The notes beneath the pieces were generated by a model that was not told where the DNA came from, ran no database searches, and saw nothing but the letters and a program-made list of their open reading frames with translations. This document shows positions 1 through 38,078 of a stretch of 38,078 nucleotides of DNA, one piece after another. Source of the stretch: Anaerolineales bacterium (GTDB lineage Bacteria > Chloroflexota > Anaerolineae > Anaerolineales > RBG-16-64-43); the NCBI GenBank assembly GCA_049684495.1, contig JBAVFZ010000315.1, positions 1-38,078 of the forward strand, read 5' to 3'. A program made the translations under genes and the position numbers. Within the stretch, counting starts at the first letter, position 1. Each line of letters begins with the position of its first letter.

Positions 1-820
1 AAATTTCGACGAAGGCCGGCCGCCCCGCGAGGATCGAATTCCGAAGCGCCCATGGAAAAACCACCGCCGCCGCCGCAACCGCAAAGAGCACCGCTCCGCG
101 CAAGCTCCGGGCGAATTTCCAGATCCAGAACATCGCAAACGGAAGGAAGAACGCAAGCACCGAACGGGTGAGGATGCCCAGCCCGAGCACGGCGCCGGCC
201 AGGATGAACCACCTCACGCCGGGCCGTTCCCAGACGCCCGGCTCGGCCGCGGGCGGCCCGCCGCCGGTCGTCCGGTTGCTCTGCGCGCCGCGCAGGAGCA
301 GCAAGACGGTGCCGAGCGCCAGGACAAAGAACACATTCTCCGTCGCCAGCGCCAGCGGATAGAGCGCCAGCATCGGGTACAGCGCGACGATCAGGGCCGC
401 GACGCGGGCCGTGCGTTCATTCCCGGGGTCGACCCTCCGCGCCAGCACGTAGGCCATCGGCGCGAGCATCGCGTTCACCGCGGCCTGCGCCAGGCGGGCG
501 AAGAAGAAGCGGTGCGCCAGGCCGAAAATAAAATAAATAACCGTCAGGAAGATCGGGTACATCGGCGCGCGGAAGGCGGCTTCGATCCCCCGCGGATCGT
601 AGAGCACATTTGTTAAATCCACATTGAGGTACGGGCGGATCAGATCCAGGTCCGGTTCCGAATACCAGCGGTAGCCGTTGCCGGAGACCAGGCTGCGCCC
701 GAGCATGTCGTATTGGTGCATGTCGTCCAGCCCGATCCCGAGGTTGTACGACGCGAGGACCGGCGCCAACCGGATGACGAGCGCTAGCAGATAAATCCAT
801 TTGGGGATTTTAATTTCCAC
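1..820 (-). CDS. GT-C superfamily polytopic membrane glycosyltransferase (ArnT/PMT-like), first ~273 codons; gene continues beyond the left edge
   Basis: Absent from the ORF track because its stop lies outside the window. My translation of the minus strand starts at GTG 820, with GGGAG 7 nt upstream and an in-frame TAA at 848-850 closing the frame upstream. It reads VEIKIPKWIYLLALVIRLAPVLASYNLGIGLDDMHQYDMLGRSLVSGNGYRWY...APMYPIFLTVIYFIFG...LATENVFFVLALGTVLLLL...VRWFILAGAVLGLGILTRSVLAFFLPFAMFWIWKF...VVFPWALRNSILAGRPAFVEI. I checked every tca/tta/cta on the plus strand from 1 to 820 and none falls in this frame. It has several hydrophobic helices and a DD-x3-Y first-loop motif. Confidence 0.7.
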   Translation of the reverse strand, partial: MEIKIPKWIYLLALVIRLAPVLASYNLGIGLDDMHQYDMLGRSLVSGNGYRWYSEPDLDLIRPYLNVDLTNVLYDPRGIEAAFRAPMYPIFLTVIYFIFGLAHRFFFARLAQAAVNAMLAPMAYVLARRVDPGNERTARVAALIVALYPMLALYPLALATENVFFVLALGTVLLLLRGAQSNRTTGGGPPAAEPGVWERPGVRWFILAGAVLGLGILTRSVLAFFLPFAMFWIWKFARSLRGAVLFAVAAAAVVFPWALRNSILAGRPAFVEI

Positions 821-918
821 TCCGCCGCTCCCTGAGAAGGCTTCATTTTACTATGCGCGGCCCGGTGGCAACGGTTCGATCTTTTTATGATTTTTTGGAT
901 TAACCTGTGGAAAAGCAT

Positions 919-980
919 ATCCACGGAGAACACGGAGGTTTACGGAAAATAACTCCGTGCGTCTCCGTGCCCTCCGTGGA
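919..980. repeat. 62-nt three-module hairpin repeat, copy A
   Basis: Sequence: atccacggagaacacggaggtttacggaaaataactccgtgcgtctccgtgccctccgtgga. The outer stem TCCACGGAG (920-928) pairs perfectly with CTCCGTGGA (972-980). The second module is CACGGAG/CTCCGTG and the third is ACGGA/TCCGT. It lies between the GH10 stop (1021) and the GT-C start (820). Confidence 0.75.
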
Positions 981-1020
981 CCACCCGCTCAGATGTCGGG
1001 CGCGGCGGTCCAAGCGCGGC

Positions 1021-3045
1021 CTACGGCATGCCGCCGTCCGGAAAATCCAGCAGGGTTTCCCACAAGGCAAAATAAGCCGGCTTGGGATTGTATTCTGCGT
1101 CAAACAGCAGGGGATTTGCGCCGGGCTCATGAATGCACCAACTCTCCCGGCAATCCTGCATCAGCCAAGAATTCAAATCGGATACTCCCCATGTGGTGAA
1201 ATTCGCGCACACGCCGGATCCCAGGCAGGCTTCCATCATATCCCGGTACAGAGAGGCCTGAAAGGACAATTGCTCCTCGGTCGATCCCGGGCGGTCGTGG
1301 AGATCGACGTCGAATTCCGTGACATACACCTCCACGCCCAGAGAGCCGAATTTCCGCATAGTGGCGGCCACCTCTTCTTTTTTCGGAACGACGGGGCTGT
1401 TGTATTGCAGCATTAATAAATGCATTTGCATGCCCACCGCGTCGATCGGGACTCCCTTGGCTTTCATCTCCTTCACCATCTCGTACATGGTCGACACCAT
1501 CTTCCGGGTGAAGAAATCCCGCGGGCTTTCGTTGTTGCAATCGTTGAAAATTAATATCGCCTCCGGATCCGCTTCATGGGCCCAGCGGAACGCCCATTCG
1601 ATATACTCCGGACCCAGGACGTCGTGCCAGAAATCAATGCCGGAATAATAATAGGACCGGCTGACGGCCTCGTTGGCGACAATCCATTCCTTGACCCGCC
1701 CTTTAAAATGCCCGACCGTCGTTTTTACCAGTTCCTCGAGCAGCGCTTTGTATTCGTCCCGCGTGTAATGGCCGTACCGCAGCCAGTCGGGAATTCCCGT
1801 CGGCCTGTCCCCCCATACCACCGAGCCCCGAACCCGCCAGCCTTGCCGGACGGCAAAATCCACTTGGTCGTCCAGATAATCGAAATCGAACTTGGCGGGT
1901 TCGATCCATTGATCCTTCCAGGAAAAGCCGGAAAGGACTACGACGTTGTAATTCCTCCTTAAAGTGCGGCAATAACGCACGTCTTGAAACGCATTATCGT
2001 TGTACTCGGTGCCGAAGGTCAGGTTGTGCCGCGCGGCCAGCTCGAACAATCCCGGATACCGTTGCGCCCGTTCGGACCAAATCCCGTCGGACGGCACGCC
2101 GATTTTCAATCCGCTGATCGCGAGCGCGGAGCGGGGCGTCATGGTTGTGCCGAAGAAGAACCTTCCGTCCGGAAACAAGCCGTTCGGCAGATTCAAGCCG
2201 GAGATCGCCGTTAAATTCAGATGCAGGACGGCTTTTTTCTCGCCGTTAAAAACAGCGAGACTCTTCCCTTCCGGTTGTTCGAATACAATTTCGATGGGCT
2301 CGGAGGTGGTCAGACCGGGAACGGCGATGGTGTAATTCCAGTCCTCGCGGGTCCCGTCCCGGATCCGGATCGAATATCCTCGGTTGCGTTCCGCCAGAAT
2401 GTCCATCCGGATATTGTCTTTCCACCATGGAGTTTGATCGTCCGCCGAGCCGGAAAGCTTCACGCCCCCGCTGTCCCCGGCCAGCAGCAGCATACTTTCC
2501 ACGCGGAAGTGCAGCGGAGCGGCAAGCGGGGTGAGGGCGGCATTGATATCGGCCGGGCCGGCATTGTTTCGGTTGTCGAGCGTGATCGATCCGGACCGGA
2601 CGTCATAAACGTCCTGATACGGAGAACAGAGGGGATAGAAAAAAGGTTTCCACGGCACCGAAGCAGAATCCAATTCTGGCAGTCCGGCCTTCAAAGCCGG
2701 GATTGCGGTCGAACGGACAAAACCGATGATTTCCTTTCCATCGGGTTCCGCCCCGACCTCCGTGAAATCGCCGTAGACTCCCAAGGGAGACACCGTTGCT
2801 CCCGCTCGGAGGAGTGCCAGAGGTTCGAAGTCGGCGTTCCCGGGTCCCCCGTAGAAAACCGCGTCTTGGTCGAGTTGGATGGTCGGACGTTCTGTGGGGA
2901 TTACCGGAGTATGGGTGGACGGTGACGAGGGAGAGGGAATAAAGATGGCGGGGGTCGAGGATGTGTCCGGTGTCGGCATCGGTTTTACGGCACAAGCGGT
3001 CAAGAAGACAAGAAAAGCCGTCAGCGCGATCCAAAAAGATTTCAT
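1021..3045 (-). CDS. Glycoside hydrolase family 10 (endo-1,4-beta-xylanase-like) lipoprotein with a large unassigned N-terminal region
   Basis: ORF track 1021..3105. GH10-type catalytic Glu contexts occur in the C-terminal third (KEWIVANEAVS and VEVYVTEFDVDL). The preferred start is ATG 3045 with GGAG 6 nt upstream. That start gives MKSFWIALTAFLVFLTAC, a signal peptide with an LTAC lipobox. A Pro/Ser/Thr-rich linker and about 330 aa without motifs I can place follow. Confidence 0.8.
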   Translation of the reverse strand: MKSFWIALTAFLVFLTACAVKPMPTPDTSSTPAIFIPSPSSPSTHTPVIPTERPTIQLDQDAVFYGGPGNADFEPLALLRAGATVSPLGVYGDFTEVGAEPDGKEIIGFVRSTAIPALKAGLPELDSASVPWKPFFYPLCSPYQDVYDVRSGSITLDNRNNAGPADINAALTPLAAPLHFRVESMLLLAGDSGGVKLSGSADDQTPWWKDNIRMDILAERNRGYSIRIRDGTREDWNYTIAVPGLTTSEPIEIVFEQPEGKSLAVFNGEKKAVLHLNLTAISGLNLPNGLFPDGRFFFGTTMTPRSALAISGLKIGVPSDGIWSERAQRYPGLFELAARHNLTFGTEYNDNAFQDVRYCRTLRRNYNVVVLSGFSWKDQWIEPAKFDFDYLDDQVDFAVRQGWRVRGSVVWGDRPTGIPDWLRYGHYTRDEYKALLEELVKTTVGHFKGRVKEWIVANEAVSRSYYYSGIDFWHDVLGPEYIEWAFRWAHEADPEAILIFNDCNNESPRDFFTRKMVSTMYEMVKEMKAKGVPIDAVGMQMHLLMLQYNSPVVPKKEEVAATMRKFGSLGVEVYVTEFDVDLHDRPGSTEEQLSFQASLYRDMMEACLGSGVCANFTTWGVSDLNSWLMQDCRESWCIHEPGANPLLFDAEYNPKPAYFALWETLLDFPDGGMP

Positions 3046-3147
3046 ACCCGACTCCATTTTTCTTTCCATGACCGATTGTACTATGCGCAATCCGGGCGCA
3101 ACCAAGCCGTATGGAAATGGTGGGTATCGGTCAACTGGGGGGTCATG

Positions 3148-3210
3148 AATCCACGCAGGACCCGGAGGGACAGGAAAAATTTTCGCGGCCCTCTGTGCCC
3201 TCCGTGGATT
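3148..3210. repeat. Three-module hairpin repeat, copy B (63 nt)
   Basis: Sequence: aatccacgcaggacccggagggacaggaaaaattttcgcggccctctgtgccctccgtggatt. The 3' arm CTCTGTGCCCTCCGTGGA matches copy A (CTCCGTGCCCTCCGTGGA) at 17 of 18 positions, in the same orientation. AATCCA/TGGATT and CGGAGGGACAG/CTGTGCCCTCCG can pair. It lies between the zinc-ribbon stop (3247) and the GH10 start. Confidence 0.7.
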
Positions 3211-3246
3211 AATATGAATGAGGATCGAACCAAGCGTGCGAGAACG

Positions 3247-3555
3247 CTATTTGGATCCCTTGCGAAAGTCGGTTCGCGACCAGGGGGAGCTGTTTTCAGG
3301 CGGGATCCGCCTGCGGGGATTGGAGAGCGAGGGGATATGCGCCGCCGGCCCGAGGATGAGCCGCAACGCGTCCAGCGCGTCCTCATCGTATTCGCAATGG
3401 CGGCAGATGTCGCAGATCCAGGCCGGGAAGTTCGGGACGTGCACCAGGGTTCCCTCCAGTTTTGCGTAGTAGGGAACCATCCCGGGTTTAAGCGTGCCCA
3501 CCTGGCATTCCGGGCATGTTTCGGTTGGGGTTGCGGGATACCGATCGTCGGTCAT
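3247..3555 (-). CDS. Small YgiT/MqsA-N-terminal-type zinc-ribbon protein (102 aa), no HTH domain
   Basis: This is the tail of track ORF 3247..3717. ATG 3555 overlaps the lepB stop as ATGA (3552-3555). The product is MTDDRYPATPTETCPECQVGTLKPGMVPYYAKLEGTLVHVPNFPAWICDICRHCEYDEDALDALRLILGP.... It has two CxxC pairs (CPEC and CDIC) spaced as in the MqsA N-terminal zinc domain. The C-terminus is low-complexity. Confidence 0.65.
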   Translation of the reverse strand: MTDDRYPATPTETCPECQVGTLKPGMVPYYAKLEGTLVHVPNFPAWICDICRHCEYDEDALDALRLILGPAAHIPSLSNPRRRIPPENSSPWSRTDFRKGSK

Positions 3556-4244
3556 GAAATGATCCAGTCGTCGCACGATTCGCGTGGGAGGTATCCCCAC
3601 CGGCATGCGTTGAACGTGCGGAGGTAATTGTACCGGAAAGAGCTTACCGCCGGGGCGGCATCCGGATCTTCCGCCCCGACCCTCCATTCGAGCGGGCCCC
3701 ATTCCGCGGGAGGCCAATAGATAACCCAGGCTTTCCCGACTACTTCCGAAAGTGTAATCGGCCCGAAAGAGCGGGAATCCAGCGAAATCGGGCGGTTATC
3801 CCCCATTACAAAGAGATCGTTATCCCCCAGCTGCCATTTGTTATCCGGACGGGTGGCTCCGGAAACGTAGGTTTCATCCAGGCGCGCGCCGTTGATCCAG
3901 ACCGACCCGTCGCGGATCTCCACCGTCTCCCCCGGCAGGCCAATCACCCGCTTGATCAGGTCGTCGGTTTGAGCGTTGGTCGGCGGCAGGAACACGACCA
4001 CGTCGCCGCGTTGCGGGGAACCCACCCGGTATATCAGACGGTTGACGACGATCCATTCCCCGCTGAGGAGAGTCGGCCGCATGCTCGGCCCTTCGACGAC
4101 GACCCGCGCGGTCAGCAGGCTGATCACAAGGTAGAACACGCCGGCCAGCGCGACCGTCTGCAGGAGCTCGATCACGATCGCGCGGAGTCTGGAACCGGTT
4201 GTCGGCGTGGAAACCGCATCTCCGGGAAGCGGCAAATAATCCAT
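3552..4244 (-). CDS. lepB: Signal peptidase I
   Basis: ORF track 3552..4271, where the track start is TTG. ATG 4244 (MDYLPLPGD...) is preferred, with GAGG 4 nt upstream. The catalytic Ser context is GPSMRPTL and the Lys context is IKRVIGLPGE. The GDNRPISLDSR box and an N-terminal TM segment (TVALAGVFYLVISLL) are also present. Confidence 0.9.
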   Translation of the reverse strand: MDYLPLPGDAVSTPTTGSRLRAIVIELLQTVALAGVFYLVISLLTARVVVEGPSMRPTLLSGEWIVVNRLIYRVGSPQRGDVVVFLPPTNAQTDDLIKRVIGLPGETVEIRDGSVWINGARLDETYVSGATRPDNKWQLGDNDLFVMGDNRPISLDSRSFGPITLSEVVGKAWVIYWPPAEWGPLEWRVGAEDPDAAPAVSSFRYNYLRTFNACRWGYLPRESCDDWIIS

Positions 4245-4337
4245 GGCACCTCGGCCGGAAGTCCTCCCCAAATCCGGCTGGCAGATTATACGGCTCCGAA
4301 CCGGGGAATGTAAGGGGATGCAAACTCGAATTCATTT

Positions 4338-4399
4338 GCCACAAAAGGCACAAAAATCACAAAATTTTTTTCTTTTGTGTCTTTTGTGCCTTTAGTGGC
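4338..4399. repeat. 62-nt three-module hairpin repeat, AT-rich variant, copy C
   Basis: Sequence: gccacaaaaggcacaaaaatcacaaaatttttttcttttgtgtcttttgtgcctttagtggc. GCCACAAAAGGCACAAAA pairs with TTTTGTGCCTTTAGTGGC at 17 of 18 positions, and the inner module is CACAAAA/TTTTGTG. It has the same length and the same CAC/GTG skeleton as copy A. It lies between the der stop (4428) and the lepB start. Confidence 0.7.
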
Positions 4400-4427
4400 T
4401 ATGAAATTGGCTCGGAAAGTATTTTTC

Positions 4428-5795
4428 CTACGTTTTTTTCCGGAAGGAAAATACCAGCGGGGTTCCCAGGAACGGGTAGCGCTTGCGGATCTGGTTTTCC
4501 AGGTAGCGGCGGTAGGAAAAATGCACCAGGAGCGGATCGTTCACGTGAAACAGGAAGGTCGGCGGATCGGCTTTCACCTGCGAGGCGAAAGCCAGCTTCA
4601 GTTTCCGGCCGGAGTGTGAGGGCGGCGCGTGTTTCTCCTGCGCCTCGCGCATGATCCGGTTCAATTCGGCGGTCGGGATCCGCACCAGGCGTTCTTCCTG
4701 GACCCGCAGAGCCATCGGCAGGATTTCCCCCGTCCGCTGCCCGGTGCGGGCCGAGACGAACAGCACCGGGACGTAAGCCAGAAAGTCCAGCTCCTTGCGG
4801 ATCCAATCCTGGAAGACTTCCATGGAATGCGTATCCTTCTCCACGGCGTCCCATTTGTTGACCACCAGCACCGCGCTGCGCCGGGCCTCCAGAATGAATC
4901 CCGCGATGTGCGCATCCTGGGTCGAGAGTTCTTCGGTCGCGTCGAGGACCAGCAGCACGACGTCCGCGCGTTCGATCGCCCGCAGCGACCGCAGCACGCT
5001 GTATTGCTCCACCCCCGGCTCGATCTTGCCCCGGCGGCGGATGCCGGCCGTGTCGATCAGCGTGATCGGCGTATCCTGGTACACCGCCTGCGTGTCCACC
5101 GCGTCGCGGGTCGTGCCCGGGATCGGGCTGACGATCACCCGCTCCTCCCCCAGTAGGCGGTTGAGCAGGCTGCTCTTGCCCACGTTCGGCTTGCCGACGA
5201 TCGCAATGCGGATCCGGTCGTCCCCCTCCTCCGTCTCCCGCACGGCGGGAAGCACCGCGGTCATCGCGTCCAGCAGATCCCCCACGCCGGTTCCGTGCAG
5301 GGCGGACACCGGATACGGGTCCCCCATGCCGAGTTCGTAGAATTCGGCGGCCTGCTCCCGGCGCGAGCGGTTCTCGCATTTGTTGACCACCAGCAGGATC
5401 GGCGTGCGCGGCTCGCCCTTCCCCGCGCCGCGCTGTTTGCGCAGGATCTGCGCCACTTCGGCATCGGCCGGCGTCACGCCGGATTCGCCCTCGACCAGGA
5501 ACAGCACTAGGTCGGCGTCATGGATCGCCATCTCGGCCTGCAGGCGGATCTGCTTGATGTAATCCGCCGAGCCGGTCGAAAGCGGCTGGCCGCGGCGGAA
5601 AAAATCCGGGTCGATGCCGCCCGTATCCACCACGTCAAACGTCCGTCCCTGCCACTCGCCTTCCGCCATCAGGCGGTCGCGGGTCGTGCCGGGCGTGTCG
5701 TCGACGACGGCCAGGCGCTCCCCGACCAGGCGGTTGAAGAGAGTGGATTTGCCGACATTCGGCCGGCCCACCAGGGCGACAATCGGTTTTCGCAT
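4428..5795 (-). CDS. der: Ribosome-associated GTPase Der (EngA), tandem GTPase domains
   Basis: 455 aa. There are two P-loops, GRPNVGKSTLFNRL and GKPNVGKSSLLNRL. There are two DTxG motifs (DTGG, DTAG) and two NKxD motifs (NKCE-like and NKWD). A KH-like C-terminus is present. Confidence 0.95.
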   Translation of the reverse strand: MRKPIVALVGRPNVGKSTLFNRLVGERLAVVDDTPGTTRDRLMAEGEWQGRTFDVVDTGGIDPDFFRRGQPLSTGSADYIKQIRLQAEMAIHDADLVLFLVEGESGVTPADAEVAQILRKQRGAGKGEPRTPILLVVNKCENRSRREQAAEFYELGMGDPYPVSALHGTGVGDLLDAMTAVLPAVRETEEGDDRIRIAIVGKPNVGKSSLLNRLLGEERVIVSPIPGTTRDAVDTQAVYQDTPITLIDTAGIRRRGKIEPGVEQYSVLRSLRAIERADVVLLVLDATEELSTQDAHIAGFILEARRSAVLVVNKWDAVEKDTHSMEVFQDWIRKELDFLAYVPVLFVSARTGQRTGEILPMALRVQEERLVRIPTAELNRIMREAQEKHAPPSHSGRKLKLAFASQVKADPPTFLFHVNDPLLVHFSYRRYLENQIRKRYPFLGTPLVFSFRKKT

Positions 5796-5817
5796 CAGAG
5801 GATTCCGCTGGGTTTTG

Positions 5818-7053
5818 TCAGGGTGTGGGTGTCACGGTCGCTTTTATGATCACCACTTCCACCTGTTCCGGGGATAGGATGACCAGCTTCAAGCCGGCGG
5901 GCATGTTGACTTCCGGCGTAAGTTTATAGGTGCCTGCGTCCTTTCCGGTCAGATCCAGGAACACGTCGATATCGGCCGGTTTGAGCGACCAGATGACCGG
6001 GGCGGGGCCCGAAAGGATGACGTCCACGAATGCCGGCGAAAGCGTGACCGAGAGCCCCGGCTCCAGCCCCTGGAACCGGATCGGGCGGGAAATGGTGATG
6101 CTGTCCTCGATCGCGGAAATGCTTACCTGGACGACGATCAGCGGATCCCCCACCACCTGAACTCCTTCGGGCAGGACCAGGGAAAGCGATTTGGTGATGT
6201 CGGCCGAAGCGCCGGAAATATCCAGCGGCTGGGTTTCCACATATCCGGGCAGTGCCCGGATCACATCCGGATTGTCGGAATACAGTGTCACCACCTGCGG
6301 ATTGATGGTCAATCCGGTCAGCCGGTAACCGCTTTTTACCGCGCCCAGCAGCGGAACCTTCACCACCAGGTCGCGGTATCCGCCGAGCTGCTGGACCGGA
6401 ACGGAAACGGAAACCGACGCCGGGTCGATGGTAACCCCCGTCACGACCGTCCCCTCCGTATCCAGGGGGATCAGTTCGACGCTTTGATCCATCGCGCTTC
6501 GCACTCCCTCGACATTAACCGTCGCGACGATCTGCGCGATCCGATCCACAACCGACTCCGGTCCGGACACCGATACGCTCTCGGGAGAGACGGCCGGAGT
6601 GCCGGCCTGGAAACCCGGGGCGAGGTTGCCGGCCTGTTGTACGCGCACAGCCATGGAGCGCAAGGCCAGCCGGTCGATGAGGATGTCTACCTTCGCCGGC
6701 TCAACCGATTCCACCAGTACCGGTGAAATATCGGTCTGGATGCGGACCGGAACGGAAAATTCTCCCTCGCTCTTCCCCGTCAAATCCAGTTGGGCATGGA
6801 CGTTTTCCGGCACGAGCTGATCCCAAACCGAGTGCGGCGCGCGGAAAGTTACCTGCACGCCGACGGATTCATAACCCTGGGCGACCAATCCCTCCTTGAG
6901 CCCGGACACCTCGATCGACAGGGGGGCCGAGAGGATCCGGGTTTCGTCCGGATCTTCGGTGGAAACGGCGTTCATCCATACCGCCACGGCGAGGATGGCC
7001 GCCAGGAGCAGCGAGAAAATGTTCCCCCCCAGGGATCTCAGTTTCTGTTTCAT
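5818..7053 (-). CDS. cdaR: YbbR-domain protein, CdaA regulator CdaR-like
   Basis: 411 aa. An N-terminal TM segment (IFSLLLAAILAVAVWM) is followed by repeated beta-rich modules. ATG 7053 overlaps the cdaA stop as ATGA (7050-7053). The position directly downstream of cdaA is the conserved location of cdaR. Confidence 0.7.
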   Translation of the reverse strand: MKQKLRSLGGNIFSLLLAAILAVAVWMNAVSTEDPDETRILSAPLSIEVSGLKEGLVAQGYESVGVQVTFRAPHSVWDQLVPENVHAQLDLTGKSEGEFSVPVRIQTDISPVLVESVEPAKVDILIDRLALRSMAVRVQQAGNLAPGFQAGTPAVSPESVSVSGPESVVDRIAQIVATVNVEGVRSAMDQSVELIPLDTEGTVVTGVTIDPASVSVSVPVQQLGGYRDLVVKVPLLGAVKSGYRLTGLTINPQVVTLYSDNPDVIRALPGYVETQPLDISGASADITKSLSLVLPEGVQVVGDPLIVVQVSISAIEDSITISRPIRFQGLEPGLSVTLSPAFVDVILSGPAPVIWSLKPADIDVFLDLTGKDAGTYKLTPEVNMPAGLKLVILSPEQVEVVIIKATVTPTP

Positions 7054-7949
7054 TCGGAACGCCTTTCCTCGCCATCGGAACCTTCGCCATCCTGCGATCG
7101 TGCGGCGGCGGAAGCGCCCTTGCGCAGGAATAACGGCCAGGGAATGGCCGGCGCGCGCGACGCATTGCGGGTGAATGCCAGCAGGATGTTCTGCAGCCGC
7201 TGGGGATCCAGCCGGCGGATCATCCGTCCGTTATGCGCCACCGAGAGGATCCCCGTCTCTTCGGAGACGACCACCGCCACGGCGTCGCTGACCTCCGAGA
7301 TCCCGAGCGCCGCGCGGTGGCGCAGCCCCATCCGCCGCTCCGATGCGGCCAGTGCGTTGCCGGAAGAGAGCGGCACGACGCACCCGGCGGCCAGCAACCG
7401 CTCGCGGCGCAGGATCACCGCGCCGTCATGCATCGGCGTGTTCGGGTAGAAGATCTGCAGCAGCAGTTCGGTCGAGACTTCCGCATCCAGCTTCAGGCCG
7501 GTGGAGGAAAAATCATCGAGCCCGACGTCGCGCTCGATCACCAGGAGCGCCCCGTGCCGCCGTTCGGAAAGGCGCTTGGCCGCGGCGACGACCGCCTGGA
7601 TGTACGGGGGAACCTCCGTCGACGGGGACGCGCGGCGGAAAAAATCCGCCCGTCCCACCCGTTCGAGGGTCCGGCGGATCTCCGGCGCGAATACGACCGG
7701 GATGACGATCAGGAGCGCCGGAAGGATCGTCTGCAGAATCCAGGAAATCGCCGGAAGCTGGGTCACGCTGGTCAGGAGCGCGACGGCGACGATCATGATC
7801 GCGATCCCGCGCAGCACCGTGCCGGCCTGAGTCCCTCGGAACTGGGTCAGGATGACGAAAAAAAGCAGCGCGACCAGGGCGATATCGAGCAGATCGAACC
7901 ATCGCAGGCGCTGGAAAAGGAAAAGGGTGTTCTCGACGAGCTGAGTCAT
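7050..7949 (-). CDS. cdaA: Diadenylate cyclase CdaA (DisA_N/DAC domain, three N-terminal TM helices)
   Basis: 299 aa. The DAC-domain DGA and RHR motifs are present (PMHDGAVIL, GLRHRAALGISE), followed by AVAVVVSEETG. The N-terminus is hydrophobic (FDLLDIALVALLFFVIL, GIAIMIVAVALL). Confidence 0.9.
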   Translation of the reverse strand: MTQLVENTLFLFQRLRWFDLLDIALVALLFFVILTQFRGTQAGTVLRGIAIMIVAVALLTSVTQLPAISWILQTILPALLIVIPVVFAPEIRRTLERVGRADFFRRASPSTEVPPYIQAVVAAAKRLSERRHGALLVIERDVGLDDFSSTGLKLDAEVSTELLLQIFYPNTPMHDGAVILRRERLLAAGCVVPLSSGNALAASERRMGLRHRAALGISEVSDAVAVVVSEETGILSVAHNGRMIRRLDPQRLQNILLAFTRNASRAPAIPWPLFLRKGASAAARSQDGEGSDGEERRSE

Positions 7950-7958
7950 GGGTTGCGG

Positions 7959-10295
7959 TCAGGTCAGCGATCCGGATTCCAATTTGTGAAGAAGGTCCTG
8001 ATACCCCTCGGCATTCGGCGGCCGCAGGGCGAGAATGGCGCGCACGGTAAGGATCGCCTCGGGGACGTTCCCGGCTTCGATCTGGGCGTCCCCCAGCGCA
8101 TCCAGCTGGCCGATCGCCTCGGCGATCCGCCCCCGCTGCTGGTAGGTCTCCGCCAGTTTCCGCCGCAGGAGAGCTTCCTCGGGCCGGACCCGCACCAGTT
8201 CCTCCAGCCACGCCAGCACCTGGTCCTGCCGCCCGAGGCGCGTCCACTCGCGGCTCACGCTGTCGATCAGGTTTTGCGCGTCGGATATTTTTCCGAGCCG
8301 CATCATCATGTCCACCAATTGGGTCCCGGCCTTCTCGTCGGTCGGGTCGAGCTGTTGCAGACGCTGGAAGGTTTGCAGCGCCGCCCGGTAATCGAGCCGC
8401 TGCATGTAAAGGTCGCCCAGCCGGTAGAGCAGCTGGATCTGCCAGGATTTGTCGGCGTTGTTCCGGACGGCGAGCATCAACGCGGATTCGTACGTCTGGC
8501 GCGCGCCTTCCAGATCGGCCAGCTGGGTGTATACATCCGCCAGGTCGAGGTAGGAACTCAGCGCGCTGCGCATGTCGCCCTGTTGAACCAGAAGAGTGAT
8601 CAACTCGGTCCGGGAATTTACATCCATCGGGTTGATCTGCAGGATCCGCTCATAGGTCTTCGCGGCCTGCACCGTCTCGCCGCGGATCCGGTAGGTCCGG
8701 GCGATCAGCGCCAGCTTGGCCAGCGCTTCCGTCTGCTTGTCTTCTTTAAGCTGGATTTCCGTGATTCGCAGATGCAGCGGCAGGTAGGTCGGTCCGTGGT
8801 CGAGGGCGAGCATCGCCTGTTCCATCGCCGTCCGCCACATCCCGCGCTGCATCGCCAGATCCAGGTAACCCATCGCTTCGATCAGCGCCTGCGGCTTCCC
8901 GAGCGAGAGCATTTCCGCCAGCGGGGCGATCCCGGGCGAATCCGATTGCGCATCCAATTGCGCGCGCGCCAGCCGCAGGCGGCTTTCCCAGTCCGGCGAG
9001 GTGAGCAGGCTTTCGATCCGTTCCCCGGTCTGGTTCCATTGATCCGGTTCCTGTTCGGATTCGGGGACTTCCAGGAAGGCTTCGTAGGCGCGCTGCAGCG
9101 CATCCCGCTGTTCTTCCGGGACGGTATTCATATCGGCTTGGCGCAGCGCCGAAAGGAAATGGATCGCCGATTGGTAGGCTTTGCCGGAATCGCGGTACGC
9201 CCGGCCGAGGATGTAATGCGAACCCATCGAAAGATCCGGATGCTCGACCGCTTTCTGCAGCGAAAGGATCGCCGGTTCCAACTCCCCTTCGGCCAGTTGC
9301 AGCGTGCCGAACAGGAACGAAGCCGCCGGATGTTCGAACCCGACCCGGAAGGCGCGGTCCAGGTATTGCATGGCTTCCTGGTTTTGCTGCCGCGAGTAGG
9401 CGTCGATGGCCAGGGCGAGGTAGCGGTTCTGGTCGGCGCGCGAGGAGTCGGCCTTTTCCTCGCCGCGCGTGAATTGGTCGATCGAAACGCGCCGGTGATC
9501 AAAAGTGTCTTTGTCCGCTTCGAACAGCTTTTCGGCGAGGACCGCCATCGCTTTTTTCTGCGCCGCGTCCTGCGGGCTGGCGGATTTCTGTTCAAGATTC
9601 GCCGACTGCCGGGGAGCGGGCGCCACCGGTTCGGGCACCATCCCCGCCGGCGGGGTGAGCATCCCGGTCATACCCGGCTTGTAGGGCGGCGGGATGGCAA
9701 GCATTTTTCCCGATTTCAGGGCCGCGCGCGCCCGGGCGAGTTCCGGCGAATCGGGTAGGATTTTCATCCCCTGTTCGACGGCCTGCATCGCTTTTTCCGG
9801 CTGGCGCGCCCGCTGCATGATCGCGGACAGCGCCAGGTATTCGGTGACCGCTTGTTTGACCTGCCCCGTCCGTTCGAACGCCAGCGCCAGGCGGGACCGG
9901 GCGACCATGTTTTCCGGGACCAGGCGGGCCGCCGCCAGCCAGTTGTCGATCGCTTTATCCGCTTCGTGCTTGGCCAGGAACAGCTCCGCCGCGCTCAGCC
10001 GGAGCTGAACCGATTCGACCACCCGGCTGCCACGCTCGAGGATCTCGGCGATTTTTTCATGTGGAATGGGATTTTGGGGATCGGCGCGGATCGCTTCCTG
10101 ATACACCGACTGGGCTTGGTCGAGCTGTCCGCTCTGCATGTACGCCAGCCCCAGATGGTCCATCGCGACCGGATCACCGGGAAATTCCGTGATGGCCCGT
10201 TGGTAGGCGGTGATCGCCTGCTCCCATTTTTGATCCCACGCCGCGCTGTTTCCCTGCCGCAGAGCCTGTTCGTATACTTCGCGATGACCGGGCAT
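7959..10295 (-). CDS. Large tetratricopeptide-repeat (TPR) protein
   Basis: ORF track 7959..10355, where the track start is TTG. ATG 10295 (MPGHREVYEQALRQ...) is preferred because a TGCTATACT extended -10 lies at 10321-10329, inside the longer ORF. 34-residue helical-pair repeats run throughout, for example AITAYQRAITEFPGDPVAMDHLGLAYMQSGQLDQAQSVYQEAIRADPQNP. Confidence 0.8.
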   Translation of the reverse strand: MPGHREVYEQALRQGNSAAWDQKWEQAITAYQRAITEFPGDPVAMDHLGLAYMQSGQLDQAQSVYQEAIRADPQNPIPHEKIAEILERGSRVVESVQLRLSAAELFLAKHEADKAIDNWLAAARLVPENMVARSRLALAFERTGQVKQAVTEYLALSAIMQRARQPEKAMQAVEQGMKILPDSPELARARAALKSGKMLAIPPPYKPGMTGMLTPPAGMVPEPVAPAPRQSANLEQKSASPQDAAQKKAMAVLAEKLFEADKDTFDHRRVSIDQFTRGEEKADSSRADQNRYLALAIDAYSRQQNQEAMQYLDRAFRVGFEHPAASFLFGTLQLAEGELEPAILSLQKAVEHPDLSMGSHYILGRAYRDSGKAYQSAIHFLSALRQADMNTVPEEQRDALQRAYEAFLEVPESEQEPDQWNQTGERIESLLTSPDWESRLRLARAQLDAQSDSPGIAPLAEMLSLGKPQALIEAMGYLDLAMQRGMWRTAMEQAMLALDHGPTYLPLHLRITEIQLKEDKQTEALAKLALIARTYRIRGETVQAAKTYERILQINPMDVNSRTELITLLVQQGDMRSALSSYLDLADVYTQLADLEGARQTYESALMLAVRNNADKSWQIQLLYRLGDLYMQRLDYRAALQTFQRLQQLDPTDEKAGTQLVDMMMRLGKISDAQNLIDSVSREWTRLGRQDQVLAWLEELVRVRPEEALLRRKLAETYQQRGRIAEAIGQLDALGDAQIEAGNVPEAILTVRAILALRPPNAEGYQDLLHKLESGSLT

Positions 10296-10320
10296 TCGTC
10301 CCTCGAAGGCTTCCTCACAG

Positions 10321-10329
10321 AGTATAGCA
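10321..10329 (-). promoter_or_regulatory. Candidate extended -10 promoter (TGCTATACT) for the TPR-cdaA-cdaR-der unit
   Basis: The minus strand reads ...AAAAAGAAATTCATAATAAATTTATTTGGAGGCGGCGCCGTTTCTTCGGTATGCTATACTCTGTGAGGAAGCCTTCGAGGGACGAATG. There is a TGn-TATACT element with an AT-rich, UP-like block (10351-10385) upstream. No good -35 hexamer is present. Confidence 0.35.
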
Positions 10330-10595
10330 TACCGAAGAAACGGCGCCGCCTCCAAATAAATTTATTATGAATTTCTTTTTTTACTTACGCTGCGGATCCG
10401 CCGCGCGGCGCGCGGGCAGATCGGCGGCGGCCGGCCGCGCACCGCAGGGGAAGGAGCGATCGGTTGATTTGGACAAGGGATATGGGAAACCGGAACCGCC
10501 GGTGAGACCCCGGTATCGACGCTAATCACACATATCCGGACGCGCGGAAGGCGGACCTTCGGTTTGGATCAGCTCATTTCCGGAAAGAGGCCGGA

Positions 10596-11579
10596 TCATT
10601 CCCCGGGGTATTTCAATCCCCATTCGGCGCGGATCGCATCCAGGGTCTGCAGGATGCGCAGCGTTTCATCGAGCGGCATTACGCGGCTTTCCAGCTTTCC
10701 GCCGCGCAGGCACTCCATCACTTCCACCGCCTCGTGGGCATATCCGTTCCCGAGGTTGGGGATTGTCACCGTTTCATCCGCGCGTCCGGCGCGGGATAGC
10801 GTGATCGTATCGGAATGCCACCAAGCGGGGTGAATCCGGATCCGACCGCCCGTGCCGATGATGTGAGCCTCCTGGGGCGAGGCGAATCGCAGCGCGCAGG
10901 AGATGATCGCCAAGCGCCCGGCCGAGAACTCCATGACCGCCGCTGATTGTTCGTCCACTCCGGTGGCGCCGAGCGACGCGACGGATACCAGCCGTCGCGG
11001 AGCCCCGCCGAACACCATGGAAGAAAGAGAAACCGGATACACCCCAAGATCCAGCAGCGCGCCGCCGCCGAGCGCCGGATCAAACTTCCGGTCCTTCGGA
11101 TCGAATTCCGCATGTATCCCGAAATCCGCCTGCACCTGGCGCACGTCCCCGATCGCGCCTTCCGCAAGCAGGTTGCGCATCTTTACATACACCGGGAGGA
11201 AGCGCGTCCACATCGCTTCCATCAGGAATATTTTTTTCTTCCGCGCCAGGGCGATCACTTCCTCCGCCTGGCGGGCATTGATCGTGAACGGCTTTTCGCA
11301 CAGGACGGCCTTGCCGGCGGACAGGCATCCGAGCGCGTTCTCGCGGTGCAGCGTATGCGGGGTGGCGATATAAACCGCATCCACCTCCGGATCCGCCATC
11401 AGCGCCGCATAACTCCCGTGCCGGTGGGGGATTTTCCATTTCGCGCCGAAGGAATCGGCCGAGGCCTGCGTGCGCGAGCCGACGGCGGTCATCCGTGCAT
11501 CCGGAAGCAGCGCCAGGGCCTCCGCGAATTTTCGCGCGATCCCGCCCGTTCCCAGAATTCCCCAGCGTATGGCGTCCAT
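10596..11579 (-). CDS. Gfo/Idh/MocA family NAD(P)-dependent oxidoreductase
   Basis: 327 aa. The N-terminal Rossmann motif is WGILGTGGIARKF. The family EKP motif is VLCEKPF. The C-terminal alpha/beta domain is typical of dimeric dihydrodiol or sugar dehydrogenases. Confidence 0.85.
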   Translation of the reverse strand: MDAIRWGILGTGGIARKFAEALALLPDARMTAVGSRTQASADSFGAKWKIPHRHGSYAALMADPEVDAVYIATPHTLHRENALGCLSAGKAVLCEKPFTINARQAEEVIALARKKKIFLMEAMWTRFLPVYVKMRNLLAEGAIGDVRQVQADFGIHAEFDPKDRKFDPALGGGALLDLGVYPVSLSSMVFGGAPRRLVSVASLGATGVDEQSAAVMEFSAGRLAIISCALRFASPQEAHIIGTGGRIRIHPAWWHSDTITLSRAGRADETVTIPNLGNGYAHEAVEVMECLRGGKLESRVMPLDETLRILQTLDAIRAEWGLKYPGE

Positions 11580-11596
11580 GAGACCCTCGCTTTCCG

Positions 11597-11680
11597 CCTC
11601 ACCCCCATCCCCCGTCCCCTTCCCCCTCTCCTGCGTTTGCCGCAGGAGAGGGGGAAGGGGTGCAGGGGTTAGGGGTGAGG
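11597..11680. repeat. G/C-rich palindromic element (CCCCTCTCCTG family), copy D
   Basis: ccccttccccctctcctgcg (11616-11635) and cgcaggagagggggaagggg (11641-11660) form a perfect 20-bp stem around the loop tttgc. Imperfect arms extend to cctcaccc (11597) and ggtgagg (11680). The element starts 5 nt after the glyQS stop and ends 17 nt before the next start codon. Confidence 0.8.
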
Positions 11681-11685
11681 AAATT

Positions 11686-14600
11686 CTAAAATCCTTCCAG
11701 CTTGGATAAATCCACCACGCCCTCCGGCAGGCGCGCGATCCGCTGCAGCATGCCGAGCCGGTTGTTGCGCACCGCCGGATCGCCGGTCATCACCAGCACA
11801 TCCTCGAAGAATTTCGAGATCGCGGGGATGTGCGGCACGAACGCCGCAAGGAGAGTCTCGACCGTCAACGCGCCGGCTTTGGAAAGCGCCGCTGTATCGT
11901 CTTCCGCCTTCCGGCATGCGTTCCACAACGCGCGTTCGGCGCCGTCGGCAAGCCGCTCCGGATCGACGGCGAAGGGCTCCGAATGCTCGCGGGTGATGCG
12001 CACGCAGCGCGCGTACGCCGCGAGCGTCGGAAGCCAGTCCGGCTTCCCGACCCAGCCGGTCAATTCCTCCGCGGCGCGGCGCGCCATCACCGGGTTGGCT
12101 CCCTGCGCCGCGAGCACCGCTTCCACCACGTCGTGGCGGAAATCCTGGTCCGCCAGCACCCCGCGCAGCCGCCCGGCGATGAATTCCATCACCTGCGCCT
12201 GGATCTGTTCTGAAACGGGGATCGGCTGCAGCGCGGCCGCCAGCCGGATCCCTTCGCGCAGGTCGAAGGAAATTCCGCGCGCCTGGAGGATCTGGATCAA
12301 GCCGAGCGCGGCGCGCCGCAACGCGAACGGGTCGCGCGTGCCGGTCGGCGCCAGCCCGGCGGCGAACAGCCCCGCGAGCGAATCCAGCCGGTCGGCAATC
12401 GCGACGGCAATACCCGCCGGCGATTCCGGCAGCGCGTCGTCCACGCCGCGCGGCAGGTAGTGCTCGTAAATCGCCCGGGCGACCTCCTTGGATTCCCCTG
12501 AATCGAGCGCGTAGTAGCGGCCGATCACGCCCTGCAGCGAGGTCATCTCCACCACCATCTGGGTCGCCAGGTCCGCCTTCGATAAATGCGCGGCCCGCAC
12601 CGCGTCGGCGGTTTGGGAGGTTGAGAGATTCAACATCGGAGAGATTTTCTCCGTCAGTTTTTCGACGCGCCCGCATTTGTCGAGCATCGATCCGAGTTTG
12701 GCCTGGAAGGCGAGCGTTCCCAGCCGCGGCAGGAACGCCTCAAGCGGCTTGCGGTGGTCCTCACGGATGAAGAACGCCGCGTCGGCGAACCGCGCGCGCA
12801 GCACGTGTTCGTTTCCCTCCCGTACGTTCGCCTCGCCCTCCCCCTTGCCGTTGCGCACGGCCAGAAAATATGGAAGCAGATCGCTTCCGCTTTGCACCGG
12901 GAAGTAGCGCTGATGCTTGCGCATCACCGAGATCAGCACTTCGCGCGGAAGCGCCAAGGATGCGGGATCGAACGCGCCGAGGATGGCTTGCGGCGCTTCG
13001 ACCAGTTCGGTGACTTCCTCGAGCAAACCCGGTTCGAAGGACACTTCGCCGCCGGCCTTGGCCGCCAGCGCGCCGGACTGCTTGCGGATGCGTTCGGCGC
13101 GGACCGCCGGATCCGGCTCAATCCCGTGGAGGCGCAGGGTTTTCAGATAATCCTCCGCCTGTTTAATGATGATCTCGGGCGAGTTCAGCGGCCGCAGCCC
13201 GCGGGTGATGCGCCCCGCGCGGAGCCCGCCCCATTCCACGGGAACGGCTTCGGTTCCAAGCAGTGCCACAAGCCAGCGGACCGGCCGGGAATAGGCGGGC
13301 GCGGATGCGTTCCAGCGCATCACCTTGGGGAACGGTAGGGCGGATACGGCGGCGCTCAGCAAACCGGGTAGGACGTCCAACACCGGCAGCCCTTTTTCAG
13401 TGCGCCGCAGGACGATGTAGCCGTTCTCCTCGCGCAGGGCTTTCGGGTCGATTTTGTTCTTCGCGGCGAATCCGGCCAGCGCCTGGGTTGGGGCGCCGTC
13501 CGGCTGGTAGGCCTTCGAGACCGGCGGCCCCTTCACCACGACCTCGATGCTTTCCTGGACCGGGGCCAGACCGCGGACGATCACCGCGACCCGGCGCGGG
13601 GTGCCGTAAACCGTCGCCTGCCGGAAGGACAGCCGGGCTTCCTTCAGCGCCGCGGTCAGTTTTTCCAATAGGTTTTTTCGGGCGGAAGCGGAATCCGCGG
13701 CGGGCAATTCTTCGACGCCGATCTCCAACAGCAGCGTTTGCGGGGTGACGGGCGGTTTCGGTTTCGCCGCGCGGGGCAGCGCCGGCGCGGGCTTGGAGAC
13801 CGAATGGAATTTCCCCTGAAGCGGAAATCCTTCCCCCTCCCGGCCCTTCAGGTATGTTTCCGCGACCTGCCGCGCCAAGTCGCGCATCCGGCCGAAGAAG
13901 TTGGCGCGTTCGGTAACCCCGACCGCGCCACGGGCATCCAGCACATTGAAGGCATGCGAGCATTTCAGGATGTATTCGTGCGCCGGGAGGACCAGCCCCG
14001 CCGCGAGCGCGGCGCGCGCCTCGGCTTCGAAGATTTCATACGACTGCCGCAGCCGCTCGACCCCGGCCACTTCGAAATTGTATTTGCTCTGCTCGCGCTC
14101 GTTTTGCATGAATACGTCGCCGTACGTGACGTCGCCCACCCAGCTGATGTTCTTGAAGTGGGAGGATTTCTGCAGCGCCATGAGGATCCGTTCCACGCCG
14201 TAGGTGATCTCCACCGAGGGAACGGGCAGTTCGATCCCGCCGGCCTGTTGGAAGTAGGTGAACTGGGTGATCTCCATCCCGTTCAGCCAGACTTCCCAGC
14301 CCAGCCCCCAGGCGCCCAGCGCCGGGGATTCCCAATTGTCTTCTACGAACCGCACGTCGTTTCCGCGCAAGTCGATCCCCAGCGCCTCGAGCGACCGCAG
14401 ATAGATCTCCTGCGGATTGCCGGGATCCGGCTTGAGGATCACCTGGAACTGGTAATACTGCTGCATCCGGTTGGGATTCTCGCCGTAACGGCCGTCGGCC
14501 GGGCGGACGGAAGGTTCCACATAGGCGACGTTCCATGGTTCGGGACCGAGTACGCGCAGGAAAGTGGCTGGATTCATCGTTCCGGCGCCGACCTGGATGT

Positions 14601-14712
14601 TGTACGGTTGCCAGATCAGGCAGCCCTGCTTGGCCCAGAATTCCTGCAACCCGAGAATTACCTGCTGGAGGTTTAACGGCTTGCGAGCGGCGGTCTTCTT
14701 TGTCTTTGGCAT
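11686..14712 (-). CDS. glyQS: Glycine-tRNA ligase, alpha and beta subunits fused in one polypeptide
   Basis: ORF track 11686..14718 (TTG start); ATG 14712 is two codons later. The N-terminus ([68 protein letters not shown]) is the GlyQ alpha subunit. After a Pro/Lys-rich linker ([20 protein letters not shown]), [12 protein letters not shown] begins a GlyS beta-subunit-like sequence that continues in frame to about 1008 aa. Confidence 0.9.
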
Positions 14713-14744
14713 TGGCAATTGTCCAAGGGGAAACAGATTTTTGG

Positions 14745-14750
14745 ATTATA
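14745..14750 (-). promoter_or_regulatory. Possible -10 hexamer (TATAAT) upstream of glyQS
   Basis: The minus strand reads GGTCTTTGATACGTTATAATCCAAAAATCTGTTTCCCCTTGGACAATTGCCAATG. There is a perfect TATAAT 32 nt upstream of ATG 14712. No convincing -35 is present (AAAGGG at 17-nt spacing). Confidence 0.25.
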
Positions 14751-14767
14751 ACGTATCAAAGACCTCG

Positions 14768-14830
14768 CCCTTTCCCCTCTCCTGAATTATCCCTCGCTTC
14801 GCTCGGGACAGGTGTCAGGGGAGGGGAAGG
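14768..14830. repeat. G/C-rich palindromic element (CCCCTCTCCTG family), copy E
   Basis: ccctttcccctctcctga (14768-14785) pairs imperfectly with tcaggggaggggaagg (14815-14830). The arm motif TTTCCCCTCTCCTG matches copy D (TTCCCCCTCTCCTG) at 13 of 14 positions. The 29-nt loop contains tccctcgcttcgctcggga. Confidence 0.6.
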
Positions 14831-14850
14831 AGCCGGGGGATGGAGCAAGG

Positions 14851-14880
14851 AAAAAAGAAACCGCCGCCCGGAAGCGGCGG
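14851..14880 (-). terminator. Rho-independent terminator downstream of tRNA-Leu
   Basis: The minus strand reads CCGCCGC-TTCCGG-GCGGCGG followed directly by TTTCTTTTTT. This is a 7-bp perfect GC stem, a 6-nt loop and a T-tract. It begins 9 nt after the tRNA 3' end. Confidence 0.75.
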
Positions 14881-14889
14881 CGATCGGTG

Positions 14890-14971
14890 TGCGCTGGGAG
14901 GGACTTGAACCCTCACGCCTTGCGGCACATGGCCCTCAACCATGCCTGTCTGCCAGTTCCAGCACCAGCGC
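14890..14971 (-). tRNA. tRNA-Leu (anticodon GAG), class II, CCA not encoded
   Basis: Reverse complement: GCGCTGG TG CTG GAACTGGCAGA CAG G CATGG TTGAGGG CCATG TGCCGCAAGGCGT GAGGG TTCAAGT CCCTC CCAGCGC A. It has a 7-bp acceptor stem, a 3-bp D stem and a 5-bp anticodon stem. The anticodon loop is TT-GAG-GG. A long variable arm (GCC-GCAA-GGC), a TTCAAGT T-loop and discriminator A complete the cloverleaf. Confidence 0.92.
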
Positions 14972-14987
14972 GGCATGAAGCGCGGGA

Positions 14988-15015
14988 ATTATAGCCCAGC
15001 AAGGGGGTGTGTCAA
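14988..15015 (-). promoter_or_regulatory. Consensus sigma-70-type promoter for tRNA-Leu
   Basis: The minus strand reads TTGACA-CACCCCCTTGCTGGGC-TATAAT. Both the -35 (15010-15015) and the -10 (14988-14993) are perfect, with a 16-nt spacer. The tRNA 5' end lies 16 nt downstream of the -10. Confidence 0.65.
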
Positions 15016-15021
15016 CCGTGT

Positions 15022-15063
15022 AATAAGAACCCGAAAGGCGGCCGCGGCAAAAACGCGGCCGCC
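15022..15063 (-). terminator. Hairpin terminator candidate downstream of the frameshifted oxidoreductase-family gene
   Basis: The minus strand reads GGCGGCCGCG-TTTTTGC-CGCGGCCGCC, a perfect 10-bp stem, followed by TTTCGGGTTCTTATT. It lies 43 nt after the stop at 15107. Confidence 0.5.
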
Positions 15064-15106
15064 GGGAACGGCAATGCTTTGGTTTTCCACAGGGATGCTT
15101 CCTCGC

Positions 15107-15549
15107 TCATGTTGCGCATCCCTTCGGTGTCAAACGGATGATCAGCCGGTCCTGCGCGACCCTTTCGAGCTCCCCGTCCAGGATGCGTCCCTGCGCATCG
15201 CACCGGAGTTCAAAATACTTGGCATAATTCGGAAAACGTTCAAAATATTCCTTCAGGGCGTCCCGCACTGCATCCGGCTGATCGACGATTCGGGCTGTGA
15301 CCGGAATTTTTTTCCCCCGATCCGCAGTTCGCCGGCCCGGCCGCCCGCCAGGTTTCTCCACCAGGTCCGCTTGCGGTAACTCACGACGGTGAATTCTTCC
15401 CCCATCCGGGAAACGTTAATGGGAGTGGAGATCCGCCGTCCGGACCTTCGCCCGGTTACGGTGATGACACCGAAACTATCCCCCAGCAGCGGATGAAACG
15501 GCGACCGGAGGATGGCGGTAATAAAGGCATTACCGATCGGAGTGGGCAA
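15107..15549 (-). pseudogene. Nitroreductase/deazaflavin-dependent-oxidoreductase-family (DUF385-like) gene interrupted by a 1-nt frameshift in a G5A7 run
   Basis: Track ORF 15253..15549 ends ...VSYRKRTWWRNLAGGRAGELRIGGKKF. Track ORF 15107..15361 reads ...GKKIPVTARIVDQPDAVRDALKEYFERFPNYAKYFELRCDAQGRILDGELERVAQDRLIIRLTPK. Together they make the two halves of one family-typical protein. The frames meet at GGGGGAAAAAAA (15307-15318). One extra A, or a -1 shift, gives LRIGGKKIPVTARIV. The start is TTG 15549 with GGAGG 7 nt upstream. Confidence 0.7.
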
Positions 15550-15586
15550 AGGGAAACCTCCGGAAGCGCGCCGGAATTGTGCGCGC

Positions 15587-15784
15587 TCAGCGTTTCAGAT
15601 AATTCGCGCGGATCCACGGCCAGTTGAGGATTACGTGGAACACGACCACTCCGGCGATCACCAGGCCTGTCGCCTGGTGGACCTGGTACGGGACAAGGGC
15701 CGGGTTCAGGCCGGAGACAATTTGAAAGGTCAGAAGCAACGCCAGGATCGGGATCACCCACTTGAGTATCTTTATTCTTTGCAT
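15587..15784 (-). CDS. Small two-helix membrane protein, DUF4405-like
   Basis: 65 aa: MQRIKILKWVIPILALLLTFQIVSGLNPALVPYQVHQATGLVIAGVVVFHVILNWPWIRANYLKR. It has two hydrophobic helices with conserved-looking His residues and an H-x3-NW-x-W ending. AGGAGG lies 5 nt upstream of ATG 15784. Confidence 0.6.
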   Translation of the reverse strand: MQRIKILKWVIPILALLLTFQIVSGLNPALVPYQVHQATGLVIAGVVVFHVILNWPWIRANYLKR

Positions 15785-15828
15785 GCCTGCCTCCTGTGGT
15801 TATTGGGATTGCATCCGGTTGGGATCGG

Positions 15829-17301
15829 TTATGGTTTTTCTTTCTCCAGCAATTCGCTTGCCTGCGTCCCGGCGGCGCCGCCCGGATCTAGCCGCAAGGC
15901 CGTTTCCCATTCCGCCTGCGCATCGGCGGCGAGTCCCTGTTCGCTATAGGCCATTCCCAGGTGCAGGTGCGCCCGGGCGGAAGCCGGATTAATTTCCAGC
16001 GCGCGCAGGAACAACCGCGCCGCCAGCGAGATATCGCCCATCTTGAACCAACCCAGCCCGAGCAGATCCAGCGCCCGGTCGTTCTGCGGAGCGAGGATCA
16101 CCGCCTGGCGCGCCGCCGGAATTCCGCTTTCGGCAACCCGGAAATCATTTTCGATGTAAAAGGCCGCCAGTACGATCCAGGCTTCCGGTTGCTTGGGAAA
16201 AAGCTCAACCGTTTGCAGCACCCAGCTTTCGGCCTCTCCCGGATTACCACGGGCGAAATCCGTCTGGGCGAGTTCCGCCGCGATGATCCAATCCCCCGGC
16301 CGCCGAAGCCATGCCTGCACCAGCCACCAGTGGGCCAGCGCGAGTTCTCCCTGGCGCCGCAGCCAGGCGCCGTACACCAGGCATGCCAGCGCCGAGTTCG
16401 GCGCCAGGGCGACTCCCTGGCGGTATGATTCTTCCGGATTCTCGCCGGTCGCCTCCTGTGCCACCCCCAGCAGGGCGTACGCCTCGCCGTATTTCGGATT
16501 CCGCTCGATCGCCCGGCGCAGTGCTTCCTTCGCCAGGCCCATCTCATTCAGCCTGATCAATTCCTCGCCGGTCGAGGCAAAGATGTATTCCGGGACGCGC
16601 CGGCCGACGGCGGCGCGGATCACCGCTTCCAGCGAACGCGCGTTTTCCCCGATCGGCTTCGGCGCGTTTTTCAACTGCGCGAGCAGATCCAGGGCGCTCC
16701 CGGGATTTTGAGCGGCGCGGATCAGCGCCAACGCGTATTTTGCTTCTGTATCGCCGGGCTGGCGGATCAATCGGAGTTGGATCGCCGCTTCGGCGCGGTC
16801 CCAGCGTTCGATCTCGAAATATCCCTTCCACACCCGGACCAGCAGATCGCCCCGCTCCGGCGAAAGCGCGAGTGCTTTCTCCCACTCCGCCAGCGCCTGC
16901 TCCCGCTCGCCCGCCCCCCAATACGCCTCTCCCAATTCGGCCAGGAATTGCGGATCCTGCCCGCGCGCGTCTTCCGCCAACCGCAGGTAACAAACCGCCG
17001 CCGGAAAATCCGGACGGGCCAGCAATTCCCGTCCGGCGGCGACGGCGAATTGGGAATCCTCCGGGAACCATAATGCGCCCCAGCCGGCGGCCGGCCGGGG
17101 ATCGGCGGCACAGGCGGGCCGGAAGGGGATGGCGCCGTGCGGCGTGGAGGCCGGGATCAGCCAGAGCGCGAGGGTCAGCCCGATGATCCAATGCTTCCGC
17201 CGGACGTGTCTCCGGAACCCATCGGCGGTTTTCGCAAGCAGGCGTGTGCCGGTTTGGTTTACGGCGCGGATGAAAGCGGGAAATGAAGCGGAGGGGCGCA
17301 T
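15829..17301 (-). CDS. Membrane-anchored TPR repeat protein
   Basis: ORF track 15829..17355. ATG 17301 is preferred because it lies 16 nt after the CapD-like stop and avoids overlap. An N-terminal TM segment (HWIIGLTLALWLIPAS) is followed by TPR-like repeats, for example AEAWIVLAAFYIENDFRVAESGIPAARQAVILAPQNDRALDLLGLGWFKMGD. Confidence 0.75.
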   Translation of the reverse strand: MRPSASFPAFIRAVNQTGTRLLAKTADGFRRHVRRKHWIIGLTLALWLIPASTPHGAIPFRPACAADPRPAAGWGALWFPEDSQFAVAAGRELLARPDFPAAVCYLRLAEDARGQDPQFLAELGEAYWGAGEREQALAEWEKALALSPERGDLLVRVWKGYFEIERWDRAEAAIQLRLIRQPGDTEAKYALALIRAAQNPGSALDLLAQLKNAPKPIGENARSLEAVIRAAVGRRVPEYIFASTGEELIRLNEMGLAKEALRRAIERNPKYGEAYALLGVAQEATGENPEESYRQGVALAPNSALACLVYGAWLRRQGELALAHWWLVQAWLRRPGDWIIAAELAQTDFARGNPGEAESWVLQTVELFPKQPEAWIVLAAFYIENDFRVAESGIPAARQAVILAPQNDRALDLLGLGWFKMGDISLAARLFLRALEINPASARAHLHLGMAYSEQGLAADAQAEWETALRLDPGGAAGTQASELLEKEKP

Positions 17302-17317
17302 CGTGTACGCCGCGGTG

Positions 17318-19195
17318 TCAGACGCTGGTGAGGTCCGGCGGAGGGGCCTGGCCAATCGTGCCTTCGGCCATCGAATTCAACCCGAGAATCAATTTCTGGA
17401 CTTCCCCGCGTTCCGCCTGGCCGGAAAGCTCCTCGACTTTGGATCGAAGCGCGTCCGGTTCGAGGGCATGATTTTCCCCGACCAGCCGGAGGATATCCGG
17501 ATGATTGGTCGGCCGCAGGGCTGTTTCGTCTTCCCAAAGCTGCTCGCTGAGTTTTTCGCCGGGCCGCACGCCGGTGAAAACGATCGGCACATCCTTGCCG
17601 GGTTCCAGGCCGGAAAGGCGGATAAGATCCTCGGCCAGCGAGACGATCCGCACCGGCTTTCCCATCCGCAGGAGGAGCGTATCCCCGCCTTCGCCCAGGA
17701 TCGCGGCCTGCAGCACCAGGTGCACCGCTTCGGGGATGGTCATGAAAAAGCGTTCCATATCCGGGTGCGTCACCGTCACCGGACCGCCGCGGGCGATCTG
17801 CCGCTTGAAGACGGGGATCACCGATCCGCGGCTGCCGAGCACGTTGCCGAACCGGACCGAGACATACGGCCTTCCGCTCCTGTGCGCCGCGTCCTGGACG
17901 ATCATTTCCGCCAGCCGCTTGGTGGCGCCCATGACGCTCGTCGGCCGGATCGCCTTGTCGCTGGAAATGAGCACCAGCCGCTCCGTGTTCCCTTCCAGCG
18001 CCAGGTCGACCAAATTGCGCGTCCCGAGGACGTTGTTGGTGAACGCTTCCTCGACGTTGATCTCCATCAGCGGCACGTGCTTGTGGGCCGCGGCATGGAA
18101 CACCACCTGGGGCGAGTGGGTGTGGAACACGGATTGCAGGCGGTCCCGGTCGCGGATATCCGCGATGACCGGGTGGAGGGCCAGTTCGGGATAATCCTCC
18201 CCCAGCGCGAGGAGCGCTTCGAAGATGCTGTTCTCCCCGTGGCCCAGAAGCAGAATTTCGCTCGGCCCCCAGCGCGCGATCTGCCGGCAAAGCTCGAAGC
18301 CGATCGAGCCGCCGGCGCCGGTGACCATCACCCGTTTGCCGCTCAGGGCGTACCCGACGGCCTGGTCGCCGGTGTGGGCCGGCGCCCGGCGCAGCAGGTC
18401 GCTGACCTCGACGTTGCGCAGCCGCCCGGCGCTCACCCGGCCGCCGATCAGTTCATACAGCCCGGGCATGGTCTGGTAGGGCAGCTTCCCCTTCCGGCAC
18501 AGGTCCGAAAGTTTCCGGAACACCTCGCCCGAGGCGGAGGGGATTGCGAACACCACTTCGTCCGCTTCCTGCTCGCGGGCGATCCGCATCACACTGTCCA
18601 GCCGGCCCAGTACCTGCACTTCGTGGATCCGCTGGTTAAGTTTTTCCGGCGCATCGTCGAGGAAACCGATCGGGATCATGCGCAACTGGGGATTTTTCTG
18701 CATCTCGCGCGCCACGAGCGCGCCCGCGTCGCCGGCCCCGGCGATGAGCACCCGTTTGGTCGCGCCGCTGCCCGGCATCCGGCGGCGGGCCTGCATGAGT
18801 TCCGAGAGCATGCGGATCGAAAACCGCAGCCCGCCGGTCAGCACCAGGCTCACCAGCCCATCGATGATCGGGATCGAACGCGGGATGCGCGGGAGGCCGA
18901 AGGGGAAGGTCAGGAAGTAATAGCCGTACATCAGGAGGACGTTGACCCCGATCGCGGCGATGATTAACTCCGCTTCCTTTATGCTGGCGTACGCCCAAAA
19001 GCGCCGGTACAACCCGAATCGCCAATACACGATCGGTTTTACGAGCAAGGCCGCGGCGATCATCCACAACGCCGCCGGCAGATAGAAGACGAACACATCG
19101 CGCAAGGCCAATGAGACCAGGATGGAAAGGGCGATGAATACCAGATCGGCCAGGAACAGGTAACGGTTGCGGAGCAGGACGATGGATTTGTTCAT
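17318..19195 (-). CDS. Membrane-anchored polysaccharide biosynthesis protein CapD/PglF/WbpM-like (UDP-sugar 4,6-dehydratase family)
   Basis: ORF track 17318..19225. ATG 19195 overlaps the epimerase stop as ATGA (19192-19195). The N-terminus has four hydrophobic helices. A first Rossmann-like motif (LIAGAGDAGALVAREM) is followed by VMVTGAGGSIGFELCRQI. SSDKAIRPTSVMGATKRLAE is the M-x3-K variant typical of this family. Confidence 0.88.
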   Translation of the reverse strand: MNKSIVLLRNRYLFLADLVFIALSILVSLALRDVFVFYLPAALWMIAAALLVKPIVYWRFGLYRRFWAYASIKEAELIIAAIGVNVLLMYGYYFLTFPFGLPRIPRSIPIIDGLVSLVLTGGLRFSIRMLSELMQARRRMPGSGATKRVLIAGAGDAGALVAREMQKNPQLRMIPIGFLDDAPEKLNQRIHEVQVLGRLDSVMRIAREQEADEVVFAIPSASGEVFRKLSDLCRKGKLPYQTMPGLYELIGGRVSAGRLRNVEVSDLLRRAPAHTGDQAVGYALSGKRVMVTGAGGSIGFELCRQIARWGPSEILLLGHGENSIFEALLALGEDYPELALHPVIADIRDRDRLQSVFHTHSPQVVFHAAAHKHVPLMEINVEEAFTNNVLGTRNLVDLALEGNTERLVLISSDKAIRPTSVMGATKRLAEMIVQDAAHRSGRPYVSVRFGNVLGSRGSVIPVFKRQIARGGPVTVTHPDMERFFMTIPEAVHLVLQAAILGEGGDTLLLRMGKPVRIVSLAEDLIRLSGLEPGKDVPIVFTGVRPGEKLSEQLWEDETALRPTNHPDILRLVGENHALEPDALRSKVEELSGQAERGEVQKLILGLNSMAEGTIGQAPPPDLTSV

Positions 19196-20136
19196 GCCGC
19201 CCCGCCCTCCGCGCCCCTCATCCAATTCAGAGTCTCAGCCAGCCCGGTCCGGAATTCCGTCTGCGGGCGAAACGCCAGCAGCGCGCGGGCGCGGGAGGGA
19301 TCAGAGTGCGAATGGTAGATGTCGCCGGGGCGCGCGGCGGCGAAGGTCAGCGGAATGCGCGCGCCGCATAGTGAGGATAGTTCGGAATGCAATTGCAGCA
19401 GGCTGCGGCCGCGCCCGGTGCCGATGTTCAGGACTTGCCCGGCCGCGCGCTCCGTTTCACATGCCAGGCGGTTGGCCCGGACCACATCCGCTATATAAAT
19501 GAAGTCGCGCGTCTGTTTGCCGTCGCCGAAAACGGTCACCCCGCCGCCGGTGATCGCGCGCGAGGCGAAAATGGCGATCACGCCCGAATAGGGGGAAGAG
19601 GGATCCTGGCGCGGGCCGAACACATTGAAGTAGCGCAGGCACACCACCGGCAGATCGTAGGAATGATAGAAGGAAACCGCGAGGGATTCTCCCGCCAGTT
19701 TGCTGACGGCGTAGGGGGAAAGCGCGTGGGTCGCCTGATCCTCTTTGGCGGGAAGCGCGCCGGCGCCGTAAACCGCGCAGGATGAGGCCATCACCAGCCG
19801 CCGGACCTTCGCGCGTTTTGCGGCCTGCAATACGTTCAACGTTCCGGTGACGTTCACCTCCAGCGTGTCTTCCGGACGCTCCACCGACTCCGCCACCGAG
19901 ACCATGGCCGCGTGATGCAGCACGTAATCCACGCCGCGCATCGCGGATTGAAGCTCGCGCCGGTCGCGGATGTCGCCCTTGCGGACGTCCACTTTGCCGC
20001 GCAGCGCCGCCAGGTTTTTCCGTTTCCCGGTGCTGAAATTATCGAGAATCCTGACCGCGTGTCCGTCGCGGACCAGGTTTTCCGCCAGATGCGATCCGAT
20101 GAATCCGGCTCCGCCGGTGATGAGATAAGTCGACAA
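19192..20136 (-). CDS. Extended-SDR NAD-dependent sugar-nucleotide 4-epimerase-like enzyme (WbpP/TviC/GalE family)
   Basis: ORF track 19192..20280. The preferred start is TTG 20136, with GGGAGG 9 nt upstream, giving (M)STYLITGGAGFIGSHL. Other motifs are LDNFSTGKRKNL and the catalytic SPYAVSK (YxxxK). The longer N-terminal extension is Arg/Gly-rich and would overlap the GT2 gene. Confidence 0.85.
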   Translation of the reverse strand: MSTYLITGGAGFIGSHLAENLVRDGHAVRILDNFSTGKRKNLAALRGKVDVRKGDIRDRRELQSAMRGVDYVLHHAAMVSVAESVERPEDTLEVNVTGTLNVLQAAKRAKVRRLVMASSCAVYGAGALPAKEDQATHALSPYAVSKLAGESLAVSFYHSYDLPVVCLRYFNVFGPRQDPSSPYSGVIAIFASRAITGGGVTVFGDGKQTRDFIYIADVVRANRLACETERAAGQVLNIGTGRGRSLLQLHSELSSLCGARIPLTFAAARPGDIYHSHSDPSRARALLAFRPQTEFRTGLAETLNWMRGAEGGAA

Positions 20137-20186
20137 CGCGATCCGCCTCCCAGCGGGAAAATGCCATTTTACCAACTCGCCCGGGA

Positions 20187-21236
20187 TCAGGTGCCCGCCC
20201 GCCCTCGCGAAGCGGGGGGCCGTCCCCGAAACAGCCGGCCCAGCGACCTCGCCGCCCCGATCCAGAAACCGACGCCCCATGCGGAATGGATGCAGAAGAA
20301 GATCAACATCAAGGTCGGAAAAAGCGCCGCATCCTTCCGAACCGCAGCCTCCCGGCCGGCAAATCCGGCGCTGACCGCGGCATATGCCAACAGCTCCAGC
20401 CCGAGAATTATAGCCAATGGGGGCAGGAGGAAGGATCCGGCGCCCAGAACGGCCAGTGAGGGCGCGAATAAGGCCGGGATTAATTGCCGCAGCCGGATCG
20501 ATTTCGGGTGGAACGACAGCATGACCGCTTTCTGGCGCCCGTAAAAATAATACTGCCGCACGAGCGCGGCCAAATCACCGCGGGCGATATACCGGGAACG
20601 GATCGCCGGCGAGAAGAAGATCCTCCCGCCGGCCGCCCGCACCCGGTAATTGAATTCATAATCCTCGTTGACCGGAACCCGCTCGTTGAACCCGCCCACC
20701 CGGCGGAACACGTCGCGGCGGAATGCGGCGAAGGGAACGGTATCCACCTCGCCCTCCGTCCCGCCCGACCGGTAGCGCACGCCGCCGGTGGCGAATGGGT
20801 TGGCCACGGCCGCGGCAATCGCGCGCGCAACGACTCCTCCGCCCCCCGGCTGGATGGAAATCCCGCCGCCCACCCCGTCGCATCCCGACCGCTCGAACGC
20901 CCGCACGCATTGTTCGACATAATCCGGATCCGGGATGGCATGCGCGTCCATGCGCAGGATGATCTCACCGTGCGCCTCGCGCAACGCGGCGTTCAATCCG
21001 GCCGGCGCGGAAAGCCCCGGGTTGTCGACCCAGCGCAGCGCCCATCCGGGATGGGCCCGCGCAAAGCCCTCGATTCTTTCCCGCGTCCCGTCGGTGGAGC
21101 GGCCGTCGGCGACGATCACCTCGATCCGCCCGGCCGGAAACGACTGCCGGTGCAGCGCCTCGAGGACCTGTTCAATCGTCCGTTCCTCGTTGCGGCACGG
21201 GATCAGTACCGAAATCCGGGGGGGGGATTCGCTCAT
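20187..21236 (-). CDS. Family 2 glycosyltransferase, ExoA-like, with C-terminal TM helices
   Basis: This is the tail of track ORF 20187..21917. ATG 21236 overlaps the upstream GT4 stop as ATGA (21233-21236). Motifs are ISVLIPCRNEE, VADGRSTDGT, RMDAH and NEDYEFNYR. The C-terminus is hydrophobic (LIPALFAPSLAVLGAGSFLLPPLAIILGLELLAYAAV, LFPTLMLIFFCIHSAWGVGFWIGA). Confidence 0.85.
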   Translation of the reverse strand: MSESPPRISVLIPCRNEERTIEQVLEALHRQSFPAGRIEVIVADGRSTDGTRERIEGFARAHPGWALRWVDNPGLSAPAGLNAALREAHGEIILRMDAHAIPDPDYVEQCVRAFERSGCDGVGGGISIQPGGGGVVARAIAAAVANPFATGGVRYRSGGTEGEVDTVPFAAFRRDVFRRVGGFNERVPVNEDYEFNYRVRAAGGRIFFSPAIRSRYIARGDLAALVRQYYFYGRQKAVMLSFHPKSIRLRQLIPALFAPSLAVLGAGSFLLPPLAIILGLELLAYAAVSAGFAGREAAVRKDAALFPTLMLIFFCIHSAWGVGFWIGAARSLGRLFRGRPPASRGRAGT

Positions 21237-22429
21237 CGCGGACGGGAGCCCAGGAGCGCCTGGTATTGCTCTTCGAGGTCGGCGGCAATCCCGCTCCAGC
21301 CATATCCTTCGGCGAAGGCGCGGGCGGCTTTGCCGATCCGTTTCCGTTCGGTGGCCTGGCGGAGCAGGCGAATGACTTCCACGCCGAACGACCGGTCGGC
21401 GGCGGCCAGGAGGATTTCCTCCCCGCTGCGCGCGGAGATTCCCTCGGCGCCTACCGGCGTGCTGACGACGGTTTTTCCGGCGGCCATGGCCTCCAGAATT
21501 TTCAACCGCATCCCTCCGCCCGAGCGCAGCGGGACGATCACAACAGAAGCGCGGTGCAGATACGGCCGCACGTCGTCGACAAATCCGGTCACCCGAATGT
21601 TGCGGTCCTCTTCCGGCCAGTGCAGGATGTCGGCCGGCGGCGACTTTCCGACCACGATCCAGCGCGCGGTCGGCTCTTCCTGCGTGACCCGCGGCCACGC
21701 CTTGGTGCGGAACCAGCGGACGGCATCCGCGTTCGGCGGCCAATCCAGCGCGCCCACGAACACAATCGTCCCGGGCTCCTCGCTCATCGGCTGCGGACTG
21801 TACCGCTCGAGGTCGACCCCCGCCGGGGATACGGCCACCGATGCATCCGGCACGAGCTTCAGAATCCGTTCGGCATCCTCCTGGGTGATCGCCACGCACA
21901 GATCGGCCTGCTGGCAAGCCCGCATCTCAAACGCGCGCATCCGCCGCGATTGAATCCGAACGTAATGGTTCAACGGGAAGATGGCCGTCCGGGCGTACCG
22001 CTCCTCCAGAATCCACTCCACATTTTGCAGCCGCAGGACCGCCTGAACCCCCAGACCCTGCGCCAATCCAAGGTAATGCGCCATGTGGGTGCCTTCCAGA
22101 TGGACGAGGTCGAATCGCTGCTCGTGGAAGGCCTCGCGGATGGCGGCGGTCATGGCGCCGGAGCGGTACTTCGAAGCGGTATACGGCATCGGCGATAGTA
22201 CCGCCAGTGCGGCACCCAAATAATTGGTCGCGGTATTGTGTTGAATCGCCTTGGCCCAGACCAATCCGGCCCGGGTGCGGAATTCGTCCGCCGCACCCTG
22301 ATCGCCAAAACCCAGAAAGCCCGCCTGATGCCCGCGCGCCGTCAGATGCCGGATTAATTCGTACAGCGCGATCCGGGATCCGTCGGTGGCCGGCCATGGA
22401 ATTTTCGGGGCAACGAACAGAATTTTCAT
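21233..22429 (-). CDS. Family 4 glycosyltransferase (GT-B)
   Basis: 398 aa. The N-terminus is MKILFVAPKIPWPATDGSRIALYELIRHL. The C-terminal E-x7-E region is VIVPLRSGGGMRLKILEAMAAGKTVVSTPVGAEGI. There is a 1-nt gap to the upstream gene. Confidence 0.88.
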   Translation of the reverse strand: MKILFVAPKIPWPATDGSRIALYELIRHLTARGHQAGFLGFGDQGAADEFRTRAGLVWAKAIQHNTATNYLGAALAVLSPMPYTASKYRSGAMTAAIREAFHEQRFDLVHLEGTHMAHYLGLAQGLGVQAVLRLQNVEWILEERYARTAIFPLNHYVRIQSRRMRAFEMRACQQADLCVAITQEDAERILKLVPDASVAVSPAGVDLERYSPQPMSEEPGTIVFVGALDWPPNADAVRWFRTKAWPRVTQEEPTARWIVVGKSPPADILHWPEEDRNIRVTGFVDDVRPYLHRASVVIVPLRSGGGMRLKILEAMAAGKTVVSTPVGAEGISARSGEEILLAAADRSFGVEVIRLLRQATERKRIGKAARAFAEGYGWSGIAADLEEQYQALLGSRPR

Positions 22430-22430
22430 A

Positions 22431-23951
22431 TCAGGCGAGCCTCACCAGTTGGTCCTCGCGCCGCCGGCGCATCCGGATATGCCACGCGATTACGGCGGCA
22501 GCGGCCGCCCCCAGCGCCAGCAGGATCGGAACTATGCTGTCCAGCTTCCAGGCCATGAAGCCGATCAAGGGAATCCAGACGAGCAATCCAACCACCCACC
22601 ATCTCCGGCTGAAGACCAGCCCCTCCGCCGCCAGCATCAGCGCGATGGGCATGATCATGTCCCGGTGCCGGTATTCCCGGGGTATGAAAATGGATACAAC
22701 CAGAAAAACTGCAACCGCATAAAAGAGCACCGGCCATATCCCGCCCCGGCTGCGGCGGACCGCTTCCCGGATCCCCAGGATGGAGAACGGCAGCAGGAAA
22801 TACCACATCCACATTCCGGGGAAGGCGATCATGTAGGTTTCGAAGCGCGGCACCTCGGGCAGGGTTCCCGGCAGAAGCCAGGCATACGGCGCGAGGGCGG
22901 TGGAGAACATCGTCAACCCCATGTACTTCGCGAAACCGGCCGGATGCACGAGGATCCATTCCGCGAAAGTGCCGATGGTTCTTGTGTTGGGAATTTCGGT
23001 GACCTGGAACAGCGAGGATCCGGTATCCACGGTGACATCGAAGAGATGGCGCGCGGAAATCAACGGCCAAAGGACGGCCAGGAGGATCAACGCCGATCCG
23101 ATAACCAGTATCCATCGCATCGGCCGGCCGTTTTTCAAGAATTCGACCAGCAGAACCGCCCCGACAGCCCCCGCCAGTACGACAGGGATGTAATTGCGAA
23201 GTTGTCCGGCGAGCAGAAAAACCGCGATCATCACCGCCGCCCAACCGGCGGCGCGCAGAATCCGTACGGGGGGTTTATCCGGAAGGACCAGAATGTTCCA
23301 AAGCCGGTACAAACCCAGGAAGAACAGCAGGATAAGAAAAAGGAAGAGCGGGTCCTTCAGGGTCATCATTTCCCAGAGCCAGAACCCGGTATAGAACGCC
23401 GTCAACCACCCGGCCCAACGCGCGGTGACCGGGCCGAACAGCATCGCCGAAATCCGGTAAACCAGATACACCGTCGAAGCCCCGAGGACGGTGTTGATGA
23501 CGATCGCCGCGGCGGTCGCGTGGCCGATCAGGAAATACAGCCCGGCCAGCAACCGCGGGTAGATGTCATCCAGGAGATAATCCACCGGGCCGAGCTTTAC
23601 GGCAGCCGCGGAGCTATGCCAGGCCTGGGCCAGGGCCCAGGCCACGCGGTCGTAGGTTTTGGAGTCGTCGTAAATATATCCTTCGTTCCCGCCGATGCTC
23701 CAATGGAAGAGGGCGGCGGCCGCAAGCCGCACGCCCAGCGCCACGAGGAACAAACGGACCACAAACCGGCGTTCCTCTTCGGGGGAATCAAAAAGCGCCA
23801 GACCGAGCGCCAATCCGCCGGCCAACAGAAGGGTGAACAGCGGGGCGCCGGCGGTCTCCCACGGCAGCAAGGCGAACCCAAGCGCTCCCGCAACAGCCAG
23901 GAGCGCCGAAAGCCAGAAAAAACCTTGGCGTTTAAGGATCGGCTTCATCAT
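22431..23951 (-). CDS. 506-aa polytopic membrane protein, GT-C-like (ArnT/PMT/DUF2029-like) glycosyltransferase or polymerase candidate
   Basis: This is the tail of track ORF 22431..24353. ATG-ATG at 23951 lies 8 nt after the upstream GT4 stop. There are about 12 hydrophobic segments, and the first loop carries GNEGYIYDDSKTYDRVAWALAQAW. I recognise no nucleotide-binding or Wzx-type features. The upstream 134 codons are a shadow overlapping the GT4 gene. Confidence 0.6.
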   Translation of the reverse strand: MMKPILKRQGFFWLSALLAVAGALGFALLPWETAGAPLFTLLLAGGLALGLALFDSPEEERRFVVRLFLVALGVRLAAAALFHWSIGGNEGYIYDDSKTYDRVAWALAQAWHSSAAAVKLGPVDYLLDDIYPRLLAGLYFLIGHATAAAIVINTVLGASTVYLVYRISAMLFGPVTARWAGWLTAFYTGFWLWEMMTLKDPLFLFLILLFFLGLYRLWNILVLPDKPPVRILRAAGWAAVMIAVFLLAGQLRNYIPVVLAGAVGAVLLVEFLKNGRPMRWILVIGSALILLAVLWPLISARHLFDVTVDTGSSLFQVTEIPNTRTIGTFAEWILVHPAGFAKYMGLTMFSTALAPYAWLLPGTLPEVPRFETYMIAFPGMWMWYFLLPFSILGIREAVRRSRGGIWPVLFYAVAVFLVVSIFIPREYRHRDMIMPIALMLAAEGLVFSRRWWVVGLLVWIPLIGFMAWKLDSIVPILLALGAAAAAVIAWHIRMRRRREDQLVRLA

Positions 23952-23959
23952 AGAAAAGA

Positions 23960-25084
23960 TTATCCCGCGGTGGAACGGCCGGCCAGCACATCGGAATAAA
24001 CCGCCCGCGTTCCGTCGATCATTCGCTGCAGAGTATACTCCCGCGCGCGAAGCGCCCCCTCCCGCCCCATCGAAACGCGCATTTCCGGATTCTCTCCCAG
24101 GCGGGTCATGGCTTCCGCCAGCAATCCCGGATCCCGGCGGGGAACCAACAAACCCGTAACGTCCGGCTCGACCAGATCCCGGTTGCCGCCGACATCCGTG
24201 GCAATGCAGGGCAGGCCGCAGGCCATCGCTTCCAGCAGGGTATAGGAAAAACTTTCGAAATCCGAAGGCAGGACAAACACATCCGCGGCGTGCATGGTTT
24301 CGCGGATATTCTCGCGCATTTGCACCCCCATCAGGTCCAGGCGCTTTTTCCAACCGCCCGTTTCCGCGGTGCGCACCAGTTCCTCGCGCTTCGGTCCCTC
24401 CCCCGCCGCCTGCAGACGCGCTCCGGGAATCCGCCCGGCCACAATCTCGAAGGCTGCCGCCAGATTCTCGATTCCTTTCTCGCGCGCCATCCGGCCGACG
24501 TATAAGAAACGGATTTCCCGGTTCGGTCGTAAAAGGTGCAGCGCGGGACCGAACCAGTCGGCTTCCAATCCGTTCGGGACAAGCGCGGCTTTTTCCGGCG
24601 GGATGAGGCGCCCGTCAAGATAAATCCGGCGGATTGTTTTCGATACGAAAATCACTCTCTCGGAGGCCTGCCGGTTAAGCAGGCCTTCCGCCATCCGGTA
24701 CGCGCGGACAGCCAGCGGATTGGCCGGGAGGAAGAACGAGGGCGTGTGGACCGTGTGGACGGCGGGCAACCCCGCCGCGCGGGCCGCGATGCGCCCCAGC
24801 AGCCCGCCGCGGGTGTCGTGGGTGTGCACCAATTGAATCCCCCGGGCAAGAAATTCTTTTCTCAAGCGAAGAAACATCCGCCCGTCGAATTTCCCCGCCG
24901 GCGGGAGCGCCGCGCACTTCACGCCCAGCCCCCCGGCATTCGAAAGAAACGGTTCGGCGAGCGTTCCCAGGACGTGGAATTCAAATTCCTTCCCAAGCCC
25001 GTGGAATAATTGCAGCAAGTGGGTTTCTATTCCCCCGATGGCCAAGGGCGAAAAGGAGACGATGGCGATTCGCGGCCTGCTCAC
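23960..25084 (-). CDS. Family 4 glycosyltransferase (GT-B)
   Basis: 374 aa. The GTG start overlaps the upstream stop as GTGA (25081-25084). Motifs are RIAIVSFSPLAIGGIETHLLQL and VFVLPSDFESFSYTLLEAMACGLPCIATDVGGNRDLV. Confidence 0.88.
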   Translation of the reverse strand: MSRPRIAIVSFSPLAIGGIETHLLQLFHGLGKEFEFHVLGTLAEPFLSNAGGLGVKCAALPPAGKFDGRMFLRLRKEFLARGIQLVHTHDTRGGLLGRIAARAAGLPAVHTVHTPSFFLPANPLAVRAYRMAEGLLNRQASERVIFVSKTIRRIYLDGRLIPPEKAALVPNGLEADWFGPALHLLRPNREIRFLYVGRMAREKGIENLAAAFEIVAGRIPGARLQAAGEGPKREELVRTAETGGWKKRLDLMGVQMRENIRETMHAADVFVLPSDFESFSYTLLEAMACGLPCIATDVGGNRDLVEPDVTGLLVPRRDPGLLAEAMTRLGENPEMRVSMGREGALRAREYTLQRMIDGTRAVYSDVLAGRSTAG

Positions 25085-26214
25085 CGTGATTCTCCTGCGG
25101 CAAGATCGAAAGCGCGGCCGAAGGTCTCCGCCATGCGGTCGATCGTGAAATCCTCCCCGCGCGCTTTGGCGCTAGCGCCGAACGCCTGCGAATCCGCGGG
25201 GGACAGAAGAAAACCGGAAATCGCTTCGGCCAGCGCGCGTGCATCCCCCTGCTTCACCACCCGCCCGGTCTCGCCGTGGCGGATCAAATCACCCACTGCG
25301 CCCACGCCGTCGGAGGTGACAATCGGCAGTCCGGCGGAGGCGGCTTCGTTTAACACCAGCCCCCACGGTTCCGCGATCCGGCCCATCCGTGAGGGCAGGA
25401 CGAATACGCCGCCCAGTGAGTACAGCAGATCCTTTTGCCGGTCGCCGCGCACCTCCGATCCGGTGATCAAAATATCAGACAACCCAAGCCGCCGCGCCTG
25501 CCGGAGAAGCGGTTCCCGGCGCGGACCATCGCCCGCCATTAAGAGGAACGACGGTATCTCGCGGCGCACGATGGAAAACGCTTCGATCAGGATCTCCGGC
25601 GCTTTAAAGGAAAGCAGCCGGCCGAGGAACAGGATCACCGGCAACGATCCGATCCGCCACTCGCGGCGGGCATTCTCAATCTCGGATGATGCCGCAGGGT
25701 TATGGCGGTAGGGGCTGGCATTACCGGTGATCAGGATTCTCCCGGGATCGACGCCCAATCCGGCCAGCCGGTCGCGCACGCGGGTGCCATACGCAAGGCA
25801 ACCGGCCGCGCCGCGCACCAGCGAGCGTTCCAACCCGTACGTCAGCCATCGGCGCGGGTGGCGCGCCGGATACCATTCCCCGCTGAACACCACATACGGG
25901 CGGCGGATGCGGCGCGCGGCTCCGCCCGCGGCCCAGGCCGAGAAGGACGACGGCTCCGGACAGAACACGACATCAAACGGCTCGCGCGCATGGGATTCGA
26001 GAAGCCGCCCGGCGAGCGCCGGCGCGACTACCAGATCCGACATCTCCGGAATCCGATACCCGCGGAGGTTGACGGAGTTCGGCGGGAGCGCGGCTCCTTC
26101 CTGGTTCAGGAAGAAGCACTGCAGGTCGTACCGCTCCGCGAGCCGCGCCAACAGCGGCCGCCGGTACTCGGGATACGAATCATGGACGAATGCCACCCGG
26201 ATCCGCTTGCGCAT
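25081..26214 (-). CDS. Family 4 glycosyltransferase (GT-B)
   Basis: 377 aa. ATG 26214 shares one base with the upstream TGA (TGATG, 26212-26216). The C-terminal region is VFVLPSRMGRIAEPWGLVLNEAASAGLPIVTSDGVGAVGDLI. Confidence 0.85.
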   Translation of the reverse strand: MRKRIRVAFVHDSYPEYRRPLLARLAERYDLQCFFLNQEGAALPPNSVNLRGYRIPEMSDLVVAPALAGRLLESHAREPFDVVFCPEPSSFSAWAAGGAARRIRRPYVVFSGEWYPARHPRRWLTYGLERSLVRGAAGCLAYGTRVRDRLAGLGVDPGRILITGNASPYRHNPAASSEIENARREWRIGSLPVILFLGRLLSFKAPEILIEAFSIVRREIPSFLLMAGDGPRREPLLRQARRLGLSDILITGSEVRGDRQKDLLYSLGGVFVLPSRMGRIAEPWGLVLNEAASAGLPIVTSDGVGAVGDLIRHGETGRVVKQGDARALAEAISGFLLSPADSQAFGASAKARGEDFTIDRMAETFGRAFDLAAGESR

Positions 26215-27386
26215 CAGGGTCGGGTCAACTCCTCATAGAGCGATTCATATTTGCGGGCCATCAGGCGGGTGGCATACTGCCCCTCGACCAGCGAGCGAGC
26301 CGCGCGGCCCATCGCCACCCGCCGCTCCGGCGGCGTGGCGAGCGCGCGCCGCAGGATCGCCACCAATGCCAGTACATCTCCGGCGGGGAACTCCCAACCG
26401 GTTTCATCCTCGACCACGATTTTTTCCGCATTGGCCGCGTCGGAAAGAATGACCGGCTTCCCGCACGCCATCGCCTCAAGGACCGAATTGGGAAATCCTT
26501 CGAACCGGGACGGCAACACGAGCCAATCGAGCGCGGCGTAAGCCCGTTCCACATCCGGCATCACCCCCATCGGCAGGACGATCCCCTCCAGCCCGTCTTC
26601 CCGGATCCGGTCGTCCACTTCCCGGCGGGCATCCTCGAAGGTCGTTCCCCCGACCAGGATCACCTTGGCGTATCCCGGCCAATACCCGGATTTTTTTAAT
26701 TGGGCGACGGCGGTCAGTAGCGTGGCGTGGTCCTTCACCGGCGAATAGCGCGCGATCATCCCGAACACGACATCCGAGGGCGTGAGGCCGAAGGCCGCGC
26801 GCGGTTCGCGCCAATCCATGCCCGGCTTGAACCGCACGAGATCGACCCCGTTGGGAATGACCACCAACCGCTCCGCAGGAATGTGAAGCAGCGTCTCGGC
26901 TTCGCGCACCGCCGCCCTGGAATTGGAAACGATGCGGATGCTCCGCCGCCACAGGATCCGTTCGGTCCACTGCCATGGAACGCTCCAGAAGCCGGCGATG
27001 CGCGTCCGCAGGGAAGTGACGATCCGCCGGTGCAGCGCGAGCGTTCCGGCGATGCGGGCGTATAAATCCGCCGGGCGCAGGAACGATTGCACGATCGCCG
27101 GGCGTTCGCGGAGGATCATCCGCCACAGGCGGAACAAGGCGACCAGGTTGCCGAGTTTTCCGAGCGGCTTGCGCAGGCTGACGAGTCGGGCATCGCCGGC
27201 GGTGATTTCCACCGGCACAAGGTCAAAGCCGTAAATCACGGCCACCAGCGGTTCGAATCGTTCGCGATCCAGGTGGCGGACCAATTCGGCCGCCTGGCGT
27301 TCCGTTCCGCCCGATGCCAGGGTGGGAAGGAGGAATAGGATTTTTCGCGCGCGCGATGCGCTTTCCGGCAGAGACATGCTCCTCAT
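26214..27386 (-). CDS. Family 4 glycosyltransferase (GT-B)
   Basis: ORF track 26214..27428 (GTG start). ATG 27386 is preferred because it forms an ATGA overlap with the stop of the 54-codon ORF. Motifs are KILFLLPTLASGGTERQAAELVRHL and WLVLPSRFEGFPNSVLEAMACGKPVILSDAANAEKIV. Confidence 0.85.
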   Translation of the reverse strand: MRSMSLPESASRARKILFLLPTLASGGTERQAAELVRHLDRERFEPLVAVIYGFDLVPVEITAGDARLVSLRKPLGKLGNLVALFRLWRMILRERPAIVQSFLRPADLYARIAGTLALHRRIVTSLRTRIAGFWSVPWQWTERILWRRSIRIVSNSRAAVREAETLLHIPAERLVVIPNGVDLVRFKPGMDWREPRAAFGLTPSDVVFGMIARYSPVKDHATLLTAVAQLKKSGYWPGYAKVILVGGTTFEDARREVDDRIREDGLEGIVLPMGVMPDVERAYAALDWLVLPSRFEGFPNSVLEAMACGKPVILSDAANAEKIVVEDETGWEFPAGDVLALVAILRRALATPPERRVAMGRAARSLVEGQYATRLMARKYESLYEELTRP

Positions 27387-27547
27387 CCCTGTCCGGAAAG
27401 GACAAACCGCGCCGCCTTCAGGAACCACCCGGCGGTCTGGGTTAATGCGGCCCGGCGGGTTGGGTCGAGGAAATACGCCGCGGCCACGAGGCCGGTCACC
27501 GCCAGGACAATCCAGCCTCCCAGCCGTCCCAATCGCATATCGCTCAT
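27383..27547 (-). CDS. Unlisted 54-codon single-pass membrane protein
   Basis: Product: MSDMRLGRLGGWIVLAVTGLVAAAYFLDPTRRAALTQTAGWFLKAARFVLSGQG. ATG 27547 lies 1 nt after the TAA (27549-27551) of the upstream GT-C-like gene. Its TGA (27383-27385) overlaps ATG 27386 of the next GT4 gene. The protein has one hydrophobic helix and a basic tail. Confidence 0.55.
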   Translation of the reverse strand: MSDMRLGRLGGWIVLAVTGLVAAAYFLDPTRRAALTQTAGWFLKAARFVLSGQG

Positions 27548-27548
27548 G

Positions 27549-29462
27549 TTATTTTCTCTCATAGATGATCCAGCTTTCGTATCGGAACACTTCGACATAA
27601 CCGCCTGAATCCCGCGTCCAGCCTTCCTCCGGCGATCCGCCCGCAACCACGACCATATCCGCGCCGCTCTTGGCAAGCTGAGCAGCCCACTGTTCGGCCG
27701 TGTACGCCGGCAGCGCGAAGACGGTATTCCTCAGATCGGAACCGAACAGCGGATACGCATCCACCCACCGGCCGTAGACGATAATGGCCGGCGCACCGGC
27801 CGTGCGCGCTTCGATCCATTCGTAAAACTCATTGGTGGGATGCACTACGGCGGCGTTCCGCTGCAGATCGTCGGCATGGAACACCATCGTCATCGCCTTG
27901 TCCGCCTCCAGGGGCGCCGGCCGGAGCGCGGCGATCGTCACAAAAGCCGCCGCCAGCACCAATCCGCCGGCCAGTATCCGCCGCGGCCAGCCGCGCAACG
28001 CGTCGAACAGCAGCGCGCCGCCCAGCCCGCTAAGCAGCAGGAGCGGGAGGACGTAGCGGGGGCGCCACTGCGCGGGTGTAAAGGCCAGGATCATCAGCGA
28101 GAGGATGGAAAGTGCGAAGGCCGCGGCGTTCCGCCTCCGGAAGGATTCCCAAATCCAAAGGAGCGCGCCCGGAATGCCGAGGAACAGCCATAACGGCCCG
28201 GTGCCTCCGTTGTTCGGATCATAGATTAAATAATAGCGTTCGAACCAGGTGGCATAGGCCAGGCGCAAGCCGCCGCCGGTTTTTTGAATGACTTCCTCGG
28301 AACCAATCGCCAGGAAATCGGCTTGCGGTTCTCCCGGCCACCGGATCCAGGAACCGATTCTCACCTCGACCGGAGCCAACGGATTTTCCGCGTAGATCGC
28401 GTTGCGGATCAGTGGATACGCGCCGAACGCCGCGGTCAGTGCGATAATAACCGCCAAGGGAGCCAAAATTCCGGTAAGTTTTCCCTTGATATTTATCCAC
28501 TCCGCCTCTCGGTTTAACAGCGGCCGGCGAATTAAGCTGAGGAAGAATAACAATCCAATCGCCAAGCTGCTGAGCGCGCCGGAAAATTTTGTCCCGAGGA
28601 TCACTCCCGAGCAAATTCCCGCCAGTACCGCCGTCCGGAGATCGTCGCTCCGTCCGGAAGATAGCTTCGGGGAGACAATGAGGTATATACCGCAAAGAAA
28701 CAGGGAAGCCATCCAGGCATCGTTGTACGATCCCAACTCCTGGAGAAAAACCAACGGCGTGAAGGCGAAGACCGCCCATCCGGCCAAAGAAGCCCGCCGC
28801 GATAACCCGAACCGCCGGCAAACTCCATAAAGCGCCGCGCCTCCGGCGAGGATCCCGGGCAGGAAAGCCAGATCCACCAATTTGTCCGATCCGACAAAAA
28901 TGAAATGCCAGGCCTGGAAGAGTTCCGAATTGATGGGAAAATCGCTGATCCGATCCGCCGGACTGGGGAAGTAACGGATCGCGGCGCTTTGGATGATATT
29001 CCCCATGATGGACAGATGGTAGGCGATATCATCGCGCAGGAATGGCGGCAGAAACCACCCCCAGAAAACATTGCGGAAAAGAATGCCGGCCATCAGCAGG
29101 CCGAGCAGTATGGCCCAAAAGGGAATCCGGATTCTTCGCAGCCAGGCTGCAAACACCCTGTTTTGGTCGAGGGCTGTCTCCCCATGCGGCCGGACCCCAA
29201 AATAATACACGCCCGCGGTGATCAAGCCACACGCGGCGGCGAGGGGGATCGGCCGGAGGATCCCAAGCCATCCCAACACCAGCATCACGCCCAGCACCTG
29301 CCCGATGAAGGAAATCTGGGCCGCGATCCAGGCATATAGGACGCCGGACGATTTTCCGCAAAAATAGAAATACCAGCCCAGAAAGATCGCGGCGGAAAAG
29401 GCAACCAGAAAAAATATGCCGGCCCAGGTGAGGGACGATGTTCCCAATAATCCAATCATCAT
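27549..29462 (-). CDS. 637-aa GT-C-like polytopic membrane protein with a C-terminal soluble domain
   Basis: This is the tail of track ORF 27549..29786. ATG 29462 overlaps the upstream GT4 stop as ATGA (29459-29462). There are about 12-13 hydrophobic segments, and the first-loop motif is PPFLRDDIAYHLSIMG. The last ~150 aa are hydrophilic. WWDYG (the STT3/PglB signature) is not present. Confidence 0.65.
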   Translation of the reverse strand: MMIGLLGTSSLTWAGIFFLVAFSAAIFLGWYFYFCGKSSGVLYAWIAAQISFIGQVLGVMLVLGWLGILRPIPLAAACGLITAGVYYFGVRPHGETALDQNRVFAAWLRRIRIPFWAILLGLLMAGILFRNVFWGWFLPPFLRDDIAYHLSIMGNIIQSAAIRYFPSPADRISDFPINSELFQAWHFIFVGSDKLVDLAFLPGILAGGAALYGVCRRFGLSRRASLAGWAVFAFTPLVFLQELGSYNDAWMASLFLCGIYLIVSPKLSSGRSDDLRTAVLAGICSGVILGTKFSGALSSLAIGLLFFLSLIRRPLLNREAEWINIKGKLTGILAPLAVIIALTAAFGAYPLIRNAIYAENPLAPVEVRIGSWIRWPGEPQADFLAIGSEEVIQKTGGGLRLAYATWFERYYLIYDPNNGGTGPLWLFLGIPGALLWIWESFRRRNAAAFALSILSLMILAFTPAQWRPRYVLPLLLLSGLGGALLFDALRGWPRRILAGGLVLAAAFVTIAALRPAPLEADKAMTMVFHADDLQRNAAVVHPTNEFYEWIEARTAGAPAIIVYGRWVDAYPLFGSDLRNTVFALPAYTAEQWAAQLAKSGADMVVVAGGSPEEGWTRDSGGYVEVFRYESWIIYERK

Positions 29463-30595
29463 GGACGCTCCAGCGCTTCCAGAATAGGTTCGGCCCTGCG
29501 TTCCCAAGTATAGGCTTCCACGTCCTTGCGCGCCCGGCCGGCAAGTGTTTCCGCCAGCGCCCGGTCCTCCAGCACGCGCCGCAGCCCGCGGGCGATTTGA
29601 TCGGGGCTGTCGGGCGCCACCAGGAGCGCATTCTCTTCGTGGCGCAGCACCTCGCGCACGGACGGGAAATCGGTGGCGACGATCGGCCGCCCGGCCGCCA
29701 TGTATTCGAACATTTTCAGGGGGGACATGGCGCGGGCGGTGGCGGTGCGGGTGGTATAGGGCATGATCAGCGCATCCGCCGCCCACAGGTAGAGGGGCAC
29801 CTTTCCGTTCGGAACGGTCCCTTCAAACCGCACCCGGTCGCACAAATCCCGCCCGGCCGCGAGGGCGCGAAGGCGGTGGATATCCTCGGGATTGCCGCCG
29901 ATCAGCACCAGCAGAACATCCGGCAGGGAGGATAAGGCTTCCAGGGTTTCTTCCACGCCGCGGCCGGGATACAAATGGCCGGCGTGACACACGATCCGGG
30001 CCGCGGCCGGAAGCCCCAGTCGCGCGCGGGCTTCGTCCCTCCCAACGGCCGGTTCAAACCGCTGCAGGTCCACCCCGTCGGGCGCAAGGCGCAGGAGCTC
30101 GCGGCGCGCGCCGGCGGCGGCGTAATCCTCGATCAGGGATTTGGAAATGCAGAAGATCCCCCGCAACGCGGGGGAAAGCCCCGGATCCCCCACCAGCTTC
30201 CGCCACACCGGGTGGCGCCGGTCTTCCTCCAGATAATGCGCTTCGAAACTCACGCGTACGCCGGCCCGCGCCAGCCAATAGGCGGACCACGGTTCGCGCG
30301 TGTGGACGTACCGCGCGCCCCGAAGGCGCGCCCGGAGCACCGCCGCCAGCGCGTAGCCGCGAACCGCAAACCGCTCGCCCCAATGCGGAAACGGAACCCA
30401 GGTCACCTCGAATGACCGCGCCAGGGCGAACCGTTCGCGCAGATCCGCTTTTTGCCGGGCATCCTCCGGATAATACGGCGCGATCAACTCCACCGGGACG
30501 TGCGCGGCGAATCCGGAGCACATTTTCAGCGTCTGCACGCAGTTGGCGCGAAGCGAGGGAATGCGCGAGCGCGCGATGTAAACCAGCTTATCCAT
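29459..30595 (-). CDS. Family 4 glycosyltransferase, paralogue pair A (member 1)
   Basis: 378 aa. Motifs are RSRIPSLRANCVQTLKMCSGFA, GGNPEDI and ALIMPYTTRTATARAMSPLKMFEYMAAGRPIVATDFPSVREVL. Its ATG lies 8 nt inside the upstream gene. Confidence 0.82.
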   Translation of the reverse strand: MDKLVYIARSRIPSLRANCVQTLKMCSGFAAHVPVELIAPYYPEDARQKADLRERFALARSFEVTWVPFPHWGERFAVRGYALAAVLRARLRGARYVHTREPWSAYWLARAGVRVSFEAHYLEEDRRHPVWRKLVGDPGLSPALRGIFCISKSLIEDYAAAGARRELLRLAPDGVDLQRFEPAVGRDEARARLGLPAAARIVCHAGHLYPGRGVEETLEALSSLPDVLLVLIGGNPEDIHRLRALAAGRDLCDRVRFEGTVPNGKVPLYLWAADALIMPYTTRTATARAMSPLKMFEYMAAGRPIVATDFPSVREVLRHEENALLVAPDSPDQIARGLRRVLEDRALAETLAGRARKDVEAYTWERRAEPILEALERP

Positions 30596-31769
30596 GGGCG
30601 CCGGCGGTGAATTCGAGAATCCGTTTCACGCGGCCGCGCCAGGAGAACGGCCGGACGTCGGTCCGGGCCTGGGCCGCGAGCCGTTTCCTTCTTTCCGGAT
30701 TCTTCCGGAGCTTCGCCAGCGCCTCCGCCCAGGCGGCGGGATCGTCCGGCGGAAGCAGAATGCTGTTGGCGTCGCTCAGCATCACGCGCAGCGCGGGAAG
30801 ATCGCTGGAGAGGATCGCCCGTCCGGCGGCCATGTATTCATACAATTTCATCGGACTCATGATCTCGGCGGTGTTGCCCTTGCCACGGACCGTCACCTCC
30901 TGCTGATACGGCATGAGCAGCACGTCGCAGGCAGCCTGATACAGCGGCACCTCGGCGTTCGGCACGTGCCCCAGCCAGCGGATGTTCTCCGCCGCGGCCG
31001 TCCGGGTTTTCCAAGCCTCAACCTCCTCGGGGTTTCCGCCCAGCATCAGGAATTCCACCTCGGGAAGCCGTTGCGCCAGGTCACAGATCAATTCCACGCC
31101 GCGTCCCGCCACCAGGCTGCCGAAATAACCCGCCGTGAACCGTTTTGCGGCCAGGTGGAGCCGCACCCGGGCCCGGACAGGCGCGGGCAGATTCCGGTAC
31201 GGCTCCGTATCCACCGCATCGGGGGCCACCAGCAACTCGCGGCTGTGAAGCGCAGGGTACGTCCGGCGCAGGTTCTCTTCCAGAGCGCGGCTGATGACCG
31301 CCAGCCGGATGTTGCGCGTTCTGAGGATCTGCCGGAAATACAGCGGGCCGATCCGCCCGGTCGGCGGATGATGGATCTCGAGCATGACCGGGAAGCCGTG
31401 CTGGGCGACCGCCCAGGCGATATCGATCCCGCGCGTGTACGCCAGATCCGGCGCTATCCGCGCCGCCTCGTCGGCTTCGGCCCAGGCCAGTCCGCGGCGT
31501 CCCAGAAGCGGGAGCAATTTTACGCGGCGGGCGAGGAACCCGGAGGCCAGCCCGTATTGGCGGATGACGGATTCGGACAGGGGAATATCGCCCGCGGTCG
31601 GGGCGGGATATTTTCTCCCGGCGTCGTCGGAGGGCGTCTCATCCGCCGGCGGGAGGATCAAATGCACCTCGTGCCCTTCCTGCGAGAAAGCCTGGCACAT
31701 CTTCATCACCTGCAGGCTGTTGGCCGAAGTGGAGGGTACGGTCGCGGAACTCAGGTAAGCGATCTTCAT
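30588..31769 (-). CDS. Family 4 glycosyltransferase, paralogue pair A (member 2)
   Basis: 393 aa. Motifs are SATVPSTSANSLQVMKMCQAFS, GGNPEEV and VLLMPYQQEVTVRGKGNTAEIMSPMKLYEYMAAGRAILSSDLPALRVML. ATGA overlap with the upstream gene at 31766-31769. Confidence 0.82.
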   Translation of the reverse strand: MKIAYLSSATVPSTSANSLQVMKMCQAFSQEGHEVHLILPPADETPSDDAGRKYPAPTAGDIPLSESVIRQYGLASGFLARRVKLLPLLGRRGLAWAEADEAARIAPDLAYTRGIDIAWAVAQHGFPVMLEIHHPPTGRIGPLYFRQILRTRNIRLAVISRALEENLRRTYPALHSRELLVAPDAVDTEPYRNLPAPVRARVRLHLAAKRFTAGYFGSLVAGRGVELICDLAQRLPEVEFLMLGGNPEEVEAWKTRTAAAENIRWLGHVPNAEVPLYQAACDVLLMPYQQEVTVRGKGNTAEIMSPMKLYEYMAAGRAILSSDLPALRVMLSDANSILLPPDDPAAWAEALAKLRKNPERRKRLAAQARTDVRPFSWRGRVKRILEFTAGAHG

Positions 31770-32938
31770 CCAGACCCCAGGATCGAACGATAGATATCCA
31801 TTTGTTCTCCGGCAAAGCGCTCCCAGGTCAGGGTTTCGGCGCGGGCCCGCCCGGCCATTCCCATTGTACGCGAGAGCGCGGGGTTTTCGGCAAGCGCTAT
31901 CATCGCCCGGGCGATCCCCTCCACATCATCGGGCGGCAGCAGGAAACCCGTTTTGCCGTCGATAACGGCGTCCGGGATACCGCCGCTGCGGGTGCCGATG
32001 ACCGGCAGCCCGTACGCCCCGGCCTCCAGGAAGACAAAGACAAATCCCTCGAAGTGATCCCCCTCATCCTGCGACGTCATCGCCAGCATGTCCGCCTTGC
32101 GATAATACGGATCCAGCTCTTCCCAGGTGAGGGCGCCCAGGAACTCGACATTGCGGATTCCCTCGCGGCGGATGAGTTCTTCAAGCCCGCGTTGGTATTC
32201 GTTTCCGATCCCGCCTCCGGCCAGCAGGTAGCGCGCATTGGGGAACCGCTTCTGCAGGATGGCGAACGCGCGCAAACTGATGTGGTAACCCTTGCGCGGT
32301 TTGATGCCTCCGACCGAGATCACGCTCGGATCGGATGAAAAAATTTTCTTTTCGGCGGCCGCCCGGGGCACGCGCCCGGCGAACTCGGAACCCTGCAGCA
32401 CGACCCGGATGTTGGCACCGGTGAGCGGGGCGGCAAACCGGGCGCGCATTTTTTCCGCGGTGCCGGTCGACATCGGGCAAATGCACGCCGCCCGGCGCAG
32501 GATGCCGGCGCAGATCCGGGCCGGGATCCGCCACCGGTGCCAGATCACTCCGTATGTGCCGAAGGTGGTGACGACGTGCGGCGCCCCTTCGCGCCGGGCG
32601 AGGATGTCGCCGATCCACCCGGCGGGGAAGAGCTCGAGCGAATGGACGATGCGCACCCCGAGGCGCGGGAGCGACCGCAACGCGAGCAGCGCCGGCAGCA
32701 TGTGCGCCACGGAGCGAATCGAGCCGGCGACGTTGGGTTGGATCTCCGGGAGCGCGAACACCTGAGCATCCGGAAAAAGCGAATGCGCCGCATCCCGGTC
32801 GGCCTCGGCCACGATCAATACCGGCTCGATTTGGGGTCCCAGCGAACGCAGGATTCCAAGCGTCGCCGTCGGCCAGCCGCCCGGCCCGCGCAAAAGCGGA
32901 ACGACGAATGCGATCCGGATGCGGGGTGATTCGGTCAA
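31766..32938 (-). CDS. Family 4 glycosyltransferase, paralogue pair B (member 1)
   Basis: 390 aa. Motifs are RIRIAFVVPLLRGPGGWPT, VRIVHSLELFPAGWIGD, GIKPRKGYHISLRAFAILQKRFPNA and HFEGFVFVFLEAGAYGLPVIGTRSGGIPDAVIDG. Confidence 0.82.
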   Translation of the reverse strand: MTESPRIRIAFVVPLLRGPGGWPTATLGILRSLGPQIEPVLIVAEADRDAAHSLFPDAQVFALPEIQPNVAGSIRSVAHMLPALLALRSLPRLGVRIVHSLELFPAGWIGDILARREGAPHVVTTFGTYGVIWHRWRIPARICAGILRRAACICPMSTGTAEKMRARFAAPLTGANIRVVLQGSEFAGRVPRAAAEKKIFSSDPSVISVGGIKPRKGYHISLRAFAILQKRFPNARYLLAGGGIGNEYQRGLEELIRREGIRNVEFLGALTWEELDPYYRKADMLAMTSQDEGDHFEGFVFVFLEAGAYGLPVIGTRSGGIPDAVIDGKTGFLLPPDDVEGIARAMIALAENPALSRTMGMAGRARAETLTWERFAGEQMDIYRSILGSG

Positions 32939-32958
32939 GGTGTGATCCTATCTTCCAG

Positions 32959-33074
32959 GGTCATTCCGAGGAGCCCGAAGGGCGACGAGGAATCGGCATC
33001 AAAGTTGAGTAAGCCCAATTCATCCATTGCGCAACCGATTCCTCCCCCTCGCCTTCGGCTCAGGGTCGGAATGA
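32959..33074. repeat. Inverted pair of GTCATTCCGA...GGAATCGG modules (37 and 41 nt) around a 38-nt spacer
   Basis: Left module (32959-32995): gtcattccgaggagcccgaagggcgacgaggaatcgg. Reverse complement of the right module (33034-33074): gtcattccgaccctgagccgaaggcgagggggaggaatcgg. The termini GTCATTCCGA/TCGGAATGAC and the inner ends GGAATCGG/CCGATTCC are perfect inverted repeats. The element fills the only large gap (151 nt) inside the glycan operon. Confidence 0.75.
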
Positions 33075-33089
33075 CTCCGAAAAGTATCC

Positions 33090-34283
33090 TCAGCCGCCCA
33101 GCAGCCGGGCATACGCCTCCCATTGCTCCTCGGCGAAGAGCTCCCAGGTCAGGTGTTCGGCCCGCTGGCGTCCGGCCGAGCCCATCCGGTCGGAAAGCTC
33201 CGGGTCCTCCGCCAGCCGGATCATCGCCTGCCCGGCCGCCTCGGCGTCGGTGGGATTCACCAGAATTCCGGAATCGCCGTCGATCACCACATCCGGAATT
33301 CCCCCGCTGCGGCTGCCCACGGCGGGCAAGCCGTAGGCGCCGGCTTCCAGGAAAACCAACCCGAAGCCCTCGAAGTGGCGGTCCACTTCCTGGGACAGCA
33401 GAACGAACATCGACGCCTCGCGGTACAGCTGATCCAGCCGGGCCGGATCCACTGTGCCGAGAATTTTCACCCCGCGCATTTTTTCACTGCGGATGATGTT
33501 TTTTAATAGAAGCTGATACGGCCCGTCCGGCGGCCGGCCGACGATGTTGTACACGGCGTCGGGGAACCGTTTCTGCAACCGGGCGAAAGCGGCCAGGCTG
33601 ACGTGGTACCCCTTGCGCGGCTTGACCATCCCGACCGAAAAGACCACCGGCGCGCCGGACGGCCGTCTGCGCCGCGCCGCATCGGGCGGAACCTGTTCCG
33701 CCGCGCGGGAGCCGCACAGGATCGTCCGGACGGTGACCGACCCCAGGTCCGCGTTGTAGGCACCCCATAATTTTGCTTCCGTGCCGTGGGAGATTGGGTA
33801 GATGGCCGCCGCCCGGCGCAGGACCCCGTGGTAGTGGCGGTCCAGGAACGGCCACTTGCTCCACAGGATCGCATACGTCCCGAAGGCGGTGAGCACATGC
33901 GGCTTTCGCTGCGAGCGGGCCAGCGCATCCCCGGCCCAGCCGGCGGGAAACATCTCCATCGAATGCACCAGGCGCACATGCAGATCCGGTATCCGGCGCG
34001 CAGCCCAAAGCGAAGGGATCATCCAGCGCAGCATGGAAAGCGTGGTCCCGCTCCACTCTTCGGCCTGGACCGTGGGCAGGACATGCCGCTCGAGGTGGGG
34101 AAATTTTGCCGCCGCCGCGGCCTGATCCCCGCGGGAAACGATCAGAACCGGCTCGACATATTTTTGGAGCGAGCGGATCGCCCCGTCGACGAAGGTTACC
34201 CATCCGCGGAATCCGCGCAGATAAGGGATCAGATAGGCGATGCGCGGTTTGGATCCGGAACGGGCGGAGCTTTTGGTCGGCAT
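33090..34283 (-). CDS. Family 4 glycosyltransferase, paralogue pair B (member 2)
   Basis: 397 aa. Motifs are PRIAYLIPYLRGFRGWVT, VRLVHSMEMFPAGWAGD, GMVKPRKGYHVSLAAFARLQKRFPDA and HFEGFGLVFLEAGAYGLPAVGSRSGGIPDVVIDG. It is collinear with the 31766..32938 product along the whole length. Confidence 0.82.
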   Translation of the reverse strand: MPTKSSARSGSKPRIAYLIPYLRGFRGWVTFVDGAIRSLQKYVEPVLIVSRGDQAAAAAKFPHLERHVLPTVQAEEWSGTTLSMLRWMIPSLWAARRIPDLHVRLVHSMEMFPAGWAGDALARSQRKPHVLTAFGTYAILWSKWPFLDRHYHGVLRRAAAIYPISHGTEAKLWGAYNADLGSVTVRTILCGSRAAEQVPPDAARRRRPSGAPVVFSVGMVKPRKGYHVSLAAFARLQKRFPDAVYNIVGRPPDGPYQLLLKNIIRSEKMRGVKILGTVDPARLDQLYREASMFVLLSQEVDRHFEGFGLVFLEAGAYGLPAVGSRSGGIPDVVIDGDSGILVNPTDAEAAGQAMIRLAEDPELSDRMGSAGRQRAEHLTWELFAEEQWEAYARLLGG

Positions 34284-34287
34284 GCCG

Positions 34288-35952
34288 TCAATCCCCGCCG
34301 AGCCGGTGCAATTCCTGGATCAGGGAAACGGCGCCGTTGCGGATTTCCGCGCCCCAGATCCGCTCCCGCCGCCGGCGGAGTTCGCCGGCCGGGAGCGCAT
34401 GCGCCCTGCGGATCGCATCCGGGAGTTCTTCAGGGTGTACCGCCGCTTCGGCCAATCCTTCTTCCACCAGTTCGCGGCCGTAGGCGCGGGTGGTTTTCAT
34501 CCAGATGATGGGAACCGACACCAGCGCCGCTTCATAGAGAACCGAACTGTAGGTGCCGATCGCCGCATCCACTTGTGCACAGGCTTCATATACGGACCCG
34601 GTCCGAAGCAGCCGCACGTCCGAAGCGGACAGCGAGTATTCTTCAAGACTTTTTTCGGATTCTCCGGGACGGAGTTTGAGGTAGAGTTCGAAACCGGGAT
34701 CCCGAATCAGCGCCCGCAGGTAGGCGGCCACTTCGCTTTTTCTCGCCAGCGGTTCGGAAACCACCAGGACGCGGATCTTCGCCTCCGGACCGGCGGGTAT
34801 TCGCGTTGTATCCAATTCAGCTGCCGTTACATCCGGCGGACGGACCGGACCGGCGACGAACACCCGATCCGGCGCGAAGAGCGCGCTATCGCGGAGCAAC
34901 CGGTCGCGGAACAGGCCGCTCCATACGCCGTAGCGGTCGAAGGCATGCGGACGGGCGCCGGAGAAACCGTACGCCATCAACCCGGCGTGGAATTTGTTGA
35001 ACACGCCGTGCTGGAATCCGAGAACCGGGATCCCGAGCGTCAGGCAGGCGGCGATGAGTTCGAAGTTGTGGCGATTGTCGTCGAAGATCACCGCCCGGCG
35101 GACGCGCTGGAACCGCAGCGCGCGTTTCAGGATCCGCTGGCGGGCGATGGATTGAAGACCGGCTTCGATCGCGACCGGGACCAATGCCCGCAGCGCGCGA
35201 TCCTCGATCGATAACGGTCCGCCGGAAGGCAGGTTCACAACCGGTGCCGGAATCCGCACTCCGGTCAGGCGTGCCAGGAAATCCGCCGATTCAAGAAAGT
35301 AGACCGGCCTTCGCCGCCGGAAAAAGTTTTTTATCGCCTGATGGGGGGAAAGGGTATGCGCAAATTCCGCAAAACGGTATCCTGACTGTTTTAGTTCGCG
35401 GTACAGCGGGGTGAACCGGAAATCCTCGCGCAATCCCGGGCTGACATGGTCGATGATGTAGAAGAGCGTATCCCGCCGGGCGATCCGGAACACGGCCAGC
35501 GAGGTGAGGGTCAGCGCCAGCGTCGCCCACCGGCCAAGTGAACCCTTTTGCTTCGCCAATGCGCCGCCGGCCGGGCCGGGGAATCCCTCTTTCCCGCCGA
35601 TCGCCCGCAGCACCCGTTCGAGATCCGGCGGAGCATCCTCCACGCGGATATTTTTCTTTCCATCCACGGCGGAGAGGAGCGGGAGCAGTTGGGTCAGGGG
35701 AACGAGGTAGAAGCGCAGGAGCCGGTCCTGGCCGTACCACCACGGTTCGAAGCCGTCTTCGGTGAGGATCGACGGGATGGGCTTGCCTGAGGCGTCGGTC
35801 TGGCTGTTGAACTTGCGGAGAAGGTCGAGCGCCCGGTCCCAATCCGGCACCGCGACGGGAATGGGCGCGCCCTCCGTCTGCTCGAACGCGCCGTCGGTGG
35901 CGGGGTCCGGGCGGAAGCGCAGATGCGATGGGGTGTCGCCGCCTGCGCCCAT
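34288..35952 (-). CDS. 554-aa orphan protein: unassigned N-terminal domain, one TM segment, C-terminal GT-B-like (TagF/KpsS-like?) domain
   Basis: This is the tail of track ORF 34288..36546. ATG 35952 lies 8 nt after the oxidoreductase stop. There is one hydrophobic segment (WATLALTLTSLAVFRIA). Motifs are VIFDDNRHNFELIAACLTLGIPVLGFQHG, YLKLRPGES and AAIGTYSSVLYEAALVSVPIIWM. The family assignment is uncertain. Confidence 0.6.
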   Translation of the reverse strand: MGAGGDTPSHLRFRPDPATDGAFEQTEGAPIPVAVPDWDRALDLLRKFNSQTDASGKPIPSILTEDGFEPWWYGQDRLLRFYLVPLTQLLPLLSAVDGKKNIRVEDAPPDLERVLRAIGGKEGFPGPAGGALAKQKGSLGRWATLALTLTSLAVFRIARRDTLFYIIDHVSPGLREDFRFTPLYRELKQSGYRFAEFAHTLSPHQAIKNFFRRRRPVYFLESADFLARLTGVRIPAPVVNLPSGGPLSIEDRALRALVPVAIEAGLQSIARQRILKRALRFQRVRRAVIFDDNRHNFELIAACLTLGIPVLGFQHGVFNKFHAGLMAYGFSGARPHAFDRYGVWSGLFRDRLLRDSALFAPDRVFVAGPVRPPDVTAAELDTTRIPAGPEAKIRVLVVSEPLARKSEVAAYLRALIRDPGFELYLKLRPGESEKSLEEYSLSASDVRLLRTGSVYEACAQVDAAIGTYSSVLYEAALVSVPIIWMKTTRAYGRELVEEGLAEAAVHPEELPDAIRRAHALPAGELRRRRERIWGAEIRNGAVSLIQELHRLGGD

Positions 35953-35960
35953 GAAGAGCC

Positions 35961-37004
35961 TCAGCCGCCCGGCGCTTTCCGGATTGCGCGTTCGAACGCC
36001 GCGCCGAAATGCTCGTTCAATTCCTCGACATGCAGCGCTTCCTCGGGCGAGGTGGGATTGACCCCGTCGTGCAGGACGTAATCCAGAAAATGGTTGATGA
36101 CATACTCGTGCGGCGAGGGCGGCGCGGCTTGTTTGGGCTTGACGCTGAACCGGGCGCCGAGCCAGCGGCGGAACAGTTCCGCGGAAATCTTCGCATTCGG
36201 CCGTTCGGCGAGGGCGAAGGCGGTCTTGTAGGAGAACATGAAGGACGCCTTGGTCCCGTGCAGGATGTTGATCCGGCGCTTGGTTTCTTCGGGATTGGCC
36301 GACATGCGGATGTTGACATATCCCTCTTTGCTTTCCAGGACGACATCCACTTCGTCGGCGCTCATCCACGGCCACTTGTTGGTGGTTTTGCGCGCGGCGA
36401 CGGAAAGGAGGCGCATCTCGCCGACGAGCGCGTAGGCGATGTAGAGCTGGTGCGGGAGGCTTTCCGCCCAGCGGCCGCCGGGGATCTTGTGGCACCAGAA
36501 GTTCGGGTCGATCACCATCCGGTCCTGGTCGCCGTTGGTCATCCACGTCAGGCCGACGTGCAATACGCGTCCCGCCTCGCCGCGCCGGACGATATCCGTC
36601 ATGCGCAGGATCCCCGCCATGAATTTATTCTGATGCACGACCGACAGCTTCCGGCCGGTGCGCTGCTGGACGGCGATGATCTCGCGCGCTTCTTCCAGGG
36701 TCACGGCAAACGGTTTTTCCAGCAGCACGTCCGCGCCGTGCTCGAAGGCGTAGATCGTGAGGTCTTTGTGGGTCTGCGGCGGGGTGCAGATCGAGACGAT
36801 CCGCGCGCCGCTTTGGCGGAGGCCTTCCTCGAGCGAGGGATACGCGCCCGGAATCCCGTTTTCGTCCGCGACGCGCCTCGCGCGGGCGAGATCCGGATCG
36901 ATCATCCCGACCAGCTCCACCTCGGGATGGTTCTTAAAGAAGGGCAGATGCCGAACAGCGCCGGCAACGCCGCTGCCGACGATAAGAACCTTGGTTTTTT
37001 CCAT
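35961..37004 (-). CDS. Gfo/Idh/MocA family oxidoreductase (sugar or sugar-nucleotide dehydrogenase candidate), first gene of the glycan operon
   Basis: 347 aa. The Rossmann motif is KVLIVGSGVAGA and the EKP motif is VLLEKPFA. GGAG lies 5 nt upstream of ATG 37004. Confidence 0.85.
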   Translation of the reverse strand: MEKTKVLIVGSGVAGAVRHLPFFKNHPEVELVGMIDPDLARARRVADENGIPGAYPSLEEGLRQSGARIVSICTPPQTHKDLTIYAFEHGADVLLEKPFAVTLEEAREIIAVQQRTGRKLSVVHQNKFMAGILRMTDIVRRGEAGRVLHVGLTWMTNGDQDRMVIDPNFWCHKIPGGRWAESLPHQLYIAYALVGEMRLLSVAARKTTNKWPWMSADEVDVVLESKEGYVNIRMSANPEETKRRINILHGTKASFMFSYKTAFALAERPNAKISAELFRRWLGARFSVKPKQAAPPSPHEYVINHFLDYVLHDGVNPTSPEEALHVEELNEHFGAAFERAIRKAPGG

Positions 37005-37068
37005 TCCATCTCCGAATTCGGGGCTTTTGCCCCCGGTTTACCAGAGGCTTGCGCCACCGGGGTTGGAA

Positions 37069-37077
37069 ATTATACCA
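37069..37077 (-). promoter_or_regulatory. Candidate extended -10 promoter (TGGTATAAT) for the glycan operon
   Basis: The minus strand reads CATATAAGGCCAATTATTTACTGGTATAATTTCCAACCCCGG.... There is a perfect TGn-TATAAT about 65 nt upstream of ATG 37004, in an AT-rich intergenic region. No good -35 is present. The leader contains a GGGGCAAAAGCCCC hairpin. Confidence 0.4.
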
Positions 37078-37253
37078 GTAAATAATTGGCCTTATATGCT
37101 GGGTAGGCATGTTTTCACGGGCAATTGTCCGGAAAAACCGCGTAGTTTCGCCTGTTGAAGAAAACGTCTTCCGCGTTGTATATGGCGATTTCAAATCATC
37201 TGTGAGACTCTCGCGATCCAGAGGTTGAATACCGTTGGCAATTCCCAATAATA

Positions 37254-38078
37254 TTACTCTTGATAGCCCTTTGCCTGTAGGTTGAATAAATACGCGTATT
37301 GTCCATTTAATGACATAAGTTCCTCATGAGAACCTGATTCTACACATTCGCCTCCATCTATAACCAAAATATGATTGGCCATACGTACGGTAGAAAATCT
37401 GTGGGAAATTAGAACAGTTATTTTCTTTCGATTATTTTCCAAATATTTAGAAAACATTCGAGATTCCGATTCGGCATCCAAAGAAGCAGTTGGCTCATCC
37501 AAGATTAGCAGATCGCTATCTCGAAATATGGCTCGTGCAAGCGCTATTTTTTGCCATTCTCCGCCGCTCAGTTGAACCCCATCTTCAAACCATCTTCCTA
37601 GCATCGTCTCATATTTCTTGGGTAGCGATAAAATTAAAGTATCAATTCCACTTAATCTTGCCGCCTTCTCAATCCCCTTCTGATTTTCAATATCGAAAAT
37701 CCTTCCTATACCGATACTGTTTTTTACCGTTAATTGATAATCTCCATAGTCTTGAAAAAGAATTGTAATATGGTCTTGCACGGATATTGGACTATATTCT
37801 GAAATTGGTTCGCCGTTGATGAAAATCTCGCCCGAAGTTGGCTCATAAAGACGACACATTAATTTTGCAATGGTTGTCTTCCCCGCTCCATTTTTTCCGA
37901 CTAATGCTAATGATTCTCCTCGACGAATTTTAATATTGATCCCATTCAATACCCTCTTGGTTGTCTTTGGATAAGTAAACGACACATTTTTGAATTCGAT
38001 TTCTTCGACAGTATCCGTCCATTGCCGGCCGCTTGATAAATTTCGAGAAGGAAGAGCTTGAAATTCAAATAGATTTTG
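37254..38078 (-). CDS. ABC exporter, C-terminal nucleotide-binding domain (fused TMD-NBD type); 5' part lies beyond the right edge
   Basis: Track ORF 37254..37985 starts at an internal GTG. The same frame stays open to position 38078 (QNLFEFQALPSRNLSSGRQWTDTVEEIEFKNVSFTYP...). The Walker A motif is GKNGAGKTT, the signature is LSGGEWQKIALARA, the Walker B is LLILDEPTASLD and the H-loop is ISHR. G+C is markedly low. Confidence 0.88.
   Translation of the reverse strand, partial: QNLFEFQALPSRNLSSGRQWTDTVEEIEFKNVSFTYPKTTKRVLNGINIKIRRGESLALVGKNGAGKTTIAKLMCRLYEPTSGEIFINGEPISEYSPISVQDHITILFQDYGDYQLTVKNSIGIGRIFDIENQKGIEKAARLSGIDTLILSLPKKYETMLGRWFEDGVQLSGGEWQKIALARAIFRDSDLLILDEPTASLDAESESRMFSKYLENNRKKITVLISHRFSTVRMANHILVIDGGECVESGSHEELMSLNGQYAYLFNLQAKGYQE

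Follow-up and report, generated by a model that had tools for sequence, protein, structure and literature searches.

The spacer between der and lepB in the genome studied here contains a hairpin of 62 nt (positions 4338-4399; copy C) whose two arms both differ from those of a second hairpin nearby (copy A): where copy A sets GGAG opposite CTCC, copy C sets AAAA opposite TTTT. The original prediction took this exchange for compensatory change and concluded that the fold is under selection. The locus raises the question of whether pairing between the arms is what is maintained, or whether the arms match for another reason. We analyzed the window, i.e., the whole stretch of 38,078 nt that forms contig C315 of a fragmented metagenome-assembled genome (3.97 Mb in 475 contigs, 60.5% G+C), together with the rest of the assembly, the genomes of relatives, and those of other prokaryotes.

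Structure and surroundings of copy C

The letters of copy C read exactly as they had been quoted, and its three-module design was confirmed. The purine arm carries the word CACAAAA three times, and the pyrimidine arm carries three words of the TTTTGTG type, with a period of nine that consists of a 7-nt word and a 2-nt spacer (Table 1). The inverted repeat extends beyond the 62 nt into arms of 36 nt (4329-4364 and 4373-4408) that are 81% complementary. Outside the words, GG/CC and GC/GC pair, and the inner AT/TC is unpaired. Copy C therefore has both terminal inverted repeats and inverted arrays with the purine word first. The predicted RNA fold has an energy of -39.2 kcal/mol (z = -9.3) on the plus strand and -36.8 kcal/mol (z = -8.7) on the minus strand, and none of 200 shuffled sequences reached the folding energy of copy C. 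Public matches to its sequence come from DNA metagenomes only. An Rfam search of positions 1-15000 of the window, as suggested in the original prediction, matched no curated family; it returned only sub-threshold matches of microRNA precursors to the hairpins, and one tRNA.

The gene context of the hairpins was recovered in Pfam as proposed earlier (der, lepB, GH10, and GT-C). All genes neighboring copy C are on the minus strand, in the order der, hairpin, lepB. The der stop codon (4428-4430) is 19 nt from the extended palindrome (19-28 nt from copy C), and copy C lies approximately 15 nt ahead of the -35 box of lepB. A TTTACA...TATAAT motif in the der-lepB spacer is kept among relatives across the family. 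The high stability of the fold and its placement between the der stop codon and the lepB promoter, as would be the case for a host terminator, both favor the first alternative to be weighed: that the host selects the RNA fold itself, as a terminator, stabilizer, or RNase site at the 3' end of der mRNA, and that the arm changes are compensatory. On the evidence presented in this and the following sections, we consider this explanation unlikely.

Copy C resembles an intrinsic terminator in being a stable stem-loop located shortly after a stop codon and ahead of the next promoter. However, it has no U-tract, its stem of approximately 27 bp is interrupted by periodic internal loops, and its loop is 8 nt long, A+T-rich, and longer in other copies of the family. 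The lack of a T-tract had been noted before and holds true: the sense-strand flank after the stem reads AAATGAATT, with no T run, and a search of 4150-4550 for terminator-like sites, in which a T run follows a stem, found none. Elsewhere, the genome does have canonical terminators, complete with A and T tracts.

Two other hairpins that had been reported in the window, copies A and B, were also found, the latter in a degenerate form. Copy A is akin to copy C, as had been claimed, with the same architecture in a different dialect of the word. The G-rich hairpin between glyQS and a GFO/IDH/MocA gene is an element of the same class as copy C in another dialect.

Table 1 Coordinates of copy C, its parts, neighboring genes, and other hairpins in the window
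Feature	Position	Strand	Basis or remarks
Copy C, whole element (imperfect palindrome of about 80 nt, CACAAAR dialect, ORF-less)	4329-4408	.	Inverted repeat
GC start of purine arm	4338-4339	+	Direct reading
Purine arm of copy C	4338-4364	+	GC, then three CACAAAA words
Purine words CACAAAA	4340-4346, 4349-4355, 4358-4364	+	Spacers GG, then AT
Loop TTTTTTTC (8 nt, A+T-rich, T-rich)	4365-4372	+	Direct reading
Pyrimidine arm of copy C	4373-4399	+	Three words, ending GC
Pyrimidine words TTTTGTG, TTTTGTG, TTTAGTG	4373-4379, 4382-4388, 4391-4397	+	Spacers TC, then CC
GC end of pyrimidine arm	4398-4399	+	Direct reading
der (EngA GTPase)	4428-5795	-	Pfam MMR_HSR1 (two stretches) and KH_dom-like
lepB (signal peptidase I)	3552-4271	-	Pfam Peptidase_S26, E = 5.7e-43
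lepB promoter-like site CTTACA-18 nt-TATAAT	4285-4314	-	10/12 matches; just downstream of copy C
GH10 gene	1021-3105	-	Flanks copy A
GT-C/PMT gene	2-820	-	Flanks copy A
Copy A, CACGGAG dialect, downstream of GH10	920-980	.	Inverted repeat and fold; same architecture as copy C
Copy B, degenerate CACGSAGG-type hairpin, upstream of GH10	3148-3210	.	Brackets GH10 together with copy A
G-rich heptamer-array hairpin (GGGGGAT, GGGGAAG-like units) between glyQS and GFO/IDH/MocA gene	11597-11680	.	Fold z = -11 to -12

A family of hairpins built from single words

Word-based censuses over the whole assembly, which define membership in the family, identified approximately 130 hairpins in which each arm repeats a 7-nt word, inverted in the second arm, with spacers of 1-3 nt. 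The words fall into about ten dialects: CACAAAR (19 loci, including copy C), CACGAAG (17 loci), CACNAAGA with a period of eight (11 loci), CACGGAG (6 loci, including copy A), CACGGAT (9 loci), CGCGGAT (6 loci), CGCAAAG (15 loci), CGCAGAG (10 loci), ACAGGAT (15 loci), and GACCATG types with a period of seven. In 101 of 116 loci, the array of purine words precedes its complement, and the plain reverse occurs in only five. A degenerate pattern of the architecture has 69 matches in the genome with a period of nine and 57 with a period of eight. The reversed arrangement has 4 and 18 matches, respectively, most of which are junctions within tandem arrays of hairpin and linker. The frequency of the architecture in the genome is far beyond chance.

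Arms mostly contain 3+3, 3+2, or 2+2 units, and the loops average 75% A+T compared to 39.5% in the genome. A T-tract follows the stem in only 15 of 127 copies, which counts against a family of host terminators. Copy C aligns with at least 16 CACAAAR copies of the genome, the consensus of which is (T)AGC-CACAAAA-AG-CACAAAA-GA-CACAAAA ... TTTTGTG-CT-TTTTGTG-CC-TTTTGTG-GC(TA). These copies have non-complementary spacers in common, which, together with the shared TAGC...GCTA flanks, points to common descent. Their loops range from 8 to 60 nt and are unrelated among most copies. Copy C is approximately 80% identical over 88 nt to a hairpin beside a GxxExxY gene on contig C93.

Pairing between the arms

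Covariation was scored in 46 hairpins, using the outer two units of each arm. The naive score was 0.423 compared to 0.204 in shuffles (reached by none of 500), with 138 cells changed on both sides. This strongly positive signal is in line with a selected host RNA, and to that extent the original prediction stands. However, the signal is not pair-specific. In a crossed register, the outer 5' unit is matched with the inner 3' unit and vice versa, which is impossible in a hairpin. With word positions only, the true register scored 0.411 (94.3% paired, 107 double-change cells) and the crossed register scored 0.417 (94.6% paired, 107 double-change cells). Since the impossible register covaries equally, the change from GGAG/CTCC to AAAA/TTTT provides no support for selection on the fold.

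Arm changes that do not preserve pairing, which the original prediction had named as evidence against itself, are found at the spacers and at the variable position of the word. Across 132 hairpins, word positions are paired in 88.6% of cases, and spacers are paired in 41.4%, compared to a null of 42.5 +/- 4.4% from their purine/pyrimidine make-up. At the variable fourth position of the word, partners match in 56% of cases. Mixed-word hairpins (n = 110) have 0.87 mismatches per unit pair in register and 0.84 out of register (permutation p = 0.69). Base pairing outside the word is not maintained in the family. For 46 co-directional spacers, the better fold belongs to the sense strand in 22 cases and to the antisense strand in 24. 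This lack of asymmetry gives no sign of G.U tolerance on the transcribed strand, and a G.U versus A.C asymmetry as a sign of RNA function was rejected on the same counts. The equal covariation in the crossed register, the chance-level pairing of the spacers, the poor match at the variable position, and the equal folding of both strands all stand against the maintenance of the fold as a host RNA.

The register, spacer, and strand tests therefore indicate that the word is conserved in all units, with the hairpin as a consequence of their inverted arrangement: the arms match because one word is present at both ends in opposite orientation. Copies A and C belong to separate sub-families, and all units of both arms carry the one word of the respective element. 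The contrast between GGAG/CTCC and AAAA/TTTT is a dialect difference between two sub-families.

Location and turnover among relatives

Gene calls for the position statistics came from a rough purpose-made caller and are approximate. Of the hairpins placed in this way, 53 are in co-directional, 23 in convergent, and 7 in divergent spacers; the background comprises 1108, 245, and 252 spacers of these three kinds with a length of 60 nt or more. The family is enriched between convergent genes and depleted between divergent genes. In co-directional spacers, the median distance is 23.5 nt to the upstream stop codon compared to 72.5 nt to the next start codon, and 35 hairpins are nearer the upstream stop, compared to 11 nearer the next start (p = 5e-4). 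Clustering past stop codons and depletion between divergent genes would suit a host RNA acting at transcript ends.

The history of individual sites points the other way. Within the genus, the der-lepB spacer contains CACAAAA words in this genome (G000), CACAAAG words with a 75-nt interior in G007, CGCAAAG/CACAAAG words with a 110-nt interior in G002, a degenerate form in G006, and a short hairpin followed by T6 in G004, the last of which is a further point in favor of a host terminator. In other genera of the family that were examined (loci L007-L014, L016, L018, and L019), the spacer has only the conserved lepB promoter, and the heptamer-array hairpin is absent. The hairpin is confined to the genus, and its words and interiors differ in each species. 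Both its absence from other genera and the turnover of sites between congeners count against a fold maintained by the host.

The glyQS hairpin behaves in the same way: among congeners, it is inverted in G002 and absent in G004, which has a 24-nt spacer, and other palindromes are found in G006 and G001. Filled and empty glyQS-GFO sites differ beside the insert, where neither a direct repeat nor an exact boundary was discernible. TA...TA is found beside some CACAAAR copies and may just as well belong to the palindrome. Among wetland metagenome contigs of relatives, those with der cease to be similar precisely at its stop codon, and other wetland contigs match the arm only, with unrelated flanks. 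Overall, most elements of the family closely follow a stop codon, a given site varies between congeners, and the family extends over many phyla.

Association with GxxExxY and PF05635 genes

The genome has nine PF13366 and two PF05635 matches. All seven GxxExxY (TIGR04256/PF13366) genes with readable flanks are flanked by or adjoin heptamer arms. The gene on contig C187 is enclosed by GAATC-CACGAAG-GG-CACGAAA ... CTTCGTG-CC-CTTCGTG-CT-CTTCGTG-GATTC, and that on C219 by CGCTAAG/CGCGAAG and CTTAGCG/CTTTGCG arrays, i.e., the CGCTAAG/CGCAAAG type. The gene on C429 has four ACAGGAT units upstream, and the contig stops inside the gene. The C385 gene lies between two complete CGCAAAG hairpins, and the C93 gene ends with TTTTGTG-AT-TTTTGTGGCAAATTAAT, a CACAAAA arm, followed by a complete CACAAAA hairpin. 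The genes on C416 and C126 are located beside period-8 arrays. Two genes on C57 have CGCGGAT/CACGGAT-type repeats on both sides by eye, which the automatic word rule did not call. The two PF05635 genes are located beside GACCATG-type period-7 arrays. That the same arms flank nuclease genes is another observation at odds with a host-selected RNA. Judging by these flanking arrays, a gene-bearing counterpart is present in this fragmented genome for eight of the ten ORF-less dialects, and none was found there for the CACGGAG and CGCAGAG dialects. Copy C, with only an 8-nt loop, encloses no TIGR04256/PF13366 or PF05635 gene and is therefore an ORF-less relative, not a full member of the cassette class.

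The link was also found across the order, where PF13366 genes are present in 38 of 61 genomes. One word occurs at least three times in both flanks combined in 23 of 25 sampled PF13366 genes, and approximately 14 of the 25 are, by eye, enclosed, with an array on the upstream side and its complement on the downstream side. Roughly half of the genes sampled are unenclosed and lie beside complete hairpins or a one-sided array, which counts against the cassette reading. The reverse relation may apply, in which genes home into pre-existing hairpins. Among genomes of the order, hairpin and PF13366 counts are correlated (Spearman 0.74), and their presence and absence coincide (Fisher odds ratio 36, p = 6e-8), both without correction for phylogeny. 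Protein identity decreases with word distance, from 0.545 for proteins with the same word to 0.39 for those whose words differ at four positions (Mantel p < 0.0005), a correlation that could reflect shared descent of whole cassettes rather than recognition.

The C187 protein matches TIGR04256 with 139 bits. Seven GxxExxY proteins have H21, E30, Y33, D70, E80, K82, and Q94 as invariant residues, in the motifs H, GxGxxExxY, D, ExK, and Q. In a structure comparison, a confident AF2 model of the protein (pLDDT 89, pTM 0.81) came closest to Cas4 SSO0001, with lambda exonuclease and further PD-(D/E)XK nucleases next, and a sequence search of the PDB found no relatives. According to this model, the GxxExxY protein is a minimal PD-(D/E)XK nuclease of approximately 125 codons, with motif and predicted fold intact.

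Distribution beyond the genome

The period-9 pattern is present in 75 of 151 genomes of the order, with a patchy distribution ranging from 0 to a maximum of 219 copies in one genome. In the phylum including other classes, it is present in 68 of 301 genomes, with a maximum of 123 copies. The reversed control pattern gave no matches in nearly all of the approximately 450 genomes searched. A scan of one genome per prokaryotic species with the pattern CACAAAG-NN-CACRAAG...CTTYGTG-NN-CTTYGTG yielded at least 120 stretches with the CACAAAG/CACRAAG word from more than ten phyla, whereas rough arithmetic gives a chance expectation of approximately 0.004. The taxa among the matches listed include Verrucomicrobiota, Kiritimatiellia, Chloroflexota, Acidobacteriota, Bacteroidota, Planctomycetota, Desulfobacterales, Latescibacterota, spirochaetes, Alphaproteobacteria, Gemmatimonadota, and Cyanobacteria, and a three-unit design closed by ACCAC...GTGGT is common to all matches listed. 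Hairpins with CACAAAG/CACRAAG words are present, for example, in the genomes of Calothrix sp. NIES-4105 and Brevundimonas sp. Root1279. In a Thermoanaerobaculia locus, a CACAAAG hairpin is located 8 nt after a GxxExxY gene. Around the 120 matches listed (approximately 860 kb), only two GxxExxY genes lie within 8 kb of hairpins, which is roughly the genome-wide density and indicates that the hairpins are dispersed, not clustered around the genes.

The occurrence of CACAAAG/CACRAAG words in many phyla, the conservation of words next to free spacers, and the strict orientation rule would also agree with a second alternative, in which the arrays act at the DNA level as binding sites and the 7-nt word is recognized by a conserved host protein, such as a nucleoid or replication factor, without any relation to the small nuclease genes. 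We regard this as quite improbable. About ten dialects coexist in one genome, copy numbers vary between 0 and 219 within one order, occurrence tracks PF13366 genes, and the sites are unconserved between congeners. Readings as CsrA, Hfq, or Rho sites, DnaA boxes, Chi sites, or Shine-Dalgarno-sequestering structures were also rejected; none of them explains the ten or so dialects in a single genome.

Comparison with known repeats

The family resembles MITEs and REP/REPIN sequences in that its members are short, gene-less, palindromic, high-copy, and intergenic, mostly at gene 3' ends, and in that a genome has several sub-families, each apparently tied to a small coding relative. It differs from them in several respects. 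The arms are spaced arrays of 7-nt words and not a unique terminal repeat, and the gene encodes a PD-(D/E)XK protein of approximately 125 aa (TIGR04256) or a PF05635 protein instead of a Y1 or DDE transposase. No clear target duplication was discernible at the sites compared. MITEs have conserved interiors, whereas those of the family are hypervariable, and the great loop variation within a dialect makes it unlike a classical MITE. Membership in the REP/REPIN-RAYT system was rejected: the PF01797 (Y1_Tnp) genes on C84 and C199 carry a different, GC-rich repeat, and no CRC word arrays were found within 600 nt of them.

The STRR sequences of cyanobacteria, which Mazel et al. reportedly described in 1990, are said to be tandem 7-nt intergenic units, and the GACCATG arrays of the present genome presumably resemble STRR2. 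Intervening sequences (IVS) of 23S rRNA with an ORF (PF05635, 23S_rRNA_IVP) also have inverted arms around one small gene, and the IVS stem is an RNase III substrate. Unlike these, copy C is located outside an rRNA gene, has no ORF, and consists of period-9 CACAAAA words, a word type tied to GxxExxY genes and not to PF05635.

Among the published accounts consulted, the nearest to the present family is that of tandem intergenic heptamers in Xanthomonas (GGGAATC) and Nostoc (GGGGAYT) by Rehm et al. (2015, PMC4692102). According to the parts of that report drawn on here, Xanthomonas has 70-75 convergent inverted heptamer pairs per genome, and the heptamers are located preferentially <50 bp after a stop codon, are mostly transcribed, and were interpreted as G-quadruplex formers that are generally not associated with mobile elements (PMC4692102). 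The G-rich hairpin and the GACCATG arrays of the present genome resemble the word types of these heptamers and of the STRR sequences. While a small-gene cassette is linked to the family described here, the same parts of the report link none to the Xanthomonas and Nostoc heptamers (PMC4692102), and the CRC-purine words, spaced by 1-2 nt (period 8-9), cannot form G-quadruplexes. TAACTGA repeats are direct repeats upstream of start codons and not hairpins (PMC4679880). Literature searches based on the words themselves and on GxxExxY, PDDEXK_3, and PF05635 turned up neither the element nor the cassette.

Discussion

We propose that copy C is an ORF-less relative of a small selfish cassette with a nuclease gene, and not a fold kept by selection, with a probability of approximately 0.65. 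Of the roles listed for the hairpin in the original prediction, the last, a small mobile hairpin element, is the best fit. That the elements arose locally without mobility, with slippage making the units, template switching making the palindromes, and small genes merely being nearby, is very improbable: varying unit numbers, local tandem arrays of hairpin and linker, and hypervariable loops are in its favor, but template-switch correction would yield complementary spacers, which are not observed, copies of a dialect share non-complementary spacers and TAGC...GCTA flanks, identical words occur across phyla, the arrays enclose genes in a fixed geometry, and dispersed near-identical copies at non-homologous sites have partly been seen already.

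The proposed cassette is organized as follows. Each end of an element carries two to four units of a 7-nt word, inverted relative to the other end, with purine or pyrimidine spacers of 1-2 nt. In the full form, such arrays flank or adjoin a gene of approximately 125 codons, encoding either a GxxExxY nuclease or, with period-7 arrays, an IVS-type four-helix-bundle protein of PF05635. The word arrays possibly serve as recognition or homology sites when the cassette or an empty derivative is copied or exchanged, with the cassette's own nuclease as the likely reader; the correlation between protein and word and the intact PD-(D/E)XK motif and fold are indirect evidence for this. Copy C would be a selfish or neutral insert and probably originated when the ORF was lost or an element that was already empty was copied.

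In transcripts of der, the insert is expected to fold as a stem of approximately 27 bp, consisting of 7-bp helices with small internal loops. The transcript could be terminated or processed at this stem, ahead of the lepB promoter, as a side effect that would not explain why the arms match. If the stem behaves like that of an rRNA intervening sequence, RNase III could cut it, or it could hinder read-through into lepB.

For RNA-motif discovery, the results call for caution, in that elements built from one word mimic compensatory covariation without selection on pairing. A crossed-register control exposes this false compensatory signal.

A broader proposal, which we put forward tentatively and with somewhat less than even confidence, is that spaced 7-nt arrays represent undescribed, pan-bacterial miniature selfish cassettes, in which a minimal Cas4-like GxxExxY nuclease or an IVS/Avd-like four-helix bundle reads its own dialect and whose empty forms accumulate at gene 3' ends. 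If this is true, a single system would comprise cyanobacterial STRR sequences, the Xanthomonas heptamers, and rRNA intervening sequences with an ORF. If the link to the genes holds, it would provide a role for two very common protein families of unknown function, GxxExxY and PF05635, and account for the origin of heptamer repeats that have long been puzzling in several phyla. Such cassettes would also make the 3' ends of bacterial genes turn over rapidly, and may supply terminators or processing sites there.

Insertion of GH10 at a hairpin site

The GH10 gene is flanked by two heptamer hairpins, palindromes whose arms are inverted arrays of 7-nt words: copy A, built of CACGGAG words, and the degenerate copy B (see table). 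No counterpart of GH10 was present in any of the four congeners compared (G001, G002, G004, and G006). There, the order is lepB, the zinc-ribbon ORF, and the PMT gene, with either a G-rich hairpin or no element between the latter two. GH10 therefore represents an insertion specific to this lineage, located where a hairpin lies.

Another heptamer hairpin, G-rich and located 3' of glyQS, is reversed in orientation in G002: the 3' arm in G002 is identical to the 5' arm in the genome under study, and the G002 loop is the reverse complement of the loop in the latter. This arrangement suggests either a flip via recombination between the arms or re-insertion.

Location of the hairpins and other repeats (C numbers are contigs of the assembly under study)
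Feature	Location	Context
Copy A	window 920-980	flanks GH10
GH10	window 1021-3105	
Copy B	window 3148-3210	flanks GH10
G-rich heptamer hairpin	window 11597-11680	3' of glyQS
Composite palindrome GTCATTCCGAG...CGAGGAATCGGT...ACCGATTCCTCG...CTCGGAATGAC	window 32939-33089	between two GT4 genes
Tandem period-8 hairpin arrays	C140:19540-19840; C432:6840-7260; C126:140-490, 3300-3600, 6150-6400	
Nested GC-rich hairpin	C255:4061, 3262; C290:2894; C261:2546; C228:1273; C126:3480, 6370	
Perfect palindrome family AAGACCGAGGCGGTCTTAAGACCGCCTCGGTCTT	C36:1902; C381:7892; C226:838, 23242; C280:685; C442:1	dispersed
Repeat family TGGATTCCCGC...GGGAATGACG	C292, C423, C104, C70	
Y1 transposase (RAYT-like) gene	C84:494-829	GC-rich repeat copies on both flanks

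Other repeat families

G002, G004, and G006 retain the composite palindrome between the GT4 genes at the corresponding position, and G001 has a degraded version of it there. The heptamer hairpins are not retained in this manner, and the palindrome is a different, positionally conserved kind of repeat. Neither the perfect palindrome family nor the TGGATTCCCGC...GGGAATGACG family is made of heptamer arrays. The repeat flanking the Y1 transposase gene is GC-rich and approximately 150 nt long (GCTCGGGACAGGCACGATGCC...); together they form a candidate REPIN-type system distinct from the heptamer hairpins.

Variants of the heptamer hairpins

Period-8 hairpins (word plus spacer, CCACAAAGACACGAAGACACCAAG type) occur as three to five tandem copies of a unit of approximately 108 nt, which comprises the hairpin and a conserved linker. 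Fragments of GxxExxY genes, which encode small PD-(D/E)XK proteins, adjoin such arrays on C126 and C416. Several heptamer hairpins contain a small GC-rich hairpin (GCCCGCCCCGG...GGGCCGGGG) nested in one of their arms, as though they were targets for insertion of another, very small element. In three other genomes of the order (G077, G112, and G122), some hairpins carry CGCAGAG/CGCCAAG words in one arm and CTCTGTG/TTCTGTG words in the other, for which pairing is expected only via G·U on one strand. These mixed-word hairpins could be a strand-specific, RNA-level variant.

Follow-up and report, generated by a model that had tools for sequence, protein, structure and literature searches.

A conserved sugar-polymer operon encoding two GT-C proteins in uncultured Anaerolineales

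The window analysed here, a stretch of 38,078 nucleotides from an Anaerolineales bacterium, carries sixteen intact open reading frames on its minus strand, g01 to g16; the other features located on it below lie on that strand too. The junctions from g01 to g16 measure, 5' to 3', 8, 4, 151, -4, -8, -4, 1, -4, -1, -4, 8, 1, -4, 11 and -4 nt, such that 13 of 15 are 8 nt or shorter, and the overlaps read as ATGA (five times), GTGA, TGATG and the 8-nt ATGGATAA. The genes, their coordinates, the junction count and these motifs all match the first-pass annotation exactly on re-reading. That annotation also placed a promoter near 37070, where a motif search identified a putative extended -10 element, TGGTATAAT (37077-37069), with a leader of ~55 nt and the Shine-Dalgarno sequence GGAGATGG on its 3' side. 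In six loci (the window, L001, L003, L026, L108 and L031) the core CTGGTATAAT is invariant and the leader conserved, while sequence farther upstream diverges, consistent with promoter function. The only large intergenic gap, between g03 and g04, holds a long RNA hairpin of ~115 nt (32960..33075; MFE -67.7 kcal/mol, z -3.97), the only one of its kind in the window, with no T-run on its 3' side. Its arms recur in L001, L003, L009 and L011, and L012 and L015 possess a different long hairpin at the same junction.

The same gene order is found in 17 genome loci from Anaerolineales, Anaerolineae or Chloroflexota MAGs and in several metagenome contigs, with the GT-C proteins discussed below diverging to 35-40% identity. 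This recurrence is far beyond chance, and the genes that had been proposed to form one block are indeed kept as one in relatives. The sixteen genes are real, but the previously assigned extent of 17318-37004 falls short, since g17 (15829..17301), whose 490-aa product is a TPR protein by its Pfam matches and is either exported or anchored in the membrane, also belongs. Its ATG lies 16 nt past the g16 stop, and synteny places it right behind g16 in 14 loci, at identities down to 36-38%; in 13 of these (L013 being left out) its product has an evident hydrophobic signal or anchor at the N-terminus, and 16-65 nt separate it from g16. This makes 17 genes in the cluster, which ends at 15829. It is a real, tightly packed sugar-polymer operon kept in uncultured Anaerolineales (Chloroflexota).

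Pfam bears out the parts list drawn up earlier, namely eight GT4 enzymes, one membrane GT2, a CapD/PglF-type dehydratase, an Epimerase-family SDR and a GFO_IDH_MocA enzyme; direct Pfam searches with the 554-, 637-, 506- and 54-aa products (g02, g07, g12 and g08) returned no match. Three genes appear to be concerned with sugar supply. The first, g01 (35961..37004; GFO_IDH_MocA, 7e-28), encodes an NAD(P) oxidoreductase, putatively acting on nucleotide sugars, whose best NCBIfam match, UDP-GlcNAc 3-dehydrogenase, scores 80 bits, far under its cutoff. The SDR epimerase/reductase g15 (19192..20175; Epimerase, 6e-65), with an uncertain start codon at 20175 or 20136, is GalE/LegB/TviC-like, and its NCBIfam matches are all under their cutoffs. 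The dehydratase g16 (17318..19195; Polysacc_synt_2, 2e-108, plus CoA_binding_3) is a membrane-anchored UDP-HexNAc 4,6-dehydratase of the CapD/PglF/WbpM type, with about three N-terminal hydrophobic TM segments within residues 5-95 and PseB and FnlA as best NCBIfam matches; its N-terminus aligns to WbaP/WcaJ models only over their non-catalytic N-terminus. Judging by family membership, g16, g15 and g01 would provide modified UDP-HexNAc-type donors.

The GT4 glycosyltransferases, all assigned by Pfam, are g03 (33090..34283; Glycos_transf_1, 1e-36), g04 (31766..32938; 4e-34), g05 (30588..31769), g06 (29459..30595), g09 (26214..27386), g10 (25081..26214), g11 (23960..25084; 4.5e-38) and g13 (21233..22429). 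Tandem paralogues g03 and g04 are 50% identical, paralogues g05 and g06 are 32% identical, and g13 is stp1-like, scoring 233 bits against TIGR03087 (NCBIfam), under the 317-bit cutoff. The membrane-embedded GT2, g14 (20187..21236; Glycos_transf_2, 3e-27), comprises a GT-A domain and C-terminal hydrophobic segments (TM at 252-329); its best PDB match is another GT2, 6yv7 (1e-17), with DPMS 5mlz at just 1.8e-6. To this count of nine cytoplasmic transferases, which stands for the eight GT4 and one GT2 enzymes, g02 (34288..35952) may add a tenth. This 554-aa product, previously called an orphan, has no sequence match in Pfam, NCBIfam or PDB, but its fold is no orphan: the AF2 model (pLDDT 89.5) matches GT1 CalG4, UDP-GlcNAc 2-epimerases, MurG and PglA in Foldseek, with E-values down to 2e-10, and we are confident that the predicted fold is GT-B. 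We found 90 homologues of this undescribed family, the distant ones lying among glycan genes.

The two polytopic proteins had been described as GT-C-like enzymes distinct from STT3, and both are of the GT-C fold. For the 637-aa, PMT-like g07 (27549..29462), with ~10 hydrophobic segments and a C-terminal soluble domain of ~120 aa, the assignment comes from its family, 8 of whose 28 members match Pfam PMT (best 4.9e-9) and in which D144, Y148 and H149 are invariant. The 506-aa g12 (22431..23951) is a highly divergent member of the PMT_2/ArnT type: an exhaustive profile search gathered 1800 relatives, 38 of 40 sampled matching PMT_2, with D95 and R427 invariant, and the g12 profile matches STT3A at 5e-4. 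The Foldseek top 20 for its AF2 model (pLDDT 80) are GT-C throughout (STT3, AglB, DPY19, ArnT, AftB, ALG12, PMT), at low TM-scores of 0.35-0.40. The WWD motif is absent from both proteins, and the conserved DD lies at D144 in g07 and D95 in g12. What is said below of their donors, acceptors and chemistry is a proposal. Directly after every g07 homologue or paralogue examined comes a short ORF whose product has the motif Y[FL]L...YGW[LF], represented here by g08 (27383..27547), a 54-aa single-TM microprotein that synteny marks as an obligate neighbour of g07 and that is lost along with it in L011. The g07 module is variable, being absent or replaced in L011, L012, L013 and L015, and the slot between g06 and g09 holds different 8-11-TM polytopic proteins by lineage, including DUF6056 and DUF8201, as one would expect if decoration enzymes varied from strain to strain.

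Two Pfam-less polytopic proteins among many glycosyltransferase genes could also suggest an ordinary Wzx/Wzy-dependent EPS locus, with one of them acting as polymerase or flippase. This is contradicted by the PMT and PMT_2 matches of their relatives and by structural neighbours that are all GT-C; WzxE appears just at probability 0.07-0.13 and TM ~0.12, WaaL and Wzy are not among the matches, and neither protein resembles Wzx, Wzy or WaaL. Given also that neither Wzz/PCP nor a PGT domain was found in any locus, we consider this reading scarcely credible and reject it.

The same family ties, to PMT for g07 and PMT_2 for g12, raise the question of whether one or both enzymes, helped by g17, O-glycosylate secreted or S-layer proteins in the manner of TMTC-type PMT_2-TPR enzymes. 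TPR domains serve TMTC-type GT-C protein O-mannosyltransferases, and this cluster always has the gene for an extracytoplasmic TPR protein beside it. However, a glycan that already sits on an exported protein is beyond the reach of ten cytoplasmic transferases, some lineages do without g07, no conserved target protein gene is present at the locus, and the PMT_2 clan includes many lipid- or glycan-directed enzymes such as ArnT, making protein glycosylation very unlikely.

The absence of a priming transferase, noted in the first-pass annotation, holds when the flanks of relatives are included, as no PGT domain occurs in the window and 25 loci. An ABC-dependent pathway normally has its WecA/TagO-type primer encoded away from its other genes (PMC9574508). 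No primer of this kind would be needed for a lipoglycan of the mycobacterial PIM/LM/LAM type, in which GT4 enzymes add sugars straight to a membrane glycerolipid and GT-C enzymes extend the product from polyprenyl-phosphate sugars after flipping. The combination of GT4 and GT-C enzymes without a PGT fits such a scheme, several of the GT4 genes have weak NCBIfam matches to glycolipid synthases, and PimA/PimB are GT4 whereas PimE/Mpt are GT-C enzymes using polyprenyl-P-mannose (PMC3485146, PMC12041525). Nevertheless, PIM synthesis has just two or three steps in the cytoplasm, far fewer than the eight GT4 genes here, and the cluster lacks an acyltransferase or Ppm1-like synthase. The membrane-anchored g16 also argues against a lipoglycan, as PglF/CapD-type dehydratases typically supply the reducing-end sugar of polyprenyl-PP-linked glycans. 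With a Wzm/Wzt exporter linked in two clades, as described next, we judge a lipoglycan quite unlikely.

The claim that the operon lacks an exporter is correct for the window, which contains no Wzm/Wzt and whose upstream side ends in foreign-looking DNA at the contig end. There, a fused ABC exporter gene of the MsbA type (37254..38078), represented by its 3' part, runs off the contig, matching only the NBD end of MsbA, HlyB and PglK models. Its GC content of 38% (GC3 32%), against 64% and ~78% for every other gene, and the absence of such a gene upstream of g01 in 10 of 10 relatives with the upstream flank seen rule it out as the exporter of this system. In two clades of relatives, however, a Wzm/Wzt polysaccharide ABC exporter and extra GT4 genes are found 4-11 kb upstream in the same orientation, so that the missing exporter is mostly an artefact of where the window ends. 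A single L031 contig carries, on one strand, Wzm, Wzt (with Wzt_C), a methyltransferase, PIG-L, WbqC, three GT4, GH35, a 262-aa protein and g01; overlapping stretches of this arrangement occur in L026, L027, L030, L034 and L108. In the distant clade of L107 and L109, Wzm-Wzt-GT4-GT4-ABC-GT4-GT4 directly adjoins g01. For the ABC proteins of these relatives, the top-scoring models are TagH/galactan-Wzt and galactan-Wzm/KpsM, and the pathway is thus most simply ABC-transporter-dependent. The linkage is not universal, as in L110, of an intermediate clade, the genes preceding g01 are unrelated.

In the near clade, GH35, the 262-aa gene and a separate promoter stand between the exporter block and the g01 block, and the two could therefore make two independent glycans. 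In that case g14, or a GT4, would start an oligosaccharide on polyprenyl monophosphate, like GacI/WpsA, requiring no diphosphate-type priming transferase; the GT4 enzymes would extend it, an unlinked flippase would move it, and the GT-C enzymes would either polymerise it or attach it as a whole block to a second wall polymer, the Wzm/Wzt product, as with lactococcal PSP on rhamnan. The missing PGT domain, the presence of a membrane GT2, the pairing of two GT-C enzymes with many cytoplasmic transferases under their own conserved promoter, and an upstream block with GT4 genes and exporter of its own are all compatible with this arrangement, for which the GT-C enzymes WpsJ and WpsI, using C55-P-oligosaccharide donors, set a precedent (PMC9574508). 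Yet by NCBIfam and PDB g14 is closer to other GT2 enzymes than to GtrB/GacI, leaving no identifiable polyprenyl-P-sugar synthase of that type in the cluster, and a GT4 takes its place in L017, L019, L022 and L024. No GtrA, Wzx or SMR flippase that could serve a GT-C donor was seen in ~45 kb of context, and g08 tracks the GT-C g07 instead of the GT2. We therefore regard a self-contained second glycan as unlikely.

We instead favor, at about even chances, a reading in which an envelope glycan is exported by an ABC transporter and GT-C enzymes act on it after export; the locus would be one transcription unit, of 17 genes, at the distal end of a larger system. Fold and topology suggest that up to ten cytoplasmic-face transferases (the eight GT4, g02 and g14) assemble a glycan upon a polyprenyl-phosphate carrier; a WecA/TagO- or PglC-type enzyme with its gene at another site may prime this carrier. 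Conserved gene linkage in relatives points to export by Wzm/Wzt. Outside the membrane, the conserved g12 and the exchangeable g07, with g08, could add sugars or oligosaccharide blocks from donors that are probably polyprenyl-phosphate-linked, with g17 as a possible scaffold or acceptor-binding partner. Against this reading stand the lack of a Wzm/Wzt in the window, the unrelated upstream genes of L110, the genes and promoter between the two blocks of the near clade, the want of an identifiable GtrB/GacI-type synthase or of a donor flippase in the context seen, a priming enzyme that turned up in none of the loci, and the low TM-scores of g12. The original proposal is supported in part: the GT-C identity of g07 and g12 bears out a lipid-linked glycan locus with extracytoplasmic GT-C steps, while its export puzzle finds an answer in the upstream Wzm/Wzt of relatives.

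The parallel previously drawn with Campylobacter pgl is weak: PglC, PglD and PglE are missing, as had been stated, the operon has no PglB-type enzyme, and the only PglK-like gene is the 38%-GC fragment of foreign composition. An envelope glycan of the kind favored here would resemble the streptococcal and lactococcal rhamnose polysaccharides or mycobacterial arabinogalactan. Backbones that depend on ABC transporters, a TagO primer encoded at a distance and GT-C additions made after export are established, with C55-P-oligosaccharide donors and small membrane activators known for the latter (PMC9574508), and lipid-linked donors are used by GT-C enzymes (PMC11127046). Given the upstream exporter of relatives, the operon appears to be a variation on an established route to cell-envelope glycans and not a new pathway.

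All 16 minus-strand ORFs that the first-pass annotation assigned to a glycan operon, from g01 (start at 37004) to g16 (stop at 17318), are intact within the window, which is a complete contig of 38,078 bp with a GC content of ~64%. The genes are as tightly packed as had been described, with junction gaps from g01 to g16, 5' to 3', of 8, 4, 151, -4, -8, -4, 1, -4, -1, -4, 8, 1, -4, 11 and -4 nt, and each overlap motif quoted in that annotation is exact on the minus strand. Pfam likewise bears out the parts list on this strand, which comprises eight GT4 genes (g03-g06, g09-g11 and g13), one GT2 (g14) that has hydrophobic segments at its C-terminus, an SDR of the Epimerase family (g15), a CapD/PglF-type protein with TM, CoA_binding_3 and Polysacc_synt_2 regions (g16), and a GFO_IDH_MocA enzyme (g01). 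Together, the intact ORFs, exact motifs and Pfam assignments confirm the original observation. A −10 core, CTGGTATAAT, is identical in six loci and takes the form TGGTATAAT at 37077-37069 in the window; across these six loci the leader 3' of the −10 is well conserved, while all sequence upstream of it is divergent.

The block is conserved in relatives, with the g01-g16 order kept in the related loci L001 (NCBI MAG GCA_016932475.1), L003, L005 and L026 and in 17 GTDB species genomes. These genomes are all peat, fen, sediment and soil MAGs that carry the label Anaerolineales, Anaerolineae or Chloroflexota. Across the conserved loci, identity between GT-C proteins falls to 35-40%. Variation is found in the g06-g09 slot, which is occupied by g07 and g08 or by a protein of 387-389 aa with 8 TM segments, and further polytopic proteins, of DUF8201 or DUF6056, are inserted close by; g10 is absent from some related loci, and a GT4 takes the place of g14 in four. 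The sole large intergenic gap, between g03 and g04, contains a hairpin of ~115 nt (32960-33075, minus strand; MFE -67.7 kcal/mol, z -4) whose arms are found again at the same junction in four related genomes, and two more distant genomes carry a different long hairpin there. This hairpin is unique in the window, ruling out a dispersed repeat, and no T-run follows it, which rules out an intrinsic terminator and leaves room for a role as an mRNA processing or stability element.

A 490-aa TPR protein, g17 (15829-17301), starts 16 nt past g16 and lies directly 3' of it in 14 of the 14 loci that reach that far, with identity down to 36-38%; the unit therefore comprises 17 genes and ends at 15829. 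Because an N-terminal hydrophobic signal or anchor is clear in 13 of these 14 proteins, the TPR domain is predicted to be extracytoplasmic. The ~850 nt between the TPR stop and the next gene (14972-15828; GC 58.5%) contain no recognisable gene, only two plus-strand 145-aa ORFs without a Pfam match. Beyond them, between g17 and a fused glyQS, lies a tRNA-Leu(GAG) gene (14889-14971, minus strand) with a perfect TTGACA-16-TATAAT promoter and a 10-bp-stem terminator (14988-15015 and 14859-14885), which the default Rfam gathering scan missed and which ARAGORN and an E-value scan (46 bits) recovered. The promoter/hairpin pair upstream of glyQS, considered as a T-box leader, is in fact this tRNA gene with its own promoter and terminator. 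The glycyl-tRNA synthetase itself (11686-14718, minus strand) has its alpha and beta parts fused in one 1010-aa chain (tRNA-synt_2e plus tRNA_synt_2f), and its gene is syntenic downstream of the cluster in closer relatives.

Direct Pfam and NCBIfam scans of g02, g07, g08 and g12 at E-values up to 10 returned nothing useful, and family profiles of g07, g12 and g02 found no match among PDB sequences. For the 637-aa polytopic protein g07, we identified 41 homologues, and every one with a named source comes from uncultured Chloroflexota. The g07 protein has ~10 hydrophobic segments, and its D144, within an RDD motif, is invariant. Pfam PMT is matched by 8 of the 28 aligned family members (best 4.9e-9), g07 itself falling below threshold, and on these family-level sequence grounds we assign g07 as a divergent PMT-like GT-C. 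The second polytopic protein, g12 (506 aa, D95 invariant), belongs to a close family for which the Pfam scan is empty. Its AlphaFold (AF2) model (pLDDT 80) retrieves only GT-C enzymes among the Foldseek top 20 (STT3, AglB, DPY19, ArnT, AftB, ALG12 and PMT), at probabilities of ~1, yet with TM scores of just 0.35-0.40. WzxE reaches a probability of 0.07-0.13 and a TM score of ~0.12, Wzx and other transporters are at noise level, and neither WaaL nor Wzy appears among the Foldseek neighbours. An exhaustive profile search collected 1800 relatives of g12, and Pfam PMT_2 is present in 38 of the 40 sampled at E 1e-29 to 1e-15, a link that surfaced only through this search and the Pfam scan of its remote matches; a profile of the broader set also matches STT3A at 5e-4. 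Given the GT-C structural neighbours, the PMT_2 relatives and the STT3A profile match, g12 is a very divergent PMT_2/ArnT-type GT-C. Neither g07 nor g12 has a WWD or WxDYG motif and their Pfam affinities are to PMT/PMT_2 rather than STT3, in agreement with their earlier description as non-STT3 enzymes. An hhalign comparison of the two families gave no detectable relationship (probability 0.5%), which rules out paralogy and makes them independent GT-C lineages. The g12 family, and the g07 family with its g08 partner, are unclassified in current libraries. One remote g12 relative, P0194 (661 aa), is a natural fusion of a PMT_2-like GT-C to a C-terminal PglC-type Bac_transf phosphoglycosyltransferase domain, an architecture hinting that this GT-C subfamily acts on polyprenyl-phosphate-linked glycans.

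The remaining unassigned products also proved informative. Each g07 homologue or paralogue examined has, on its 3' side, a short ORF with one TM segment and the motif Y[FL]L...YGW[LF], and in L011, a related locus from which g07 is cleanly absent, g08 is absent with it; by this comparative record, the 54-aa g08 is a real gene. A 1.9-Mb contig from MAG MFD10007.bin.1.28 (L006/L024) carries three or four tandem g07-like polytopic genes (660-688 aa), with a g08-like microprotein (52-61 aa) after the 660-aa copy and after a frameshifted copy. The 554-aa product g02, previously regarded as an orphan, is confidently modelled with a GT-B fold (AlphaFold, pLDDT 89.5), with Foldseek matches to GT1 CalG4, UDP-GlcNAc 2-epimerases, MurG and PglA at E-values down to 2e-10. 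No library gives it a family assignment, and its distant homologues (L007, L008) lie among glycan genes and transposases, a context offering no specific functional clue. The modelled fold makes g02 a candidate tenth cytoplasmic transferase.

The window contains no product resembling a PGT, Wzx, Wzy or Wzz, and the first-pass annotation had recognised none in the operon. A phmmer search with a Bac_transf domain found no match in the window and 25 loci (508 kb), PF02397 and PF00953 are absent from the annotated related loci, and g16 aligns solely to the non-catalytic N-terminus of WbaP/WcaJ models. By Pfam, the window and annotated loci contain no Wzx (MOP-family) flippase, and Wzy_C and Wzz occur in no locus. 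A standard Wzx/Wzy locus, in which a polytopic protein would be an ordinary Wzx, Wzy or O-antigen ligase, is excluded by these absences and by the PMT/PMT_2-type GT-C identity of both polytopic proteins. Neither the operon nor the flanks examined contain a flippase of the GtrA, SMR, MATE or Wzx type; beyond the two GT-C proteins, the membrane proteins are limited to g08 (1 TM), g14, g16 and g17. In g14, a GT-A domain is followed by C-terminal TM segments, the architecture of GtrB/ArnC/GacI-type GT2 synthases; its best matches are to MftF, EpsD and PgaC-like models and PDB 6yv7, with DPMS at only 1.8e-6 over the N-terminus, and no GtrB/GacI-type donor synthase is recognisable in the cluster.

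The earlier claim that there is no exporter holds for the window but not for relatives in two clades, which encode Wzm/Wzt upstream of g01; the absence of the pair here probably reflects the end of the contig, which comes 1 kb 5' of g01 in DNA of foreign composition. In the near-clade loci L031, L030 and L027 and in the distant-clade loci L107 and L109, the Wzm/Wzt genes share the strand of g01 and lie 4-11 kb upstream of it; for the near clade, L026 and L108 confirm the intervening arrangement. L031 carries on one contig, in the direction of g01, a PseF-like cytidylyltransferase, HAD, Wzm, Wzt (Wzt_C), a methyltransferase, PIG-L, WbqC, three GT4s, GH35, a soluble 262-aa protein and g01, and overlapping stretches of this arrangement are found in L026, L027, L030, L034 and L108. 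In the distant clade (L107 and L109), a Wzm-Wzt-GT4-GT4-ABC-GT4-GT4 block directly adjoins g01 on the same strand. The ABC proteins of the relatives score highest with TagH/galactan-Wzt and galactan-Wzm/KpsM. One intermediate clade (L110) has unrelated genes and no Wzm/Wzt upstream of g01; in place of the exporter, a 937-aa PTPS_related polytopic protein lies beside a 477-aa GT2 (L110 15-4263). The near clade always has the GH35/GlmA-like glycosidase and the family-less soluble 262-aa protein interposed between Wzm/Wzt and g01 (L026 5729-8499; also L001, L003, L030, L031, L034 and L108), where the pair could possibly serve, for example, in glycan trimming or recycling. Truncation of the contig would account for the seemingly missing exporter, and the primer seems to be missing because primer genes are usually unlinked.

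In the window, g01 is directly preceded by an ABC gene (37254-38078) that continues past the contig end, leaving just the 3' portion of an MsbA-type fused exporter. This gene, like the last 1 kb of the contig as a whole (about 37080 onward), has a GC of 38% and a GC3 of 32%, against 64% and ~78% for every other gene, and it is absent in every relative whose upstream flank was seen. Its match to the PglK model is 110 bits against a cutoff of 1000. Its GC3, truncation and absence from relatives rule it out as the PglK/MsbA-like flippase of the pathway, and it is probably a chimeric contig end (an assembly join) or a recent foreign insertion rather than native context.

Given the observed protein folds and families, the conserved gene order and the linkage to an exporter in relatives, the most economical reading is an ABC-transporter-dependent envelope glycan. 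In such a pathway, g16, g15 and g01 would modify nucleotide sugars, an unlinked primer would start the glycan, and the many GT-B and GT-A enzymes, for which ten candidate cytoplasmic transferases are available, would assemble it at the cytoplasmic face on a polyprenyl carrier. Wzm/Wzt would then export the product, the GT-C enzymes would act outside the membrane from lipid-linked donors, and the exported g17 may be a scaffold. An unlinked primer is the rule in ABC-dependent pathways (PMC9574508), and GT-C enzymes act post-export from lipid-linked donors (PMC11127046, PMC9574508). We infer the carrier, the donor and acceptor chemistry, the functional coupling of operon to exporter and the role of the TPR protein. 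Because the locus shows no recognisable GtrB/GacI-type synthase and no flippase for a GT-C donor, and because two unrelated genes and a separate promoter part the upstream Wzm/Wzt block from the g01 block in the near clade, rival pathways must be weighed. One, which we consider unlikely, is a distinct second glycan that would be assembled on polyprenyl monophosphate and then attached by the GT-C enzymes, as happens with lactococcal PSP; a PIM/LAM-like lipoglycan is decidedly improbable, and protein O-glycosylation slightly more so.

A bolder version of the ABC-dependent reading, which we put forward tentatively, is a Chloroflexota-specific extracytoplasmic module in which g12, an exchangeable g07 with its obligate 54-aa subunit g08, and a scaffold formed by the exported TPR protein would polymerise or ligate oligosaccharide blocks that come from the ten cytoplasmic transferases (including a GT-B family not in Pfam/NCBIfam) and join them to a Wzm/Wzt-exported backbone. 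The g07-g08 pairing would then be reminiscent of STT3-Ost4. If true, this would add at least three new glycosyltransferase families and provide the first model for wall or sheath polymer assembly by filamentous Anaerolineae.

Anaerolineales are abundant in peat, sediments and digesters, the cluster-bearing lineages are uncultured and their envelope chemistry is essentially unknown; the conserved cluster sets out the components for a major envelope glycan in concrete terms. We found no prior description in the literature of the cluster or of GT-C enzymes in Anaerolineae. The cluster flags three unclassified protein families (those of g02 with its GT-B fold, of g07 with its partner g08, and of g12) and probably extends to Chloroflexota the combination of ABC export and GT-C finishing known from Firmicutes, Actinobacteria and Proteobacteria. 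It overturns no pathway concept, and what is new here, several unclassified families and an unusual GT-C-microprotein pairing, is not conceptually surprising.

Among known systems, the Campylobacter pgl locus, to which the cluster had been likened, shares a PglF-like membrane dehydratase, an SDR epimerase, several GT4s, a GT2 and a GT-C acting last. However, most of its defining features fail here, as the cluster has no WWDYG/STT3-type enzyme, PglC, PglD or PglE, and its PglK-like ABC fragment is probably foreign DNA. To our knowledge, characterised PMT-type GT-C enzymes use polyprenyl monophosphate-linked sugar donors and not PP-linked oligosaccharides. Of three-component GtrABC/Arn systems, just the GT-C component is recognisable in the cluster, with no recognisable synthase and no flippase in the locus, and its GT-C genes are embedded in the main assembly operon rather than set in an add-on cassette. 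In GtrABC, ArnC/E/F/T and Klebsiella/Citrobacter O-antigen side-chain systems, a GT-C modifies exported glycans, including ABC-made ones (PMC11127046), and the cluster would share this trait.

Two kinds of known system come closest to the cluster: the loci for rhamnose-rich wall polysaccharides in Gram-positive cocci, and the assembly of arabinogalactan and LAM in mycobacteria. In mycobacterial arabinogalactan and LM/LAM synthesis, cytoplasmic GT-A/GT-B steps come first, galactan then passes through a Wzm/Wzt-like exporter, and several GT-C enzymes act outside the membrane from polyprenyl-P-sugar donors, with WecA and Ppm1 unlinked (PMC3485146, PMC12041299). NCBIfam galactan Wzm/Wzt models are among the best matches of the relatives' exporter, but the GT-C proteins of the cluster are PMT/PMT_2-type rather than Emb, Aft or Mpt, there are no DPA or PPM synthesis genes, and its sugars are probably 6-deoxy-HexNAc-type, unlike those of the mycobacterial systems. 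In the streptococcal, lactococcal and enterococcal GAC, Rha-CWPS/PSP and EPA systems, a Wzm/Wzt-type transporter exports a backbone assembled in the cytoplasm, the TagO/GacO primer gene lies elsewhere in the genome, variable side chains are added outside the membrane by GT-C enzymes, some as whole oligosaccharides from C55-P carriers, and a small membrane protein (GacJ/WpsB) is involved (PMC9574508). On the proposed reading, the cluster would resemble these in its monoderm envelope glycan, ABC export, unlinked primer and GT-C finishing, and it too has a small membrane protein, but the partner of that protein is a GT-C here and a GT2 in the cocci. It also differs in having no rml genes, rhamnosyltransferases, recognisable GacI-type GT2 or GacK/CflA flippase, and its GT-C proteins have no sequence kinship to GacL, WpsJ or CsdB; instead, in a Chloroflexota host, it combines eight GT4s with an undescribed GT-B family and an exported TPR protein.
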